DNA of 64,000 nt, taken from a virus. Its lineage: Duplodnaviria > Caudoviricetes. Of this stretch, positions 1-64,000 are shown in pieces. The notes beneath the pieces are model-generated. The model was not told the origin of the DNA and did no database searches. It saw only the letters and a program-made list of their open reading frames with translations. The stretch lies in IMG/VR virus record IMGVR_UViG_3300002220_006617, positions 1 through 64,000 of that record. One strand, 5' to 3'. Position numbers and translations under genes: made by a program. How positions within the stretch are numbered: position 1 is the first letter of the stretch; the number at the start of each line of letters is the position of its first letter.

Positions 1-2
1 TC

Positions 3-941
3 GGAGAAGGCCGGTGGACCCTCGAAGCAGGTGCATTTATCCTTGCCGATCGAGGCCAGGTCATTGTCGATGAAGTTGAAAAGATGGAAAAGAAAGACCG
101 GAACGCCATCCTCACGGCCCTCGAACAGCAAGAGGTCACCATCAATAAAGCAGGTATCAATGCAACCATGAAATCACGGTGTTGCATGACCGCGGCCGCC
201 AACCCCAAAATGGGCCGGTTTGATCCTATGGCAACCTTATCCGACCAGATCGAACTCGAACCTCCGTTCTTATCCCGTATGGACCTCATCTTCACAATCC
301 GTGACGTTCCAGACAAAGAAAAAGACAAAGCCATTGCAAAACACATCCTCAAATCTCATAAAAAAACACAGGATGAAACGATCGTGCCGGCCATTGATCC
401 GACATTCATGAAACAATACATTGCATACGCCCGGAAAACCATTAAACCGGAACTGTCACCGGAAGCAGAAGACCGGCTTGTTGATTTCTACGTCAAAATA
501 CGCAACCCCAACAATGGAAGAACCGACGGATCCCAGGGTATTCCCGCAACACCACGGCAATTCGAAGCACTGATACGAATGGCCCAGGCATCAGCTAAAT
601 CACGGTTATCCCCGGTTGCAACTGCTGATGACGCTGATCTGGTCATTGCCATTGAAACCCATTGCCTGAAAGAAGTTGCATACGATGAAAAGACCGGAAC
701 TTTCGACATCAGCAAAATCCAGTCGAACGTATCCGCGGGTATGGTCAACAACATCCGGATAATGGAAAAAGCCATCACCGAACTCAAAAACCCCGAGTCC
801 GGAAGAACTGCCATCAACCTGATTTACGCCGGATTCAAAGACACGCTCGATACCGATCAGGTAGACAGCATCCTGAACAAAATGTCAGCACTCGGCAAAA
901 TACTGTATAAGAACAGCGACCGGGAAGTTGTATTATGTTAA
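3..941 (+). CDS. mcm: MCM replicative helicase, C-terminal part (5' truncated by window)
   Basis: LEAGAFILAD, VDEVEKM Walker B, ALEQQEVTINKAG, AAANP, LSRMDL, TPRQFEALIR; frame open to window start. Confidence 0.97.
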   Translation, partial: GEGRWTLEAGAFILADRGQVIVDEVEKMEKKDRNAILTALEQQEVTINKAGINATMKSRCCMTAAANPKMGRFDPMATLSDQIELEPPFLSRMDLIFTIRDVPDKEKDKAIAKHILKSHKKTQDETIVPAIDPTFMKQYIAYARKTIKPELSPEAEDRLVDFYVKIRNPNNGRTDGSQGIPATPRQFEALIRMAQASAKSRLSPVATADDADLVIAIETHCLKEVAYDEKTGTFDISKIQSNVSAGMVNNIRIMEKAITELKNPESGRTAINLIYAGFKDTLDTDQVDSILNKMSALGKILYKNSDREVVLC

Positions 942-951
942 AGGAGTAATC

Positions 952-1188
952 ATGGCAGACCCCAAAATCCTCCTTTTACTCAACCACCTGCATTTCATCC
1001 AGGTCAATCACGACATCAACATCAAAGCCATTACCAAGGATACCGTGAGTAACAAAGCAATCCTCAAATCACTCAAGGTCCTGGGTAAAGACCTGGCTGA
1101 CACCATTCAGACGGTCAACGAACAGTATCCTGACGAAGCCATCACCGTTGCCGAGATCTGGCACAAATCACCCAAAAAACCCCGCTAG
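952..1188 (+). CDS. hypothetical protein
   Basis: AGGAG RBS before ATG 952. Confidence 0.6.
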   Translation: MADPKILLLLNHLHFIQVNHDINIKAITKDTVSNKAILKSLKVLGKDLADTIQTVNEQYPDEAITVAEIWHKSPKKPR

Positions 1189-1197
1189 ATAACTAGA

Positions 1198-1216
1198 AGT
1201 GACATTCATTTATAAC
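1198..1216 (+). promoter_or_regulatory. AGTGAC-N5-TATA promoter
   Basis: AGTGAC attca TTTATAAC, 25 nt before ATG 1242; motif recurs 8-9 times. Confidence 0.7.
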
Positions 1217-1241
1217 GGAAACTCCCATTATTTTTTGTTCG

Positions 1242-1952
1242 ATGTTAGTCATCGATCAACGTGAAAAAGACGACGATCTCATTGCAGCGGTCATTCAACG
1301 CTGTGAAGATTTCAAAGAACCCTATTCTTTCGATACCCTGACAGTCGGCGACTTCGTTTTTGACGCGAAAATTGCCATTGAACATAAATCCGTCAAGGAT
1401 TTCGAACAAAGCCTGCCGACCGGACACTTGGATTCTCAGTGTGCCGACTTAAAACAGTTCCCCGTCCATGCCCTTATTATCTCAGGCAGATGGAAATATA
1501 AATGGAACCCGAAAACCCATTCAACCGGCCGGTTCACGTCCCGACACAAGAACGGGAAAATTGCTGCATACGTGTTCGGCAAAGAATGGAATGTCCCCGT
1601 AGTAATGGTGGATACCGCCTCAGAATTTGCCGATATGCTGTTCATGATCAAAGATCAGATTGACGATCTAGATACCATCCTCGTTCCCGAAATAATAACT
1701 AGACACAGTCGCACGGCAAACTTCGGGGACGACGTGCTGGCCCTGTACTTATCCATCAAAGGCATTGCCCTCAAGAAAGCCAAAGCCCTCAAAGAACTGT
1801 ATCCCAACCCGGCAGACTTTTTTGCAGCATACCTCCAGACCGGATTACCGCAAGTAGAGAAAATGACCCTCAACAAAACATCACGGGAAGCCCTGGACCG
1901 GATCTGCAAAACCACCTGGGCCGTTCCAATACCCAAAAAACCCAAAAAGTGA
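1242..1952 (+). CDS. ERCC4/XPF-family structure-specific nuclease
   Basis: VIDQRE, VGDF, IEHKSVKDF motifs; C-terminal HhH-like IKGIA. Confidence 0.85.
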   Translation: MLVIDQREKDDDLIAAVIQRCEDFKEPYSFDTLTVGDFVFDAKIAIEHKSVKDFEQSLPTGHLDSQCADLKQFPVHALIISGRWKYKWNPKTHSTGRFTSRHKNGKIAAYVFGKEWNVPVVMVDTASEFADMLFMIKDQIDDLDTILVPEIITRHSRTANFGDDVLALYLSIKGIALKKAKALKELYPNPADFFAAYLQTGLPQVEKMTLNKTSREALDRICKTTWAVPIPKKPKK

Positions 1953-1967
1953 CATCTTTTTTTATAG
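1948..1967 (+). promoter_or_regulatory. AGTGAC-N5-TATA promoter of terminase operon
   Basis: AGTGAC atctt TTTTTATAG. Confidence 0.65.
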
Positions 1968-1998
1968 TTTTCTTCTCGTCTGTCATATAGGCAACGAC

Positions 1999-2202
1999 AT
2001 GACCAAATCACAGACGAAAAAAAACGAACGAGTGAAAGATGGGGTTCATGAAACCCAGGTCGGCCCGTTCTGGATAGAAGTTGGTAAAGTCCACATGTTC
2101 AGGCTGAAATGCGCCCATGACGATGTTTTCCAGCGTGACGCCATGGACCAGCTTATTGACGCATACCTTGAAGGCAAAATCGACCTCAAGAAACCCGAAT
2201 AA
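1999..2202 (+). CDS. small putative DNA-binding (RHH-like) protein
   Basis: ORF after promoter; strand-helix-helix pattern. Confidence 0.5.
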   Translation: MTKSQTKKNERVKDGVHETQVGPFWIEVGKVHMFRLKCAHDDVFQRDAMDQLIDAYLEGKIDLKKPE

Positions 2203-2204
2203 CC

Positions 2205-2735
2205 ATGGCTACCGACACAATCGTCATCAGCCCAACCTGTAAAATCTGCAATTCAGAATACTGTGCAGCAATAAACGATATGATAATACAGGGGAAAGGC
2301 AACCGCGAAATAGGCAGGGCCTTCCCCCAGATCAACCTCAACGAACACAACGTTGCAAACCACCGGAACCATTTCAAGTTCAAAGATAAAGCAGTCGAAG
2401 CATATAAAAAACAACAGTCAAAAGCCGTGGTCAAAGTAGTCTCGGAAATCCAGGCCCTTGACGAAACCTATACCAAAGCCTACGAGTTCCTGGCGGCCGC
2501 TGATTTTGAAACCACACCGCCCCGTAAACTCGAAGTCGTCTCTGAAATGATGATGCGGGCAATCCAGACCAAAGCCGATCTCTGTAAAGACACATCATCA
2601 CCCGGCCAACAGATCCAGGACCTATTCTCCGCGGTCCTCAAAACCGCAAAATCTGCAGCCCGTGAACTGAAAGACGTTGAAGCAGCCATATGTGATGTCC
2701 CCCCCGTGATCGAGGCCACGTTCACGGAAAAATGA
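2205..2735 (+). CDS. putative terminase small subunit
   Basis: CKIC...HRNH Zn/HTH N-terminus; stop overlaps terL start. Confidence 0.65.
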   Translation: MATDTIVISPTCKICNSEYCAAINDMIIQGKGNREIGRAFPQINLNEHNVANHRNHFKFKDKAVEAYKKQQSKAVVKVVSEIQALDETYTKAYEFLAAADFETTPPRKLEVVSEMMMRAIQTKADLCKDTSSPGQQIQDLFSAVLKTAKSAARELKDVEAAICDVPPVIEATFTEK

Positions 2736-4627
2736 TACTCAGTGAAGAAGACCAGGATCAAATACGAGCAGCAGTTCTCGATCCGGTTACCTTCCGGTAT
2801 ACCTTTTTTAAACGCAAGAAACATCCGGCACAAGACAAGATTCTCCGCTGCGATGCCCACGTCGTTACTGTCAGCGCCGGAAGAAGATTTGGAAAAGCAT
2901 TGGACCTCAATACCCCGATACTTACTACCGAAGGTTGGAAAACTGTCGGTACACTTGCTGCCGGAGACTATGTCTTTGATGAAACAGGTACCCCTGTAAA
3001 AATCACAGCATTAAGTGAAATCTACCTCAACAGAACCTGTTACACTGTCAAATTCAGCGACGGTTCAGAAATAATTGCAGATGCATCTCACGACTGGGTA
3101 ACCGAAACAAAAGCATACCGGGCAACAAAACAAACCACAGAAAATATCAAAAATACCTTAATAATAACCCATTCAAACGGAAAAATCGAATCTAATCATG
3201 CAATACCCACCTGTAAAACAAAACAATTCAACAAAATCAACGCATCCCGTCGATTTATCGTAGCCGTAGAGCCCCATCAGAGTATCCCGGTTCGTTGTAT
3301 CACTGTAGATAACGAAAGTCACCTGTTCCTTGCCGGAACCGGCCTGATACCCACCCATAACTCCACCGGACTCAGCGATTCCATGCTCCATTATGCGATG
3401 GTCAACCCGGAATCAATCCAGTTTCTTCTTGCACCCACGTACGATCAGACAGAAATTACCTACTCGGAATGCGTCGCCCAACTGGACGGGTCTATTCTCA
3501 TCTACATGAAAGAGAACAACCACAAAACCCCGTTCCCTCAAATCACGTTTACAAACGGATCCGTCATCAACTTCCGGTCCACCAAAAACCCTGAGAACAT
3601 CCGGGGTCACAAAGCCCACCGGGTAATCCTTGATGAAGCGGCTTATATTTCCGACAGCACCGTAGCCAACGTTGTCGAACCGATGCTCGCCGACTTTGAC
3701 GGGGACCTCTGGAAAATCTCCACACCGTTTGGCAAAAACCATTTCTACAAATCCTGGAAACTCGGCATGGAAAATAACGCCATGATCGAGGGCCGGCGGA
3801 ACTTTGCATCATTCACGTTCACGTCACTCGATAACCCGCACATTTCCAAGAACTACATTACCAGAAAAGCCGAAGAATACGGAGCAACGTCCATCATCTA
3901 CCGGACGGAATACCTGGCGCAATTCGTTGACGACCAGAACACCGTATTCCCCTGGGACCTTATCCAGAGCAGCATTGACGAGACAATACAACTCCGTGAA
4001 TGTGCCCAGCAATACCACAGTTACACGATCGGTGTCGATATCGCAAAACACGTAGACTTCACGGTCATCAACGTACTGGACACCACCCATCCCCGCAACA
4101 AACAACTGGTATACTACGACCGGTTCAACCAGCGACGGTACAAAACCATCATTGACAACATCCTCGACATCCAGGAGGCATTCGGCGGCGCAGATCGAAC
4201 ACCAATAGTAGTCGATTCAACCGGTGTCGGAGATCCGCTTTACGAAGCCATTGAAGGATTCAATGCATACGGATATGTATTCACCAACAAATCAAAACGG
4301 GCCCTGGTCGAACGGTTACAAGCTGCCCTGTCCCCCAACCTCAAATCATTTTTACCAGTACAGGACCCATCAAAAGTGATTGAAGACCCGCGAGAAACCC
4401 TGATGGAATACCAGCTCAAGATCCCGTATATCCAACAACTGATCAAAGAACTGCAGTTCTATGAATATACCATCAACCAATCCACGCAAACTATCCGGTT
4501 CAAAGGACGAGATGGGGTCAACGACGACTCGGTCATGGCACTCGCCCTGGCACTCTGGGGTTGCACAAACGTTGAAGAAGGCAACCTGGTAGCCTTACCC
4601 GAAGAAGCGCACTGGACCTTCACCTGA
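2732..4627 (+). CDS. terL: terminase large subunit with intein
   Basis: Walker A GRRFGK/ST, ILDEAA Walker B, ISTP, GVDIAK nuclease, DSTGVG, DDSVMALALA. Confidence 0.95.
   Translation: MILSEEDQDQIRAAVLDPVTFRYTFFKRKKHPAQDKILRCDAHVVTVSAGRRFGKALDLNTPILTTEGWKTVGTLAAGDYVFDETGTPVKITALSEIYLNRTCYTVKFSDGSEIIADASHDWVTETKAYRATKQTTENIKNTLIITHSNGKIESNHAIPTCKTKQFNKINASRRFIVAVEPHQSIPVRCITVDNESHLFLAGTGLIPTHNSTGLSDSMLHYAMVNPESIQFLLAPTYDQTEITYSECVAQLDGSILIYMKENNHKTPFPQITFTNGSVINFRSTKNPENIRGHKAHRVILDEAAYISDSTVANVVEPMLADFDGDLWKISTPFGKNHFYKSWKLGMENNAMIEGRRNFASFTFTSLDNPHISKNYITRKAEEYGATSIIYRTEYLAQFVDDQNTVFPWDLIQSSIDETIQLRECAQQYHSYTIGVDIAKHVDFTVINVLDTTHPRNKQLVYYDRFNQRRYKTIIDNILDIQEAFGGADRTPIVVDSTGVGDPLYEAIEGFNAYGYVFTNKSKRALVERLQAALSPNLKSFLPVQDPSKVIEDPRETLMEYQLKIPYIQQLIKELQFYEYTINQSTQTIRFKGRDGVNDDSVMALALALWGCTNVEEGNLVALPEEAHWTFT
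2897..3361 (+). mobile_element. class-3 (Ala-start) mini-intein, 155 aa, in TerL Walker A
   Basis: GK|ALDLNTPILT...ADASHDW...VRCITVD...PTHN|S; W-C-T triplet; no LAGLIDADG. Confidence 0.92.
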
Positions 4628-4669
4628 GGTTCTGTCTTTAAATCCAACTTCGATGTTATATTTAAGCAT

Positions 4670-4981
4670 ATGAGCCCTGAACCAAGTGCTGTGGTAAAGG
4701 GGAAGATTGCAGAAGCATTACTTTCCAACGGAGAATTATGGGAACTCAAAAGCAAGATGACCAGCGAACACGACCAGGAGATCATGGTCCGTGCAGTTCA
4801 GGTCATGGGATCCCTCGTGAAAGAGATACTGGCTGCCCACGGTCTGGAACCCGGAGACGGAGCCAGGATCTATGCTGAAATCATGACAACCCCGGATCAG
4901 ATGTCCCGGGAAATCTACCATAAAATGAACGATCATCTCAAATCCGAGATCCTCATCGTCAATTCCAAAGATTACATTTAA
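4670..4981 (+). CDS. hypothetical protein
   Basis: ORF, typical codon usage. Confidence 0.6.
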   Translation: MSPEPSAVVKGKIAEALLSNGELWELKSKMTSEHDQEIMVRAVQVMGSLVKEILAAHGLEPGDGARIYAEIMTTPDQMSREIYHKMNDHLKSEILIVNSKDYI

Positions 4982-4994
4982 CTTTTTTTTTCAA

Positions 4995-5013
4995 AGTGAC
5001 TTTTGTTTATATC
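4995..5013 (+). promoter_or_regulatory. AGTGAC-N5-TATA promoter of HNH-portal
   Basis: AGTGAC ttttg TTTATATC. Confidence 0.7.
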
Positions 5014-5029
5014 CTGTTCACCCTCACGA

Positions 5030-5443
5030 GTGTATAACCTGTTACGGAGCAGGGTCACAGACACAGGATGTGGTCGTATTCACAGACGACAAACGACACA
5101 AAATCCCTACAATCGGAAATTACGTGAACGGGTAAAAGAACGCGATAACCATCAATGTGTTGTATGCGGGTCAAAAGATAACCTGACCATCCACCACAAA
5201 GATAACAACCATAAAAACAATGACCTGGCCAACCTGGTCACTCTTTGTAAACCCTGTCACGAGAAAATCCACACGCACCGGAAACAACGTAAGAAAGAAC
5301 AGTGTCGGATCCAGCAACAACTCAAAGGGCTGATCCAAGAGGTATCCGGCCACCCTGACACTGTAATCCAGGATGCACTGGTAAAATACAGCAACCTCAG
5401 CCATGTAGCAATGGATCTTGCCAGTGCCGTAGAAACGGGGTAA
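5030..5443 (+). CDS. HNH endonuclease (packaging-associated)
   Basis: RDNHQCVVCG..LTIHHKD..NLVTLCKPCH; GTG start chosen downstream of promoter (uncertain). Confidence 0.9.
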   Translation: MYNLLRSRVTDTGCGRIHRRQTTQNPYNRKLRERVKERDNHQCVVCGSKDNLTIHHKDNNHKNNDLANLVTLCKPCHEKIHTHRKQRKKEQCRIQQQLKGLIQEVSGHPDTVIQDALVKYSNLSHVAMDLASAVETG

Positions 5444-5449
5444 TCAGCA

Positions 5450-6910
5450 ATGGGACTATTTGACAGTTTGACAAAACCAAATACAGCAGTTGAGGCAAGC
5501 GGCGGAGATACCGATCTCGATTTTGGTATGATCGGGGCCCTGCCGGCCAACATCTACATACCCGGCCAGGGATACGCCCGTGATGCATTCTTTGATGACG
5601 TCAATGCAATCCTGACCTACAGCCCCCCGGGCGAGATTGAGAAGATAACCCAGGCCAAAGGCTGGGATCTCATTGCAATGCGGCTGAACAAACAGGGTAA
5701 ACTTACCCGGATTGTCCGGACCACGTCACGCAGCATGATGAGTTACCAGTATGCCTCTACAGACCCAAAAGCCCTTGACTTCTGGAACAAAGAGTCAAAA
5801 CGTCTTCTCTTCAAACACCTGACCGTTGAAATGGCCAACGATTACCAGGAATACGGCCGGGTATTTGTTGAACCGGTCCGTGAAGTTCGGAACGCCCAAC
5901 AGTCCGTCCGGAAACGAAAACTCTTAAAACTGGTAAAACTCGAGCCGGCATCCATCCGGGTATTCCGCAACAACCTTACAGATTTAATTGAACTCAAAGA
6001 AGCATTACGTGATGGGACTATCCCATCCTTCTACTCCCGCCACATCAACAGTTTCGGCAAGAACGGGACTGACATTGTTGCATTCATCCAGAACTGGGAC
6101 CACCGTGCAGAGGGGCTGTCCGTATTCTTCCTGCCAACCGAACTGATCTACCTGTTCCGGAACGTAGATTACGATACCCCGAACGGCAACAGCGTCTATC
6201 GTGAGAATTACCAGAATGCAATGAACAAACTCAAACTGGAACGCGGCGAAGCGATCATGGGATCCCGGTACGTTGACCCCCTGATAAAATTCTTCATCCC
6301 TGAAAAATGGTGGAGTAAACGCCGAAAACTGGTTGAAGAGATCAAAGCCGGTATCCGGGCGGGCCTCAATATCTTCATGCCCGTCGGTATGGACGCCAAA
6401 GCCCTCGAGACCCAGGGTACCCCGGAAGGTGTCCTCAAAGCCCAGGAACATGTTGAGAAACAAATTATTGCCGGCATGGGTTTTGCAGATTCTTTCACAG
6501 ACAGCAACTCATCCAACCGGTCGGTCGGAGATATCCAGCTGGCATTCTTCGAACGGGACCTGGACGATGACCGCGACCTGTTCGCCACAACCCTCCAGAC
6601 CAAACTCATTGAACCCTATCTGAAAGAACACGGCTTTCCCGGTGCAGAGATCACGTTCAAGTTCACGGACCTGACCCCTCAGGACAAAGTCGAGAAACAA
6701 AAGTTACTGATCCCGCTGGTCCCATTCATGACCAAAACCCAGGTTGTCAAGTTCTTCAACGACATTGACTACCCGGTCGGCCCGGGCGAAGAAGATGAAC
6801 TCATGACAAAACTCAAATCATTCATTCCCCCGCGAGAAGACAAAACGGCTGCAGCCCAACCAAAGTCCGGAAAAGGCAAACCAACTTCTGACGAATCAGA
6901 AGCAAACTAA
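5450..6910 (+). CDS. portal protein
   Basis: 486 aa after terL; YGRVFVE, LEPASIR, NGNS, SNRS portal-like motifs. Confidence 0.8.
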   Translation: MGLFDSLTKPNTAVEASGGDTDLDFGMIGALPANIYIPGQGYARDAFFDDVNAILTYSPPGEIEKITQAKGWDLIAMRLNKQGKLTRIVRTTSRSMMSYQYASTDPKALDFWNKESKRLLFKHLTVEMANDYQEYGRVFVEPVREVRNAQQSVRKRKLLKLVKLEPASIRVFRNNLTDLIELKEALRDGTIPSFYSRHINSFGKNGTDIVAFIQNWDHRAEGLSVFFLPTELIYLFRNVDYDTPNGNSVYRENYQNAMNKLKLERGEAIMGSRYVDPLIKFFIPEKWWSKRRKLVEEIKAGIRAGLNIFMPVGMDAKALETQGTPEGVLKAQEHVEKQIIAGMGFADSFTDSNSSNRSVGDIQLAFFERDLDDDRDLFATTLQTKLIEPYLKEHGFPGAEITFKFTDLTPQDKVEKQKLLIPLVPFMTKTQVVKFFNDIDYPVGPGEEDELMTKLKSFIPPREDKTAAAQPKSGKGKPTSDESEAN

Positions 6911-6929
6911 CTTTTTTTTAAAAAAAGAA

Positions 6930-7424
6930 TTAGATGAAAACTGTCGGTACAAATAAGTTCCCGACAATCGTCTCAGTTTCGAACAAATAGTTTGCCGGTA
7001 CCCATGCATTAAGCGCACCGGAGGTCCCGAGGTTCCCCGAGGGAATAAGCCAGATCTTAGCGCCGTTACCTACGGATTCTTCTGCAAGGTTAGGCAGTAC
7101 ATCGGCAATATGAAGATCACCCTCAAGAGTAGCAACGCCAGTCCCAAGAATCGTGTTCGGGCCGCCGTATGCAACGTAATTGACAAGAGAATATTCCATA
7201 CCCGGGACAAGGCCGTGAGCATTGAATACGAACATCGGGGCAGGTTCGAACTTATACATCAGTTTCCCGAACGCACCGTCAACAACGGGGTTCCAGGACC
7301 CATCCTTTTCAACAAGAGTAATAGATGCAGCATTACCTGCCGCCGCAACCGGTGCGACCGCAACAAAAACCAGTGCCAGTGCAAGAAACACCGACATTAA
7401 CAACGTTGTTCTCATTTTATACAT
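6930..7424 (-). CDS. secreted/surface protein
   Basis: N-terminal signal peptide, beta-rich domain. Confidence 0.7.
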   Translation of the reverse strand: MYKMRTTLLMSVFLALALVFVAVAPVAAAGNAASITLVEKDGSWNPVVDGAFGKLMYKFEPAPMFVFNAHGLVPGMEYSLVNYVAYGGPNTILGTGVATLEGDLHIADVLPNLAEESVGNGAKIWLIPSGNLGTSGALNAWVPANYLFETETIVGNLFVPTVFI

Positions 7425-7517
7425 CCACCTGGATCATAAGAAACAGGTATCTATTAATTATGATTTAAATCAAAATAAAGGCTGTGATTTAATAAATATA
7501 AATTAAAAAAAAATCAG

Positions 7518-7685
7518 TTAACCCCATATGAGTGCATGAATCGCTCCTAAAAATGGTGTTCTGCGAGCTGTATATTGAACGTGCCGTTTCTGGATACTTT
7601 TCACGTTCGATTCAATGGTCTTAACCATCGTATTAATCTGATCAATTTCAGTCTGGATCAGTTGTTCATCACATGGGGTAATCAT
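7518..7685 (-). CDS. small coiled-coil protein (55 aa, absent from ORF track)
   Basis: MITPCDEQLIQTEIDQINT...HALIWG; resembles 7898-8137. Confidence 0.5.
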   Translation of the reverse strand: MITPCDEQLIQTEIDQINTMVKTIESNVKSIQKRHVQYTARRTPFLGAIHALIWG

Positions 7686-7701
7686 CGTTCATCTCCAAAA
7701 A

Positions 7702-7905
7702 TTAATAGAAAGCGGCTGCCAGACTGACAATCCCGGAGATCGCCAATGCAATCCCGTAGTTCATCCAACGAGCCTTTTTAAGATCCTCAACATCAGAGCA
7801 AACCTGTTTGTGTTCATCCCGGATCCATTCAACATGCGTATTAAGCGTCGCTATCTCTGACTTAATATCCGACAATTTTTCCAGAATAGCGTCGTGGTCA
7901 GCCAT
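7702..7905 (-). CDS. coiled coil plus C-terminal TM protein (XhlA/holin-like)
   Basis: coiled coil then YGIALAISGIVSLAAAFY. Confidence 0.6.
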   Translation of the reverse strand: MADHDAILEKLSDIKSEIATLNTHVEWIRDEHKQVCSDVEDLKKARWMNYGIALAISGIVSLAAAFY

Positions 7906-8137
7906 AATGAAGAACCGAATAGAATATCACATGAAACCCAGTCGTTGCAATAACAGCGATTACAATAATCTCAAGGGCCTGTTTTTTCCAAAGAGATCGG
8001 TAAACCTGGGTTGCCTTCTGATAATCCTGTTTACAGGTTTTATACATCCCCTGAACTTCAATCAGATTCGTTTTAATGGTCTGTAAAGACGTTTCTAAAT
8101 CTGTAATTTCTTGTTCACAGATTGATGAACCTGACAT
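7898..8137 (-). CDS. coiled coil plus C-terminal TM protein
   Basis: hydrophobic C-terminus; minus-strand TTAAATA about 24 nt upstream. Confidence 0.6.
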   Translation of the reverse strand: MSGSSICEQEITDLETSLQTIKTNLIEVQGMYKTCKQDYQKATQVYRSLWKKQALEIIVIAVIATTGFHVIFYSVLHYG

Positions 8138-8176
8138 AGGCTATAACTACTAAGCAAACATATTTAAGGAAATGTC

Positions 8177-8240
8177 TGGGTGCCCGATCGGGTAATCCCC
8201 CTGCCTGATGGACCGGGGGAATACTCCGTCGGTTCACCCA
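8177..8240 (+). repeat. conserved hairpin element copy 1
   Basis: TGGGTG-CCCGA-TCGGGTAATCCCC..CC-TGAT-GG..GGGGGAATACTCCG-TCGG..CACCCA. Confidence 0.9.
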
Positions 8241-8268
8241 ATACAAGGACATTAATCATTCCAGCAAG

Positions 8269-8595
8269 GTGATTAACATGAACCACAGACGACCAAATTT
8301 TATCAAACTACCGTCAGGCATGCTGGTGAACACCGGCAGTATTGTCAGAGTGTACATCCCGAACATGGGAACCACCCTGAACCGTTCTGAAACCACCGTT
8401 ACCCTGACACTGGATGGATGGGAATGGCCTGTATCCTATTGTGACGCCCCATCAAATGAATCGGCATTGAAAATACTCAATGCATTCTGCCAGTTCCTCA
8501 ACGAAGAGATCTCGTATAACCGCTTCCAGGACCTTGTTGATGCGCAACTCAAAGGAGATGCAGCAGTATGCATCCAACCGATCCTCTGCGGTTAA
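8269..8595 (+). CDS. hypothetical protein
   Basis: GGTGA RBS; start may be ATG 8278. Confidence 0.6.
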   Translation: MINMNHRRPNFIKLPSGMLVNTGSIVRVYIPNMGTTLNRSETTVTLTLDGWEWPVSYCDAPSNESALKILNAFCQFLNEEISYNRFQDLVDAQLKGDAAVCIQPILCG

Positions 8596-8834
8596 AGGTC
8601 GGAGACAGAGTTACTGCTAAAACCGCAAAGTCGTTGGGATACCTGGAAATCATATCCATCTATTCCAACACGGGCCTCACTGCCAGAGCCCTGCTTACCG
8701 GGAAAAATGCAGTATATTCCTGCGAAAACATCGAAGATCTCGTACTTCTGGACCGGGTAAAGAACAAGAACCCACGACCCCAGTCAACGGCTGAACACCG
8801 CCAGTACCAGAAAGACCTGCTCAAAAGTGATTGA
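8568..8834 (+). CDS. hypothetical SH3-like protein
   Basis: LKVGDRV motif. Confidence 0.55.
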   Translation: MHPTDPLRLKVGDRVTAKTAKSLGYLEIISIYSNTGLTARALLTGKNAVYSCENIEDLVLLDRVKNKNPRPQSTAEHRQYQKDLLKSD

Positions 8835-9061
8835 TCATGTACTCCCCAGAAGAGTTCGGGGCCTGGGCCCGACAGATCCACCGGGCCGGCGCTCATTTTA
8901 CGTTTGCCAACTTACCCCACGACAAGATCCGTGCCAGAAACGATACCCATCCGAACATCCAGGATCTGGCTGACCGCGGAATGATCCGGGTACTCCCGAA
9001 CGGTGCAATGATCAAAAGCATATTTTTCTACCACCTGGCATTACACGAGAGCAAACAATGA
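8831..9061 (+). CDS. hypothetical protein
   Basis: coupled ORF. Confidence 0.55.
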   Translation: MIMYSPEEFGAWARQIHRAGAHFTFANLPHDKIRARNDTHPNIQDLADRGMIRVLPNGAMIKSIFFYHLALHESKQ

Positions 9062-9348
9062 CAACCATGACTTACACCGGCATCGGGGATTATGCAAAGC
9101 ATATCGCCAATTTCAACGATCTGGCACTCAAAGAAGTGATTTCAAAATACTTCACTATTGAAGAAATCCCAGATTATGCCACTCAAGACGGTATGAACGA
9201 CACCCAAGTTATACGAACATGGTTCGTTTGCCGTAACGGAATCCGGATAATGGAAGTGATCCATACGTCACAAATCGACCTCAATTACGGTAAAATAAAT
9301 ATCAAATCCTCATATCGCTGGCTGATCGACCATGAAAAAACCGCATAA
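9058..9348 (+). CDS. hypothetical protein
   Basis: ATGA coupling. Confidence 0.6.
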   Translation: MTTMTYTGIGDYAKHIANFNDLALKEVISKYFTIEEIPDYATQDGMNDTQVIRTWFVCRNGIRIMEVIHTSQIDLNYGKINIKSSYRWLIDHEKTA

Positions 9349-9526
9349 AATCGAACGGACCCAAAAAGCGTTCCTGAAAGCCATGAAAAAGAAATTTGCA
9401 GAGGACCCGACTGCATCATCCCGCACACTGGCAGAACAAGCCGGCACCCTGCAGGTCCGGCATCCCCAGTATTACGACCATCTCACCCTGGTCCCGTATC
9501 AGACAACGCCCTGGGGGTTCCTGTAA
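9332..9526 (+). CDS. hypothetical protein
   Basis: coupled ORF. Confidence 0.5.
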   Translation: MKKPHKIERTQKAFLKAMKKKFAEDPTASSRTLAEQAGTLQVRHPQYYDHLTLVPYQTTPWGFL

Positions 9527-9732
9527 TGGTTGATATCGAATGTGCCTTAACTGAATCATTAATCGAAGAACTCGCAAAACGCAAAGGCGTCACCGCCCTG
9601 TTTGCATCTTCAAAAATGATCGACTATGAAGCAACCACCTTCACTCAAGGGCTGACACAGCAATATGCCAAAATCCATAAAATAGTGCAAGGATATGGCC
9701 CGGCAACAATCCTGGTAATTAAACATGACTGA
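9526..9732 (+). CDS. hypothetical protein
   Basis: TAATG coupling. Confidence 0.6.
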   Translation: MVDIECALTESLIEELAKRKGVTALFASSKMIDYEATTFTQGLTQQYAKIHKIVQGYGPATILVIKHD

Positions 9733-10159
9733 ATGTAACATCTGCCATCACGGATCCGATGTCATTATCACCGACAAACCCAGCGGCCTGAAACTCTGCT
9801 GTAACTGTGCAACCCTCCTCAACGTCACCCTCCCGCAGGACCTGCCGTTCGACCGGGTAATCCACAGTGAACATTTCCACCTGTATATCCGGGACAACCT
9901 GTTTGTCAAAGGATTCTACACGGATAAATGCATCATCCGCATACCCCCGCGGGTTTTACTGCCGATCAATGACGAGACGCTTACTCAAATACTCGTCCGG
10001 GTCAATGGCATTTATACAAAAAACCAGGTATGCTGCGGGGGATGTAATCAGACAATCCATCCGGACTGGATCGGGGCATGGGAAAACCATTTACCCTATT
10101 GCCGGTCCTGTCGGTCGTCCCTCGCCACATTTGGTGTGAGGGTAGAAGACGGTGTATAA
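9725..10159 (+). CDS. Zn-finger protein
   Basis: four CxxC pairs. Confidence 0.6.
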   Translation: MTECNICHHGSDVIITDKPSGLKLCCNCATLLNVTLPQDLPFDRVIHSEHFHLYIRDNLFVKGFYTDKCIIRIPPRVLLPINDETLTQILVRVNGIYTKNQVCCGGCNQTIHPDWIGAWENHLPYCRSCRSSLATFGVRVEDGV

Positions 10160-10514
10160 AGAAATAAAGGGAACCATAACCTCTGATCTGGGCACTACCG
10201 AATTCACCATCAACAAACCATTCGGCTGGGTACAAAACGGAGAGGATCTCCTCGCTCTTGAAGATCACATGTATCTCTGCCAGGATCTCCAGGACCTTTT
10301 TGATGAAACCAATGAAATGCTCAAAATTGAAGAAAACGGCGAACTACAGATAAAAGACCTTACTGAAAACTTCTCGCTCAGAACCTATTGGGTCTGCCCC
10401 AGCTGCGGAACGCCATTACCGCCAAACACCATTGAACGGACCGATAACGTCATGACCTGTCCGGAATGCGAGTATAAAGGCAATTACGAGATCCCAACAG
10501 AGATGTTAATTTAA
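10152..10514 (+). CDS. Zn-ribbon protein
   Basis: CPSCG...CPEC. Confidence 0.6.
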   Translation: MYKEIKGTITSDLGTTEFTINKPFGWVQNGEDLLALEDHMYLCQDLQDLFDETNEMLKIEENGELQIKDLTENFSLRTYWVCPSCGTPLPPNTIERTDNVMTCPECEYKGNYEIPTEMLI

Positions 10515-10516
10515 AA

Positions 10517-10535
10517 AGTGACATTTGTTTTTAAC
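10517..10535 (+). promoter_or_regulatory. AGTGAC-N5-TATA promoter of structural operon
   Basis: AGTGAC atttg TTTTTAAC. Confidence 0.65.
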
Positions 10536-10559
10536 CCACCTTCTCCCTTTTTTCACCAT

Positions 10560-10739
10560 ATGTTCTTTAAGAATTCTGCCATCACTCCGACCGCAGTTAA
10601 AATCCGCGGAATGAATATGACGGCAAAAGTAATCCGTGCTGACGGGACCGTTGAAAAACTGGGGATCATATGCTCCTCAAACCCTGTCCTAAAAGTATGG
10701 ATTCGCATGAAGGATCTCTGGAGAAAACTGGTGAACTGA
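10560..10739 (+). CDS. small virion-associated protein
   Basis: AKVIRADGTVEKLG; ATG 24 nt after TATA. Confidence 0.55.
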   Translation: MFFKNSAITPTAVKIRGMNMTAKVIRADGTVEKLGIICSSNPVLKVWIRMKDLWRKLVN

Positions 10740-10740
10740 A

Positions 10741-11094
10741 ATGGCAACCGTACTTACTGATGTCGGAGAAGCTTGGATCGTAACCAAGATCAATGTTGCA
10801 ACGAAAGCAGAATATGTGGGCTGGGGTACCGGGGCCGGAACCGCCGCAAAAGCAGATACCACCCTGAGCACCGAGGCTGCAGAAACCCGGGTTGCAGGAA
10901 CTATCACAACCTCTCCCGGCGATCATTACACGGTTGTTTCAACATTAACCTCGGCTTCCGCCCAGACCATCACCAACGCAGGTCTGTTCACCGCAGTTAC
11001 CGGCCCTTCGCTGATCATCCACGGCGACTTCACCGGGATCCCCCTGGGGATCGGAGATAAGATCGAATTCACCATGGACCTGGAAATTACCTGA
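10741..11094 (+). CDS. virion structural protein (tail-fibre base/collar-like)
   Basis: YVGWGTG..AAKADTTL..E..ETR, TITNAGLF, GDKIEFT. Confidence 0.75.
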   Translation: MATVLTDVGEAWIVTKINVATKAEYVGWGTGAGTAAKADTTLSTEAAETRVAGTITTSPGDHYTVVSTLTSASAQTITNAGLFTAVTGPSLIIHGDFTGIPLGIGDKIEFTMDLEIT

Positions 11095-11143
11095 TTCGAT
11101 AATCCCCCATCTATTTACCTTTTTATCTGATGCGGTGTGATTA

Positions 11144-13075
11144 ATGGCAACCAAATACTATCTTCTGGCGGATTCAGCAACCGGGGCCGTACCCAACGCC
11201 AAACAATCAGCTGACACCATTACCCACGATGTTGCTGCATCGTATGCCACATATGCAGTTCCTGCTAAACTGTCCATCACTGCCGGCGCAGCAGATACAG
11301 AAAACTCTGCATCAGTTGGCGGATATACTGCTGCCCACAACACCCATTACGGTTCATGGATCAGCGATCCGCTTGCCGCCCAGACAATCTCCGGCACCAT
11401 AACCATTGCTCTTGCAATGGCCCAGGGTAACAATAAATCCGCGAATTTTGCCCGGGTCAAAGTTTACAAATGGCTGGCCAACGATACCTTCGGGAGTGAC
11501 CTCCTGGCCCTGACCACCTGCGAAACAGAGATTCTGGCAGCATTCCCCTCAGCACCCGCAACATTCTTTGCAGCAGTGTCTATCACATCAACTTCATTTG
11601 CAGCAGGCGACCGGATTGTCATTGAAATCGAATCTGCTGATACTGCAACGTCAACTACTTCGTATCTTCACGGGATCCGGTTCGGTGGCGCTGATGCCGG
11701 CGCATACGGGTCATATGTCGAGTTCTCGGCAACTATTACCCCCCCAACAACCACGTACCAGCAAACCCTTGCGGTAACAGAAACCACAAATCCCCTGATT
11801 GGAGCTGCCAAAAAAATCATAGCCAACCTCACAGTGGCCGAAGGAACCGCTATCTCACTAACCTGCCGGTCGACATTTTCCAGGATACTTTCTGCCATTA
11901 CAACTCCATCCACTGCAATTACAAACCTATTCACCTGGAAACGATTACTGACTGTAACCGAAACCGCAACCAGTACACTCTCAAAAATATCATCATATTA
12001 CAAAACCTTGGCCATCACCGGAACAGTAACCGCAAAAATCAACCGGATGATGAATAAGATACTGGCGGTCACTGAATCAGTATCAACACTATTAACTGCG
12101 GTCAAAGCCGGTGTAACCAGGACCCAGACACTTGCCGTAACCGGCGTAACTTCATGTTCCCTGACCTGTAAAAACACATTCATCCGCACTTTATCAGTTA
12201 TTGGAACTGCCGGCACCACAATTGCCCGGACCCTGTCATTCTACCGGAACCTTGCAGTTACCGGAACCGTCACAACCCTCCTCAATAAACAACGGAATAT
12301 ACTCCTCACAGCCACCACAATTGCTTCAAGTGCAATCACTCTGAAAAAAGAATTTTACCGGACCTTATCAACCGTCGAAACAGCCGGGATATCAATCCTC
12401 AAGAAAAACTACAAAACAATCTCTGCACTCATATCGGCAAACCTGATCCTAAATGCCATCGAAGTAATTGAAGGTGCCATTACTTACTATATCACCTGCC
12501 CAGTCCAATCAGCCGGACAAATTACTTTCCAGAAAACCCGCACAGTAATCAGAACATTATCAGCACTTGTAACTACAATACCTGCCAGAACCTCTGTATC
12601 ACAATTCTACCGCACGTTATCGATTCAGACCGTCAATCTGACATCAACTATCAAAAAAGGCTTTAAAACCATGTTGGTACAAGCCGCGGGCGCAACAACT
12701 ACTTTCAAGAAAATCAGCAAAACAATACTATCCGTCAGCACCGGGATACCAACCATTTCAAAGTCAGCCCTCCATTTCCTGATCTTATCAACAACAACCC
12801 TTGCAAAAATAACCATATCAGCAGGTGGACGACGGATTTACCAAACACTCACCGTCACAACAACCGCAATCCCATCCCTGACAAAAACAATGTTCATCAC
12901 GTTATCGGCAACCATTACCGGAACACTGCGGCTCTTTGCAGGCCGGATCTGGAATATCATTGTAACCAAACACGGTACGACATCCCTTATTGTAGAAAGA
13001 CAGGAAACAATGACATCATCAATCGGGGGTTCAAGCGACTTCCATAAAGAAAAAAGACATAAGGAGGATATGTAA
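11144..13075 (+). CDS. Thr-rich tail fibre/adhesin with ~20-aa repeats
   Basis: beta-sandwich N-terminus then repeated (F/Y)xRTLxV units. Confidence 0.7.
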   Translation: MATKYYLLADSATGAVPNAKQSADTITHDVAASYATYAVPAKLSITAGAADTENSASVGGYTAAHNTHYGSWISDPLAAQTISGTITIALAMAQGNNKSANFARVKVYKWLANDTFGSDLLALTTCETEILAAFPSAPATFFAAVSITSTSFAAGDRIVIEIESADTATSTTSYLHGIRFGGADAGAYGSYVEFSATITPPTTTYQQTLAVTETTNPLIGAAKKIIANLTVAEGTAISLTCRSTFSRILSAITTPSTAITNLFTWKRLLTVTETATSTLSKISSYYKTLAITGTVTAKINRMMNKILAVTESVSTLLTAVKAGVTRTQTLAVTGVTSCSLTCKNTFIRTLSVIGTAGTTIARTLSFYRNLAVTGTVTTLLNKQRNILLTATTIASSAITLKKEFYRTLSTVETAGISILKKNYKTISALISANLILNAIEVIEGAITYYITCPVQSAGQITFQKTRTVIRTLSALVTTIPARTSVSQFYRTLSIQTVNLTSTIKKGFKTMLVQAAGATTTFKKISKTILSVSTGIPTISKSALHFLILSTTTLAKITISAGGRRIYQTLTVTTTAIPSLTKTMFITLSATITGTLRLFAGRIWNIIVTKHGTTSLIVERQETMTSSIGGSSDFHKEKRHKEDM

Positions 13076-13077
13076 AC

Positions 13078-13392
13078 ATGAGCAGAATCTATCCCGGAGA
13101 TTATGGTATACTCATCACCTATGAAATTGCCAGCGGCCTTACTGCCCAGCAAGTGACTGATGCAACCCTTATCGAATTCACGATCATTTCACCCGAGACC
13201 GGATCAATAAACACGGTCACTGCCACACGAAACGTTCTGCAGTTACAGTATACAACACTTCCCGGAGAAATCGAAGAAGCCGGAGATTACGAGATCTGGC
13301 CCTGGTTACAATGGGGAAGCGTAACCGGCAAATGGCTGGACCCGATGTATCTATCCGTAACCCCCAAGAACGAGAAAATCGTTACCGCTTGA
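13078..13392 (+). CDS. Ig/BppU-like virion protein
   Basis: YPGDYG, LQYTT..GEIEEAGDY pattern. Confidence 0.6.
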   Translation: MSRIYPGDYGILITYEIASGLTAQQVTDATLIEFTIISPETGSINTVTATRNVLQLQYTTLPGEIEEAGDYEIWPWLQWGSVTGKWLDPMYLSVTPKNEKIVTA

Positions 13393-13408
13393 CGGTTACC
13401 ACGCCTCA

Positions 13409-13463
13409 CCGCCCATCGGGTAACCCCCCGCCCTGATGGACGAGGGGATACTCCGTTGGTCGG
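13409..13463 (+). repeat. conserved hairpin element copy 2
   Basis: CCGCCCATCGGGTAACCCCCCGCCC-TGAT-GGACGAGGGGATACTCCGTTGGTCGG. Confidence 0.9.
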
Positions 13464-13568
13464 ACGATCCCGGGTAATTGTTATTGAATCCTTTTTTAAG
13501 GATAAACAACTAACATTTTAAGGTAGCCGCTTGGATCAGCAACCCAGCCGGCGGGATAACAGACGACT

Positions 13569-13901
13569 ATGGCTCAGTTTACACAGCTTACAGCCCCCGT
13601 GGTCGAGTCCTATCAGGGATTCCCGACCATCAAGATCCCGGTAGAAGGCGGAAAGCCGATTACCATGGGTGTGTTCAAGATCAAGATGCTCATGAAAGAG
13701 CTTCCCGAAATCCGCATGGCGCTTGTCCAGCACCGTGCGAAAGCAGTCAACATGGACGCTGATCCTTACAAGTTCACGCTTGAAGGCAAGTATCCTTACA
13801 ACCTGGATATCACCAGCACAATGGCCGAGGCCCTCAACAAGTGGGAAGGCAACATTGTGGTCTTCATCAACGACAACGACAAGAAGAAGGGTGGACAGTA
13901 A
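13569..13901 (+). CDS. hypothetical protein with internal duplication
   Basis: two copies of (Y/P)..xI..EG(G/K).P; own TATA at ~13516. Confidence 0.7.
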   Translation: MAQFTQLTAPVVESYQGFPTIKIPVEGGKPITMGVFKIKMLMKELPEIRMALVQHRAKAVNMDADPYKFTLEGKYPYNLDITSTMAEALNKWEGNIVVFINDNDKKKGGQ

Positions 13902-14317
13902 TGTCGCCCTCCGTCGAGTCAATCAAATCTGAACTCAAGAAGACGGAACACCGTATCAAAAGAAAGGTCAACAGCCTGCGCCTGAAAGACCGGTTCAAGG
14001 TATTCTCCACGACATTCACCAAGAACCTCTTTGGCTGCATGGTCCTGCTTCTGGTCCTTTGTGCAACCGTCAAGATCCTCTGGCCATATACCATGAGTGT
14101 TCTGGACTTCATCCTGCTGGTCCTCATCTTCAACATTGTCCTGGCCCTTGTCAGTGCAATCACCTGGAGCCCTGCAAAACAGCTCTCATCTATGCTCAGT
14201 GCAATGCAGAACGACATAATGGTGAAAGCGGCGGCTCACAAAGAATGCGATCACAACTCATGTGCCTGCAAGACGCCCCGCGGAGTTCAACCGGATGATA
14301 CAGTTTTCATGTCCTAG
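13901..14317 (+). CDS. membrane protein, 2 TM
   Basis: TAATG coupling; two hydrophobic helices. Confidence 0.65.
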   Translation: MSPSVESIKSELKKTEHRIKRKVNSLRLKDRFKVFSTTFTKNLFGCMVLLLVLCATVKILWPYTMSVLDFILLVLIFNIVLALVSAITWSPAKQLSSMLSAMQNDIMVKAAAHKECDHNSCACKTPRGVQPDDTVFMS

Positions 14318-15023
14318 CGGGGACCTCAAACTTTTTGTCGAGACCCTCGGATCCCTTCTCGTTGAAGCCAAGATCCATGTCAGTCCGACCGGCCTGAGTG
14401 CAATAGCCGTCGATTCAGCGAACGTTGCCATGGTCCTCAGCAAATACGATCTCGCCATCGATACTGCAGAAGAACTTGTTATCGGTATCGACCTCGAGAA
14501 ACTCCGCAAACTTCTCAACGTAGTCGAATCCCTGGAACTTAAAGTGACCATCAACGAAGGAACGCTGACCCTCATAAGCGACGACTGGGAAAATTCCATC
14601 CGGCTTCTGGATATCAGCACGATCCGCCGGGAACCAAACCCCCCTTCACTCACAGCCCTGGATTCCAAGTTCACTGACGAAAAAAAGATGATCCCGGCAG
14701 CAATCAAAAAGATCGTTTCGGTCGGTGCAGAAAAGATCATCTTTGAGATCAAAGACAGCGTCGTCACCATGAAAAACGGCGATACCGGTGAAGACTGCAA
14801 CAAACGCACATTCACATCCGAAGAACTGATCAGTCCTTCAGGAAATGCCACCGCAATGTTTGCCAAGGATTACCTGTCAAGCCTCGAAACTATTCTCAAG
14901 AAACTGCATACCGTTGTATACGAAATGCATACTGATCATCCCATCAAGATCACTGCACAAAACCAGCCCGGTTCAATCGTAGCCACATATCTCGTAGCAC
15001 CCCGGATTGAATCTGCAGACTGA
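14295..15023 (+). CDS. pcn: PCNA sliding clamp
   Basis: AVDSANVAMV, IGIDLEKL, DHPIKI, YLVAPRIE. Confidence 0.92.
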   Translation: MIQFSCPSGDLKLFVETLGSLLVEAKIHVSPTGLSAIAVDSANVAMVLSKYDLAIDTAEELVIGIDLEKLRKLLNVVESLELKVTINEGTLTLISDDWENSIRLLDISTIRREPNPPSLTALDSKFTDEKKMIPAAIKKIVSVGAEKIIFEIKDSVVTMKNGDTGEDCNKRTFTSEELISPSGNATAMFAKDYLSSLETILKKLHTVVYEMHTDHPIKITAQNQPGSIVATYLVAPRIESAD

Positions 15024-15159
15024 TTTTCTTTTCTTTAATTTTTATTTTTCGCCCGGGAATATTATGTTACCAATAGCAAATCCATAACCTTCTTAAAATT
15101 AAACCCCTAATCTACCAAGTCATCAACTCCAAAACATTCTACAAAGGAGATCTTCCACT

Positions 15160-15477
15160 TTGCGCATAACAATCCACGACAACCCTGTAGAAGAAATGAC
15201 AAAGAATGTCGATACCCACTTTTTCAAAACCTCCCGCGAAAAAGATGTCTACCTGGCCCAACTTTCCAAACTAGCCGGCCAAACGTACCTTGGTGTCGAG
15301 GGTATCACTGATTATACCTACACCCCCCGAAAAGGACAGATAAAGTTGCTCATCGACGAAAAATCCAGAACCTTCTTCGATGTCCCCTCAATTGTAGTTG
15401 CCAAAGTCGAATGGTGTATCACCATGACAATAATACCGCTTCTGACGGAACTGCCCTTCCTGATCGCTGTCGATTAG
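15160..15477 (+). CDS. hypothetical protein
   Basis: AGGAG RBS, TTG start. Confidence 0.55.
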   Translation: MRITIHDNPVEEMTKNVDTHFFKTSREKDVYLAQLSKLAGQTYLGVEGITDYTYTPRKGQIKLLIDEKSRTFFDVPSIVVAKVEWCITMTIIPLLTELPFLIAVD

Positions 15478-15521
15478 GGTAACCCTTACGGCTGCGGCCG
15501 TTCGGGATACTCCTATCGCCA
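15468..15521 (+). repeat. conserved hairpin element copy 3 (TGCG loop)
   Basis: CGATTAGGGTAACCCTTACGGC-TGCG-GCCGTTCGGGATACTCCTATCG. Confidence 0.85.
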
Positions 15522-15556
15522 CCGTCTTTTTTTATAATCAACATCAATCCCAGACC

Positions 15557-15575
15557 AGTGACATCAATTAAAATG
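15557..15575 (+). promoter_or_regulatory. AGTGAC-N5-TATA promoter
   Basis: AGTGAC atcaa TTAAAATG. Confidence 0.6.
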
Positions 15576-15603
15576 ATTCTGTTCCTAAAGAATCACGAAC
15601 CTG

Positions 15604-15981
15604 ATGCCAGCAGTTGATATACAATCAAAACTAAGAAAGATAGGCCAATTGTTCGGCGTATACGTTCTTGCTTATAAAGAGAAAAAGCACGACGTATACC
15701 TGGCAGAGTTCAACGCATACACCCGCCAACAACTCCGCGGGACCGGAGCAATGAAAACCATCATCCGGATATGCAGACAATATGGCTTCAAACACATCAA
15801 TCTCGTTGCATGCCCCATCGGGTCGCTTGACGGTACAGAAACTCCAGCAACAGAATCTAACGTCAACCGGCTGGTGAACTGGTATACTCAATTCGGGTTC
15901 CAGCTCAAGGACAAGATCTCATACATGTATGGGAACGAGATGATCCTTCCACTCACAGACGATCAGGACAACTCAAAATGA
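15604..15981 (+). CDS. GNAT-family acetyltransferase
   Basis: LRGTG acetyl-CoA loop, LVNWYTQFGF. Confidence 0.75.
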   Translation: MPAVDIQSKLRKIGQLFGVYVLAYKEKKHDVYLAEFNAYTRQQLRGTGAMKTIIRICRQYGFKHINLVACPIGSLDGTETPATESNVNRLVNWYTQFGFQLKDKISYMYGNEMILPLTDDQDNSK

Positions 15982-16418
15982 TTACTGATGAAAACCGACG
16001 GATTTACCGTCAGGCTATGACCCGGTACGGGATCGTCAAACAAACCAATCAGACGGTCCAGGAACTCGGTGAATGTATCATGGCCTGCACAAAGTACCTG
16101 CAGAAAATCTACTGGGCTGAACCCGTCGCCCAAGAGAAGTTCAACAAATACATGGACAACCTGGCAGAAGAAATCGCTGACGTCCAGATCATGACTGAAC
16201 AACTCACCGATTATCACGGTATTGAAGATCAGGTTGCCCGGTGGAAAGAACAAAAAATCCAACGCCTTGTATTCCGCATGGCCGGGGGTGACGCACATGG
16301 GAAAAAATGTAACGATCGATATGAACGGGAAATCAATCCCCTTCAAGAACGGAAACCTCAACCAGGAAGTTCCGGTCTTACCGAAAAAATCAAAGAGATC
16401 ATCCAAAGGTTCGCATGA
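15978..16418 (+). CDS. MazG-like NTP pyrophosphohydrolase
   Basis: QELGE...EEIADVQIM. Confidence 0.8.
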   Translation: MITDENRRIYRQAMTRYGIVKQTNQTVQELGECIMACTKYLQKIYWAEPVAQEKFNKYMDNLAEEIADVQIMTEQLTDYHGIEDQVARWKEQKIQRLVFRMAGGDAHGKKCNDRYEREINPLQERKPQPGSSGLTEKIKEIIQRFA

Positions 16419-16660
16419 ATGAACCAACCCGGAAGAAAATTCTCGATCTCATTGCCCACACCACTGTACAACCCGGCGGCTGGACGGATATCCGTCTCGA
16501 GGACCAAACCGATCCTCACATTTTCTTCACCCACCTGCTCAAATCGGATCTTGCAGACCACATCAAACTCTGTGACAGATCATCACTCAGCATAACGCTA
16601 CTCAACAACCACACCATCATCATCAAAAGGAATCCGCTCAATGATATCGCCCAAATCTAA
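16415..16660 (+). CDS. hypothetical protein
   Basis: ATGA coupling. Confidence 0.5.
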   Translation: MNEPTRKKILDLIAHTTVQPGGWTDIRLEDQTDPHIFFTHLLKSDLADHIKLCDRSSLSITLLNNHTIIIKRNPLNDIAQI

Positions 16661-16880
16661 AATCGAGATTGCCATTCTCAGATCCCTGGAAACCACTCTC
16701 GGAACCGACCTTCAGAATCTCAACAGCACTGCTGACTACATCAAGCAAAACCCGCTTGAATGTCATATTGACGCAGGTATGATCATCACCGGTAACCGCG
16801 GCGGTATAGAACTTGCCCGGTACCGGGTCCAGGAACTGATCAAATCCCGTCAACCTGTTTCTATGGCCCCCACGGGGTAA
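16641..16880 (+). CDS. hypothetical protein
   Basis: ORF; stop lies inside hairpin copy 4. Confidence 0.55.
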   Translation: MISPKSKIEIAILRSLETTLGTDLQNLNSTADYIKQNPLECHIDAGMIITGNRGGIELARYRVQELIKSRQPVSMAPTG

Positions 16881-16922
16881 CCCCTGTGGCTGATGCCCCA
16901 GGGGATACTCCCTTGGTGGCCA
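16864..16922 (+). repeat. conserved hairpin element copy 4
   Basis: TGGCCCCCACGGGGTAACCCCTGTGGC-TGAT-GCCCCAGGGGATACTCCCTTGGTGGCCA. Confidence 0.9.
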
Positions 16923-16961
16923 CCATTATTGTTTCGTTAAAATATCATTCAAGGTTTCATC

Positions 16962-17588
16962 ATGACAGAACAGAATCGTCTTCAATACGGCAAAGGCAAA
17001 ATAAACTCTATCAACAACGATCTTGTTGATATCAACGGGGTGATGTTCCACGTTGCCGGCAAGAAAGCGCGGGATACCCTGAAAACCATGGTTGTCGGAC
17101 AGGAAATCAAGTTCGGCTACGACCCCGCAAGCCCTATGGACATCCTCTGGATCGGCACCGGTGACGTAAAATCAACGCCTGCAACAACGCCAATAATCGT
17201 TGTACCGCCAGCAATCGGGCAGACTTCACTTTCACCCCCTGCAGTCCCAAAGGTTGAAATCCCCCCGAATACTATATTCAAGGGCACAGGTTCAGAAGGT
17301 CTCCAGTCTGAAACCAAGATGGAAAAACCTTCTGCACCGGAAAAACCAGCAACCATTCCGGAGCCCGCTCCTGGTGCAGCAACCACAGATGACAACCTTC
17401 CAATACCCAACGCGGTAACCGTAACTGACAACCCCTCCACCAACACTCTCCAGATATATCTCAAATGTCTGGAGATCGGTGCATTAGGTCCTGGCGATTA
17501 CCGGAACTCTACAGACAGACCGAAAGCGGTCCTGGCTGCAGCAGACGAATATTATCTGCACGTCCTCAGGAAGTTCAACCTCGTATGA
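16962..17588 (+). CDS. hypothetical protein, OB-like N-terminus with Pro-rich linker
   Basis: domain pattern; TATA 25 nt upstream. Confidence 0.65.
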   Translation: MTEQNRLQYGKGKINSINNDLVDINGVMFHVAGKKARDTLKTMVVGQEIKFGYDPASPMDILWIGTGDVKSTPATTPIIVVPPAIGQTSLSPPAVPKVEIPPNTIFKGTGSEGLQSETKMEKPSAPEKPATIPEPAPGAATTDDNLPIPNAVTVTDNPSTNTLQIYLKCLEIGALGPGDYRNSTDRPKAVLAAADEYYLHVLRKFNLV

Positions 17589-17794
17589 ACGAACACAATT
17601 GTCCAACCAGCTGGCTTCACCCGAAAATGGAGATGGTTTCAACCGTCCCCATCGGTGAAGTATATTCCGGTATCAAAGCATACCTCTGGCAATGTCCGAA
17701 ATGCCGTACTGTCGCTACCCTCTGCGATAGGATGTGCAAGACCTGCCAGATAAACAAGAACTGTGACGATAGCACCGTCAATACACATTCATAA
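17585..17794 (+). CDS. Zn-ribbon protein
   Basis: WQCPKC; ATGA coupling. Confidence 0.55.
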   Translation: MNEHNCPTSWLHPKMEMVSTVPIGEVYSGIKAYLWQCPKCRTVATLCDRMCKTCQINKNCDDSTVNTHS

Positions 17795-17801
17795 ATTTTC
17801 A

Positions 17802-17955
17802 GCCTTCGTAGTTCAGTGGACGGAACGCCTGCCTTGTAACCAGGAGAGAACCCTAGAAAGGTTCACATGTGCCTTTCGATGATTGGGTGAGGTACACTAT
17901 AAGCCTCTCCTGACAAGTGAGCAGGATGCCGGGAGTTCGACTCTCCCCGAAGGCT
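17802..17955 (+). tRNA. tRNA-Thr(TGT) with 81-nt intron at 37/38 (17839-17919)
   Basis: GCCTTCG/CGAAGGC acceptor, CCTGC/GCAGG anticodon stem, GGGAG-TTCGACT-CTCCC; BHB-like CTTG/CAAG helix. Confidence 0.9.
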
Positions 17956-17957
17956 TT

Positions 17958-18380
17958 AGCCGAAATTGCAGTCGGCTCGTTATACTGGCTTGCGTTAAAA
18001 ACCAGCAGTTATCCGTGAAACTAAAAACGGAAGTAGGCTACCTAGTCAACTGCCGAAACCATGTTGATGCTTTCCGGTGATGTTCCCAAACCGGCGGGAT
18101 GGATGTTGCAATCATCTGCATCCCCGAGTAGGTCAGTTCCGGGTCATGCCGTGCTGATCCATTTGAGTCGTCTCGTAGAGAGGCTCAAAAAACCAAAACA
18201 TACATTTCAAGCATCACGCGATGACCGGCTCATCACCGGCTTCGTGCCTTGCCGTAAAGATGCAACAAGCAAGAGAAAGAGCAGTCTGCTAAGCCGGATA
18301 ATACATAGCTCGACCGCGGTTGACATTGAGATCAACCCGGATGGAAATCGAAGTTGCACGGCACTTTACGGCATTATTCA
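17958..18380 (+). ncRNA. putative large structured ncRNA
   Basis: many stems: TGATGCTT/AAGCATCA, CCGGCTT/AAGCCGG, TGCCGTAAAG/CTTTACGGCA. Confidence 0.6.
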
Positions 18381-18386
18381 ACAAGA

Positions 18387-18653
18387 GTTCCGTCGGCGTG
18401 GTGAGACACGCGAATCGAGTGTAAGAGAACTTCACGGTGAGACCGCGTAAAGTGAAAGACTCTGTAACATAGCGACATCCAACCACGGTATGGACATTAC
18501 CCCGTATACCCGGGATATGCCATATAAAAAGAGTACAGGTTTGCCTGTATATCGAAAGGTGTGGAAGTTGGAGGCACCAGGAGTCGGTATAAAACGAGGC
18601 GTCGGTACACGCCTATCTTACACGGAGCAGGTTTGAATCCTGCACGGAACACC
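18387..18653 (+). ncRNA. ~265-nt RNA with tRNA-like domain (tmRNA-like architecture)
   Basis: GTTCCGT/ACGGAAC acceptor, GTGTAAGA/TCTTACAC stem, GCAGG-TTTGAAT-CCTGC T-arm, ends ACC. Confidence 0.75.
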
Positions 18654-18656
18654 TTT

Positions 18657-18732
18657 GACCTCGTAACTCAGTCTGGTAGAGTGCCTGGTGGTATACACTG
18701 GGACGCCGCAGGTTCAAATCCTGCAGGGGTCG
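18657..18732 (+). tRNA. aberrant tRNA (9-nt anticodon loop TGGTATACA, identity undetermined)
   Basis: normal D and T arms; acceptor GACCTCG/AGGGGTC. Confidence 0.7.
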
Positions 18733-18928
18733 TTTTCCCGTTCACGCGGGATAATCTTTGAGGGTTATTTCCTCGTAAGGGGCGATCCAGAGCCTTGATC
18801 TGGATGTAGGAATAGACCGATGCCGACAAAAGAAGGTTACGTTTGCAGTGTAGCGGTAAATTACATTTGGGTTTCCGGCGATTCCGTTAAACCGGCAGGA
18901 GCGGCTGCGTGAACAGCCAAGATCCTTT

Positions 18929-19002
18929 GTCATCGTATCTCAGTTTGGTAGAGTGGGCGGTTGTTACCCGCCTTGTCGTAGGTTCGAGTCCTACCGATGA
19001 CG
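18929..19002 (+). tRNA. tRNA-Asn(GTT)
   Basis: GTCATCG/CGATGAC, GGCGG-TTGTTAC-CCGCC, G73. Confidence 0.92.
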
Positions 19003-19218
19003 TACCCCAACCGGAGCAATCTCCCAAGGGGCCCGTAGCGCTATTCCCGAAGGGAACAACATTTGTAAATCAGGTCGCAAAGCCTGGACTCAGGCGGGAG
19101 AAAACAGTTATCCACAAGGTTAACACCCTTCACGTTTGGATTACTTCAAAAAAACAGTGCTATGCGTAACCGGTTAGTGGCGAGTTCCCGGTCAGAGAAA
19201 AAACTTTGCCATTATAGA

Positions 19219-19312
19219 GGGGCCGTAACATAGCGGTCAAATGTACAGGTGGCAACTTCCTGTTCAGATGTGCGCCAACATCCTGACGCAGGTTCGAATC
19301 CTGCCGGCCCCA
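19219..19312 (+). tRNA. tRNA-Leu(CAA)-like with non-canonical G32G33 loop
   Basis: GGGGCCG/CGGCCCC, long variable arm, A73; loop GG-CAA-CT. Confidence 0.7.
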
Positions 19313-19414
19313 TAAGGTCTGACATGCGGAAGATCGTCTTGCCCCGAGGGCAGGGTGCGCTCAGATCTTAACGTGGAGTAATCCAGAAGCATGGCATGGA
19401 TGTAACTCTCAGGT

Positions 19415-19544
19415 GGATGCTGCGGAGCTGATCACTCCGGAGTCGGTTTATGTGTGCCCCAGGTTATAACCTGGTTGTCATCGGGGGCTCTGATGGGGTC
19501 GAGGCTTATCCCGCCCATCGGACCGTTCAATTCGGCACCATCCA
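19415..19544 (+). ncRNA. degenerate tRNA-like structure
   Basis: GGATG/CATCC ends, GGAG/CTCC D-like arm, GAGTC/GGCTC stem, CCG-TTCAATT-CGG T-like loop. Confidence 0.35.
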
Positions 19545-19640
19545 ATTTCTCTATGAACTGGCCAGATGTAGAGACTACTAGGCAAGATAACTGCAGGAAT
19601 AAATCCAGTTCAATCAAATACTGCCAAAATTGCCAATCAG

Positions 19641-19714
19641 GGGTCGGTAGCTCAGCTAGGCAGAGCGTCGGACTTTTAATCCGAAGTGCGAGGGTTCGAT
19701 TCCCTCCCGGCCCG
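19641..19714 (+). tRNA. tRNA-Lys(TTT)
   Basis: canonical cloverleaf, TCGGA-CTTTTAA-TCCGA. Confidence 0.95.
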
Positions 19715-19849
19715 TTCGCTAGTACCTGACCTCATGCAGGGAACGCGACATTGGTTCGTAACCTCCCAATGAAAGTTCCCGAATCAGATCGGTCGTCCGG
19801 TTAAACGGGTGAATGCTAAACACGGACCGACGTTTCGGGAACCAATATT

Positions 19850-19933
19850 GCTGCTGTAGCCAAGCCCGGCATGGCGACAGGCTGCTATCCTGTTCGTGGT
19901 AACACATCGCGGGTTCAAATCCTGCCAGCAGCG
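19850..19933 (+). tRNA. tRNA-Ser(GCT)
   Basis: GCTGCTG/CAGCAGC, ACAGG-CTGCTAT-CCTGT, variable arm, G73. Confidence 0.93.
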
Positions 19934-19948
19934 TCAGAAGGAACAATC

Positions 19949-20299
19949 ATGGACGAAAAAGAACTCAATAAAAACCTCGAGGTCCTCGACCGGTTCTGTG
20001 CATTTACCATCAGTACTCACGCAGAACATAAATCAGAATACTTTGTAGGAATTCGGGCAGGCGTCAAGATCCTCAAAGTGCGACTCGACGAAGTGTTCAA
20101 AAGACGTCACCAGTTCGAAGGGTATTCGCTCGATTCCGCAATCACTGTTGAAGAAATCAACCGGGGAAAAACCCTTGACGCATTAACCAATGAGATCAGC
20201 CAGTTGACGTTATGGGAATACACCCGCGACTGCAAGAATTTCAAAGATTTCAAACACCAGATTTCGCTGCTCAAACAAATGACGAGAAAAGAACCATGA
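19949..20299 (+). CDS. hypothetical protein
   Basis: first ATG after tRNA-Ser; coupled to rtcB. Confidence 0.6.
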   Translation: MDEKELNKNLEVLDRFCAFTISTHAEHKSEYFVGIRAGVKILKVRLDEVFKRRHQFEGYSLDSAITVEEINRGKTLDALTNEISQLTLWEYTRDCKNFKDFKHQISLLKQMTRKEP

Positions 20300-21510
20300 T
20301 AGAACTGAAAGGACGTTTCGGCAACGCACAAGTCATGATTGATACTGTCGAAGAAGACTGTATCAGCCAGATTCAGGGATTCCTGAACCATCCATTGTAC
20401 TGCAACCCCGTCAGAATCATGCCAGATACCCACGGCGGAAAAGGCAGTGTGATCGGGTTCACTATGAAACTCACTCACGGCGTATGTGCCAACGTGATCG
20501 GGGTGGACATCGGCTGCGGCGTAAACTGCTGGCAGATCGTTGACGGCCAAACCCTCTCATTCCCGGACATCGACACTGCTATAAGACGCCGGGTACCTCT
20601 CGGGATGACCACCCACTCAAAACCCATTGCAACCATCGCAGACGACTATGATTTTGGCAAAGCCCAAAAAAACGCCAGCAACTTCATCAATGCCATCAAC
20701 AAACGGTCCCGCGATTACGATACAAAATATCCAATACCGACCATAGATTACGAATGGTTCCTCAACCTCTGCAAAACTGCAAACGTCAACGAAGATCAGG
20801 TAAATGCCTCCCTGGGAACGCTTGGAGGGGGCAATCACTATGTTGAGATCGGCGTCGGCAAAGATACTAACCAACAGGTCCACCATTACCTGACTGTCCA
20901 CAGCGGTTCAAGAAACTTCGGAAAACGAGTGGCTGATTATTACCAGAAACTTGCTCAGGGCCTCACGTATAACCGCGGGTTCGACCGGGATCTCGCATAC
21001 CTGATTGACCAAAACGCCATGGACTATTACATGGCCATGATCTTTGTCCAGGAATTTGCATCCATGAACCGGGCCGTTATCGGTGAACTCATCAGAATAG
21101 CCGGCGACCTTGAACTTGGAGATTGTATTGAGTCAATACACAATTACATTGACTTCCGTGACATGATCATCCGGAAAGGTGCCATCAGTTCCTATGTCGG
21201 CGAGAAGATGGTCATCCCGTTCAATATGAAAGATGGCATGTGGATCTGTGAAGGAAAAAGCAATCCCGGCTGGAACTTCTCAGCACCACACGGGGCTGGC
21301 CGGATCATGTCCAGGACCCAGGCCAAGAAAACCATTGTCCTTGAGGATTTCCAGAAGGAGATGGAAGGCATCTTCAGCACCAGCGTAGGCCCGCAGACCC
21401 TGGATGAAGCCCCGGGGACATACAAACCGGCAGAACTCATCCAACAGGCCATTGGACCTACAGCCACCATCCTCACCAAAGTCAGGCCGGTTTATAATCT
21501 CAAAGCATAA
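20296..21510 (+). CDS. rtcB: RtcB RNA ligase
   Basis: MPDTH, GVDIGCG, GTLGGGNHYVE, HSGSR, HNY, PHGAGR, DEAPGTYK. Confidence 0.97.
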   Translation: MIELKGRFGNAQVMIDTVEEDCISQIQGFLNHPLYCNPVRIMPDTHGGKGSVIGFTMKLTHGVCANVIGVDIGCGVNCWQIVDGQTLSFPDIDTAIRRRVPLGMTTHSKPIATIADDYDFGKAQKNASNFINAINKRSRDYDTKYPIPTIDYEWFLNLCKTANVNEDQVNASLGTLGGGNHYVEIGVGKDTNQQVHHYLTVHSGSRNFGKRVADYYQKLAQGLTYNRGFDRDLAYLIDQNAMDYYMAMIFVQEFASMNRAVIGELIRIAGDLELGDCIESIHNYIDFRDMIIRKGAISSYVGEKMVIPFNMKDGMWICEGKSNPGWNFSAPHGAGRIMSRTQAKKTIVLEDFQKEMEGIFSTSVGPQTLDEAPGTYKPAELIQQAIGPTATILTKVRPVYNLKA

Positions 21511-21599
21511 CCCTTTTTTCCAGAATCACCGGCATGTCCAGAATTGCAGGTGCAACTCCTGCCGTGCCAATCCGGGTGTTTTACCCGAGGAACTTACTC

Positions 21600-22181
21600 A
21601 TGAATCGCACAGAACTCTGTACTACCACAACCCCGTTTACCAACTACGTTGTCAACCTGCTTGGCGGTCCCGGTGCCGGAAAGTCCACAAACGCACTTCT
21701 CCTCACCGGCAAACTGAAAAAAGCAGGTTATAACGCAGAATATACCGGGGAATATGCCAAAGACTGCGTCTGGAGAAAAGCAGAAAACATCCTCGAAGAC
21801 CAAATCTACATCTTCGGCAAACAAAACAATCGCCAGTTCCGGCTGAAAAACCAGGTCCAGTTCACCATCACCGACTCACCTCTGATTCTCAACCTTCATT
21901 ACGGAAACCATCTCGGCCCCACGTTCAAGAAACTGGCTCTTGAAACGTTCAACAGCTACAACAACATCAATTTCTTCATCGAACGTACCAAAGTCTACAA
22001 CCCGGTCGGCCGCATGCAGACCGCCCAAGAATCTGATACCATCGCCAATGAAGTCATCGAACTCCTCCTCAAAAACCAGGTCCCGTTCACCCGTATCAAC
22101 TCGGATTGGGATCTCGATGATCTTGTAGACCTGGTCCTCAAAGCCACAAAAACCACGATAAATCCCTTAATTGTCTGTTAA
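21600..22181 (+). CDS. P-loop nucleotide kinase (NadR/AAA_28-like)
   Basis: GGPGAGKST, ITDSPL, YNPVGR. Confidence 0.85.
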   Translation: MNRTELCTTTTPFTNYVVNLLGGPGAGKSTNALLLTGKLKKAGYNAEYTGEYAKDCVWRKAENILEDQIYIFGKQNNRQFRLKNQVQFTITDSPLILNLHYGNHLGPTFKKLALETFNSYNNINFFIERTKVYNPVGRMQTAQESDTIANEVIELLLKNQVPFTRINSDWDLDDLVDLVLKATKTTINPLIVC

Positions 22182-22228
22182 AGGGCAATAAGACCCTTTA
22201 ATACTAAGCATCAACAATCTTCTAATCA

Positions 22229-22247
22229 ATCAGCAACAATCACAGGC
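22229..22247 (+). repeat. conserved leader motif ATCAGCAACAATCACAGGC copy 1
   Basis: identical 19-mer at 39270; 15-mer core at 39688; each 7-10 nt before an ATG. Confidence 0.7.
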
Positions 22248-22255
22248 AACACACT

Positions 22256-22513
22256 ATGACAAACATTGAATACCGACTAAGCGGCCTCCTGATAGGTAAT
22301 GAAGATTGTCCACAATTCAATCCGGGCATTACTGACTCAACCGGCCGAATCCCCTGCACGTATATTGAACACGGATGTTCTCGGCACACGCAGGTACGGT
22401 CCAAACTCCACCTGGCCCAAGACAACAAAGACGTGAAATGCTATGCTTTCCCCTCGAAGACCAATGTCTTCATGACCGGGAACCAGTTCAAGCAGGACCA
22501 TGTCTCCGATTAA
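22256..22513 (+). CDS. Cys-rich hypothetical protein
   Basis: ORF after leader motif. Confidence 0.55.
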   Translation: MTNIEYRLSGLLIGNEDCPQFNPGITDSTGRIPCTYIEHGCSRHTQVRSKLHLAQDNKDVKCYAFPSKTNVFMTGNQFKQDHVSD

Positions 22514-22832
22514 AGGATCAAAAGACGAAGACGTAGTTACTGAAATCGTCGCTGAATTCCTTTGCAACCACCCTGGAAAAGTATTCATCAACACCAAATC
22601 AGTATACAACGAATGTAAAGACGTTTTCATTGCACTTGCCCCGGAGTTCTGGAAATACACTCCCAAGTACAAGAAAACCATGATCTCCAAAACCCTGAGC
22701 AAACTGGGAAGTAAACAATCAGCCAACCATCTGGCACCCTATCATATAAACCGGGTCGCCGTCAACCAAACCGTAATCAACCTCAAAAAGTCACATACGG
22801 TTATGCCCCTCGGCTGCAAGTCCATTTCATGA
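22500..22832 (+). CDS. hypothetical protein (wHTH-like)
   Basis: ORF; weak similarity to 29225-29512. Confidence 0.55.
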   Translation: MSPIKGSKDEDVVTEIVAEFLCNHPGKVFINTKSVYNECKDVFIALAPEFWKYTPKYKKTMISKTLSKLGSKQSANHLAPYHINRVAVNQTVINLKKSHTVMPLGCKSIS

Positions 22833-23029
22833 CCGTGGACCCCAAAACTACCGAAACCATTTACGTCAACCTTGCAATGACCGTTGCCGTTGAGATAGAG
22901 TCGGGAACCCCCAAACGAACTATCAAAAAACGAGCCGTTGACATTGCCAACGATGTTGCGAAAAAGGATGAAAAATTCTTTTTTACCCAGAAAAACATCA
23001 CCGAAATCAACCCCGAAAAAAGGTATTGA
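22829..23029 (+). CDS. hypothetical protein
   Basis: ATGA coupling. Confidence 0.55.
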   Translation: MTVDPKTTETIYVNLAMTVAVEIESGTPKRTIKKRAVDIANDVAKKDEKFFFTQKNITEINPEKRY

Positions 23030-23060
23030 GTCAATTAAAAAGACTCAATAAAGAATCATC

Positions 23061-23273
23061 ATGACTATTGACCCTTTCGATATGGCCTCAGAAGTAGACC
23101 CAAAAACATGGTACGTCACGCCACCCCCACCACCGGACGAAATCCCGGAAGACGTTATCTGGCCGGTAGGGTACCGCAAGATCATGATGCAATTAAAAGC
23201 AAAAAAAGCCGAACAAGAACGTCTCGCACAACTATCCGTTATCACAACATCCGAAAAACAACAGGTTTTCTAA
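23061..23273 (+). CDS. hypothetical protein
   Basis: abuts methyltransferase start. Confidence 0.5.
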   Translation: MTIDPFDMASEVDPKTWYVTPPPPPDEIPEDVIWPVGYRKIMMQLKAKKAEQERLAQLSVITTSEKQQVF

Positions 23274-24212
23274 ATGGAACGAGAACGAGTCTTTGAACTC
23301 TTTTGCGGAGCCGGAGGTATGTCCACAGGGTTCACCCCCTACTTTGACATAACCTACGCAGTCGATATCAACGAATCTGCAGTCCGGACGTACCAGAGTA
23401 ACCATTACAATACAGAGGTCCGGAGACAGGATGTACGTACCATATCGGGAGCCCGCGGGGATTTCGAAGGGATTACCGGCATTATCGGAGGACCTCCCTG
23501 CCAGTGTTTTTCACGAAGAAATATCAAGAAAAAAGCAGACGATCCCCGCATCCACCTTATGCAGGAATACATGCGACTGGTTGATGAAATCCAACCCCGG
23601 TTCTTTGTACTCGAGAATGTCCCCTATACGCCAAAAGAACAAAAAAACGCTATCATTGCACTGGGTAAACAGGCTGGTTATACCGTCATCTCAAAACACC
23701 TGAACGCTGCCGAATACGGATCATCCCAGACCAGACGCAGATGGGTTGTTATCGGCACCAAAGACAAACCATGGATCCAAATCATGCAGCGACCGGCTAA
23801 AACAGTCCGTCAGGCATTCCAGGACCTCACCGAAAACTGGGGCGTCATGCAATCATCAAAAGAAACTCTCGAGAAAACAGCCCTGGCAAAACCCAATGAA
23901 TGGACGGCACTTTCCGGTGGCACTTACAAAAACCTCATCAAATTACAGTGGGACCTGCCCAGCCCTGCAGTAGCCAACATGAAAAAGGTGTATATGATCC
24001 ATCCCGGATTAAACCGGAACATTTCACTGGCAGAAGCTGCTGCATTACAAGGATTCTCACCGGATTATATCTGGAAAGGGCCGGACATGGCAATAGCCCA
24101 GATGATAGCCAACGCCATGCCGTCGGAACTTGCAGATTGCATTGCAGCCTCCTTAATCGACCGGCACGACCCTCAGATGAAACTCATCACATCAGCTGCA
24201 TTATGCACCTGA
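23274..24212 (+). CDS. dcm: DNA cytosine-5 methyltransferase
   Basis: LFCGAGG, GGPPCQ, ENV, QTRRR, EAAALQGF. Confidence 0.95.
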   Translation: MERERVFELFCGAGGMSTGFTPYFDITYAVDINESAVRTYQSNHYNTEVRRQDVRTISGARGDFEGITGIIGGPPCQCFSRRNIKKKADDPRIHLMQEYMRLVDEIQPRFFVLENVPYTPKEQKNAIIALGKQAGYTVISKHLNAAEYGSSQTRRRWVVIGTKDKPWIQIMQRPAKTVRQAFQDLTENWGVMQSSKETLEKTALAKPNEWTALSGGTYKNLIKLQWDLPSPAVANMKKVYMIHPGLNRNISLAEAAALQGFSPDYIWKGPDMAIAQMIANAMPSELADCIAASLIDRHDPQMKLITSAALCT

Positions 24213-24213
24213 T

Positions 24214-24274
24214 TCGACTTTTTCGAGGTAACCCCTCCGCTTGATAGCGAAGGGGATACTCTCTCATAAGTCGA
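24214..24274 (+). repeat. conserved hairpin element copy 5
   Basis: TCGACTT..GAGGTAACCCCTCCGCT-TGAT-AGCGAAGGGGATACTCTC..AAGTCGA. Confidence 0.88.
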
Positions 24275-24510
24275 TACCCTTTTATTCGTATACCGTCTAT
24301 AATTATTTACGAAAATGGTATTCAGCACACCAGGTTCGTAAAATCACAGACAGAACAGTTCGTGAGTTCAAATACTGATTAGTCCACACTATACTCAGTG
24401 TTTTTACAATGATCGACCGGTATCATCCGCCTCCTGATGAACCGTGCATCACCCCCAGAACGGTGACGAACCCTCTCCCGTCACCCATTTTCCCGTAAGG
24501 ATGATCAACA

Positions 24511-25101
24511 ATGCCAAATCTACTCACTGACGCTCAGATAGCAGACATTATCATTCAACTCGATAACCACGTTGACCTTGCAAAGATCGCAAAGGAAATC
24601 GGCATTGCCAAGTGGATGATCAAAAATGAACTTGAAGAACGGGATTTCAGCTCTCATCTACAGCAAAAAAAACACAAATCCAGTCCGATAAAGATCACCG
24701 ACGATATAATCGAAGAGATGATCGCCATTGAAAACAACGGCGGCTCGGATATGGAATTCCTCGAATACATGAAAGTCCGGTACGCGGGCGCTCATCGACC
24801 ATCCTCCTCACAAATCCTGAAAGTATGGGGAAACCGTGGCCGGGTATTCAAATCGTATTATCTCCGAAAACAAGAAGAATCTGCTACGCCAACACCAGTT
24901 CCCAACACCCTATCCCTTGAACCATCAGGTATCTCCCCATCATCTGAAAACACAGACCTTCTGAAAGGAATCCTGGCAGAACTCAAATACATCACCGCAA
25001 CCATCAAAGCAAATACCGGAAATCAACTGCCAGAACCCCGTCGGATGCCTTCTGTAATGAAAGTCGGCACTCGCATCAAAACAGAGCCCATCTCCCCATG
25101 A
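24511..25101 (+). CDS. HTH-containing protein
   Basis: LAKIAKEIGI HTH. Confidence 0.65.
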   Translation: MPNLLTDAQIADIIIQLDNHVDLAKIAKEIGIAKWMIKNELEERDFSSHLQQKKHKSSPIKITDDIIEEMIAIENNGGSDMEFLEYMKVRYAGAHRPSSSQILKVWGNRGRVFKSYYLRKQEESATPTPVPNTLSLEPSGISPSSENTDLLKGILAELKYITATIKANTGNQLPEPRRMPSVMKVGTRIKTEPISP

Positions 25102-25460
25102 TCGACAAATCCATCTACCCCGAATATTATGCCTGTTACCCGGAAGTAGACGTGCTTCCCTGCAAACCGGCCCAAATCCAGAATCCCGACAACCTCAGTG
25201 CCTACCTTATCCGCACAACCAACCTTGCCACCAACATCATATACATCCCGAAAATGGAATCGTCTGATGACATAACCCAGTCACTGGCTGCAGCATGTTC
25301 TGATCTCTGGAAAAACGGAATTGACCTCATCACATTCCAGAACCTCATTGATCAAAGAAACTACACGTCAGCTGCCCAGCATTTCAAACAACAGATGGAC
25401 ATTACCACCGCTCACCGGATGTTACTGGCCATCAAGAACAAGGCGAAGTCGGGTTCATAA
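25098..25460 (+). CDS. hypothetical protein
   Basis: ATGA coupling. Confidence 0.6.
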   Translation: MIDKSIYPEYYACYPEVDVLPCKPAQIQNPDNLSAYLIRTTNLATNIIYIPKMESSDDITQSLAAACSDLWKNGIDLITFQNLIDQRNYTSAAQHFKQQMDITTAHRMLLAIKNKAKSGS

Positions 25461-25595
25461 CCCGGCCCGTCAGTTAGCTGGGGACGCTCGAAACCGTCTC
25501 GAATATCTAATCATTCTTACTAAAAAATGTGTAAAATGAATGGAATTCGCAGAATTTTCACAAACCCCCGGGAATAGGGGTCATCCAGCACATTT

Positions 25596-25659
25596 AGCCC
25601 CGTAGTGTAGCGGTCAATCATGCCGGTCTGCGACACCAGTTCGAATCTGGGCGGGACTA
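25596..25659 (+). pseudogene. tRNA-Gln-derived sequence lacking anticodon and 3' anticodon stem
   Basis: AGCCCCGTAGTGTAGCGGTCAATCATG archaeal Gln-type 5' half; CCAG-TTCGAAT-CTGG; ~9 nt missing. Confidence 0.75.
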
Positions 25660-25685
25660 CTCAAAAACAGCAACGAAGTGATCCT

Positions 25686-26195
25686 ATGAGAACAAGAATT
25701 GAACAAGACGCAATACCTGACGACGTTCCCCCGGTAAAGATGATCCGGATTGACCAGAACCAGGTTATAAAATTCGGGGATATCCTCCACCAGCTCATAA
25801 CTGCTGACACCCCCGAAACCCGTGACGCACTTATCCGGGAAGGAATGGCACGGGTAGAACTGATCAACAACCTGCAAATCATGCAGGAAGATGAAGACCG
25901 GATCAATGCCGCAAACGGCCAGCAGTTACTGATGCCCCGGGCACCGGACGAAATTATCCCGATCTTAATGCCGTCATCCACAGACCCGCTGGCCAACATC
26001 ACTCCGCCAACCAAAGTCACGCTCGGCTGCACCGTCAATCTCGGGAACTACGAGAACATCAAACTCGACGTTGAAGCCAAAAACGTAGAATCCTGCATTT
26101 TCGGTATGTCGTATTCCCTGGCAAAACTCGGGAAAGGCAACGAAGTCACAAAAGATATCGTTGATCACTACATCGGCCGGGTCCTGAAATCATGA
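25686..26195 (+). CDS. hypothetical protein
   Basis: TVNLGNYENIKLDV motif typical of phage proteins. Confidence 0.7.
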   Translation: MRTRIEQDAIPDDVPPVKMIRIDQNQVIKFGDILHQLITADTPETRDALIREGMARVELINNLQIMQEDEDRINAANGQQLLMPRAPDEIIPILMPSSTDPLANITPPTKVTLGCTVNLGNYENIKLDVEAKNVESCIFGMSYSLAKLGKGNEVTKDIVDHYIGRVLKS

Positions 26196-26797
26196 CTGAC
26201 CTGGTATTCAACCCGCGGGGTCTTGGCAAATATCGGGTGTTAAGGCTTATGGAAGCTTACAACCTGGCTGCCCGGGCCCACGAAGGCCAGACGCGAAAGG
26301 ACGGAACAACCCCGTACATTTACCACCCGTCCCGGGTGGCCAACTCGGTCATTGCATACGGGGGAACTGAACCGGAAGTCATTGCAGCACTCTGGCACGA
26401 CATTGCTGAAGACTGTGGTAACGAATGGTATCCCAAAATGCAGAAATGTCTCGATCGCCTGGCCTATTCCGTCTATACCACATGGCGTATCATCGACATG
26501 GTAAAGTCCCTCACCAAAAACCCGAACCTCAAGAACCGAGCTGAAAAGAATAAAGACGCTCTTGAACGCTGCATGATGGCTGGCACGGAACGCATCAAAC
26601 TCTGCGATCGGCTGGATAATGTCCGGGACTCTGCATGTATGACCAATGCATTCATTAAGGTCTACTTCGAAGAAACTGACGATATGCTCGAGACGTTCCT
26701 CTGTTCCGGAAGATCCTTGGACTCTACAGATTCCGACGCTTACGCGATGCTCACACTTGTCCTCGAACAAACCAGAAAAAGCCGGGGGATCTCATGA
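26192..26797 (+). CDS. HD-domain hydrolase (SpoT/Mesh1-like)
   Basis: AHEGQTRKDG.PYIYHP, LWHDIAED, IKLCDRLDN. Confidence 0.92.
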   Translation: MTDLVFNPRGLGKYRVLRLMEAYNLAARAHEGQTRKDGTTPYIYHPSRVANSVIAYGGTEPEVIAALWHDIAEDCGNEWYPKMQKCLDRLAYSVYTTWRIIDMVKSLTKNPNLKNRAEKNKDALERCMMAGTERIKLCDRLDNVRDSACMTNAFIKVYFEETDDMLETFLCSGRSLDSTDSDAYAMLTLVLEQTRKSRGIS

Positions 26798-27033
26798 CCG
26801 CCGGCAACACCCCGGTATTTGCATTCCGGTTTACCCTCCAGCCCGGAGTATCCCCCGGAATGTATCTCAATAAACCGGTAATGATGACAATTGCCAACAA
26901 AAATGTTCAGGTCGGTAAGATCATCGGGGCTCAACTCAGTAGAGATAAGAAAACCATCATCACAAAAATCGAATCAATAGATCCGAAATACAACGAACTT
27001 CTCGCGTATCTCGTATCACCTTCAAAGAAGTGA
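26794..27033 (+). CDS. hypothetical protein
   Basis: ATGA coupling. Confidence 0.55.
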   Translation: MTAGNTPVFAFRFTLQPGVSPGMYLNKPVMMTIANKNVQVGKIIGAQLSRDKKTIITKIESIDPKYNELLAYLVSPSKK

Positions 27034-27036
27034 CGG

Positions 27037-27228
27037 ATGAAACACAAGACAATTACCGTATATCTCCTCATTCAAGGCAGTCCGTTAATTGTAAATTTCA
27101 TCTTTAATCTCAATTTACCTACCCTGATTCTCTGGGCCCCCACAGCATTCACTATCATTGTGATCTTACTCACAACCAGCTGGTTCATCGTAATATCAGC
27201 AATCAATTACATCCTGACTAGAAAATGA
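27037..27228 (+). CDS. small membrane protein
   Basis: hydrophobic, 2 TM. Confidence 0.5.
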   Translation: MKHKTITVYLLIQGSPLIVNFIFNLNLPTLILWAPTAFTIIVILLTTSWFIVISAINYILTRK

Positions 27229-27416
27229 CGCTTATTTCACAACTTTACAATTTCATATACCGGAAGAAATTACCGGCAGGAATGTTTGTTCAGATCACCA
27301 TGGTCGCCGATAACGGCCGTCCTTACTCCATCAAAACATTCCATGTAATGGATAACGAACAGATCACCATCACCCACAACAACCACGAGATCAGACTTAA
27401 TTTCAGTAGGGCGTAA
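27225..27416 (+). CDS. hypothetical protein
   Basis: ATGA coupling. Confidence 0.5.
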   Translation: MTLISQLYNFIYRKKLPAGMFVQITMVADNGRPYSIKTFHVMDNEQITITHNNHEIRLNFSRA

Positions 27417-27418
27417 CC

Positions 27419-27733
27419 ATGGTAAAACTCAATCAAGAGATCCACACCAAAACCACCGGCATCTGTGACATGTGCCACTTAGAAAAGAAAGAACTGATAA
27501 CATTCAGCCTGGACTCCGTCGAACTTCCTCCCCTGACCCCAATTGACCCGGTCTATGTCAGCACTGTCCACCTGGAGATCGTATTCTGCAAAGACTGTCT
27601 GGTAGACGCCCTTGCCCGGTTCAACACGGTCAAAGAAAAAAACACGGTCCGTGCAACCATCAAATCCAGCACCCCGCCAGTCACCCTCAAAAAATCCCTG
27701 AATCCAAAATCAATTTCAAAGAAAAAGAAGTGA
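27419..27733 (+). CDS. Zn-finger protein
   Basis: CDMC...CKDC. Confidence 0.6.
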   Translation: MVKLNQEIHTKTTGICDMCHLEKKELITFSLDSVELPPLTPIDPVYVSTVHLEIVFCKDCLVDALARFNTVKEKNTVRATIKSSTPPVTLKKSLNPKSISKKKK

Positions 27734-27739
27734 ATCATC

Positions 27740-28141
27740 ATGCAGCAACAGACCATTGAAATCAACAGCCATGAAAATATCGTTCTCATATCCCCGGGAT
27801 CCGATGTCATCAATCCCCTCGAAGAGATCGCCAAGAAACAGATCCAACTCAAAATCCTCGAGAAACAGGTCAAGGCCCTGAAAGAAGATATCGACCTGAG
27901 TATCACCAACGTTGTGTTCAGAAACACCATGGACCAGGGCGACTACTTTGTCCAGACCGAAGAAAAACTCGGTGCCAAAACCATCGACGCCGTACAGTTC
28001 GCCCAACGATTTCCCGAGAAATTCTGGGAACTGGCCAACGTCCCGATCGGAAAAGCCAACAAGGCCGTGGGTGAAGATTCCTACACAGACCTCGTTACTT
28101 TCGAGAAATCCAAAACCATCTATACCATCAAACACAAATAA
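27740..28141 (+). CDS. hypothetical coiled-coil protein
   Basis: ORF, typical codon usage. Confidence 0.65.
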   Translation: MQQQTIEINSHENIVLISPGSDVINPLEEIAKKQIQLKILEKQVKALKEDIDLSITNVVFRNTMDQGDYFVQTEEKLGAKTIDAVQFAQRFPEKFWELANVPIGKANKAVGEDSYTDLVTFEKSKTIYTIKHK

Positions 28142-28198
28142 CCCAACGAAGCCAGCAACTTCGGAGTCAATCTTATTGACTCAATAAGGAATCACAGA

Positions 28199-28453
28199 AT
28201 GACAGCAGAATTATTCGACGCCTATTGCCGCTCAGAGATCAGCAACCTTCTCAGCACACACGGCCGCATGACCATTGACGAACTAGATGCCCGACTCCCC
28301 AAGATCAAGAAAATCACGCTTTACAAAAAAATGAACAATTACGCTGACCGCGGGCTGGTCCTGAAACTCCCAGCTACCTGCAACGGGTATCCCGGCCATG
28401 CATTTATTTTAGCGGGGGTGCCGGAACATGGACAAGTTCTATTACACGTTTGA
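28199..28453 (+). CDS. winged-helix protein
   Basis: GRMTIDEL...RGLV. Confidence 0.6.
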   Translation: MTAELFDAYCRSEISNLLSTHGRMTIDELDARLPKIKKITLYKKMNNYADRGLVLKLPATCNGYPGHAFILAGVPEHGQVLLHV

Positions 28454-29228
28454 CAATTCACGGGTAGATCATCACCTATCCAATAAACACGTTTTAGTTT
28501 CCGCCTCCATGTGCTGGAGAAAAGACAAATTCCGGATCCCCAATTTTCTGGATGGGGCTGCGAGCATCATGCTGGATTCAGGGGCATTCACGTACAAAAA
28601 CGGGGGATTCCCCTACAATTGGAGCCAGTACCTCCGGTTCGTCATTGACTTCCATGCACGATACCCACAAACCGACTGTTTTGCTGTCATGGACCGGTTT
28701 GCCCAGGGAATGGCTACCAGCGACATCAATCAGAAATACGGGGCATGGGAAGGCCTGCCGGCCAACCCGATCATGATCATCCAGGGAGAAACGCTCGAGG
28801 ACTATGTAAATTGCCTTGAAGAAACCTACTGGCTCAACGACGACTTTGAAGAAAACTATCCTGGCCTCTGGCAACACCTTTCATCAGAAGATTTCGACGA
28901 TACTGAATTCGAATATTCCCTCTCACCCCTGATCGGTATCGGCAACATTGCCGGCCGGAACCACCGGGATGAAGTTTTCAAAATACTCAAAACAATCCGG
29001 CACATTGTCGGCGATACCCAGAAAATCCACGTTCTCGGCCTCAAATACCGGTTCTGGCGTGACGACGATATCCGCAACCAGATCAACCAGGCTGACAGCG
29101 GTATCTGGCGGTTCGGCACCACCAAACGATTCCCCAGTAACCATACCGAAAAGATCGAGAACCTCCATGCATTCGATAAAAAACTCAGCAATGTTTTCGC
29201 TCAGCAATCCATTGCAGGATACTCATGA
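28428..29228 (+). CDS. TGT/DpdA-like transglycosylase-fold protein
   Basis: MLDSGAF, AVMD, IIQG, IGIG, IHVLG, ADSG.W. Confidence 0.75.
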   Translation: MDKFYYTFDNSRVDHHLSNKHVLVSASMCWRKDKFRIPNFLDGAASIMLDSGAFTYKNGGFPYNWSQYLRFVIDFHARYPQTDCFAVMDRFAQGMATSDINQKYGAWEGLPANPIMIIQGETLEDYVNCLEETYWLNDDFEENYPGLWQHLSSEDFDDTEFEYSLSPLIGIGNIAGRNHRDEVFKILKTIRHIVGDTQKIHVLGLKYRFWRDDDIRNQINQADSGIWRFGTTKRFPSNHTEKIENLHAFDKKLSNVFAQQSIAGYS

Positions 29229-29512
29229 CACCACAACTACTCCTCCAGAAAAAACAACGACCAATCCTTGACGAACATTGCAAATTCCTTGCAACAATAA
29301 TCACCGCTGAGCTTCGCTACCGGAAATTCCCGCCAACCGTATCAAAAACAGATCTCGTTGATGTCATGTCGAGGAAATCAACAGCATTCGCCAAAGAAAC
29401 CAAATATATCCAGCGATACTGGACCTCCCGGGCACTAACCCTCAACGGGTATATAGCCAGCAGTGCTTCAAGAAACCGGTTCGACCGGGTAGAGGAGATC
29501 GAATATGATTGA
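29225..29512 (+). CDS. hypothetical protein
   Basis: ATGA coupling. Confidence 0.55.
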   Translation: MTPQLLLQKKQRPILDEHCKFLATIITAELRYRKFPPTVSKTDLVDVMSRKSTAFAKETKYIQRYWTSRALTLNGYIASSASRNRFDRVEEIEYD

Positions 29513-29596
29513 TCTCGCCCCGGCAAACGATGCAACCTGGATCATCCTGATCCTTGTTGAAATCCTGGTTGTATTATTCATCGATCGGTCTGCCAG

Positions 29597-30160
29597 TTGC
29601 GTCAAGGAATATATCCGTGCAAAATACGCCTGGAGAAAACCGTAGTGAAACGGGAAATCACCCGGCACTCGGTCACCTGCCCTCAGGAAACCCGGGCCAT
29701 CAACCATCACGCAACCAATAATGCCGTCTGGAACTCTCCTGAATGGAAAGCAGCCCTGTTCATCTTCAAACAGGTCCACCCGGTCTGCCTCTACTGCGGA
29801 AACCCGACACTGACTGCCCATCATCTCACCCTGGACGATTACGGCACCCCTGCATATATCGGAAGATACCTTTCACAATGCGACCCCGTCTGTGCCAGCT
29901 GCCACTGGTACCTCCACCACAACTACGAACGATGTTCCTGCAATGCAGGTTGGCGACTCATTGGGACCGATCACTGTAAAAACTGCAGACCCGGCAACGA
30001 AAAACAACAATGGATAGATCATCGCAAAACAACGGTTGAAAAAACAGCAACCATCCGTAAATCCATCAATGAAAAAACAAACGCAGCCCGGCGACCATAT
30101 CTCGACGCCCAGAACCAGCGACAACGAGAATGGTACCGGAACCACAAAAAGAAGAAGTGA
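29597..30160 (+). CDS. HNH-like Zn-binding nuclease
   Basis: CLYCG..TAHH..VCASCH; start uncertain. Confidence 0.7.
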   Translation: MRQGIYPCKIRLEKTVVKREITRHSVTCPQETRAINHHATNNAVWNSPEWKAALFIFKQVHPVCLYCGNPTLTAHHLTLDDYGTPAYIGRYLSQCDPVCASCHWYLHHNYERCSCNAGWRLIGTDHCKNCRPGNEKQQWIDHRKTTVEKTATIRKSINEKTNAARRPYLDAQNQRQREWYRNHKKKK

Positions 30161-30186
30161 ATCACCATGACAAAAACCTATTACTT

Positions 30187-30250
30187 TCCGTCGAATCGGG
30201 TAACCTCTCCGCTCTTTGATAAGAGCGTATCGGATACTCCATTCGCCGGA
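30187..30250 (+). repeat. conserved hairpin element copy 6
   Basis: TCCGTCGAATCGGGTAACC..GCTCTT-TGAT-AAGAGC..GGATACTCCATTCGCCGGA. Confidence 0.85.
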
Positions 30251-30436
30251 CTACCCTGCGGAGTAAATTATGATTTCTGATGAACCGTATGACTGTTGCA
30301 AATCCTGTACCGTACAGGCTGAATGCAAACAGGACTTTGATAAATCATTCAACACACGCACTGTTTCAACATTCCACGTTATTTACGGCGCTCGAATGGT
30401 CTGCCTCCACCCCCCGCAAAAGGAACTGATCACACC

Positions 30437-31753
30437 ATGACATACACTGCATTTATCTCACGGATTACCAACATCCGCCCGCACCCCGATCCCAAAACAC
30501 TCCGGTTAAAACTGGGAACCGTCTGCAACCAACAGATCGTTCTCGGAATGCCCTATCCGGAGGAAGGCCAGATAGGGATCTTTTTCCCTGTAGATGGCCG
30601 GTTAAGCGACCAGTTCCTGACCGCCAACAACCTGGTCGGCACCATTGACCCCGTCACCAAAGAGCGGAAAGGCGGATTCTTCGATATCAACGGCAAGGTC
30701 CGTGCCCAGTCATTCCGCGGCGCAAAGAGCTGGGGATACTGGACCCCGCTGGTATCCCTTGAATTCACCGGCGCTGATCTGACAACACTCGCCGAAGGTA
30801 TGACCGTCACAGACCTCAACGGTATCAAGATCTGCGAGAAATACGTCAATGCCAGAACCCAGGCTGCAGCAGCACAGAACAAAAAACGCCCGGAAGAGAA
30901 GGTCAAGTACCCGCTGTTCCATGAACACATCGACACCGCCAAACTCGAGTACTACATCAATGATCTCAAGAAAGGCGACGTCCTGGTCATCACCGAGAAA
31001 CTCCACGGGACCAGCGGCCGCACGGCCAACACGGTCCAGACCCGGCAATCCCGGATCGGGCTGCTCATCAACAACATCCTGAAACGCCGGTTCATCCAGC
31101 CGACACGGTCCTGGCAATATGTCACCGGCACCCGAAAAGTCATCAAGGACTTCAACAACCCGAATGATTACGGGTACTTCGGTGCTGACGAAACCTTCCG
31201 GAAAACAGCTCACGACCTGTTCACCGAAAAACTCCATAAAGGAGAAACGGTTTACTACGAGATTGTCGGATGGGCCAGCGAAACCCGGCCGATCTCATCC
31301 TGCCAAAACGCAGCAAAAATCAAACAGGACAAAGACTTTGCCAAAAAATGGGGAACTGAGATCACATTCCACTACGGCTGCCCAACCGGCACCACCCGGG
31401 TCTACGTCTACCGCATAACCACCACCAACGAAGACGGGATCGAAACTGACTATGCCTGGGACACCATCAAACGCCGGTGTTCTGAAATGGGTGTTGAACA
31501 CGTCCCGGAGATCGACCGGTTCATCTACGAGGGTGACAAGGACCAGTTACTCAGTTACCTGACCGACATCATCACCGACGAGCCCTCGACACTCACCAAT
31601 GCCCATATCATGGAAGGCGTCGTCGTCCGTGTTGATGGCAGTGAACCGCTGTTCTACAAGATCAAATCTCACGCTTTTGGGGTTTTGGAAGGATACCTCA
31701 AGGAAGATAACGTAATTGACCTTGAGGAAGCTCAGGAAGCAGCAGAAGCATGA
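30437..31753 (+). CDS. ATP-dependent RNA ligase (Rnl2/DRB0094-like)
   Basis: N-terminal OB domain, TEKLHGTS motif I, EGVVVR, KIKS. Confidence 0.9.
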   Translation: MTYTAFISRITNIRPHPDPKTLRLKLGTVCNQQIVLGMPYPEEGQIGIFFPVDGRLSDQFLTANNLVGTIDPVTKERKGGFFDINGKVRAQSFRGAKSWGYWTPLVSLEFTGADLTTLAEGMTVTDLNGIKICEKYVNARTQAAAAQNKKRPEEKVKYPLFHEHIDTAKLEYYINDLKKGDVLVITEKLHGTSGRTANTVQTRQSRIGLLINNILKRRFIQPTRSWQYVTGTRKVIKDFNNPNDYGYFGADETFRKTAHDLFTEKLHKGETVYYEIVGWASETRPISSCQNAAKIKQDKDFAKKWGTEITFHYGCPTGTTRVYVYRITTTNEDGIETDYAWDTIKRRCSEMGVEHVPEIDRFIYEGDKDQLLSYLTDIITDEPSTLTNAHIMEGVVVRVDGSEPLFYKIKSHAFGVLEGYLKEDNVIDLEEAQEAAEA

Positions 31754-32106
31754 CCAAACCACTTTTTGACTGCAGAACCTGCTCACACCTTCTCGGGGTT
31801 GTTCCGAAATATAGCGGCCAAATCAACTGTCAAGTTATCCTTGACGAAACCGGCCAATCTCAACGCAGTGAACGGACCCGGTGCTCAACCCACTCAGATG
31901 CCCCGCTTCCAATCCTCCAGAAGTTTCTCGAGATCGAACTCAAACACTGTCTCGAAAAACAACAGAACTCCTTCAACGAAAATGAACGGAATCGTTTGCA
32001 AAAACGTGCCGAACTCATGGACAATATAATCCACATCTGCCAAGAACTCGAGACGCAAGAAGGCATCGACCGGACCAAAAACCACATCAAACGGTGCGAA
32101 TCATGA
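31750..32106 (+). CDS. hypothetical protein
   Basis: ATGA coupling. Confidence 0.55.
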   Translation: MTKPLFDCRTCSHLLGVVPKYSGQINCQVILDETGQSQRSERTRCSTHSDAPLPILQKFLEIELKHCLEKQQNSFNENERNRLQKRAELMDNIIHICQELETQEGIDRTKNHIKRCES

Positions 32107-32798
32107 TCGACAAATCAACCCTCAACATTTTATTTACCAACGAAGTCGGGTCCCGCATGTGGGGTATGGAAGACCTGGCCAGTGATTACGACTGGATCAA
32201 TATCTTCCAGAACCAGACCAGCAACATCCTCCGAAACGACCCCCGTCCCAATAATCTCCCGCAGGAACAGTACCTCAACAATGCAGGCCGGGAAATGGAT
32301 GAAACCTACATGGAGATCGGCCATCTCATCAACCTGCTCTGTAAAGGCAACATCAACGCGATCTGGGCCGTCACCAGCCCGATAAAGATCAACAACAGCG
32401 AACTCGATGCTCGCGGGGACGAGATCCGCAAAGTTCTGGCTGCTTGTATTAAAAATAACCCTTCAAAACAGACCTGGCATTCAATCAACGGGATGGGCTG
32501 CTCCCAACTCACAGACGCCACAAAACGTGCCGGGGTCCGAGATACCAACAAAAGCCTACGGTCTGCAGCACGGACCTTCATGTTCGGCACCTGCCTGTTC
32601 GACAACGGCCTTCTTGATTACGAAGTTGGAAAAAACGTTCCCCGGCATATCAGCTTAGCTCAGGTCGTAACCTGTCAGGACCAGATGAGGACCGCATACG
32701 AGAGCTCCGAACTCCCGAAAACACCGGACGTATCCCAGTTCAAAGATTACCTCTACGAACTCCGGCTTCACGACCTGAAAAATCATGACCAACCGTAA
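32103..32798 (+). CDS. nucleotidyltransferase (YcgL/RlaP-like)
   Basis: VGSRMWG....SDYD, LLCKGNIN. Confidence 0.85.
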   Translation: MIDKSTLNILFTNEVGSRMWGMEDLASDYDWINIFQNQTSNILRNDPRPNNLPQEQYLNNAGREMDETYMEIGHLINLLCKGNINAIWAVTSPIKINNSELDARGDEIRKVLAACIKNNPSKQTWHSINGMGCSQLTDATKRAGVRDTNKSLRSAARTFMFGTCLFDNGLLDYEVGKNVPRHISLAQVVTCQDQMRTAYESSELPKTPDVSQFKDYLYELRLHDLKNHDQP

Positions 32799-32915
32799 CA
32801 AAGGCCGGCCACTCTCAAAAGAACACAGAATTGCCATCGGCCTTGGCGTCCAGAAACGACGGGACGAAGACATGAAACTAGTGATCACAGACCTCAAACG
32901 AAAAGGAAAATTACC

Positions 32916-33128
32916 ATGACAACAATCAAAGCAGTTTTTGAAATCGGAGAAGAAACCCAAAAAAAACTCCTCCCGCTCGCAAGAGAAATGTATGCCGACC
33001 GGTATGAATGCGAACCGGATAAAGACGACGACCTTTCAGAATGGATCGTCAACGCATACCTCCAGGAATGTTTCACTGACAGCTGGTGGTCCGAAGCAGC
33101 AACAATCACATCTGGTGAAGAGTCATGA
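32916..33128 (+). CDS. hypothetical protein
   Basis: coupled ORF. Confidence 0.55.
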   Translation: MTTIKAVFEIGEETQKKLLPLAREMYADRYECEPDKDDDLSEWIVNAYLQECFTDSWWSEAATITSGEES

Positions 33129-33805
33129 TCAACCTTAATCCAGATGGGTGGAAGGCCTTGCGAGTCCAGAAAATGTATCTCCAGTTGCTCGGGGATGTTA
33201 GCGATGGCCGACTTACCCACAACGAAATGATAGCCCTCAAAGGTTTACTAGGGCTCGTCGATGCGATCCAAGACCAGGAAGTAATGGAGAACAGTTCCTA
33301 CAACGTCTTCACCCACAGTCAGTTACAGGCCGATTCCAAGAACAATAACCTCGAAATTGACGACGCCCCGTGGGTGATCATCGATACTTCAGCACCCGGT
33401 TACGAATGGGTAGACGCTTTCACCACCAAAAAAGCAGCTGAAGTACAGGTCAAAAACCTTACCGGAGAATTCAAATTCAAATACCTCGAGATCATCCCGA
33501 AAAAAGAATGGAAAGCCCGGCAGACAAAAATCAAAGCATATCTGAAATCCGGATGCACAGTCATCATCACCAACGCCTACGCAGAACTCAACCATGTAGA
33601 TTCTGACGGATTTACCCTGGGAGATATCGATACTGAAGAAGGCCCTGACTTTGCATTAATCGGCTGTACACGGTATCCAATTGACTGGAGTTTCGTTCCA
33701 GATTCCAACAGTCAAGATGATGATCGCCCATTTATCCTGATCTCCCAACACCAGCTCGATGAACTCAGTAACGATGACCGTGAACTCATCGAGATCCCAG
33801 CATGA
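33125..33805 (+). CDS. hypothetical protein
   Basis: ATGA coupling. Confidence 0.65.
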   Translation: MINLNPDGWKALRVQKMYLQLLGDVSDGRLTHNEMIALKGLLGLVDAIQDQEVMENSSYNVFTHSQLQADSKNNNLEIDDAPWVIIDTSAPGYEWVDAFTTKKAAEVQVKNLTGEFKFKYLEIIPKKEWKARQTKIKAYLKSGCTVIITNAYAELNHVDSDGFTLGDIDTEEGPDFALIGCTRYPIDWSFVPDSNSQDDDRPFILISQHQLDELSNDDRELIEIPA

Positions 33806-34065
33806 CCCCCGAGCCCAAAATCTGCCCAATCCTGAGCAGTGACGACGCAGACCGGCAATTCGTTCTTTGCGCCGATGGGTTTCCCTCAAAAAGCAAAATC
33901 GTCTGCAGGGCTTGGATACCCACAGTCTACTTTTGCTCAAAAAGAGACGGTTGCACTATCCTGGAGAAAGAAGGTTGCTGGCCTGAAACCTGTTCTGAAT
34001 GGACCCCTCAGGTAGTCCTCAGACCCGGTTACTGCAAACTCATCGACAAAACACCGGAATTCTGA
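33802..34065 (+). CDS. Cys-rich hypothetical protein
   Basis: KICP...CRAW...GYCKLI. Confidence 0.6.
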   Translation: MTPEPKICPILSSDDADRQFVLCADGFPSKSKIVCRAWIPTVYFCSKRDGCTILEKEGCWPETCSEWTPQVVLRPGYCKLIDKTPEF

Positions 34066-34067
34066 AC

Positions 34068-34286
34068 ATGAAATGGAAATCATGGAAATGGGCCGTCACC
34101 CGTCGCATCACAATCCTTGTCGCCACATATGACTGGTGGTTCGGCGGATACTATGACGTAAGCAACCGGTGTCTTTACCTCATGGTCCCGTTCATAGGCC
34201 TCAAATTCGATTTTGGGGTCCTCCGCCATGAAAACGGTTGGTTCATGAGAGAAAGAATACGGACCTGGATGATGAAAAATGATTGA
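34068..34286 (+). CDS. hypothetical protein
   Basis: YDWWFGGYYD. Confidence 0.55.
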   Translation: MKWKSWKWAVTRRITILVATYDWWFGGYYDVSNRCLYLMVPFIGLKFDFGVLRHENGWFMRERIRTWMMKND

Positions 34287-35016
34287 AACTCCTTTCGATA
34301 TCTACCTCGTAGGTGGCGCGGTCCGTGATGAAATCATGGGCCGGCCGATCAAAGATAATGACTTTACCTGCGAATGCAAGTCATTCGACGAAATGTATGA
34401 TTTTGTCAATAACATCTCCGAGAGAATCTATGACATCCCAAACGCTGAATTCAACCTCTGCCTCCGAGCACGGTTCCATAAAGAACCGTTTCTGCTCAAT
34501 GGTCAGTCGTATACGGGCGATCTGGACTTCGCATGCTGCAGAAAAGAAGTGGGATATTCTGATGGAAGACATCCGGATGTAGTCACCATCGGTACGCTCA
34601 AAGAGGATTTGAGCAGGCGGGACTTTTGCATGAACGCCATTGCCCGGGTACCGGGCACCAAGAGATACATCGACCCTTACCACGGCCGCCGGGACATCAA
34701 AAATGAACTCATCCGTTGTGTCGGAGATCCCAACATCCGGTTCCAGGAAGATGCATTACGAATCGTCAGAGCCCTCCGGTTCTCCGTCACATTAGGTTTC
34801 AATATCGACATTGCAACCAATGCAGCCATGGGCGACCTGGCCAACCTCAAACGGTTATCAGGCGTCTCCATCGACCGCCGCCGGGATGAACTCCAGAAAA
34901 TGTTCAAAGCCGACACCATCCTCGCACTCGAGGCACTCAACCACCACAACGATCTGATGTGGTCTTTATTCGACGACACAGATCTCTGGCTCAATCCAAC
35001 CAACAAAAAACGTTAA
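34279..35016 (+). CDS. cca: class II CCA-adding tRNA nucleotidyltransferase
   Basis: YLVGGAVRD, DND, DLSRRDFCMNAIA, RFQEDALRIVRALRF. Confidence 0.93.
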   Translation: MIETPFDIYLVGGAVRDEIMGRPIKDNDFTCECKSFDEMYDFVNNISERIYDIPNAEFNLCLRARFHKEPFLLNGQSYTGDLDFACCRKEVGYSDGRHPDVVTIGTLKEDLSRRDFCMNAIARVPGTKRYIDPYHGRRDIKNELIRCVGDPNIRFQEDALRIVRALRFSVTLGFNIDIATNAAMGDLANLKRLSGVSIDRRRDELQKMFKADTILALEALNHHNDLMWSLFDDTDLWLNPTNKKR

Positions 35017-35038
35017 CCAATACCCCAGGAAAATTACC

Positions 35039-35713
35039 ATGATGCAAACCACATACACAACTAACAGCACAGATGACATCACAACTGCAATCACAACCTA
35101 TTTTGAGAACAGAAAATACACGGCAATAAAGCAATCATCTATCATTGCAACAATCGAATCAATGACCGGATACGCCCGTGAAACCATCCGGAAAGTCCTC
35201 ATCGAAATGTCAATAGGAGGAGTCCTGACACGGGAATTGGTAAACTTCAATGCATATACCACACGTTCAGAAGTATTTTACAGAATGAAAACAACCCCCG
35301 CAAGAAAGATTGCCGTAAACATAACTACGGAAAAACAGAACCGGGAGATGAATGATGGGCGAGCAGAATATCATACAAAAACCCGGAGAATGCTCAGTAC
35401 AAATACGACATTCATCGACTTCCTCCAGGAGTACCGGATAACATTCCCCGGATCATCAAGAACAAGAAAATCACTGGCTAAACTGTGGAAGAACACAAAA
35501 ATCAGAACAAAACAGCACAAAATAAAAACAATTACAGTCCCAGTAGCCAAAAAAACCCCCGAAGTATCAGCACCAGCCGGAAAAACACCCAAGGCAGACC
35601 CCTCAACATTCGAGTCCCTCCTGATGACGATTGTAAACCAGAACGCTACCATCATCAACGAACTGTACTCAAAAAAATATCCGGCATCAACGATAGTTCC
35701 CCTGGCCGTATAA
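35039..35713 (+). CDS. putative DNA-binding protein, paralog of 37958-38611
   Basis: wHTH-like N-terminus; F..Y...FP.S.RT..S...W unit. Confidence 0.65.
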   Translation: MMQTTYTTNSTDDITTAITTYFENRKYTAIKQSSIIATIESMTGYARETIRKVLIEMSIGGVLTRELVNFNAYTTRSEVFYRMKTTPARKIAVNITTEKQNREMNDGRAEYHTKTRRMLSTNTTFIDFLQEYRITFPGSSRTRKSLAKLWKNTKIRTKQHKIKTITVPVAKKTPEVSAPAGKTPKADPSTFESLLMTIVNQNATIINELYSKKYPASTIVPLAV

Positions 35714-35728
35714 AAAAAGTGATCTGCC

Positions 35729-35995
35729 ATGTTATCCGAAGACCTCAAAAAACAAATCCGTACCGTCAACACAGCCACAGACGTCCATGAACTCTGGGAC
35801 CTCTTGCGGGAAGTCCAGGACCGGGTACATCGTACAGAATGCATGACCTACTATTCAGGTGACAAGGTCATCTTCAACAACCGCGGCATAAAATCAACCG
35901 GCACGGTCACCAAAGTCAACCAGAAAACCATCAGTATCACACTCGACAACGGGGCCCGTTGGAAAGTCACTCCGTCATCCCTGGCAAAGGCATAA
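35729..35995 (+). CDS. KOW/SH3-like protein
   Basis: GDKVIF..GTVTKVNQKTI..W. Confidence 0.7.
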   Translation: MLSEDLKKQIRTVNTATDVHELWDLLREVQDRVHRTECMTYYSGDKVIFNNRGIKSTGTVTKVNQKTISITLDNGARWKVTPSSLAKA

Positions 35996-35997
35996 CC

Positions 35998-36480
35998 ATG
36001 AACGACGATTGCGTATGTAGTGCCTGTTACCGGGACGAATGTGAAACCCGGGACGCCAACGTAAACGTAGTAGCCTGCAGCGATCAGATCAAAAAAGATG
36101 ATCTTCTCACTGAAAAACAGATCACGGACCTGGTTGAAGCCATCATTGAAAACAGTTGCAATGACTGTAAACAATACTCGATCCCATTGAGTCAATCAGA
36201 TTGCCACTGTGACTTTGTTGCTGACACTATCGTTGATGCAACCCACAACAACAAAGAAGAACTGCGGGCCTGTGCCATCTGGGAACACTACCAGGACCTC
36301 CACATGAAATCATTGAACCTCAGCAACAACAACTGCCCGGTATGCCACGCCAAAGATTGCATGGACGGCAAAGAAGTTGTAATCGCAGATAACAAAGCTT
36401 TCCAGGATTGCTCCTGCACAGAATGCGGTAAAAGTTTCCAGCACGAATATACCCTAACGGCTGTCCGGGAATACATATAA
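35998..36480 (+). CDS. Zn-binding protein
   Basis: multiple CxxC. Confidence 0.6.
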   Translation: MNDDCVCSACYRDECETRDANVNVVACSDQIKKDDLLTEKQITDLVEAIIENSCNDCKQYSIPLSQSDCHCDFVADTIVDATHNNKEELRACAIWEHYQDLHMKSLNLSNNNCPVCHAKDCMDGKEVVIADNKAFQDCSCTECGKSFQHEYTLTAVREYI

Positions 36481-36502
36481 CTCATTTTTTAGGTGAACTT
36501 TC

Positions 36503-37429
36503 ATGATTGAAATAGACAACGTCATTGCTATCCGCACCGAACATAAGTCAATCATCAATAGAATTGACTCCAGTCGGAAAGAGTCAGTAGAATTACTGAA
36601 AGAACAAGAGGCGAAGTACCGTGACGAAGAGTACCGGTTCGAAGGACTCAAACGAAAAACAGAAAGTCAACGAGCTGATCTCAATACTGCAACCGATAAA
36701 GAGATCACCAGCCACCGGATAACCATACGGGATATCGAATTGAAGTATCTCCGGCAGCTGGCATTCAGCAACATCCGGAACCACTACCCCCATGAATTCG
36801 AAATGGACTCCCGCGACGCTGAATCCCGCGGAATTGTTGAAGAACAGGTTATCTGGACACACCCCCTGGTTGCCATCATTGCCCGGTACGTCAGTAATAC
36901 CGGAAGGTACAATTCAAAACCAGTCAATAAAATTGACTATTCCGTAAAAGTCTACTTTCATAAGGATATGAACCAATGGCTTCGTGACATTGAAGGACAT
37001 TACACGGCCTGGGATACCCGGTACTTAATCGAGAAATCATTCCCAACTGTTGAGGCTGCCAAGAAATATCACGAACGAAACTCGGCCAAATACATCGAAC
37101 CTGCGATTGCCAACCTCACGGCATTCACCCAGGAGATCGATAATACAACATCGAATTTCGAACATCTCTTTGATTTCCGGTACCTCACCGAACCTTACCT
37201 CAACCGCCATCACAGCGGCGATAACTCATTCAAGATCCTCAAAACCGAGAAGTCAATACTGACTCTGGACGATGGGATCACAATTACTCTTGAAGGCAAC
37301 AGGTTCATCATTGCAGGGCCGCCATCACTCGACATCAACCCACGAGCCAGCGAAGGTTGGGATTATTCCCCCCGGGCCCAGATCCTTGGAGCTATTGAAA
37401 CAGAATTCAATCTCCATAAAATCAACTAA
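36503..37429 (+). CDS. hypothetical protein
   Basis: AGGTGA RBS; 308 aa. Confidence 0.7.
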   Translation: MIEIDNVIAIRTEHKSIINRIDSSRKESVELLKEQEAKYRDEEYRFEGLKRKTESQRADLNTATDKEITSHRITIRDIELKYLRQLAFSNIRNHYPHEFEMDSRDAESRGIVEEQVIWTHPLVAIIARYVSNTGRYNSKPVNKIDYSVKVYFHKDMNQWLRDIEGHYTAWDTRYLIEKSFPTVEAAKKYHERNSAKYIEPAIANLTAFTQEIDNTTSNFEHLFDFRYLTEPYLNRHHSGDNSFKILKTEKSILTLDDGITITLEGNRFIIAGPPSLDINPRASEGWDYSPRAQILGAIETEFNLHKIN

Positions 37430-37442
37430 CTTTTTATCTAGA

Positions 37443-37460
37443 AGTGACTTTCATTTATCT
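37443..37460 (+). promoter_or_regulatory. AGTGAC-N5-TATA promoter
   Basis: AGTGAC tttca TTTATC. Confidence 0.6.
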
Positions 37461-37486
37461 CCCGTCACCCCCTTCGTTCTCATTAT

Positions 37487-37936
37487 ATGACGACGTTTAT
37501 TGAAGAATACTGGCTGCCGCTTGCTATTGGTATAGTCGCAGCACTCTACGTCCTCCTACGGATTTTGTTCCCGGAACTGTTCAAGCCGGCTGTTGATCCC
37601 CAGACCCCCCCGGTCAATCCGACCACCCCTAATGAGGGTACTGTCTATGGAAAAATAGTATACAGCGACAGTACCTTACTCAACGGAACAACCATCACCC
37701 TGAAAGCAGGAGGTACCACCACAATCGGAACGTTTGTGATGGGAGATACCTGTTCTTCATATACCTATGCATTCCACAAAGTGCCGCACGGAGCCTATGT
37801 TCTAACGGCACACAGGGATCTCGGGAATGGATCATATCTCCGGGGGGATGCCCAGGTAAATCTGAAAGGGACCGTGCAGATCATACCCGACTTGACACTG
37901 GAAAGAACAAAATCCACCATCAAAACCTTTTTTTAA
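37487..37936 (+). CDS. membrane-anchored carboxypeptidase-regulatory-like beta-sandwich protein
   Basis: N-terminal TM; GTVYGKI..YAFHKVPHGAYVLTA. Confidence 0.7.
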   Translation: MTTFIEEYWLPLAIGIVAALYVLLRILFPELFKPAVDPQTPPVNPTTPNEGTVYGKIVYSDSTLLNGTTITLKAGGTTTIGTFVMGDTCSSYTYAFHKVPHGAYVLTAHRDLGNGSYLRGDAQVNLKGTVQIIPDLTLERTKSTIKTFF

Positions 37937-37957
37937 TTGAATCACCTTCATGCCAAT

Positions 37958-38611
37958 ATGCAATCACAGACGAGAGGGTCATATCATAAGATTCTAACCT
38001 CTGAAAAAGAACTAACGTTAACTGCCAAAAACGCACGAAAATATTTAGAAAAATACAGAGAAGTCTTTCCAAATTCCGAGCGTAACGATACGTCGATAAA
38101 AAGCATCTGGAACAACCGGCATAAATGGGAGAAAGAACTAGGAAGAAAAACCCCGGCCAAAATCAATCGAACACCCATCCCGCGGCAATCTAAAAAAGAA
38201 ACAGTCACCCTTCATCCCGCGGTTGTCCCGCACGGTATGCTCGGCAACAAGATAGGCGACCTTGAAAAACGTATGGTTGTCGAGTCCAGAACCTTTGACG
38301 AATTCACAACCAAATATCGTGAAATCTATCCCGAGACTGACCGAACCAACACCAACCTTTACAGCATTTACGGCAAACGTCATCTTTATAAAAAAGATTT
38401 CACCATCACTCTGGCACTCCCGGATAAAAAGAAAATCACCACCCCTGCAACCCCTCCGGCAGTCCCTGAAAAAGACATTAAGGACCTCATGATCACCCAG
38501 AATAACCTGCTCGCCGAGATCATCCAGTTACATAAAGAAACCATCCAGCTCAATAAAGACACATATGCATTATTCGATGAACTCCGAACAAAAAAACCAA
38601 AAGAACCATAA
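37958..38611 (+). CDS. protein with two tandem repeat units, paralog of 35039-35713
   Basis: KYREVFPNSERNDTSI..IW / KYREIYPETDRTNTNL..IY. Confidence 0.65.
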   Translation: MQSQTRGSYHKILTSEKELTLTAKNARKYLEKYREVFPNSERNDTSIKSIWNNRHKWEKELGRKTPAKINRTPIPRQSKKETVTLHPAVVPHGMLGNKIGDLEKRMVVESRTFDEFTTKYREIYPETDRTNTNLYSIYGKRHLYKKDFTITLALPDKKKITTPATPPAVPEKDIKDLMITQNNLLAEIIQLHKETIQLNKDTYALFDELRTKKPKEP

Positions 38612-38946
38612 TTGTCCTATATGTCCCATAATTGTCCTAAAAAACCAGAATATAACCAAAGTGACTTTTATTTCCACAGACAATTGAACAATATGATAAA
38701 AAAACCAGATAAAAGATCTAGTTCTTATGTAGCATCATACGGTTTATGAACATAGGTCTACGACGTAAAACGAACTCTTCGGAATTTCCGAATAGTTCGG
38801 CCTCCACTGGAAATGGACCACAACTCCAATGAAATACCACCCCTTTTCACCAACCCCTCACGTCAGACTTTCGTAGAACAAACATTTTGTGACTACTTCC
38901 ATAGAAACCTATTTAAAAAAGCCCGTTCAACCATCCACCGTCGATA

Positions 38947-39264
38947 ATGATGTACGGAAACGATTGCCCTCCCTCCACCGGGCTTTATGGAAGATACCTA
39001 GACGACCTTGGAAACCAGCAATGCGGAGTCTGTAAACGATACAAGGCCCTGATAGCATTTCCTCTTACAATCAAGAACGGTATCTGTTATTACGACCATA
39101 AATGCAAAGAATGCAGGAACGTTACCAATAAAGAAAACTATCAAAAGAAAAAGGTTGTTGAAGTTCCACAGGAAATGAAACCAAGCCCATCCGACGTGGC
39201 CACCCTTAGAAACGTAATGTTTCCACTGGAAAATAACAGAGATCTAAATACTTCCGACTCCTAA
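38947..39264 (+). CDS. Zn-finger protein
   Basis: CGVC...CKEC. Confidence 0.55.
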   Translation: MMYGNDCPPSTGLYGRYLDDLGNQQCGVCKRYKALIAFPLTIKNGICYYDHKCKECRNVTNKENYQKKKVVEVPQEMKPSPSDVATLRNVMFPLENNRDLNTSDS

Positions 39265-39295
39265 TCATCATCAGCAACAATCACAGGCGACACAA

Positions 39296-39685
39296 ATGAA
39301 ACTATCCGAAATAGTATACCCGCTGGAACAACAGATCATAAATGAGGTAAAAAAACCTCAACAACATTGGCTCGGAAAAAAACTATCCCAAGAACATAGA
39401 GATGCGATAAGCAGAGGTTTACAAAAAGCAAAATTAGAAGGACGAAGAAACAGGTCAAACCCCCGCCACTGCGATACCCTTGCAGTAAAAATAAGAATTC
39501 TTCCAACACCGAACGAAAACAAAAAATATTATCATCGATCCGCAAAAGAGATCTGTGCAATTCTCGAACGTAATAAAATCCATCTTAAACACGATACTCA
39601 AAGACTTGACACAGAATTTATCATCGATTTCAGCACACATAATGAGTATAAAATAAATATCACCGACCTCGTAGTCGATATCTAA
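39296..39685 (+). CDS. NUMOD3-motif protein
   Basis: GKKLSQEHRDAIS. Confidence 0.6.
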   Translation: MKLSEIVYPLEQQIINEVKKPQQHWLGKKLSQEHRDAISRGLQKAKLEGRRNRSNPRHCDTLAVKIRILPTPNENKKYYHRSAKEICAILERNKIHLKHDTQRLDTEFIIDFSTHNEYKINITDLVVDI

Positions 39686-39712
39686 TCATCAGCAACAATC
39701 ACGGACGACAAC

Positions 39713-40327
39713 ATGAACGCGACAACACGGGCTGCTTTATGTAGCTCATCTTCTGAATGTTGGAATTCACCCTCGCACATACTTGACTCAGTTTACCGGG
39801 TCCTGGGGCACGTAGATCTCGATCCCTGCAGCAATATGGACTGGTTCTGGGACATTGGCCTGAAAACGCATAATGTCAGAGCAGAACTACATTTCTGCGA
39901 ACGGGTAAATGGCCTCCTCCAGCGATGGGATGGAACGGTATACCTTAACCCCCCGTATGGCGACCAGCTCCTCCCCTGGATCACAAAACTGGATTACGAA
40001 TACCGGGCCGGCCACGTAACCGAAGCCATTGTACTAATACCCGGCCGGCTCGAGACGGAATGGTTCAACATTTTGTCACCGCATTACATCCGGTGCGAGA
40101 TCCTCACCCGCCTCCATTTCAGCAACTCCAAGAACTCTGCAACATTCCCCTCGGTCCTGTTCTACCTGGGCACCCGCGAGAACCGGTTCATTGAAGAGTT
40201 TAAACAATACGGCAACATTGTCAAATGCATTGCACCATCAACCTACGAGAGAAAAACCCGAAGAAAGATTACAGGAGTCAATCTCACAGAAGAAAGAGTC
40301 AATGTTCAACAGATGGTCCTGCTCTGA
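39713..40327 (+). CDS. DNA N6-adenine methyltransferase (phage Dam-type)
   Basis: DLDPC, NGL, YLNPPY, ETEWF, RLHF. Confidence 0.92.
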   Translation: MNATTRAALCSSSSECWNSPSHILDSVYRVLGHVDLDPCSNMDWFWDIGLKTHNVRAELHFCERVNGLLQRWDGTVYLNPPYGDQLLPWITKLDYEYRAGHVTEAIVLIPGRLETEWFNILSPHYIRCEILTRLHFSNSKNSATFPSVLFYLGTRENRFIEEFKQYGNIVKCIAPSTYERKTRRKITGVNLTEERVNVQQMVLL

Positions 40328-40340
40328 TCCTGAACCCGTT

Positions 40341-40408
40341 ACCGTGCCCCTCACGGGTAACCCCTCGCCCTGATGGACAAGGGGATACTCCGTCGGGGCA
40401 CATACGGT
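40341..40408 (+). repeat. conserved hairpin element copy 7
   Basis: GTGCCCCTCACGGGTAACCCCTCGCCC-TGAT-GGACAAGGGGATACTCCGTCGGGGCAC. Confidence 0.9.
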
Positions 40409-40433
40409 GGATTCATTAAAAGGTTTGATCTTT

Positions 40434-40832
40434 ATGGATTCACCTACTACACCAACTATGCCTGCGGTTAAAACCGAGTGGCGAAACGTCGGTAACATTA
40501 TACCGTCGAAGTTTATTACCGGGAAAGATATTGCTTTCCTGAACAACGTCAACCTCAACCTCCTCATTGATCACGACAACAACGTCATGGTCCAGGGGGC
40601 CCCGGACGAAAACAAACAGCCGAGATACATGCAGGTCTCAAAGATCATCCCGGCATCAAACGGCACGACCGGCCGGATCCCTATCTTCGGGACCACGATC
40701 ACGGTCAACCTTGAGCGGCTGGCTGAGATGCGGTCCGGCCAGAGAGACTGGGTCCAGATCGCGATCCCCAAGAAGACGGTCGGCACCACTGCGCCGGAAG
40801 TATCCCCGCACGATATCCCTGCAGCAGTCTGA
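40434..40832 (+). CDS. hypothetical protein
   Basis: ATG after TTAAAA box. Confidence 0.65.
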   Translation: MDSPTTPTMPAVKTEWRNVGNIIPSKFITGKDIAFLNNVNLNLLIDHDNNVMVQGAPDENKQPRYMQVSKIIPASNGTTGRIPIFGTTITVNLERLAEMRSGQRDWVQIAIPKKTVGTTAPEVSPHDIPAAV

Positions 40833-40850
40833 TTTCACGGAGGCCCTCAC

Positions 40851-41291
40851 ATGTCAACCCCCAAATTTTTCCTGATTGCAATGCTGTTAGTCATCAGCTG
40901 CATCAGCTTCACCGGCTGCACAGAAGAGACCACCGCCACGGACTACTCCTGGCAGACTGACAGAACCGATGCTCCCGTTGCCAATACCCCGCGGGTAGTT
41001 GCAACCAAATCCCCGGATTACACCATATCCAACCTTGAGCAGACTTCTGACACCAGCAACCCATACCTGTCAAAGACCACGGTTACCGGTATTGTCAAGA
41101 ACAACCGGAACGTCGAAAAGAGTTTCGTCCTGGTCAAAGCAGAGTTCTTTGATGCAAGCAACGTCAAACTCGGATTCTCCAGTGACTACATTGACTCAAT
41201 AGGACCTGGCCAGTCGGCCAAGTTCGAGATCACATCGTTCAGTGACGACATTGCCGAAAACTCCGATCATTACTCGGTATCAGTTTCATAA
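40851..41291 (+). CDS. FxLYD-domain lipoprotein
   Basis: lipobox FTGC; VTGIVKN..AEFFD..IGPGQSAKFEI. Confidence 0.85.
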   Translation: MSTPKFFLIAMLLVISCISFTGCTEETTATDYSWQTDRTDAPVANTPRVVATKSPDYTISNLEQTSDTSNPYLSKTTVTGIVKNNRNVEKSFVLVKAEFFDASNVKLGFSSDYIDSIGPGQSAKFEITSFSDDIAENSDHYSVSVS

Positions 41292-41311
41292 CCATTTTCA
41301 TTTTTTACCGC

Positions 41312-41386
41312 GGGGCCGGGTAGACGTACCCCTCAGGCTAAAGTCCGGCAACCACCGGACGACCAGTTCGACTCTGGAAGACCCCT
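41312..41386 (+). ncRNA. tRNA-like cloverleaf of unknown identity
   Basis: GGGG/CCCC, GGGTA-GACG-TACCC, GTCCGG-CAACCA-CCGGAC, CCAG-TTCGACT-CTGG. Confidence 0.5.
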
Positions 41387-41488
41387 TTGAAAAGCGAGCA
41401 TTATTATGTTTTCAGAAATAACATGCAACCCACAGGTGCAGGACCGGTTCAGCAACCCGGCTCAGCACACATCACAGGCGACAAGATC

Positions 41489-41752
41489 ATGAACAGATAC
41501 AATGACCTTCGGGTATACTACGTCGATTTCCCGGACCTCCCGGCAATCTACGGCTGCCCGAAAGTCTGGGCGGAGAACAAGGCCGACTCCATTATAGAGG
41601 CACGGGCCCTCTGGGGCCGCATGGAAGGCAAAGAATGTCATCGACTCCCCAACGGCACACGGGTCTATGAAAAAGATCCATCCACCAAATATTTCGAAAA
41701 CATGATCACCGAAGCCCGCCGGCTCGGGATACCAGCAACGGACATGTATTAG
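41489..41752 (+). CDS. hypothetical protein
   Basis: ORF; start uncertain. Confidence 0.55.
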   Translation: MNRYNDLRVYYVDFPDLPAIYGCPKVWAENKADSIIEARALWGRMEGKECHRLPNGTRVYEKDPSTKYFENMITEARRLGIPATDMY

Positions 41753-41753
41753 C

Positions 41754-42149
41754 ATGACAACTGATGAAGAACTAATCGAGATATTCGAATTTGACAAATG
41801 GATGAACGTCACCCAGGGTAAAATCATTTTACTCGATGAACGGTTCGCCAACAAAACAGAACGCGAGAATCCGAACCTGCACGTTTACGGGGTTCGTGAA
41901 GAAGAAAACCCGGACTGGAATGGAATCCACATATCCAAACCCGGCGGTGAACTTGATTTCATCCAAACCATCGAGAAAAACGTATGGGTCAATCGAATCA
42001 TGGAATTCATCACAGACTTCCCGATCCCCCACCTCGAGAACAACGGTATCATCAACCTCATGAATGGGGACACATCAACACCCTGGGACGTCAACAACGG
42101 TGATTTATCCATCCAGACTTGGGTAAACGACATGTTTGAGTTATCATGA
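41754..42149 (+). CDS. LPD28-like protein
   Basis: DER...LHVYGVRE...TIEKNVWVN...FITD. Confidence 0.6.
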   Translation: MTTDEELIEIFEFDKWMNVTQGKIILLDERFANKTERENPNLHVYGVREEENPDWNGIHISKPGGELDFIQTIEKNVWVNRIMEFITDFPIPHLENNGIINLMNGDTSTPWDVNNGDLSIQTWVNDMFELS

Positions 42150-42667
42150 CCCACAAAACCAAAGGGATCCATGAGATCAAGTCCGGCATCTACAAAGGAC
42201 TGACCACAAAGGAGGTCCTCGACAATGCCTGGGAATGCAATAGTATTGCCCAACATCACATCCTGACCAGTTGGGCCCCGGACTTCCCGACACGCGACAT
42301 CATCTGGGATGAAGAGATCCGCGGTCAGACTACTGACGGGTACTGGGAAAACATGCCCCTCTGCAAAATACGGATTCTGGACCTCCTGAACCACCGTCCC
42401 GAAGAAGATTATCACCGCGGTATGTTCGGCCGGATGCTCTTATCAGTCAGATGCTGCCCGGGCCGTGAAGATTACGGGATTGGTAACCTGTTCCGGGATA
42501 TCCGGAAAATAGCCGAAGGTTACGACAACGATCGCCTGGGGGAATGGCCAAATGCTGACGATAAAGATTGCAGACTGAACTGCAAACAGTATCAGGAAAG
42601 CAAATACAAAGCCGAACAATGCGACGCCGAAAAACTCTGGCGTGAAGAACACAAGGAGACCTGGTAA
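42146..42667 (+). CDS. hypothetical protein
   Basis: ATGA coupling. Confidence 0.6.
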   Translation: MTHKTKGIHEIKSGIYKGLTTKEVLDNAWECNSIAQHHILTSWAPDFPTRDIIWDEEIRGQTTDGYWENMPLCKIRILDLLNHRPEEDYHRGMFGRMLLSVRCCPGREDYGIGNLFRDIRKIAEGYDNDRLGEWPNADDKDCRLNCKQYQESKYKAEQCDAEKLWREEHKETW

Positions 42668-43071
42668 TGACGCAAATAAAAGCAATTGTAACGTTCGACA
42701 TCCCGGACGACAAACCCATGCACGAAATACTCGATAGTGACTTCTTCCTCGAAGAACCCGAGTTAAAGTTCCTCAACGAAGTTGCCGACAAGACCTATCC
42801 GGAACTCACTCCGGAACAGCAGGAACAAGTGCGTGACTGGCTGTTCAAAGACAAAATGAGTTACGAACTTGCCGGGGACGATTACGACTACAAAATCATC
42901 AACCCCTCACTCAACGCGGTAAACTGCCCAAAATGCAGGACCCAGAACATCACGGCCGAACCGCCCAACGGCGACCATAACCAGATGTGGGAACATATTT
43001 ATTGCAATGACTGTTCTTACGGCTGGATCAATATCTTTGAATTCACCGGTCAGGAGACCAACCATGGATAA
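42667..43071 (+). CDS. Zn-ribbon protein
   Basis: CPKC...CNDC. Confidence 0.6.
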   Translation: MTQIKAIVTFDIPDDKPMHEILDSDFFLEEPELKFLNEVADKTYPELTPEQQEQVRDWLFKDKMSYELAGDDYDYKIINPSLNAVNCPKCRTQNITAEPPNGDHNQMWEHIYCNDCSYGWINIFEFTGQETNHG

Positions 43072-43339
43072 CATACTCGACATTGAAGAATTCATCACCC
43101 CATCTGTAATCAGAACAATCTATCTCATCGGCATCACGATGCTTGCCCTTATCGGCACACTGGGAGCATTCATCTCACTACTCACCCCGGCAACCTTTGT
43201 CGGCTCGATCGTCCTGATCATTACCGTAATCATCCTGATAGGTGTATGGAGGATCTTCTGTGAGTGCCTGCTGATCTTCTTCTCCATCCACGAGAAACTT
43301 ACCATCATCGCCAGCCAGTCCATCCTGGCCAACCGGTAA
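43064..43339 (+). CDS. DUF4282-family membrane protein
   Basis: FITPSVIRTIY...RIFCE.L..FFSIHE.L. Confidence 0.8.
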   Translation: MDNILDIEEFITPSVIRTIYLIGITMLALIGTLGAFISLLTPATFVGSIVLIITVIILIGVWRIFCECLLIFFSIHEKLTIIASQSILANR

Positions 43340-43380
43340 CCTCAACCATGACACGGAATCTACAGGAGGTACGGACGGTT

Positions 43381-43440
43381 TCGTCCCCGATCGGGTAAAC
43401 CCCTCGCCTGATGGCGAGGGGAATACTCCGTCGGGAACGA
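43381..43440 (+). repeat. conserved hairpin element copy 8
   Basis: TCGTCCCCGATCGGGTAAACCCCTCGCC-TGAT-GGCGAGGGGAATACTCCGTCGGGAACGA. Confidence 0.92.
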
Positions 43441-43489
43441 CATCCAATTCCCGTCTTTAAATTTTTTAATATCAGCAAAGGAATGAATC

Positions 43490-43843
43490 ATGACAGACGA
43501 CGACAACACCCAGAACCCTACCCAGGGTACCGATATGAACAGCCCCCAGACCACCGAGCCCATCACCGAGGTTAACGCCAGCGGAGAGGACAACCAGACC
43601 GGCCCGAACAGCGAGCCCGTCGAGTACGTTGCATCTGTCAAGGGTGTAGACAAGGTATTTGACCACGCGATCACCCTCCAGGACCTCATCGACTTCACCG
43701 AGGAGCAGGGTGTTAAGAAGTTCTCGGCATACGCGCCCGAGACTGCAGAGTTCCCGAACGGCCAGAAACTCAAGGCCCGCATGTTCCCCTACGCCGGGGA
43801 CGTCGAGCTCCGTGAACTCATGGAGCCCAAGACCTTCAACTAA
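43490..43843 (+). CDS. putative ubiquitin-like (beta-grasp) protein with acidic disordered N-terminus
   Basis: ~70-aa strand-strand-helix-strands domain just upstream of E1; no terminal GG. Confidence 0.55.
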   Translation: MTDDDNTQNPTQGTDMNSPQTTEPITEVNASGEDNQTGPNSEPVEYVASVKGVDKVFDHAITLQDLIDFTEEQGVKKFSAYAPETAEFPNGQKLKARMFPYAGDVELRELMEPKTFN

Positions 43844-43870
43844 TTTTTTAAAATAACGGATTGAACAACC

Positions 43871-44533
43871 ATGCCACCCACTACCCCAACTGCAGACTCC
43901 CTCTATGCCCGCCAGGACCTCATCGGTCAGGTAAAACCCGTTGAATCAGCCATAGTCATCGGAACCGGTGGCGTAGGTTACTGGGTAGCCCTTGCCCTTG
44001 CAATGACCGGCACCAAAAAACTGTTTCTCATCGACTTCGATAACGTGGAAGAGTCCAACCGGTCCCGCATCCCGTTCAAGAAAAGCGACGTAGGCAAACC
44101 CAAGATCATGGCACTCGCCAACTTCATCAACGAGATCCGGCACGGCCACTGTGAAGTAGTCCCACTCGAGATGCGCTGTGAAAAGGTCCCGCCCATGTTC
44201 CGGAACGATCCCGCCTGGAAAACCGCTGCGGTCTACGATTGCCGTGACAACACTGACGAACTCCCGGACTTCTACAATAAATGCAGGATCACCGGCGGTT
44301 ACGACGGGCTCAAAATGAGTCTCCACCGGAACCCGAACAACGAGGATATCTTCGGTAACGGACCGACCCGGTATACCATCACCCCCTCGTATGCAATCAT
44401 GCCCATGTTACTGGCTGCCATGATCGTCGGATACTCAACCATCCCATCAATGCAGAAAGAGACGGACCTCGACAGCACGTTCACCTTCCAGGAACTCGTC
44501 AACCACAAGATCTTCAACGAGGCTGCATCGTGA
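43871..44533 (+). CDS. ThiF/E1-like adenylyltransferase
   Basis: YARQ, VIGTGGVG, DFDNVEESNRSR, GKPK, DCRDN. Confidence 0.92.
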   Translation: MPPTTPTADSLYARQDLIGQVKPVESAIVIGTGGVGYWVALALAMTGTKKLFLIDFDNVEESNRSRIPFKKSDVGKPKIMALANFINEIRHGHCEVVPLEMRCEKVPPMFRNDPAWKTAAVYDCRDNTDELPDFYNKCRITGGYDGLKMSLHRNPNNEDIFGNGPTRYTITPSYAIMPMLLAAMIVGYSTIPSMQKETDLDSTFTFQELVNHKIFNEAAS

Positions 44534-45024
44534 GCGGTTACTACATGACATTCCTTGTTTATTCCGAGGAAAACACCTATCAAGGCGCCATAAAATCTGC
44601 CAAAGATGAGATCGATGCCATGTACGCCGAGGGTTCACTAGGCCCTGATGATCACGGATACATTGACCCAATCGAAAAGATAATCCCGGCAACTAAAACT
44701 GAACCGTTCAGAAACGCAATATCCGAACTCAACCTGAAACGTGCCACAGCCTACCAGTACTACGTCGAGAAAGCCGTAGAGATTACAAATAAAGCCGGAC
44801 ACACACTCGCAAACTTACCCCTCGAAGAACAGGAACCCAGCAAATATAACGACATGTTCGGCCATTACATGAAACTTGCCGGACTGATCCACGGCCGGGA
44901 TTTCACTGTTCAGGGAATCCTCTACGATACGGAAACCTTCGAATGCGGTATCACCCAGGACCGGCTCAACGAACTCCTTAAACATCCTAATGGTTTCTAT
45001 CTGGTCCCCATGGTCGTGGGTTGA
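44530..45024 (+). CDS. hypothetical protein
   Basis: coupled ORF. Confidence 0.6.
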   Translation: MSGYYMTFLVYSEENTYQGAIKSAKDEIDAMYAEGSLGPDDHGYIDPIEKIIPATKTEPFRNAISELNLKRATAYQYYVEKAVEITNKAGHTLANLPLEEQEPSKYNDMFGHYMKLAGLIHGRDFTVQGILYDTETFECGITQDRLNELLKHPNGFYLVPMVVG

Positions 45025-45479
45025 TGATCCCACCATCAATCTGCATCATTTCCTGCGGTAAAGCCAAATACTGGGACGCTCATCCAGATGACGCAACCAA
45101 CACCGTAAAACCTGCCCGTGACGTTTACACCGGTCCACTGTTCAAAAAATGTGCAGAACTTGCTGAACTGACGCATCCATACAACTGGTACATCCTCTCA
45201 GACAAATACGGACTGATAACACCGGACCAGTTAATCCAGAACTACGACGTATCCCCAGAAGTCATCAAAGACAACAACCTGTTCCGGTTACTCGTAGAGT
45301 TCCAGGCTCTTTCTCTCAACATTCTCAAAACCGAACGTGTCGTAGCACCTGTCGGTAAAATCCACGAATCTGTCATCAAATCTGTTTTCACAGATTCAGG
45401 ATACATAAACCCCCTGGCTGGCATGTCCCAGGGCAAACGCATGCAAACACTCACCAGACTCATCAAGGACAAACCATGA
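45021..45479 (+). CDS. DUF6884-like protein
   Basis: IISCGKAK..PARDVYTGPLF..WYILSDKYGLI..YD. Confidence 0.75.
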   Translation: MMIPPSICIISCGKAKYWDAHPDDATNTVKPARDVYTGPLFKKCAELAELTHPYNWYILSDKYGLITPDQLIQNYDVSPEVIKDNNLFRLLVEFQALSLNILKTERVVAPVGKIHESVIKSVFTDSGYINPLAGMSQGKRMQTLTRLIKDKP

Positions 45480-46198
45480 AATCCCATACTACAAAACCCG
45501 GCCTCCGGCTCCGCGCACCTGACATTAACGACGACGACGACGTATTTGATTCCGGCATTGTCCTCATCAAATCCCATGACCTTTACATCGGCACTGAACT
45601 CCTGGCATATTGCGACGCAATCCAGCAGAAATTTCCCCGGCTGGAATGGAGCATCATGCTCAAAGGCAAATGGATCCCCGAAGGATATTCAGTCAGCAAA
45701 TCTTTTGCAATCCCAGACCAGGAAGTTGCCGGCGCTGAAGTCAACCTGAACGACCGTGAAGTTGCTGCCCTGACCGCCCAGGGGTACAACACGATCATCC
45801 ACAGTCACCCGTTTCCTTCAAGTTCATTCAGCTCATCCGACATGGAAACCCTGACATCTACGGCTGAGTGTTCCATCCTCTACAGCGAAGGTGCATTCAC
45901 CACCGCCACGATCGGCATCCGTGTAGCAACAGGACTCAAACTCCTGATCATGCCCGATATCAAGATGATCCATGACATTCACATGGACCTCCCGGACAAC
46001 ATCACGTCCAAGATCAAAACCCGGTCCTTCGATCATTTCCACGGGTGCGTATCCGTCACGAACCGCCCACGGTCCGTCAGCGACGCAGTCAGCAGAACCA
46101 AAAAAAACGGCGAAACAAATCTGCTGCTCGACGAGGCCACAACAACCACCGTACATGAAACTTTCGAACTCTACGACAACCTCCTTTCAGAGTTTTAA
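45476..46198 (+). CDS. JAB/JAMM metalloprotease
   Basis: LEW, IPDQEV, IHSHP....FSSSD. Confidence 0.85.
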   Translation: MKSHTTKPGLRLRAPDINDDDDVFDSGIVLIKSHDLYIGTELLAYCDAIQQKFPRLEWSIMLKGKWIPEGYSVSKSFAIPDQEVAGAEVNLNDREVAALTAQGYNTIIHSHPFPSSSFSSSDMETLTSTAECSILYSEGAFTTATIGIRVATGLKLLIMPDIKMIHDIHMDLPDNITSKIKTRSFDHFHGCVSVTNRPRSVSDAVSRTKKNGETNLLLDEATTTTVHETFELYDNLLSEF

Positions 46199-46200
46199 CC

Positions 46201-47949
46201 ATGTTCACCTTTGAGATCTGCAAAGATTCCGATAACAGTTACATGCTGAACCCTATAGGAGATACCGATAGCGATCCAGCATTCAACCGTGCATCCATGA
46301 AATTGCCCTCCATGGACGACTGGAGACGGTTCCTCATTTATTGTACAGAAAACGAGTTCTGTTGCATCCCTCTCAAGGACAAAAAAGCATTACTCCGGTC
46401 AAAATACGGCAAGAAATCCATATCGTTTGTGCTTGAACCTGACGAAGAGATCAATGCACTTGTACCTCATGACGAACTGGTTTCATTACTCCCGTTATTT
46501 GCCATATGGCTCCAGTCACTCAACACCGCCAGGTACCTCATTAACCAGCGAAACAAAGGACATGACCTCACCAGGATCACCAGTGCAACCGAACTTATTG
46601 AATCCAAAGATCTGGTCGTCTCGCTCCTCAAGAAAACTCCCGACTGTTCCATGAAACTCGTGGTCAACGGAACCCCGTTCGTCATGGACATGACCAACCA
46701 GAGCTGCGACACTGACTACCCCATCACCGATCTGTCTGCCTGTAAAAACGAGGATATGCAGGGAATCTACAACACGTTTGCCAACCTGGTTCAACTTCTC
46801 CGTGAAAACGCCGAGACCCGGATCAGCGTACTCGAAAAAAAACAGAACGAAATTGAACAAACCCTCCGGACCAAAATCTTCTCGGAAGTCATGCAAAAAC
46901 TTGCAACCTTCGTATCGCATGGCTGGACGTTCAACAAAGCCGGATATTTCACCTACACCCATCAAATCAACTGCACCCACCTAGTAATCTCGGCATCATA
47001 CCTTACCGGTGAAAGTGTTATAGATACAGACGACCTGCTCTCTCTTGAACTCCCTGAAAATCTCCGAGCAAAATTCCAGATCCCCGGTATCATAACCCCC
47101 TATAAAGACAAAATTGAAGGGGTAACCATCGTCAGCGATTCCAAAAAACCCGCTTACCACCCTCATTACGACAGCCAATACGGCTTATGTATCGGAGACT
47201 TTGCCAAAAGGCCGTTTGACGAAATTATCAATCTGCCCCAGGCACTCACCCAGATCAATTATAACAGTATGTGGGGCGGTAGAGCAAATGAAGAACTCAA
47301 TCGCTGGATAAAAACCATCAAGGAAATGCCCAAAAACAAACTCGATCAGTTTGTCCGGAAAGCCAGAAATGAAGACAGCGACGTCTTCTGCAAAGACCGG
47401 GAATACGATGAAGAACCCATCCCTGCGGTCCCAGAACGGGCGACCATAACAATTCTCAGTCCGGACGGCGCATCTGCCAGAGCAACCGTAACTGCTGCAG
47501 AGATCATCAACCCGGGAATGGCCAACCCACAGACAATAGTTGCAGCAACTCACACGAGCCCCCAGGTAATCATTCCGCCAGAATTGGTCATACCCCGGGC
47601 AAGAACGCCCAATATCATGGAAGCCTGGACTAGCAACCCCGACGTAGAACAGATCGGTCAAGACATGCAGATCCTAACAGACATCATCAACGAACACAAT
47701 GATCAATTCAGGCGCGACTATGACGGGGCAATCGAGTTCGATCAAGACGGTAACCGTAGTCGGATCAACGCTGGACTACCCCCGATAAACCTTGCAGAAG
47801 AACGAAGCCATCCGGCAACAACCATACGGATAATCCCGCTTGGGGGGGACACAGACGTATTCGAAACACCGGCTCCAGTCGCCCACAACCCGATCCCGGC
47901 CCATGTTGAAGACTATGAGAACGACGATGAAGTGTTCGGCAGCCACTAA
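46201..47949 (+). CDS. large protein with putative E2/UBC-like domain
   Basis: coiled coil then YHPHYDSQYGLCIGD and LTQINYNS; disordered C-terminus. Confidence 0.6.
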   Translation: MFTFEICKDSDNSYMLNPIGDTDSDPAFNRASMKLPSMDDWRRFLIYCTENEFCCIPLKDKKALLRSKYGKKSISFVLEPDEEINALVPHDELVSLLPLFAIWLQSLNTARYLINQRNKGHDLTRITSATELIESKDLVVSLLKKTPDCSMKLVVNGTPFVMDMTNQSCDTDYPITDLSACKNEDMQGIYNTFANLVQLLRENAETRISVLEKKQNEIEQTLRTKIFSEVMQKLATFVSHGWTFNKAGYFTYTHQINCTHLVISASYLTGESVIDTDDLLSLELPENLRAKFQIPGIITPYKDKIEGVTIVSDSKKPAYHPHYDSQYGLCIGDFAKRPFDEIINLPQALTQINYNSMWGGRANEELNRWIKTIKEMPKNKLDQFVRKARNEDSDVFCKDREYDEEPIPAVPERATITILSPDGASARATVTAAEIINPGMANPQTIVAATHTSPQVIIPPELVIPRARTPNIMEAWTSNPDVEQIGQDMQILTDIINEHNDQFRRDYDGAIEFDQDGNRSRINAGLPPINLAEERSHPATTIRIIPLGGDTDVFETPAPVAHNPIPAHVEDYENDDEVFGSH

Positions 47950-48109
47950 TCTTTTTGAACAATATGTTGAAAAGATCTGTCTTGCCTGCACATCAACCAC
48001 AATCCACTGCAACGATGATCCCCAGAACTGTCCCGTCCTTATCAAAACTGTGGAAGATGACGAAGACTCTATCGCAGACGACCAGTACGAGACCTGGCGT
48101 GAAACCGTT

Positions 48110-48389
48110 CATGACCGTCAGGTTCCGATGCACGGACCTTGACTCCGGCAATCAGAAAGAAATGGACCTCCTTGAATGCATTTACGAACACGACGTATCT
48201 ATCACTCCATTCGAATTCCGTAAAGGTATCGGACCCAAATCCTGGTTTTACCTCAGCAAATCACTAGGGTACACTACGGGCCTCCGGCTTGACGACGACT
48301 GGGCAGTCCAGTTCATGAAATCAGAACTTCCAAGCGGCCGGAAATGCTGGCACCTGGACTGGTCAGCAATTGACTACATCATCTATTGA
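48110..48389 (+). CDS. hypothetical protein
   Basis: LDDDWAVQFMKS...WSAIDYI; start approximate. Confidence 0.5.
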
Positions 48390-48630
48390 GGTAATCGGAA
48401 TGCTATCACAGACCCTGATAATCTCTGAAAAACCCAGCCAGAACGCATTTCCAATCGAAATGTGCCCTGTCTGCAACCATGTAAAATGCACCGAAGTCAT
48501 TGACATAAAGATCAACAAGAACGGTGTTCTTGAAGAGTATACCACCTGCAGTAACTGCAGAAGCGAATATTCCAACATCTATCATCACGACTCGGTCAAA
48601 ATCCACGTAAAAAACGGAGTAAGTATATGA
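48370..48630 (+). CDS. Zn-ribbon protein
   Basis: CPVC...CSNC; start uncertain. Confidence 0.55.
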   Translation: MTTSSIEVIGMLSQTLIISEKPSQNAFPIEMCPVCNHVKCTEVIDIKINKNGVLEEYTTCSNCRSEYSNIYHHDSVKIHVKNGVSI

Positions 48631-49052
48631 CCTACGATCCCTGCACTGAATGTCCTGACGAAGATTGTCATGGTAACGATCCTGAATGCAATACCTATGC
48701 GGAATGGGCTGCCAAAGAAAACCCCAGTGATAAAGAATACGAAGTTATCCTCCGGATGACTGTCACCGCAACAACCCATGAAGAAGCTGCCCGAGATGCT
48801 CAGGAAACAATCGATCAAGCTGATGATTCCTGGTCTTTCGAAGTCAAAGAAGTCGGTACTGACGAAGTAATCATCGTTGACCTTGCCGACCACGATGACG
48901 ATGACGATGACGCCCATGACGACCTCTGGGGCGACCCGGATGACGAACCCTCAACATTCCCGTCATCTGAACCGCGGGTATCCGAAGATGATGAAGACCG
49001 CGAGTTCCAGAACCAGTGCAATGACAACCGCAGCGTATTCAGTCACCCGTGA
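48627..49052 (+). CDS. acidic hypothetical protein
   Basis: ATGA coupling; Asp-rich tail. Confidence 0.6.
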   Translation: MTYDPCTECPDEDCHGNDPECNTYAEWAAKENPSDKEYEVILRMTVTATTHEEAARDAQETIDQADDSWSFEVKEVGTDEVIIVDLADHDDDDDDAHDDLWGDPDDEPSTFPSSEPRVSEDDEDREFQNQCNDNRSVFSHP

Positions 49053-49606
49053 TCACCATGGACCACTCCATTTTTTTAAGAGAAAATATTGAGTGCACAA
49101 ACGACCCGAATACTGTTGCCAAAAAAATCATCAACGATTGCCAGACAATCCCGGACATCGAATATGTATTCAAACGATTAACCGAACAGATTAAAGGTTA
49201 TGAAAAATGCCTCAATACCCTCCAAACTATCGAACGCCTGATATTCTACCTGAAAAAAGAAAGAGTCAATCTTATTGAAAAAAGAGGAATGACTACTCTC
49301 ATCCAACTCAACCGCCAGGAACCCCGGTACAGCTTCGACAAAGGTATCACCTATAAATACGCGGTAATCACGTTCCCCAACATCGATGAAAATGCCGAAA
49401 CCAACCTCGACAACCACATCAGAACACTCGGATCCACAACCTCGTTCCCCGGAACCGATCGTCATAAAGCAATCCTGGGAGCCCTTGAACTGGCTGATCA
49501 CAACAATACCAAAATCGTCCTGACCGGTTTCGGCAAAGACGTCCCAAAATCGATTCCGGAAGATATGATCTACACGACCCGCAGAATCTACCACCCATTG
49601 TATTAA
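49049..49606 (+). CDS. hypothetical protein, paralog of 49617-50162
   Basis: shared EPRY, A..LA....KI...GF. Confidence 0.65.
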   Translation: MITMDHSIFLRENIECTNDPNTVAKKIINDCQTIPDIEYVFKRLTEQIKGYEKCLNTLQTIERLIFYLKKERVNLIEKRGMTTLIQLNRQEPRYSFDKGITYKYAVITFPNIDENAETNLDNHIRTLGSTTSFPGTDRHKAILGALELADHNNTKIVLTGFGKDVPKSIPEDMIYTTRRIYHPLY

Positions 49607-49616
49607 GGTTTTCACC

Positions 49617-50162
49617 ATGTATTCCCTCGACGGTTACCCCGAAGATCAAATTGCCAATCTCGCAAAAGACGCAATAACTGAACGATCCAACATCGACAAC
49701 CTGGATAGTTTCATGCTCGATCTCAACGGTACCATTGCCACCAAAGAAAAATCACTAAACAAATATTACCTGTTTAGATCGATCGCCACAAAAGAATACC
49801 GGAAACATTGTATAGAACTCATGCCGGAAAAGAGTGTTATTGACATCATTCTACTCTCAAAAGATACCCGGCGATTTTATCGGAACGGCCGAAGACAATC
49901 TGAACCGCGGTACCGAGTACAGAAAATCCAGTTCGATGAAGGTGAAGGTAACCTCAATAAAATGACACCCTTATCCCCCCCCACCGATTTCAAACAGTCC
50001 GAGAAAGAGAATGCATTCCAGCTTGCCAAGAACCTGGCCGCCCCGGACAACCTCAAGATCCACATACAGGGATTTCCCGACAATTTCCCGTTACCTTCAG
50101 GAATCCTCCCGTCCATGCTATCGCCACTTGAATACTACATTCCCATCGAGACCCGGTACTAA
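49617..50162 (+). CDS. hypothetical protein, paralog of 49049-49606
   Basis: shared motifs with upstream gene. Confidence 0.65.
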   Translation: MYSLDGYPEDQIANLAKDAITERSNIDNLDSFMLDLNGTIATKEKSLNKYYLFRSIATKEYRKHCIELMPEKSVIDIILLSKDTRRFYRNGRRQSEPRYRVQKIQFDEGEGNLNKMTPLSPPTDFKQSEKENAFQLAKNLAAPDNLKIHIQGFPDNFPLPSGILPSMLSPLEYYIPIETRY

Positions 50163-50164
50163 CC

Positions 50165-50599
50165 ATGTTTGACTCTGGCGATGAAGATGAATTCTCTGCA
50201 GAAACCCTGCAGACCCACTGCGGTCACGAAGATCTCCGCAGTACCCTTGACACCCCTGCCCTAAAAGATTCAGTCCAGAACGATCTTGACTCCTGGGTCC
50301 CAGGCAGTCTGTATGAAAGAATACGTGAATCCGTCCGTGAAGATTACGAAGACTGGGCTGAAAACGAACGATTCGAATGCGATGAAGACTGTGCCAACAG
50401 TTGCGCTCTGTTCAAGGTCCAGGAGATCGGCCAGGAAATGGAAGATGAGATCCCCTGTATGCTCTGCAACAACCGCGGTAACATTGAAGCCTGTAAAACC
50501 AACCCTGGCTGCACTGATATGGACCGGTTCAAACTTCAGGTCAGAAACGCCTGCAAAATCATCGAACGCTACATGACCGAAGAAATCGGAATTAGATAA
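50165..50599 (+). CDS. Cys-rich acidic protein
   Basis: ORF. Confidence 0.6.
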   Translation: MFDSGDEDEFSAETLQTHCGHEDLRSTLDTPALKDSVQNDLDSWVPGSLYERIRESVREDYEDWAENERFECDEDCANSCALFKVQEIGQEMEDEIPCMLCNNRGNIEACKTNPGCTDMDRFKLQVRNACKIIERYMTEEIGIR

Positions 50600-50601
50600 T
50601 C

Positions 50602-50985
50602 ATGACTCCAGAACTCCCCCTATATTTTGCCCGGTTCATCATTGCTGACCCGAACAATAACGACCAGCCGGTATACGACATATCAGCAAAAGTAACTCGG
50701 AAAGAGATTGCTCATGACGAATACCGGTTCAAACAAGTACTCGGAAAAGCACTATCCCTCTACTTCAATGACACCCAACCGGATTCATTCCGGCAACAGA
50801 TCAAAGATGAAGGATATAGTTTCCTCGACATGATTGACGCTCTTCTGGAAGATGACGAGACGTTCATGAAGTATCTTGCAGCAGAAGGAATCTTTGATCT
50901 CGAACACGACGCTCCTATCATTGACAGTGACGATTGGGAAGCCGGGGACGATATCATTGATCGTCAGTGTCTCGTCACATCATGA
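50602..50985 (+). CDS. hypothetical protein, paralog of 58968-59327
   Basis: shared F...LG.AL, GI..L, D.W...D..ID. Confidence 0.65.
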   Translation: MTPELPLYFARFIIADPNNNDQPVYDISAKVTRKEIAHDEYRFKQVLGKALSLYFNDTQPDSFRQQIKDEGYSFLDMIDALLEDDETFMKYLAAEGIFDLEHDAPIIDSDDWEAGDDIIDRQCLVTS

Positions 50986-51242
50986 GTAAACAACCGCCCC
51001 CGGGCAAACTCCATTCCCGAAAATACAAAAAAATCGTTGACACTCTCAATGAAATTAAACAACGATATGTTAAAAACGGAGAAAATCCCATCGAACAAAC
51101 GTTTAGCCTCGAAGAATTCAACAAGAAAACCAACAGCACCCGCCTTGAGAGTAGCAGCCGGTTGGTATTCGTCCAGGGAGTTAAACGCTGCGGTAGAGCC
51201 GAATACCGGTTTACTGACGAGCCCATCAAGGTGTTAATATGA
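50982..51242 (+). CDS. hypothetical protein
   Basis: ATGA coupling. Confidence 0.55.
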   Translation: MSKQPPPGKLHSRKYKKIVDTLNEIKQRYVKNGENPIEQTFSLEEFNKKTNSTRLESSSRLVFVQGVKRCGRAEYRFTDEPIKVLI

Positions 51243-51772
51243 CCCTCAAAAAACATACTTATTTTTTAGACACCGGGCTAACCAGTTACAGCGATAAAAA
51301 GAAATATTCTTCCGATAAAGAAGCCTGGAACGGCCTTGCAAAACCATTCGACGCCCAATACAAAACCGGTGGCAGCGTTGTTGCCAACCTGATGAAATGC
51401 GATATGCCAATTCTCGTCATCCACAACGATTTAAACAAAAATAAATCATTCAAAACCGCAACAATCCCTATAGCTATCGGATACATCAGTCAGGACTGGG
51501 ATGGGAATTTATGGAACAACCCGACGTTTTGCAAACTCTGCAATTGCCCTATCGGTTCTCAAAGGTTCCGGCACATCGGTTACTGTAAATTCTGCGAACA
51601 ACTTGTTGACAGTATATTTGCCTGGGACAAGAACCAAAAAAGAGTACCGGGCAAAATAACCCAAACCCACCTTGACCGCCTTAAAGAACTCTCCCCCGGT
51701 TTCCGATACAAAACTGCAATGTTTCTCATAAACGACAAAACCCTGAAACTTATCAAGAATATCGAGGATTAA
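51239..51772 (+). CDS. hypothetical Zn-finger protein
   Basis: CKLC...CKFC. Confidence 0.6.
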   Translation: MTLKKHTYFLDTGLTSYSDKKKYSSDKEAWNGLAKPFDAQYKTGGSVVANLMKCDMPILVIHNDLNKNKSFKTATIPIAIGYISQDWDGNLWNNPTFCKLCNCPIGSQRFRHIGYCKFCEQLVDSIFAWDKNQKRVPGKITQTHLDRLKELSPGFRYKTAMFLINDKTLKLIKNIED

Positions 51773-51774
51773 GA

Positions 51775-52323
51775 ATGCCGATCTGGTGCGTAAAACTGGA
51801 AAAATATGAGCATGCTGAAGGAGATACTCCTGAAGAAGCAAAGAAAGCGGCTATTGAGAACCTCCAGGAATCGTTCGACAACATTACTGACGATGAAATC
51901 ACCGAATGCATCAGAGTAGCCGAGACTTGGGAAGAACTCGAATCATCAACAATCAACCCCATCACCCAGATATCACGGATGAGCCGGTATAACCATTTCC
52001 AAATCGATGACGGCCCCGAATATGGCGGCTGGACTGCAGGAGCCCGCTGGAACGGCTGGGCCACCCCTTACTTCCCCAAATGTGAAGCCGACAACCTTTC
52101 TCAGGATATGAGCGCCCTTTTTGACAATACAAAAACGTTCATGCGATACAATAAAGAAATGGACCAATACGAATTCTTTGATGCAGCAGCCTATGCAACA
52201 CCAGAACCCAACAACCTTGAGATCTGGCCGGGCCAGGATATCCTAACACCTTACGGTGCAGTCTGCCGGGTTTACCCAATCGGTGCAGGATCATGGATCT
52301 GGTCGGAAAGTGAAACTCCATGA
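51775..52323 (+). CDS. hypothetical protein
   Basis: WNGWATPYF...YPIGAGSWIW. Confidence 0.7.
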   Translation: MPIWCVKLEKYEHAEGDTPEEAKKAAIENLQESFDNITDDEITECIRVAETWEELESSTINPITQISRMSRYNHFQIDDGPEYGGWTAGARWNGWATPYFPKCEADNLSQDMSALFDNTKTFMRYNKEMDQYEFFDAAAYATPEPNNLEIWPGQDILTPYGAVCRVYPIGAGSWIWSESETP

Positions 52324-52718
52324 TCCCCGGTTTACCTGTAATGCATTACTACTGCGAGTTTGAATTCTACAAAAAAAGATATCCTGGCTGGTCAGATGAC
52401 ATCAGTAACAAACTCAGTGTAGCCGGTCCTTTTTTCACCAAAGAAATAGCTGACCGGATTGCCCAGGATTTCAATGGTATTGATTGGATAGCTCGAAAAC
52501 AACCCGAATTCGAACTCTCGGATATTGATTACAATCAAAAACACGATTGTTATTATTATTTCGACCCCATGGAACACGACCCAAACATCCAGGATCAACA
52601 CTGTGAATGGCCCGGTTTTGATGCCCAGGATCCTTACGGTAACCTCCTCCACCTTTACCATATGGGTGAATTTGACTGGTACTATAAACTAATCCAATCA
52701 ACTTTTTTGAAAAGTTAA
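52320..52718 (+). CDS. hypothetical protein, paralog of upstream gene
   Basis: similar P.F....AD, YYFD, WPG.D..PYG. Confidence 0.6.
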   Translation: MIPGLPVMHYYCEFEFYKKRYPGWSDDISNKLSVAGPFFTKEIADRIAQDFNGIDWIARKQPEFELSDIDYNQKHDCYYYFDPMEHDPNIQDQHCEWPGFDAQDPYGNLLHLYHMGEFDWYYKLIQSTFLKS

Positions 52719-52731
52719 ATGTAACCGGTCA

Positions 52732-52936
52732 CACACACCTTCCGCGAAAGTATTACCGGCAGAAAAAAGGAACCCCGCTTGTGTGGATGGTAACCCATCC
52801 CCACTGGGTATAGTGGATTGTTGTTACGATTAGATTTTGATTGTATATAATGATTGTGAATATAGTAAAGAATAAAGGAAATTTTTCCCCCTATGCCAAA
52901 AAAGTGGTGGTAATTGTTTCGCGCGGGGTGTGTGTG
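52732..52936. other. putative replication origin: inverted ORB-like repeats flanking AT-rich DUE
   Basis: CACACACCTTCCGCGAAAGTATT (52732) and inverted copy 52912-52936; third copy 54282; next to cdc6. Confidence 0.7.
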
Positions 52937-53001
52937 TCTATACCCCACGCAACACAGTATTGATATATTTTCACGAGTACAACAACACACAATAATCAAA
53001 G

Positions 53002-54258
53002 GTGGTTATTATCACAGACGACGAAAACACTGCATTTGGCCTCGATCACAGAGGGATAATCAAAGATGGATATCCTTTAACATCTTTCTATCGGCCGACA
53101 AACATCCTGGCAAGAGACACTGAAAAACTCGAGATCGGCAAACTGTTTGCCCCGGTCCTGAAATACAACGGGAGTCCGATCAACGCATTGGTTTACGGTA
53201 AATCCGGAACAGGCAAAAACCTGGTTGTTGAATACATAACGGATCTTTTCATCCAGAGTGCTGAAAAACGAGGGAAAAAATACATCAGCATCGTTGTCAG
53301 CTGCAAGATGAGAACACCGAAATGGATACTCCAGCAGTTACTATCGGCTGTCGACCCGAGCCTTTCGGATTATGGTACAGGTAGATCTGTCGGAGAAGTT
53401 TACACCAAACTCCACCAGAACATGAAACGAAAGAACGCATCACTCGTTGTCATCCTGGACGAAATTGATGCATTACCGCCTTCAGACCTCCTCTACGATC
53501 TCAGCCGCATTAAAAAAGATCTACCGCAGGACCTCTATCTGGTCATCATCGGGCTGACCAACAACTTCAACGAACACATCAAAGACATTGCCATTTCATC
53601 CTCATTTGGAAGACGAACCATAGACTTCCCCTCGTATACCACAGAAAACCTCAGAGACATCCTCAACGACCGGCTGTTTGCATTATACCCGGACACCCTC
53701 GAAACCGGCGTCATAGAATACATCGCAAAGAAATCAGCAATCGAACACGGCAATGCACGAAAAGCCATTGAACTTCTCGCAACCTCCGCAGAATTCGCTG
53801 AGAATGAAAAAGACCCTCAGATCACATCTATCCACGTCAACCGGGCATCCGACTACATTGAAATCGACAACCTGATAAAAGACCTGATACAATCGCCAAA
53901 ACACACGGTCCTGGCATTCATTGCGATAGCAGAGCTTCAACATAAACTCGGAGGATCTGCAGTCTTATCCTCGCCACTGTACAAACACTACTGCATAGTC
54001 TGTGACGAAAACCTCTTAACGCCACTATCCAGCACACGGTTTGCAACCATCTGCAGCAGCCTTGGATCCACCGGGTTAATAGATGTCACCGAACGAGTAG
54101 GGAGTCACCAGAAAGGCCGTACCCGAGTCCACAAGATCACCCTGACCGAAAACCGGCTTCACCAAATCATGGCGGTCCTCGCCAAAGAACACGGCTACAT
54201 CATCAACGGTCTTTCAACTCAAAAACTTTTATCCCTCCCAGATTTCAATGAGAAATGA
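53002..54258 (+). CDS. cdc6: Orc1/Cdc6 replication initiator
   Basis: YGKSGTGKN, VILDEID, LLYDLSR, FPSY, HGNARKAI, C-terminal WH. Confidence 0.95.
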   Translation: MVIITDDENTAFGLDHRGIIKDGYPLTSFYRPTNILARDTEKLEIGKLFAPVLKYNGSPINALVYGKSGTGKNLVVEYITDLFIQSAEKRGKKYISIVVSCKMRTPKWILQQLLSAVDPSLSDYGTGRSVGEVYTKLHQNMKRKNASLVVILDEIDALPPSDLLYDLSRIKKDLPQDLYLVIIGLTNNFNEHIKDIAISSSFGRRTIDFPSYTTENLRDILNDRLFALYPDTLETGVIEYIAKKSAIEHGNARKAIELLATSAEFAENEKDPQITSIHVNRASDYIEIDNLIKDLIQSPKHTVLAFIAIAELQHKLGGSAVLSSPLYKHYCIVCDENLLTPLSSTRFATICSSLGSTGLIDVTERVGSHQKGRTRVHKITLTENRLHQIMAVLAKEHGYIINGLSTQKLLSLPDFNEK

Positions 54259-54475
54259 TTATATACCAGAACTGCACCCGGACACACCTTCCGCGAAACT
54301 ATTGGCGACAACTATATATACCCGAACAAAACGGAGCCTTTAAACCCGAGATTTCCAATTCAAGTCATTTATTTATATACAACCTCTCTTTTCTTTTCCT
54401 CATACCAATAAATACCAGCACTCGGCCGCACGGCTGATGCCGCGGCGTCCCATCATCTCAGTTACCGGATAACGT

Positions 54476-54530
54476 AGTTCCCATTCGTAACCCGTGCCGC
54501 TTGATAGCGTCAGGGTTATCGATGGGAACT
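54476..54530 (+). repeat. conserved hairpin element copy 9 (variant)
   Basis: AGTTCCCATTCGTAACCCGTGCCGCT-TGAT-AGCGTCAGGGTTATCGATGGGAACT. Confidence 0.7.
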
Positions 54531-54654
54531 CCACCCCCTGTGATCCGATTTTTATGTACAAACTGATCCGATCCGTACCTTTCCGCACTACGCATTCTGT
54601 GGAAAAATTACCAAAAGGTACTCTCGGAAAAAATCTTTACGGAGTTGTATACTG

Positions 54655-55146
54655 ATGACATCTACTATTCTTGGGATCACGGGCCGCATCGAGGCTCGCC
54701 ACTTTATGAAACTCGACCAAATTTGTGAACAACAGGCAAACAAACACCTGCCGGTTAAGTTAGTCAAAATCGACCCTCGGTGTGAGAAAGCAATGGAATG
54801 GGCCCTCATCCGCGGCATGGCCATTGTCATCGAGAAACTGAACTTCACCTACGAGAGAAACTCCATCGACGAGTTCACCAAACTGGTAGTCGGTGAACCC
54901 ACAACCCCCGAGGACTACGCAACCCCAGGCGTTGAAATGGACATCTGCAACCTCACAGACTGCAACATGCCGATCACCCATTCACGAGTTGCACTCGAAG
55001 GCACAGACGGACTCCCGCTGGTCGGCGACCTCTTACCCGACCGGGAATACGGGCGCTGGGTAGGTCCAGACGTCAACATGATCGTCGCAACAGGCGAAGT
55101 CAACGTCCCCAGAATTGAAGGCATCCCCGTAATCAGGGCGTGGTAA
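54655..55146 (+). CDS. hypothetical protein
   Basis: GGAG RBS. Confidence 0.65.
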   Translation: MTSTILGITGRIEARHFMKLDQICEQQANKHLPVKLVKIDPRCEKAMEWALIRGMAIVIEKLNFTYERNSIDEFTKLVVGEPTTPEDYATPGVEMDICNLTDCNMPITHSRVALEGTDGLPLVGDLLPDREYGRWVGPDVNMIVATGEVNVPRIEGIPVIRAW

Positions 55147-55523
55147 CTTTGGCAAACAACGGACATTTCGAACCAATCGGCAACCTCAGAATGGGCAACA
55201 CCAACCCGACAGGCATCCTGTGGATCCCCATCAACGTAATGCTTGAGAACAACAAAGTCATCGGCATGCAGAAACACGTAGACGCCGAAGGCCAGGAGTC
55301 CTGGACCCAGGCAGAGGTCGGAGTCATCAAGGAGACAGCCACGGGCAAATCCCTGGCACTCAACATCTTCGGCACCGACGTTTACGTCAACAAAGAAGCC
55401 GTTGCCCAGCTCAAATCCAAGAAAGTCGGCGCGATCCAGAGTGTCAGTGCGGTCACCCTCATCCACGACAGCAACGCTCCAACCGGAGTAAAAAGCGGAA
55501 TCCAGCGGGAAACCGCTTACTAA
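55140..55523 (+). CDS. hypothetical protein
   Basis: coupled ORF. Confidence 0.6.
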   Translation: MVTLANNGHFEPIGNLRMGNTNPTGILWIPINVMLENNKVIGMQKHVDAEGQESWTQAEVGVIKETATGKSLALNIFGTDVYVNKEAVAQLKSKKVGAIQSVSAVTLIHDSNAPTGVKSGIQRETAY

Positions 55524-55548
55524 TTTTCATGTACCGGGAGACTTCAAC

Positions 55549-55866
55549 ATGACCGACTACGTCAAACTGGTCTGGACGCATATCCGGAACGGCCGGGAAA
55601 GTGTTCCATTACCGGACAAGAAACAGTTAGTTCGAGACGAATTCATCTTCACCTGCCCCATCTGTGGCAACACGATGAGTTCCTGCAATTACAACCACAT
55701 CGGCAACTTCCAGGTTGATGCAGCTGATCATCTGGAGACCTGCATGACCAACCCCGCGAAATGTACTATGTGCGGAAACCTGTTCAAAAGACTCGAGATG
55801 ATGCCAACCGGAAAATGTATCCGATGTGAAATCCTGTCCATAAACATGGCCAACCGGCACGAGTAG
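55549..55866 (+). CDS. Zn-finger protein
   Basis: CPICG, CTMCG, CIRC. Confidence 0.65.
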   Translation: MTDYVKLVWTHIRNGRESVPLPDKKQLVRDEFIFTCPICGNTMSSCNYNHIGNFQVDAADHLETCMTNPAKCTMCGNLFKRLEMMPTGKCIRCEILSINMANRHE

Positions 55867-55934
55867 TCAATAAGATTGACTCATTCGAAAGGAGTATTGA
55901 CAAACTATTTAAGCGTATGAGATAAGATTCTGTC

Positions 55935-56900
55935 ATGAAGGACTCGTACTTCACGAAACGAATCCGTCAGGACAAACAAGCTCTTGAAACGTATACAAGA
56001 GCAATCGAATGGGACCCTGTCAGACTCAGCCGGGCCATGTCCTCCACGGGTTTGCCGCATGAAGATGTCTACCTGGAAACGCCAAACCAGAAACTCATTG
56101 ACCATCTCTCAACATTCATCCTGAACGCCGGCACGAACTTCTTCTTCATCCTCGGCCCCAACGGGTTCGGCAAAAGTTCCATCAAAGACTTCTCGTTACT
56201 GGTCTTCAAGGACATCAACCAATATGTTTCATTCAGCCTTGACAACATCGGGCCGATCACAACATTCCAGATGCTCCGTGAAATCTACCTCAACATGACC
56301 GGGCTGGAAAAAGCGCCACGAACCCGCGGGGAACTCAAAGATGCGATCGTCAACCACCTGATAACCACTCGGAGCAATGAAAAACTCCCGATCACAACCA
56401 TCGTCTGGATTGACGAAGGCCAGAAACTCACATCTGAAAAACTCGAGGCCCTCCGGATGATAGCCGATACCAGGACGCTCAAAGGCGACTTTACCTGCAA
56501 ATTCATCATTGTCGGAACCGAAGGACTCAAAACCAAAATCGCCAACTGGATGACAACACATGATGAGGAAGGCATGGCTGTCATGGACCGGGGATCCCAG
56601 TTCACCTACGATCTCAACCCCTGGGACGAACAACATATCTTCAACTGGTGGACGCTCCTCACGGAATACTGTTCAATCAACCAAAGCACAGACATGATCA
56701 ACCCGTTCCAACCGGTCACTGCCAAGATCGTCCACAAACTCAGTGAAGGTAAACCCCGCGACATAGTCCAGTTATCCCAACTGGCCCTGCTCGCCCGGGC
56801 AGACAAATATTTAACCGATCCTAAAAACGGCTGGACAGTCCGACCAGACGACATCATGGACGCCCTCGGCATCAAACAGACTGCGGAGAAGAAAAAATGA
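55935..56900 (+). CDS. ExeA/AAA_22-like ATPase
   Basis: GPNGFGKS, WIDEGQ, IIVGT, SEGKPRDI; TATTTAAG promoter 21 nt upstream. Confidence 0.88.
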   Translation: MKDSYFTKRIRQDKQALETYTRAIEWDPVRLSRAMSSTGLPHEDVYLETPNQKLIDHLSTFILNAGTNFFFILGPNGFGKSSIKDFSLLVFKDINQYVSFSLDNIGPITTFQMLREIYLNMTGLEKAPRTRGELKDAIVNHLITTRSNEKLPITTIVWIDEGQKLTSEKLEALRMIADTRTLKGDFTCKFIIVGTEGLKTKIANWMTTHDEEGMAVMDRGSQFTYDLNPWDEQHIFNWWTLLTEYCSINQSTDMINPFQPVTAKIVHKLSEGKPRDIVQLSQLALLARADKYLTDPKNGWTVRPDDIMDALGIKQTAEKKK

Positions 56901-57304
56901 CCCGTCACGAAGGCCAAACCCCGGCACAACGAATGCAACAGGCACTCGAGGCAAACCCGGACCTCATCCAGGAAACCATCACACGACACCCGGAAGGCAC
57001 AGAAATCACGAACCACCCGATTCCCGCGATCAGTCCCAAACCATCCACAGAATTGCAGGAACCCCCGCGCAAATCAAAGTTAAACCTTGCACTTGAATTC
57101 GGAGACATTCAACCCAAGAACATGATCTATTCCCGCGAGATCGCAGCACTCATCGAGTACCGGTCATTAACAGTCATTAAATACGTTAAATCCGAAGAAT
57201 TACTGCGATGGTGTGAAGAAGGAGCTGCCCGGGATTACCCGGACCTTTACGCCAAGATCAAAGATCACTTCAAAGATCATCCAAAGAAAACTAAACGAAC
57301 CTGA
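56897..57304 (+). CDS. hypothetical protein coupled to AAA ATPase
   Basis: ATGA coupling. Confidence 0.6.
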   Translation: MTRHEGQTPAQRMQQALEANPDLIQETITRHPEGTEITNHPIPAISPKPSTELQEPPRKSKLNLALEFGDIQPKNMIYSREIAALIEYRSLTVIKYVKSEELLRWCEEGAARDYPDLYAKIKDHFKDHPKKTKRT

Positions 57305-57348
57305 AAGGATCCAGCAACATTTTCAGGTTCAACAAGGAGTCACAGACG

Positions 57349-57888
57349 ATGTCAACCACCATTTATACCGATGGGGCCTGCAGAGGAAACCCCGGCCAGG
57401 GGGCCTATTCATTCATAGTCTTCCAGGACAACAAAGAAATCTTTAGAGAATCTGCACTAATTGCAGGCGTTACAACGAACAACAAAGCAGAATATCTGGC
57501 CATCGCAAAAGCAATGCAATGGGCTGGCAAGAACAACATCACAAAATTCACCATCTTTTCCGACAGCAAACTTGCTATCAACCAGATAATCGGCGAATGG
57601 AAGGTCAAAGAACCGGAACTCAAGGCCTTCATCTACACGATCCGCGGGCTCCTGGCTGCACTACCCAAAGACGCAGTCACATTCACACACACCACCCGTG
57701 AAACTAATGGGATCTCAATCTGCGACAAGATGTGCAACGAGATCCTTGACTGTGGCAAATCAATAACCGATGAAACCACTACTCGCCAAACCTGGCAGGT
57801 CCTCTATAGGTGCCCGGTCTGCGGGGCCACATTCAGCTCAGTTGACGGGTTCTGTGAAGCCTGCGATACCATCCTCGTAGAACCGTGA
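57349..57888 (+). CDS. rnhA: ribonuclease HI with C-terminal Zn ribbon
   Basis: YTDGACRGNPG, TNNKAEY, SDSKL. Confidence 0.95.
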   Translation: MSTTIYTDGACRGNPGQGAYSFIVFQDNKEIFRESALIAGVTTNNKAEYLAIAKAMQWAGKNNITKFTIFSDSKLAINQIIGEWKVKEPELKAFIYTIRGLLAALPKDAVTFTHTTRETNGISICDKMCNEILDCGKSITDETTTRQTWQVLYRCPVCGATFSSVDGFCEACDTILVEP

Positions 57889-57896
57889 TGGAACCA

Positions 57897-57915
57897 AGTG
57901 ACTTCACTTAAAATA
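57897..57915 (+). promoter_or_regulatory. AGTGAC-N5-TATA promoter
   Basis: AGTGAC ttcac TTAAAATA. Confidence 0.6.
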
Positions 57916-58036
57916 CCCGCCTGCAGAACACAGTAAGTGAGGCGAATCACACCGCCGCTTTACTGCGGAATGACTCATCGGACCTGTTCCGATTGAAATT
58001 CCATGGGATATCCTCCCTTTTCCAAATGTGATGATC

Positions 58037-58456
58037 ATGAGCTATTACCAGCAACTTCAATTCACGAACGTACAAATAACCCCCGACAACTTCCGCAAAT
58101 TACGGGATGCAATCCGAGAAAACCCGCCAGATCTCGACAGGTTCAACATCGGTACCCCCGGAAACCTTGGACTCAGTTGTTGGGATTTCAACCAAGATAC
58201 CGGGCAGTCCGACAACATCGATGTCGAATTTCGACAGAGCAAAGCAACAGACTACGACTGTCTGATCATGGACTTCATCGCCCCATTCGTTGTCGATAAC
58301 AGTTACATCGAAATGCAGGGCGAAGACCGGGACTACTGGCGCTGGACGTTCATTGGCGGCAAATGTTACGAGACGTACGGTGAACTCATCTGGCCCGATC
58401 CGGTCATTGACCCCCCGGCAATGGGGTTTGTCAAAGGGACCTGGGTACCGGTATGA
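58037..58456 (+). CDS. hypothetical phage protein
   Basis: IAPFV..SYIEMQGED..WRW. Confidence 0.7.
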   Translation: MSYYQQLQFTNVQITPDNFRKLRDAIRENPPDLDRFNIGTPGNLGLSCWDFNQDTGQSDNIDVEFRQSKATDYDCLIMDFIAPFVVDNSYIEMQGEDRDYWRWTFIGGKCYETYGELIWPDPVIDPPAMGFVKGTWVPV

Positions 58457-58686
58457 CAACCCACGATATCCCGGCAAGATTACTCAAACAAACCCTACCA
58501 AAACACCTGATATCCGTGCTGGGAACCGAAACCGTAACCACCCTCTGTAAAACACGGTTCTACAAATACCGGGTCCGGAACAAACGATGCCCGAAATGTG
58601 GATCCTCCTCAACATATTACCGTTCAATAACACGAGACATAAAATGCTGCAGTTGCGGAACCGTCAGAACTACCGCAAAACGGTGA
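58453..58686 (+). CDS. Zn-ribbon protein
   Basis: CPKCGS...CSCG. Confidence 0.6.
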   Translation: MTTHDIPARLLKQTLPKHLISVLGTETVTTLCKTRFYKYRVRNKRCPKCGSSSTYYRSITRDIKCCSCGTVRTTAKR

Positions 58687-58690
58687 AACC

Positions 58691-58882
58691 ATGAACCTCA
58701 AACTCAAAAACCGGTACAAACCGACCGGCAACGGCAAAGTTATTCCCGGAAAATGCCTGCACTGTGCCAACCGGTCAGTATACAACTGCACCGGTTACGA
58801 CAACAAACGTTGTGAAACCGTGTGGCAAGTCCTCTGTTTCCGTTCATATTCCCACCTGACAAAAATAGGAACAAAATCATGA
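58691..58882 (+). CDS. Cys-rich small protein
   Basis: ORF. Confidence 0.5.
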   Translation: MNLKLKNRYKPTGNGKVIPGKCLHCANRSVYNCTGYDNKRCETVWQVLCFRSYSHLTKIGTKS

Positions 58883-58967
58883 CCAAACCAGAAACCAAAA
58901 ACATGTTATTTCTCATCACCCGCCAGGCAATCAACGAACACCGCAACAACCATCCGGGGGGATATTA

Positions 58968-59327
58968 ATGAACCACATCAGGCATTTTGTAGCCGGAGTT
59001 GATGATTTCGACTTCTACATCCTTGATGCAGATATAACCCGGGCGAGTCTTCGTGACGGGGCAGAGTTCAAACGCTGTTTCGGGCTTGCACTCACCCGGT
59101 TTGTCCGGGACACGTTCAACCAACAGGAAATACGCAAAGCCCAAACCGAAGGTTTAGAGCTCGAACCCGCAAAAGATTATATCACAAGCCCGGTATTCAT
59201 ACGTGAACTGATATTAATGGGTATCAAGAACCTCAAGATTGTCCACCTAACTGCCATGGATACCGATGAGTGGGCATCTGAAGACAACCTCATCGATGAC
59301 GACCTGTTACCTCCCATCATTGAGTGA
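58968..59327 (+). CDS. hypothetical protein, paralog of 50602-50985
   Basis: shared motifs. Confidence 0.65.
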   Translation: MNHIRHFVAGVDDFDFYILDADITRASLRDGAEFKRCFGLALTRFVRDTFNQQEIRKAQTEGLELEPAKDYITSPVFIRELILMGIKNLKIVHLTAMDTDEWASEDNLIDDDLLPPIIE

Positions 59328-59341
59328 CATCCACTTATAAC
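59323..59341 (+). promoter_or_regulatory. AGTGAC-N5-TATA promoter
   Basis: AGTGAC atcca CTTATAAC, 25 nt before ATG 59367. Confidence 0.7.
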
Positions 59342-59366
59342 TCCGACAGGTAAGGTTATCTCTACT

Positions 59367-59786
59367 ATGAGTGGAAACACGTTCATGGACGACCTCAAAG
59401 CGTCCCAAGTAAAGGTAGCCAAAGTCCCGCTGGCAGGAGGCCTTGCAAACGCATTCGCCTTCGCTTGGAAGAATCCCGAAGAGACTGACATCATTGTCCA
59501 AAAAGTCGTTGTAGACATCACGACTGAGGGTGTAACCGCAACTTCCGTCATTGACATTGGTGTCGGTGCAACGGCCACCACGGCATCCAATACGATCATC
59601 GACGGCCTTCCGGCAACAGCCCTGAAAATCGCTGACAACATCACGGACAAAGGCACATCCGGCACGGGCCTTGCCCAGCGGGTCAACAAAGTCGGCGGCA
59701 CCAGCGCATTCATCACCGGCCAGATCCTTGTAGCCAATGCAGCAGCTCTTGCCGGCAACGTCTACATCGAGTATCTCAAAGTATAA
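59367..59786 (+). CDS. putative capsid decoration/virion protein
   Basis: Ala/Thr/Gly-rich beta protein, WKNPE, IDIG, GNVYIEY; T-rich terminator follows. Confidence 0.65.
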   Translation: MSGNTFMDDLKASQVKVAKVPLAGGLANAFAFAWKNPEETDIIVQKVVVDITTEGVTATSVIDIGVGATATTASNTIIDGLPATALKIADNITDKGTSGTGLAQRVNKVGGTSAFITGQILVANAAALAGNVYIEYLKV

Positions 59787-59880
59787 CCCCTTTCAACCCT
59801 TTCTTTTTATTTACTCAAACACCTAAATAGTGAAACAGCAATCCCTGGCCAGCAACCCGGGATCATCACAGGCGACAACC

Positions 59881-60444
59881 ATGTTACCCGACAACAAGAC
59901 CGTATGGGATCTCGACGGCACGATCCTCCTCTCATGTTTCAACGATCCCTGTTGGAACGAAGCCGTAAAGTTAGTTAAAAAACCAGACGAACTCACCCGG
60001 TTTGCAACCTTCCATCCCGGGATTAATCGGGCTGATATCCAGATGATCCTAACCGCCAGGCACCTGCAGACCATGAGTTACCCAACGTGGACTCAACTCC
60101 GCGATCACGATCTGCTTCATACCAGGACTATCCTCAACCCCAACCTCGACGATCATACCAGTGCCCAGTTCGCCAGGTTCAAGATCAACTGGTGCAACCA
60201 ACACTGGCCGGACTATTACGTTGACGACGACCCGGTCATCTGCAACCTGATGCAACCGCACCTGATGCATACCCGGTGTGTAACCGTAGAAGAATGGTAT
60301 CAAATCCACAATCCCCCTTCTCCCCCAGGTTTCCCCTGGGCCCCTTCCTCCCCCCTCAACCCCGTTGAAGGAGCCAACCGGAAGGTCCGGGACCTTGCAG
60401 CGGCCCTGCTCAGGTGCCAGATAAACCCAAAGGTGCCAACATGA
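59881..60444 (+). CDS. HAD-superfamily phosphatase (PNKP phosphatase-like)
   Basis: WDLDGT, ILTAR, K, YVDDDP. Confidence 0.8.
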   Translation: MLPDNKTVWDLDGTILLSCFNDPCWNEAVKLVKKPDELTRFATFHPGINRADIQMILTARHLQTMSYPTWTQLRDHDLLHTRTILNPNLDDHTSAQFARFKINWCNQHWPDYYVDDDPVICNLMQPHLMHTRCVTVEEWYQIHNPPSPPGFPWAPSSPLNPVEGANRKVRDLAAALLRCQINPKVPT

Positions 60445-60845
60445 GGACCACATCACTCGTCGGCGGATCACCGGTTAATGTAGACTACGAAACCTGTGTC
60501 ATCTGTCACGCCCCAACCGGCCGGGCAGGTAAAAATGAAGATTCTCTCTATGATCGGGACCGCGGCCCGTTCTGTGAAGACTGTTTCGAAGAATACCACA
60601 AAACCCGCAAGAAAATGCAGGACATGTACCGGGCCATTTTCACAGCCATCCGCGAACTCGATCAATTCTGCATAACCCAGGATTATTTCTCCTGCACGGA
60701 ATGTCCTATCGGGTTCGGGTCCATGGACTTCTGCAAAAAGAAATCCATCAAAGGCGAGCTAGAACACCAAGCCCACGCAATCCCTCGCAACACGTACACG
60801 GGCTGCCCGGCCCGTGGTATAAACAACTCAGCATCTTTCCCGTGA
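60441..60845 (+). CDS. Zn-finger protein
   Basis: CVIC, CEDC, CTECP. Confidence 0.6.
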   Translation: MRTTSLVGGSPVNVDYETCVICHAPTGRAGKNEDSLYDRDRGPFCEDCFEEYHKTRKKMQDMYRAIFTAIRELDQFCITQDYFSCTECPIGFGSMDFCKKKSIKGELEHQAHAIPRNTYTGCPARGINNSASFP

Positions 60846-61310
60846 ATCAACATGACAAAACCACTCTTCAAAAAAGGCGACAAGGTCAGAAAACTGGTCG
60901 GCAGTCTGATCTATACCGTCACCAAAGTCACCAAGAACAAAGTCACGTTCCAATACCGGGACAACACAACGGAACACGAAATTGACGAAAAAAATCTCCG
61001 GGCGGTCTGACCATGAAAACCATATCAGGATTCCGGAAAGGCGATCAAGTCCGATACATCAACCATGCAGAATTCATCGATGAAACCGGGGTAGTCACCA
61101 AAGTCGATGGCAACTGGATCAATGTCCAGGTCGGCAAAGCACTCAGCAGATATCCGGCCAACAAACTCCAGAAGGTGCCATTATGATCCTCTACCTGATC
61201 CAACTGACAATACTCTCGGTCCTGGCTGTCATAACCATATCCATGATCGGATTCCTTGTTGGCATGGCTGCCTGCTGGCTTGACCGAATCTGTTCAGAAA
61301 CATATTCCTG

Positions 61311-61619
61311 GTGGTCGTAATGCTCAACGAATGCCAGAAAGAAGCAGTCATCGCAACCATCAAGGATGTAATGTGGGGGATACTATTGGCAATCGGGGCG
61401 ATCCTCTGTTTCCTTTTCGTAATGATTGTGCTCCATGCCGTCGGGATGATGATAAGTAAATGGTTTCCGCCGGCAACAATCGAAATTCCCGGCCGTATCG
61501 TGATATTCGGAATTGTAGGCGTAATAATCCTTTACGCAGGGGTGGTGGCAATAAGAAGACAGTATACCCGGAACTTCGAACACTGCCGGTGGATGCAGGA
61601 ACAGGGAAAATCGCCATGA
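61311..61619 (+). CDS. membrane protein, 2 TM
   Basis: hydrophobic helices. Confidence 0.6.
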   Translation: MVVMLNECQKEAVIATIKDVMWGILLAIGAILCFLFVMIVLHAVGMMISKWFPPATIEIPGRIVIFGIVGVIILYAGVVAIRRQYTRNFEHCRWMQEQGKSP

Positions 61620-62341
61620 CCGACATCTGCAACCTCGGCGGATTCATATCCCTGAGCACCCTGGACTGGCCCGGCCGATCAACATCAGTTATCTTTCTCC
61701 GCGGCTGTCCCAACCGGTGTCCCGACTGCCACAACAAACATCTGGCACAGGAAGGCCCAACCGTCCCGATGACTGAAGTCTTCGAACTCCTTCAACTCTC
61801 AGTCCCATTCGTCGGCGGTGTCGTAGTTTCCGGCGGTGAACCCACCAAACGCCTTGAAGAACTGACCCGTATCCTCGAGTACGCTCACGATATCGGGCTA
61901 CAAACCCGGGTCCAGACCAGCGGGATCTACCCGGCCAACATTGAAAAACTTATCGACCGGCAACTCGTTGACTCAATTGCCCTCGACTTCAAAGTCGAAC
62001 TCGGCCGGATAGACACGATCCTCCCGAAAAATATACCCTATTCCGCGGTCCCGCAAACTCTCAAAATCTGCGAGATAGCCCGGGCCTCCGGAACACTGGA
62101 TGATTTTGAAGTGGTCCACACCATTTTCCCGTATTACGGTCACGACCGACAACTATCCCACATCTCAAACTACGTCGATAGAAAAACCAAATTCATACTC
62201 AACCAAGGCCAACCGCTCAACCCGGTCCATTTACCATTAGATCACGACCGGCTCTGCGAACTCACATCCACGTTCGTACGGCAACCGCTCCGATACGTCA
62301 GATCAAAAGATAAAGGACAGGTGTTTGTCAAAAATGTGTAA
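61616..62341 (+). CDS. nrdG: anaerobic ribonucleotide reductase activase-like radical SAM protein
   Basis: STLDWPG, GCPNRCPDCHN, VSGGEPT, IALDFK. Confidence 0.88.
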   Translation: MTDICNLGGFISLSTLDWPGRSTSVIFLRGCPNRCPDCHNKHLAQEGPTVPMTEVFELLQLSVPFVGGVVVSGGEPTKRLEELTRILEYAHDIGLQTRVQTSGIYPANIEKLIDRQLVDSIALDFKVELGRIDTILPKNIPYSAVPQTLKICEIARASGTLDDFEVVHTIFPYYGHDRQLSHISNYVDRKTKFILNQGQPLNPVHLPLDHDRLCELTSTFVRQPLRYVRSKDKGQVFVKNV

Positions 62342-62458
62342 CGAGCGATCGCCTCCCACATCCGATCGCAAAAACTTTTTACGGTCCTGTATCTACCGGC
62401 CGACCAACCTTTGCATCGATTGCGGAGACTGCCAATATGATCCTGATCGGAGAACAGT

Positions 62459-62671
62459 ATGTACGAAGAATTACAGTTAAGAAACATTGCCCGGGTCAAC
62501 GCCAACGTAGCCTGCGCCTTAATACGGCTGGAAGGCATGAAAGCTGAAAATGCCCAACGAGCAATAACCGGCGCACCCCCAGCATATACTGAACATCAGT
62601 TCAACCAGATTATCCTTGATGAAGAAATCGGTTACAACGCCGTACTCGCAACATTACAAAACGGACTTTAA
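62459..62671 (+). CDS. hypothetical protein
   Basis: GMKAEN.QR...PAY.E..F. Confidence 0.65.
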   Translation: MYEELQLRNIARVNANVACALIRLEGMKAENAQRAITGAPPAYTEHQFNQIILDEEIGYNAVLATLQNGL

Positions 62672-62673
62672 CC

Positions 62674-62898
62674 ATGTCAAAACGACCTGCCATCTTACCC
62701 CCGGAAGCCCGCAACCCCCGGGATTCCGAACTCACCCGCCGCTGCAAATGCGGAGCAATCATCGAACTCAGCCAGACGATCTGTGAAACCTGTCGCTGGA
62801 AAGACCATCTCGAGAAACGTGCCGAGAGAACCCTGGAGAACATGTCAGCCTACTACCGGGCAATCCCTAAGAACCGGTTAGCTGCCGTAACATCATGA
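62674..62898 (+). CDS. Zn-finger protein
   Basis: CKCG...CETC. Confidence 0.55.
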   Translation: MSKRPAILPPEARNPRDSELTRRCKCGAIIELSQTICETCRWKDHLEKRAERTLENMSAYYRAIPKNRLAAVTS

Positions 62899-63031
62899 CC
62901 GACACTGTCTGCACTACATTCGAACAGACTCCTCACGGCCTGCAGCTCTGTCATTCTGACTACTGTATCCATTCCCGCAATCCCGGCATAACCTGCCCCA
63001 TCAAAGACCAACTCAAAAAGAAACGATATCC

Positions 63032-63403
63032 ATGACCCGCATCACTACCTCCACGGCATCGCCTGCAGAACCCCAGAAATTTGTCATTATCACCCGGCAC
63101 CAGGGCGTCATTGACTGGTGTACCAGTAAAAACATCATTGGCAAATGTATCAAACATCTGAACCCTACAGACATTGAATCCAATGTAATCTACGTCGGAA
63201 TCGCCCCGCTCCCGTTAATTGAAAAAATCCTCAAGAACCGATCCCGGTTCTGGATGGCAACCGCCCCCCTCAACCTCAATTACCGGTATGAAGAACTCAG
63301 TGCTACCCAGCTGAACGAAATGGGTATGATCCTCAGGGAAGTCTGTTACCTGGAAACCATCCCGATCAACTATCAGTTCCCCTGCATTCTCGGTGCATCA
63401 TGA
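63032..63403 (+). CDS. Csx16-like protein
   Basis: IITRHQGVIDW..HL..VG..PL..ELS..L..MG. Confidence 0.65.
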   Translation: MTRITTSTASPAEPQKFVIITRHQGVIDWCTSKNIIGKCIKHLNPTDIESNVIYVGIAPLPLIEKILKNRSRFWMATAPLNLNYRYEELSATQLNEMGMILREVCYLETIPINYQFPCILGAS

Positions 63404-63651
63404 CGAAAACCAATTTTCTCCATATCAATCTTCCTGAACACGGAGATTATAACTGGGGCTGTAAACTCAACAAAGCCATTACAACAATCGACCAGGAGAT
63501 CATGATGCTCTATGACCGTGCATCTGGCAACTGGAACCATACAGACGAAGCACTCACCCGGACAAAAAGAACAATGAACCGGGTATTGTTCCTCGAACTC
63601 CTCATTCTGATCTACAACATCGCATTAACCGTATTGGTACTCACAAAATGA
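63400..63651 (+). CDS. C-terminal TM protein
   Basis: INLPEHGD.NWG.KLN; hydrophobic tail. Confidence 0.55.
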   Translation: MTKTNFLHINLPEHGDYNWGCKLNKAITTIDQEIMMLYDRASGNWNHTDEALTRTKRTMNRVLFLELLILIYNIALTVLVLTK

Positions 63652-64000
63652 CCGGAAAACTCATTGCATTTGAAGGAATTGACGGAAGCGGCAAAACCAG
63701 CATTCTGTCAAGACTCTGTAAAGAATACGGGGACAACCCGAAATACCAGTTCTCAAAAGAACCCACGCGGTCTAGTACTGGGGACGCCTGTTACCAAGCC
63801 ATCAACAGTGGCGACGAGATCCTCGCAGCCCTGGCATTTGCCGTCGATCACCGCTGGCACATCAAACACGTCATTGAACCTGCACTGGCCGCCGGCAACC
63901 ATATCTTCACAGACCGGTACATCCACAGCCACTATGCTTATCAGGTCCAGACACTCGAGAACGATCCCGATCTCGACGCCAAAAACACAAGCCCTATAGA
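63648..64000 (+). CDS. tmk: thymidylate kinase (3' truncated by window)
   Basis: MTGKLIAFEGIDGSGKTS, KEPT, IEPAL, FTDRY..S.YAYQ. Confidence 0.93.
   Translation, partial: MTGKLIAFEGIDGSGKTSILSRLCKEYGDNPKYQFSKEPTRSSTGDACYQAINSGDEILAALAFAVDHRWHIKHVIEPALAAGNHIFTDRYIHSHYAYQVQTLENDPDLDAKNTSPI

Follow-up and report, generated by a model that had tools for sequence, protein, structure and literature searches.

The genome of an archaeal head-tail virus carries, on one strand and between its genes, 11 copies of a hairpin that lies outside every catalogued family and whose folded single strand is under selection. It is still best read as a cis element, recognised by a protein and located where transcription units end. 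More specifically, the hairpin may be an RNA punctuation element, that is, a leaky terminator, a 3' stabiliser or a processing site with a bound factor, a reading whose probability we put somewhat short of even. The virus, which belongs to methane-making archaea as its host group, has a genome of 127.7 kb (∼128 kb) with all genes in one orientation; the window analysed here is a stretch of 64,000 nucleotides of it. The portal gene lies at 5.4 kb and the capsid gene at 85.5 kb, with 77 kb of accessory genes between them. The nearest relative of the virus shows 71% portal identity.

All nine hairpins reported in the initial annotation were found where it had placed them. A covariance model (R1) gave scores of 55 to 73 bits for the eight canonical copies of the window and added a ninth canonical copy outside it (genome positions 119,044-119,101). 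A second variant, also outside the window (64,389-64,446), is a sister of the variant at 54,476. A broader covariance model (R2), run over the whole 127.7-kb genome, recovered the 11 hairpins and no other site. The same-strand arrangement held genome-wide, all 11 hairpins being on the + strand, which is the coding strand, and all of them are intergenic (Table 1). They are located in the 77-kb hyperplastic accessory region or just past the baseplate genes; in the late structural block (84 to 118 kb) the whole-genome R2 search found none.

Table 1. Hairpins of the window, with model scores, folding values and neighbouring features
Hairpin	Position	Strand	Score and folding	Neighbouring features
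Copy 1, canonical	8177..8240	+	R1 72.6 bits; RNA MFE -38.8 kcal/mol, z -4.3	Next start ATG 8278, 37 nt past the hairpin, Shine-Dalgarno AAGGTGA
Copy 2, canonical	13409..13463	+	R1 71.6 bits	Begins 16 nt past the stop of ORF 13078-13392; T6 run ∼28 nt downstream; GTTACC 14 and 28 nt upstream
Copy 3, canonical, TGCG loop	15468..15521	+	R1 61.2 bits	Overlaps the stop codon of ORF 15160-15477; T7 run begins 5 nt past the hairpin
Copy 4, canonical	16864..16922	+	R1 73.5 bits; z -4.9	ATG 16962 with Shine-Dalgarno motif, 39 nt past the hairpin
Copy 5, canonical, core-stem AGG/CTC covariation	24214..24274	+	R1 66 bits; z -6.1	Begins 1 nt past the stop codon of gene 23274-24212 (C5 DNA methyltransferase)
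Copy 6, canonical, long apical stem	30187..30250	+	R1 55.6 bits	Between ORF 29597-30160 (26 nt past its stop) and the RNA ligase gene 30437-31753
Copy 7, canonical	40344..40401	+	R1 71.9 bits	16 nt past the stop codon of gene 39713-40327 (Dam-like methyltransferase); ATG 40434 with Shine-Dalgarno motif, 32 nt downstream
Copy 8, canonical, perfect 9-bp apical stem	43381..43440	+	R1 71.5 bits; z -7.2	Upstream of the Ubl/ThiF gene cluster; ATG 43490 with Shine-Dalgarno motif, 49 nt downstream
Variant B1, core CGTAACCC / GGGTTA-T-CG	54476..54530	+	R1 18.7 bits, R2 36.8 bits; z -7.1	Downstream of the Cdc6/Orc1 gene 53002-54258

The hairpins are 55 to 65 nt long, with stems of 22 to 25 bp, and their shared design agreed with the first description: variable outer stems, GGGTA paired with TAC-(T)-CC, an A·A mismatch, a C-run/G-run helix and a variable apical stem closed by a TGAT loop (TGCG in one copy). 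The C/G helix, of 4 bp, has symmetric loops (1x1 or 2x2) on either side. Thirteen core columns are invariant, yet the copies are only 46 to 88% identical in pairwise comparisons (mean, 63%); the invariant word of the 3' arm is ATACTCC, and the variable part is formed by the basal stems. RNA folding z-scores ranged from -2.2 to -7.2 with respect to dinucleotide shuffles. The proposed covariation of the stems was borne out, since 91.7% of the cells are paired and 10 of the 17 pairs change on both sides, values reached by none of 500 shuffles. The outer and apical stems had also been said to keep their pairing, and cognate arms indeed beat swapped arms in both (outer, p ∼1e-5; apical, p 8e-5). 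Such strong folds and significant covariation thus indicate that the folded single strand is under selection.

The argument that a conserved G·T wobble favours folding of the top strand did not survive, because the minimum-energy fold has a bulged T at that place and the - strand folds as well or better (summed energies, -304.6 versus -334.1 kcal/mol). Across the copies the + strand has 2 G·U pairs and the - strand has 9, and the - strand folds at least equally well under both RNA and DNA parameters. In a related halophile lineage (see below), folding favours neither strand. Given how well the complementary strand folds, the fold alone is no proof that + strand RNA is the active form, and, as all genes share one orientation, the direction of transcription is inseparable from a replication-linked strand.

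The folding of the - strand counts against RNA punctuation and in favour of a site acting at the DNA level, as a folded single strand or cruciform, for a strand-specific nickase, a structure-specific, integron-like recombinase without IntI, or a primase/helicase-loading factor on the lagging-strand template. We regard such a site as unlikely. The bulges and mismatches at conserved positions resemble the extrahelical bases of integron attC sites, and, as with integron cassettes, the hairpins come after stop codons and all point one way; in attC sites, too, structure is kept while sequence varies, unpaired bases occupy fixed places, the fold is that of a single strand, and the site directly follows the cassette ORF in one orientation. 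The attC boxes R'' and R' (RYYYAAC ... GTTRRRY) stand at the base of the stem. The viral hairpin, however, lacks this R-box consensus and has its conserved part in the middle of the stem and not at the base, and the virus has no integrase, R/L boxes or cassette array. An attC identity was rejected, given that a search of the whole record for tyrosine recombinase PF00589 returned nothing at E<=1, GTTRRRY does not occur in the 3' arm and the basal stems are variable. The genome also gave no match to the Y1 (HUH) transposase PF01797 and a single sub-threshold match, of 15 bits, to TnpB PF07282, absences that likewise weigh against a DNA-level site.

Two sequence words speak for the same possibility. 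The invariant ATACTCC contains TACTCC(G) of the phiKMV-like nick consensus and TACT of that of phage tf, and in phages of both kinds the nicks affect one strand only, at 4 to 14 sites per genome (PMC3517423). In addition, 4 of the 11 hairpins are preceded, at a distance of 6 to 15 nt, by GTTACC(G), a word of an iteron-like array at 77.3-77.8 kb. Nick sites already known are not hairpins, however, and a 7-nt phiKMV match picked out among many motifs could be due to chance. Moreover, contigs from four runs span several hairpins with no alteration, a further point against a DNA-level site.

The location of the hairpins at gene junctions was confirmed: they mostly begin no more than 41 nt past a stop codon, with a median of 26 nt between the upstream stop and the hairpin and of 78 nt (range, 19 to 369 nt) between the hairpin and the next start. 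The modules that they delimit comprise PCNA; tRNAs plus RtcB; RNA ligase, RlaP and CCA-adding enzyme; Ubl-ThiF; and Cdc6. The downstream A/T tract was recovered as well, with an 8-nt window of A and T only within 40 nt downstream of 7 of the 11 copies; the same test was positive in 6% of random genome windows and 15 to 23% of other intergenic windows. A run of at least four T residues occurs within 40 nt past 6 of the 11 hairpins, as against 6.5% of random genome windows; downstream of most copies there are also A/T-rich boxes of TATA-like sequence. Five of the 11 hairpins are followed, 19 to 49 nt downstream, by a start codon with a Shine-Dalgarno motif. As this distance is too short for a BRE/TATA box plus a Shine-Dalgarno leader, the hairpins probably lie within polycistronic RNA and, judging by the spacing, the downstream genes in these five cases are probably read from hairpin-containing RNA.

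As RNA punctuation, the hairpins would divide long co-oriented viral transcripts at the ends of gene blocks. RNA polymerase would pass through the stop codon and then the hairpin, and some transcripts would end at the U-rich or A/U-rich tract behind it, as at a leaky, hairpin-assisted terminator. The stable irregular hairpin would shield the upstream message from 3' exonucleases, and read-through RNA would hold the hairpin internally and supply the next gene block. The invariant core, in which a bulged U on the 3' arm stands beside G-C/U-A pairs, the A·A mismatch and the C/G helix, would be the docking, and possibly the cutting, site of a putative protein. In a secondary role, compatible with that at the RNA level, the dispersed homologous hairpins might serve as seams for the exchange of gene blocks. 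In Haloferax volcanii, which belongs to the same phylum as the host, hairpins were found no more than 10 nt upstream of 503 mapped 3' ends, T-stretches being the main intergenic signal, and a reporter assay with one hairpin measured partial termination, of 59%, of the leaky kind proposed here (PMC7237163). Those hairpins, by contrast, do not make up a sequence family that shares an invariant core, and the viral ones are longer and stereotyped.

RNA punctuation is supported by the intergenic position of all copies on the coding strand, close behind stop codons, by their strong and covarying folds, by the invariant core of otherwise divergent copies, by the enriched A/T tracts, by the functional modules that they delimit in the accessory region and by the five closely following start codons, together with the Haloferax results and the hairpins of the halophile lineage. 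Several observations count against it. An ordinary terminator or stabiliser needs no invariant core, the copies occupy just 11 of the ∼68 intergenic gaps of at least 45 nt, and no candidate for a hairpin-binding protein or nuclease was identified among the viral proteins. Furthermore, the ∼20-kb pieces examined from relatives with 38 to 47% portal identity contained no hairpins.

Related bulged hairpins follow stop codons in most large intergenic gaps of the virus-like DNA of a metagenomic haloarchaeal-type lineage (L034, L083, L085 and L086). Their cores covary, which fits the recognition of a structure better than that of a fixed DNA word and so speaks against the DNA-level site. No protein shared between this lineage and the virus was detected; since the hairpins of both have the same design, a trans-acting factor is more likely to be host-encoded than viral. 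In L034 the core itself is interrupted, precisely behind GTAAC, by an inserted 54-nt two-hairpin element at the end of which this pentamer is repeated, an event that does favour a site acting as DNA. The same contig carries two variant hairpins within a repeated 190-nt cassette (∼25 nt, hairpin, ∼100 nt, ATG), the copies of which are 94% identical and each head a different, unrelated gene. Besides the nested insertion in L034, the halophile contigs contain further small repeats with a hairpin fold.

The 190-nt cassette argues for the hairpin being part of a 5' regulatory cassette of the next gene, a module like the promoter-early stem-loops (PeSLs) of T4-type phages, which would join an insulator to a promoter or leader at the head of the next transcription unit and whose main evolutionary role would be that of a portable gene-swap seam. 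The TATA-like boxes after most copies agree with this, as does the fact that the hairpins lie in hyperplastic accessory DNA, which interrupts the structural module. PeSLs follow the same logic, being terminator-promoter composites, and, like the hairpins described here, they are dispersed and co-oriented at the junctions of small accessory genes in hyperplastic regions, combine a terminator-like hairpin with an A/T-rich element behind it, and could act as seams in the modular exchange of genes (PMC2839356, PMC4122927). They carry, however, a bacterial sigma-70 early promoter, whereas the five hairpins mentioned above leave no room for a promoter before the Shine-Dalgarno motif; the viral hairpin is also longer, has conserved bulges and mismatches and an invariant core, and belongs to an archaeal host. 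Moreover, conservation between copies in this virus is limited to the hairpin and does not extend to the flanks, the next start is at very different distances while the upstream stop is usually near, and no paralogous or duplicated genes adjoin the copies. We therefore consider a 5' cassette quite unlikely. Halovirus HF2, an archaeal tailed virus, also has repeated intergenic elements that organise transcription units, but these are 29-58-bp direct repeats with A/T motifs as promoters and not covarying hairpins (PMC8707807).

The statement that the hairpin belongs to no named family stood: at gathering thresholds, Rfam release 15 matched tRNAs only, and in a search at E<=10 of regions with five of the hairpins no match overlapped them, CRISPR-DR models included. 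A strict pattern revealed no true copies in 185,579 cellular species genomes, its 16 single hits in unrelated taxa being at chance level. With these hits and no PF01797 match, a REP/RAYT or IS200/IS605-derived element was rejected. More generally, the hairpins could be selfish or domesticated mobile palindromes (REP-, MITE- or PATE-like) that have spread within or between viruses with no dedicated function. Their dispersed, intergenic, imperfect-palindrome form is compatible with this, and so are their presence in two lineages with no detectable shared protein and the additional repeats and nested insertion of the halophile contigs. The copies, however, are old and divergent and have kept compensatory pairing and an invariant core, all 11 have one orientation, neither target-site duplications nor conserved flanks were found at them, the genome gave no transposase and the strict pattern stayed at chance level in the cellular genomes, so that we hold this origin to be very improbable.

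A resemblance of the 3' half to type I-E CRISPR repeats had suggested an RNA anti-CRISPR, and this suggestion found no support. As a solitary repeat mimic, the hairpin would titrate host Cas6 or effector proteins, and the virus does engage CRISPR systems, since it encodes a Csx16-like Cas_VVA1548 protein (63032-63403). Yet the resemblance is loose, no CRISPR-DR model matched the five hairpins searched at E<=10, the putative 8-nt handle is paired within helix H3 of the stem, the scan of the 185,579 genomes gave no array with this repeat, and Cas6 was not found in the virus. The element is, besides, twice the length of a CRISPR repeat and its copies differ widely, in contrast with near-identical repeats of 28-37 nt, and a CRISPR repeat unit was rejected; the mimic is scarcely credible.

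If the core is cut, known nucleases offer a comparison. Phage T7 has about ten RNase III sites between its early and middle genes, irregular hairpins with a conserved internal distortion that lie on one strand, between the genes of long polycistronic transcripts; the cut leaves a 3' hairpin that stabilises the upstream message. Irregular, one-strand, intergenic hairpins with an internal distortion are common to both viruses, but the sequences are unrelated and neither an RNase III nor an EndA domain was found in the archaeal virus. Processing by a viral RNase III was rejected for this reason, and RNase III is not known from most archaea. The bulge-helix-bulge geometry consists of 3-nt bulges on opposite strands, 4 bp apart; a site for the corresponding endonuclease was discarded because the loops here are symmetric and not staggered 3-nt bulges, and the virus has no EndA. 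A broader and doubtful proposal is that an undescribed cutting system, specific for both structure and sequence, uses the hairpins as its cis sites and is common to the viruses and mobile DNA of methanogens and halophiles within the Halobacteriota. Its RNA form would be a counterpart of T7 RNase III cleavage, probably by a host endonuclease, that yields block-sized messages; its DNA form would be an integrase-free exchange of blocks on a folded strand.

How large archaeal viruses split long one-directional gene arrays into expression units is very little understood. The hairpin provides a concrete handle on this question, as it is stereotyped, has an invariant core of bulge and mismatch and has been preserved at 11 junctions through compensatory changes. 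Its echo in the gene-unrelated mobile DNA of halophiles makes it a testable archaeal cis signal, for termination, RNA stabilisation or processing, and it predicts a trans-acting factor. The hairpins mark the boundaries of accessory modules for RNA repair, ubiquitin-like conjugation and replication, and may explain how such modules are gained.

All nine hairpins described in the initial annotation were found in place. The canonical copies were used to build a covariance model (R1), which scored them at 55 to 73 bits and their reverse strands at no more than 12 bits; it also recovered the variant at 54,476 (B1) and added two hairpins, a canonical copy at genome position 119,044 and, at 64,389, a sister of B1 (B2). 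A broader model (R2), run over the entire genome, returned these 11 hairpins and no others. All 11 were intergenic and lay on the + strand, which extended the claim of a common orientation to the whole set, and their folding z-scores ranged from -2.2 to -7.2.

From the base upward, the hairpins comprise a variable outer helix (H1, 3 to 7 bp) and a pyrimidine-pyrimidine mismatch, a second variable helix (H2, 3 to 5 bp) and a one-base 5' bulge or mismatch, and a conserved helix (H3) in which N-G-G-G-T-A is paired with T-A-C-(T)-C-C-N, the T in parentheses being bulged out. An A.A mismatch separates H3 from a C3-4/G3-4 helix, which is followed by a small internal loop and a variable apical stem; the terminal loop was Y-TGAT-R in 10 of the 11 hairpins of this genome, copy 3 being the exception. 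The nine canonical copies share 13 invariant columns, with pairwise identities of 46 to 88% (mean, 63%). The covariation proposed for the stems was borne out: 91.7% of the cells were paired, both sides had changed in 10 of 17 pairs, and none of 500 shuffles reached this level. Sliding the partner columns abolished the signal, and the arms of a copy paired far better with each other than with arms swapped between copies (p ∼1e-5 and 8e-5). Thus, a folded single strand of the hairpin is under selection.

TGAT was also the commonest tetraloop among perfect hairpins of the + strand (13 TGAT versus 4 ATCA loops), the opposite of the word counts on that strand (512 TGAT versus 1,136 ATCA). Several other strong hairpins were observed in a GC-rich noncoding sector beyond the window (genome 79,290-81,580, within stretch L009); two of them (79,426 and 81,276) have 7-bp stems and TGAT loops, and neither R1 nor R2 assigned them to the family.

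The virus record, of which the window is the first 64 kb, spans 127,665 bp and carries nearly all its genes on the + strand, which is A and C rich along its whole length. In addition to the genes in the table below, a large terminase subunit, Cdc6/Orc1, C5 and Dam-like methyltransferases, PCNA, ERCC4, RNase H, and a baseplate J protein were identified. The named relatives of the portal belong to Methanomicrobiaceae and Methanoregula, and virus DNA was present in hydrocarbon and oil-sands metagenomes; from these data, the virus is assigned to the tailed viruses of Methanomicrobiales-type methanogens. The closest portal relative showed 71% identity and further ones (L060 to L072) 38 to 47%; no relative of the terminase was detected in IMG/VR or among GenBank phages. 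The last open reading frame (ORF) of the record encodes the OB fold and P-loop profile positions 3 to 99 of MCM, and the first ORF of the window encodes P-loop positions 133 to 224, which leaves ∼33 profile positions unaccounted for. A single MCM gene split in this way across the record ends indicates a circularly permuted genome that is close to complete.

Coordinates of annotated features and repeated elements of the virus genome
Feature	Position	Strand	Remarks
MCM gene	window 3-941 and genome 126978-127664		split by the record ends
Portal gene (Mu-type)	window 5450-6910		
tRNA/RNA-repair toolkit	window 17800-35016	+	
Extra Rfam tRNA match	17802-17955		154 nt; not called by ARAGORN
tRNA cluster	18656-19935	+	five or six genes
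RtcB	20212-21510	+	
AAA_28 protein	21534-22181	+	
HD protein	26192-26797	+	
RNA ligase	30437-31753	+	
RlaP	32094-32798	+	
CCA-adding-type nucleotidyltransferase	34279-35016	+	
Co-oriented gene cluster	43490-47949	+	begins directly after hairpin 8; headed by the ThiF/E1-like protein
ThiF/E1-like protein	43871-44533	+	ThiF match
Exact 13-mer AAATTACCAAAAG	window 54605 and eight sites in genome 69,494-81,908	+ only	upstream of start codons
Cas_VVA1548 ORF (Csx16-type CRISPR-associated)	63032-63403	+	123 aa; Pfam, E 1e-10, above cut-off
Iteron-like array	genome 77,300-77,820 (L009:13300-13820)		beyond the window; ∼22 GTTAC/GTAAC sites
Scaffold and capsid genes	genome 83743-86390		

Recognizable gene modules were separated by the hairpins, which occupied 11 of the ∼68 gaps of at least 45 nt. 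They sit in 77 kb of accessory genes between the portal (5.4 kb) and the scaffold/capsid genes (83.7 to 86.4 kb), a distance of only 5 to 9 kb in four portal relatives (L060, L067, L070, and L072). The search for a Mu-F homologue downstream of the portal was negative, and the stretch from 6.9 to 8.2 kb, up to hairpin 1, holds only short ORFs. One further hairpin follows the baseplate genes, and the late structural block contains none. For its part, the 13-mer AAATTACCAAAAG occupies a sector of its own (54.6 to 82 kb), distinct from that of the canonical hairpins, and is probably a sector-specific promoter-like element.

The proposed position at or just after a stop codon held for 7 of the 11 hairpins, whose first nucleotide lies at -10 to +41 nt relative to a stop. 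Similarly, the T/A-rich tract expected downstream was present as a window of eight A/T within 40 nt of 7 of the 11 copies; the corresponding frequencies were 6% for genome windows and 15 to 23% for windows in other intergenic regions. A run of at least four T residues followed 6 of the 11. The distance to the next start codon ranged from 19 to 369 nt. After copies 1, 4, 6, 7, and 8 it was 19 to 49 nt, with AAGGT, AAGGA, or GGAGT at -10 to -14. This spacing has no room for an archaeal BRE/TATA box together with a transcription start and a Shine-Dalgarno leader, so these five genes would be read from RNA containing the hairpin, and it is from the Shine-Dalgarno spacing that we infer transcription of the hairpin itself.

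Placement, orientation, fold, covariation, invariant core, and downstream tract were all directly observed. We tentatively favor, at somewhat less than an even chance, an RNA-level punctuation element. The hairpin would assist a leaky stop at the U-rich tract downstream and would shield the 3' end of the upstream message, the conserved core might be a cutting site, and read-through RNA would serve the next gene block. In Haloferax, many 3' ends are preceded by hairpins, with 59% termination measured for one of these in a reporter (PMC7237163).

A metagenome scan yielded one true homologue of the hairpin, on contigs L034 and L037; its core is identical, its apical stems are longer, and it likewise follows a stop codon. 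Since L034 was found by a search for the exact core, the identity of the core is partly an effect of the search, and the shared design weighs more than the shared letters. L034 carries four copies in 10 kb, and two variant hairpins lie inside a 190-nt cassette repeated before two different genes. Other small repeated hairpins were observed at 1949-1990 and 7908-7949 of this contig. In the related contigs L083, L085, and L086, most large intergenic gaps hold a long hairpin built to this design, in which the 3' arm has a 1- to 2-nt bulge next to a G/C helix and a short helix containing A/T. There the core covaries, GGTAACC being paired with GGTTAC-T-CTC, GATAGACC with GGTCTAT-T-CTC, and GATGACC with GTCATC-A-CCC.

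The proteins of L034 and L083 are strongly acidic (D+E, 18 to 21%; K, <2%; median pI, 4.2 to 4.4), and neighboring genes in this lineage match halophile-named Pfam families. Thus, the lineage is haloarchaeal in type and the virus studied here, with a median protein pI of 6.0, is not. No shared protein was detected between the 216 ORFs of the virus and ∼53 kb of the halophile lineage (tblastx, E ≤ 1e-3; phmmer, E ≤ 1 and E ≤ 0.1), and one halophile-lineage protein had no match in phage and plasmid records. As judged by these comparisons, what both have in common is a bulged helix after a gene block, and a shared factor, if one exists, is more likely encoded by the host than by the virus.

The conserved G.T wobble cited in the initial annotation as evidence for folding of the top strand is better read as the bulged T. 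The summed fold energy of the canonical copies was -334.1 kcal/mol for the - strand versus -304.6 kcal/mol for the + strand, with nine versus two G.U pairs. The A/C-rich coding strand alone could yield C.A appositions on the + strand at an estimated ratio of ∼2:1, so the 9:2 ratio is not significant; wobbles in the halophile lineage were balanced or reversed (+ versus -, 2 and 0 in the L034 variant and 25 and 19 or 73 and 85 in the halophile set). The fold therefore gives no verdict on the active strand. That the - strand folds equally well speaks for a DNA-level site for nicking, recombination, or priming on a folded strand, a reading we consider unlikely. Consistent with such a site, a 54-nt insert of two small hairpins interrupts the core of one L034 copy directly behind GTAAC and itself terminates in GTAAC (L034:4798-4852); it resembles a miniature insertion of the IS200/IS605 type (PATE-like). 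In addition, the hairpin core shares TACTCC(G) with the nick consensus of phiKMV (PMC3517423), and GTTACC(G), a word of the iteron-like array, recurs 6 to 15 nt upstream of hairpins 2, 7, B1, and B2. The array includes the units GTTACAGT and GTAACCGTC and precedes a 109-amino-acid ORF without a Pfam match. However, the cores of the halophile lineage covary, and the virus has no detectable recombinase or HUH enzyme. Searches of the virus revealed no Y1 transposase, tyrosine recombinase, RNase III, EndA, or Cas6 domain and no convincing TnpB.

In agreement with the claim that the element belongs to no named family, Rfam returned only tRNAs at gathering thresholds, and at E ≤ 10 nothing overlapped the five hairpins searched. 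The strict core pattern gave 16 single matches in unrelated taxa among 185,579 species genomes, approximately the chance expectation, and pattern scans of IMG/VR gave only single chance-level matches. One hairpin compared by BLAST with GenBank phage records had no match, R1 and R2 found no hairpin in the portal relatives L060 to L072, and a full-text literature search with the core words returned nothing relevant. Given the lack of Rfam matches, the lack of cognate enzymes in the virus, and the chance-level copies, the tests did not place the hairpins with attC, REP/RAYT, IS200/IS605-derived, CRISPR repeat, or BHB/RNase III sites. Considered by eye as a K-turn, sarcin-ricin, or BHB motif, the core lacks the necessary G.A pairs or staggered bulges, and these readings were rejected.

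The initial suggestion of a CRISPR repeat was not upheld, as no CRISPR repeat model was among the overlaps at E ≤ 10 and no Cas6 was found in the virus, and a mimic of such a repeat appears highly improbable. A purine-rich word (ATTGAAAG, GTTGAAG, or GTTGAAGC) was observed 10 to 25 nt after the hairpins of L083, L085, L086, and L034, followed by a conserved G/T-rich leader. Type I-B/III crRNAs carry an 8-nt 5' tag equal to this word, a match that may be coincidence or repeat mimicry. The Cas_VVA1548 protein of the virus, judging by its Pfam match, may act in counterdefense against type III CRISPR signaling. A selfish palindromic element is a very doubtful reading; the copies had no conserved flanks or target duplications. 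Genes adjoining the copies included no paralogues. The sequencing runs listed as containing the virus included no RNA run; contigs from the hydrocarbon and oil-sands metagenomes were near-identical over the region of copies 1 to 5, and at the hairpins neither variants nor joints nor informative contig ends were seen.

The hairpins are of a general kind already described in phages and, where 3' ends are concerned, in Haloferax: co-oriented stem-loops scattered over gene junctions, which organize transcripts and may seed modular exchange. Among phages, the PeSLs and the T7 RNase III sites are examples. A PeSL-type 5' cassette is a rather improbable account of the hairpins. What is new in this unnamed family is the invariant core with its bulge and mismatch, the archaeal host, and, as far as the sequences compared indicate, the echo of the design in a halophile lineage that has no genes in common with this virus.

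Follow-up and report, generated by a model that had tools for sequence, protein, structure and literature searches.

Through in silico analysis of a 64-kb window, which starts at position 1 of a 127.7-kb IMG/VR virus record with an estimated completeness of 83%, the segment at positions 17958-18387 was found to be non-coding. With about even confidence, it represents a co-transcribed inter-tRNA spacer within a ~2.1-kb tRNA operon of a probably archaeal tailed virus. The segment is a natural unit of ~430 nt; its first base lies 3 nt after tRNA-Thr, and a tRNA-like fold begins at 18388. The sequence-only reading had proposed a large ornate RNA at this place, and the analysis leans instead to an ordinary interpretation, of which a spacer is the most likely.

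The plus strand carries all long ORFs of the 64-kb window, and outside the tRNA region the genome is tightly packed. Genes for a T4-type large terminase, a Mu-like portal and a Cdc6/Orc1 protein mark the record as a tailed virus. No close cultured phage or virus was found, the TerL identity being at most 29%. An archaeal host is likely on three grounds: the Cdc6/Orc1 protein, the bulge-helix-bulge-type intron of tRNA-Thr, and the RtcB protein, whose best match bearing an organism name is a Methanoregula MAG (52% identity). Scanning genome collections with the RtcB alignment brought up mainly bacteria and no usable handle on an archaeal host. Two further proteins, a second RNA ligase (30437-31753; Pfam RNA_ligase at residues 183-400 of the 438-aa protein) and a weak PCNA-like protein (14262-15023; PCNA_N, E = 4e-4), extend the RNA-repair/replication gene set of archaeal flavour. 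Neither a splicing endonuclease nor an archease encoded by the virus was found, and the record has no TROVE/Ro60 domain.

The segment is located in a non-coding block (17802-19935) in which Rfam and aragorn identify six tRNA genes: Thr(UGU), Ile(UAU), Asn, Leu/Cys-like, Lys and Ser. At the Rfam gathering thresholds these six are the only matches in the whole window. The order of elements in the operon is Thr, the tRNA-like element, Ile, Asn, Leu/Cys-like, Lys and Ser, with a 116-aa gene and RtcB coming next. The features that border or overlap the segment are as follows:

17802..17955, plus strand: tRNA-Thr(UGU) with an 81-nt intron (17839-17919), Rfam tRNA score 49.2 bits, also detected by aragorn with introns allowed.
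18061..18450, plus strand: ORF of 129 aa with an ATG start, judged spurious (codon log-odds -0.18).
18388..18653, plus strand: tRNA-like element, the fold of which reproduces acceptor, D and T hairpins (z = -3.33); no Rfam match.
18656..18733, plus strand: tRNA-Ile(UAU), which begins 3 nt past the tRNA-like element.

The intron of tRNA-Thr occupies the canonical 37/38 site, and its fold is bulge-helix-bulge-like, with 3-nt bulges (AAC and UGA) either side of a 4-5 bp helix, next to an 8-bp helix. Since the virus has RtcB and lacks both splicing endonuclease and archease, cleavage of this intron would need a host enzyme. The tRNA-like element possesses a perfect 7-bp acceptor (GTTCCGT/ACGGAAC), a D-like hairpin and a T arm (GCAGG-TTTGAAT-CCTGC), with an 8-bp stem and ~190 nt in place of the anticodon arm; there is no canonical bulge-helix-bulge at the base of the insertion. 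Compared with the segment 17958-18387, this element appears the stronger candidate for a real RNA. Further along the array, the tRNA at 19219-19312 has an atypical anticodon loop and is of ambiguous identity: aragorn reports Leu(CAA) in its default mode and, once introns are permitted, Cys(GCA) with a 2-nt 'intron', and Rfam clan competition first gave it a tmRNA label at 27 bits.

Among 5.8 billion protein clusters, the two flanking protein genes, 16962-17588 (208 aa) and 19949-20299 (116 aa), have no homologue. The 116-aa gene and the start of RtcB (20212-21510, or 20296-21510 as called on contigs) share a 4-nt overlap, which suggests that the two genes are translationally coupled. On the other side of the array, a 69-aa cysteine-rich protein, probably a zinc ribbon, is encoded at 17585-17794; it has an ATGA overlap with the 208-aa gene and stops 7 nt before tRNA-Thr. 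A 109-aa ORF call at 17465-17794 is probably an over-extension of this small gene.

The non-coding status of the segment follows from its codon log-odds, its lost skew and the absence of protein homologues and families. The GC skew is -0.005, compared with -0.12 genome-wide and -0.155 in the upstream gene, which bears out the earlier remark that the skew typical of coding regions is lost here. The sequence-only reading was also right that the segment holds no credible ORF: codon usage is atypical, and neither a family match nor a true homologue was obtained. A conserved coding signal for ORF 18061-18450, named beforehand as one of the results that would speak against a non-coding RNA, was looked for and not found. 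It is very improbable that this ORF encodes a real 129-aa orphan protein. The frame is open, starts with ATG and was annotated by one gene caller on one contig (L003), and the adjacent real genes are orphans as well, so that absent homologues weigh little. However, the 127.8-kb contig carries no call for this ORF, the frame shares sequence with the acceptor and D arm of the tRNA-like element, and its composition is free of the A/C skew of coding DNA. By its codon log-odds the ORF ranks in the bottom 11 of 103 ORFs with 100-199 aa, a set that includes several overlapping ORFs in alternative frames; the value falls in the range of overlapping spurious ORFs. Searches of this ORF against Pfam and PHROG gave no match, and an exhaustive HMMER search of 1.84 billion representatives matched only the ORF itself and two proteins of more than 1000 aa, both rejected as homologues; these are artefacts of summed WD40 or coiled-coil repeats. 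A Shine-Dalgarno motif is present in only 32% of the long ORFs and is thus uninformative for this one. In scans of individual ORFs, the smaller ORFs of the segment on both strands matched nothing.

The organization of the array is in agreement with transcription as one unit. Between 17400 and 20300 there is no TATA-like box and no T5 run, though T5 occurs about once per kb genome-wide, and this fits one read-through transcript. The proposed route to the segment takes its steps from the established tRNA-processing pathway: the array would be read through as a single precursor, RNase Z would process the 3' end after tRNA-Thr at 17955, RNase P would cut at 18388, the 5' end of the tRNA-like element, and the two cuts together would free the segment as a ~430-nt by-product. 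The stability of its hairpins, chiefly those of domain A described below, need imply no function beyond keeping the adjacent tRNA domains folding independently, and the segment would have no independent function of its own. Viral tRNA arrays that carry RtcB often have long spacers: among 75 spacers from other such arrays the median length is 74 nt, 35% reach at least 134 nt and 8% at least 400 nt. The position of the segment also favours a spacer, with a bona fide tRNA on one side and a tRNA-like fold abutting tRNA-Ile on the other.

The predicted secondary structure of the segment is divided into a 5' part and two domains. All six helix pairs reported in the sequence-only reading are present at their coordinates:

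17958..17977, plus strand: helix AGCCGA (17958)/TCGGCT (17972), a hairpin with an N8 loop right after tRNA-Thr, pair probability ~0.54.
17978..18061, plus strand: 5' part with small hairpins including GCAGTT/AACTGC, stability no better than chance.
18005 and 18048, plus strand: helix GCAGTT/AACTGC, pair probability ~0.29.
18062..18240, plus strand: domain A, four hairpins in a multibranch loop with an A-rich single strand (18186-18207).
18065 and 18209, plus strand: helix TGATGCTT/AAGCATCA, which closes domain A.
18236 and 18291, plus strand: helix CCGGCTT/AAGCCGG, 7 bp.
18245..18378, plus strand: domain B, which holds the hairpin GGTTGA-N8-TCAACC.
18250 and 18364, plus strand: helix TGCCGTAAAG/CTTTACGGCA, 10 bp, which closes domain B, pair probability 0.9.
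18261 and 18353, plus strand: helix TGCAAC/GTTGCA.

Domain A may be closed either by the helix at 18065/18209 or by the mutually exclusive pair CCGGTGATG (18074)/CATCACCGG (18231), with a closing-helix probability of ~0.9. In all, two long-range helices reach a pair probability of ~0.9. Several further pairings exclude one another, among them 18074/18231 (9 bp) and 18147/18356 (8 bp). The pair CCGGCTT/AAGCCGG does cross TGCCGTAAAG/CTTTACGGCA, as had been claimed. The proposal of a pseudoknot or a two-state switch depends on this 7-bp match; about four 7-bp matches are expected by chance, and a crossing 7-bp pair is therefore no evidence of a pseudoknot.

Compared to shuffled sequences, the whole region on the plus strand gives z = -1.86, and 6 of 100 shuffles match its stability; an independent run gives z = -2.13, whereas 14 coding controls of equal length range from -1.09 to +1.24. 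The minus strand folds equally well (z = -2.31), and therefore nothing in the signal is specific to a sense-strand RNA. Unbiased 160-nt windows across the region give z values from +0.7 to -1.9, whereas several nearby coding windows reach -4 to -4.7. The stretches at 15561-15800, 16681-16920 and 17241-17560, in or between coding ORFs, have z = -3.2 to -4.7 in 160-nt windows, beyond any window of the segment, and may be hairpin elements or regulatory structures in their own right. Most of the array's remaining spacers show no notable stability (z = -0.05, -0.9, -0.5 and -2.3).

Within the segment, positions 17958-18061 give z = -0.89 (P = 0.18). For domain A (18062-18220) the minimum free energy (MFE) structure equals the centroid and z = -3.18, and for domain B z = -3.0, the boundaries of both having been picked after seeing the fold. 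In a selection-corrected test, the best local structure with a span of at most 170 nt in the real sequence was compared with those of 300 dinucleotide shuffles. The best structure, domain A at 18074-18240, has -60.5 kcal/mol, compared with -49.5 +/- 4.7 kcal/mol in the 300 shuffles (P = 0.023). The best local structure clear of domain A has -28.7 kcal/mol, compared with -35.6 +/- 7.5 kcal/mol for the second-best structure of the shuffles, and the resulting P = 0.81 is not a value for domain B itself (18240-18386, -40.6 kcal/mol), which touches domain A by one base. Domain A is the only part of the segment with a near-significant fold.

Perfect Watson-Crick helices are more numerous than expected: 9 of at least 7 bp were seen against 4.0 expected (P = 0.028), and 4 of at least 8 bp against 1.0 expected (P = 0.018); a longest helix of at least 10 bp has P = 0.054. 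Folding of the complete 698-nt gap, with the tRNA-like part included, yields z = -3.56 from only 20 shuffles. The MFE structure of these 698 nt reshuffles the domains, so the global fold is ill-defined, and the frequency of the MFE structure of the 430 nt is ~0. The comparison with shuffled sequence, which had been put forward as a check on the structured RNA, came out borderline (P ~0.02-0.06): domain A came near significance, and the 160-nt windows and the 5' part were unexceptional. Taken together, the structural signals agree with one another but are weak, and stability exceeds chance only marginally.

Searches for known families and relatives were negative. Rfam 15 gave no match in 17940-18670 even at E<=10. 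For the individual covariance models, that of GOLLD (RF01998) had no match in 17940-18670 (E<=10) or 15000-23000 (E<=1) and that of ROOL (RF03087) none in 17940-18670 (E<=10). This result excludes membership of GOLLD, ROOL, RNase P, SRP, tmRNA, group I and II introns and the ribozyme families, and thus places the segment outside every described class. Within 17958-18387 no tRNA or tRNA pseudogene was found by RF00005 at E<=10 or by aragorn with introns up to 400 nt. A bulge-helix-bulge scan for a hidden intron-bearing tRNA gave weak, G-U-rich candidates only, which were rejected. The bacterial Y RNA-like family YrlA (RF02553), which is associated with Ro60/Rsr and RtcB, was dismissed as well; its match at 18602-18712 lies outside the segment and scores 22.8 bits against a gathering threshold of 69, there is no TROVE gene, and the score reflects tRNA-likeness. 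A motif shared between spacers (18071-18099 and 18872-18900, 72% identity) was set aside, being within chance by our own estimate.

No homologue of the segment was found by blastn in 50,697 phage records, and there is no second copy in the virus's own 127.7-kb genome. On other contigs with the same RtcB the region is 100% identical, and these are the only copies known. Around the five RtcB homologues closest to that of the virus (49-57% identity), nothing resembles the segment; their contigs are cellular, or viral with scattered single tRNAs or none near RtcB. Neither nhmmer nor blastn gave a match in 80 further RtcB-carrying IMG/VR loci (~1.04 Mb), and two single-sequence covariance models (R1 and R2, for domains A and B) run on ~1 Mb of RtcB viral loci recovered only themselves, all else having E >=2.5. 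A scan of IMG/VR viral contigs for the exact pattern of the tRNA-Thr 3' end returned nothing; the same pattern in JGI metagenome contigs gave one match, discarded as high-GC bacterial DNA without a tRNA. Searches for close relatives with RtcB, the 208-aa neighbour and TerL were likewise negative. It appears that no syntenic relative has been sequenced so far, both flanking genes being orphans.

A possible, though doubtful, alternative to the spacer is a new large structured non-coding RNA, comprising either 17958-18387 alone or a ~700-nt unit with the tRNA-like domain, excised by RNase Z and RNase P. If GOLLD and ROOL are a guide, it might serve the tRNA or RNA-repair biology of the virus as a decoy, scaffold or self-assembling particle. 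Several observations speak for such an RNA: a z of about -2 makes the segment more stable relative to its own shuffles than all 14 coding controls, long perfect helices occur at about twice the chance number (P = 0.02-0.03) with two long-range ones at ~0.9, domain A keeps P = 0.023 after selection correction with its MFE structure equal to the centroid, and the 698-nt gap, the tRNA-like part included, reaches z = -3.56 against 20 shuffles. The retention of 430 nt of non-coding DNA in a compact genome could likewise mean function, and the segment lies beside RtcB in a viral tRNA array, a setting like that of GOLLD and ROOL (PMC12286853). Against this stand the absence of an Rfam match and of any homologue in every search, hence of covariation, and the ill-defined global fold, with an MFE frequency of ~0 and a rearranged 698-nt MFE. 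Moreover, the minus strand is equally stable, the first 100 nt and the best local structure clear of domain A are not significant, and the viral contigs with the closest RtcB (53-57% identity), which have scattered single tRNAs or none nearby, hold no comparable region. A structure signal that is weak and not strand-specific, with one subdomain at P ~0.02, no Rfam match and no copy in the genome, favours the spacer.

The strand symmetry would equally suit inverted repeats acting in the DNA, and an unlikely reading makes the segment debris or a DNA-level element: a decayed tRNA or protein gene, flanking DNA taken up with a tRNA, an attachment site or inverted repeats that bind a protein. No paralogue of this orphan sequence exists in the genome, and 3 copies of the motif TGCCGT(AAA/GC) fall within 125 nt of the region, compared with 8 in the whole 64-kb window. 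But a tRNA remnant was not detected at E<=10, and no leftover coding skew or protein similarity points to a former gene. An attachment site is countered by the lack of a tyrosine integrase in the 83%-complete record, and the distance of 35 kb to the candidate origin linked to Cdc6 also weighs against this reading.

Among known systems, ROOL RNAs have a length of ~580 nt. Many GOLLD members exceed 800 nt, and phages and prophages carry both RNAs, often close to tRNA islands (PMC12286853); the earlier statement that such ornate RNAs occur in phage tRNA arrays is correct. The segment resembles GOLLD (RF01998) and ROOL (RF03087) in being large, non-coding and viral, in its many predicted stem-loops, and in lying in or beside a tRNA island (PMC12286853). 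Its position inside a six-tRNA array of a tailed virus is GOLLD-like, but location does not define the family. Unlike these RNAs, the segment has no covariance-model match, is shorter (~430 nt), and belongs to a virus whose host is probably archaeal rather than bacterial; it has no family and no covariation, and its thermodynamic support is marginal. A further comparison is with the transcribed spacers of tRNA operons whose polycistronic RNA is cut by RNase P and RNase Z: they too are non-coding, have tRNA-type structures on both sides and carry no promoter- or terminator-like signal of their own, and comparable long spacers exist in other viral tRNA arrays. The differences are that 430 nt falls in the upper tail of the length distribution and that the segment folds somewhat better than its shuffles. 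In RNAs of the MALAT1/mascRNA type, which are eukaryotic and nuclear, a tRNA-like structure directs 3'-end formation. Similarly, the 3' end of the RNA upstream of the tRNA-like fold (18388-18653) would come from RNase P acting at that fold; the analogy is one of mechanism only.

It is rather improbable that the segment, perhaps with the 266-nt tRNA-like domain (~700 nt together), is the first large ornate virus-encoded non-coding RNA of an archaeal virus, excised by the host from a tRNA operon and working alongside the viral RtcB and RNA ligase, as a functional analogue and not a homologue of GOLLD and ROOL. If the segment is a real structured RNA, the link between giant RNAs and viral tRNA islands would extend from bacterial phages to archaeal viruses, and it would provide a case of RNA ends set by tRNA-processing enzymes. 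On present evidence, the segment adds another long spacer without relatives to those of viral tRNA arrays. Its surroundings offer more concrete biology, in a tRNA-Thr with a bulge-helix-bulge intron, a non-decoding tRNA-like element, and a viral RtcB with a second RNA ligase.
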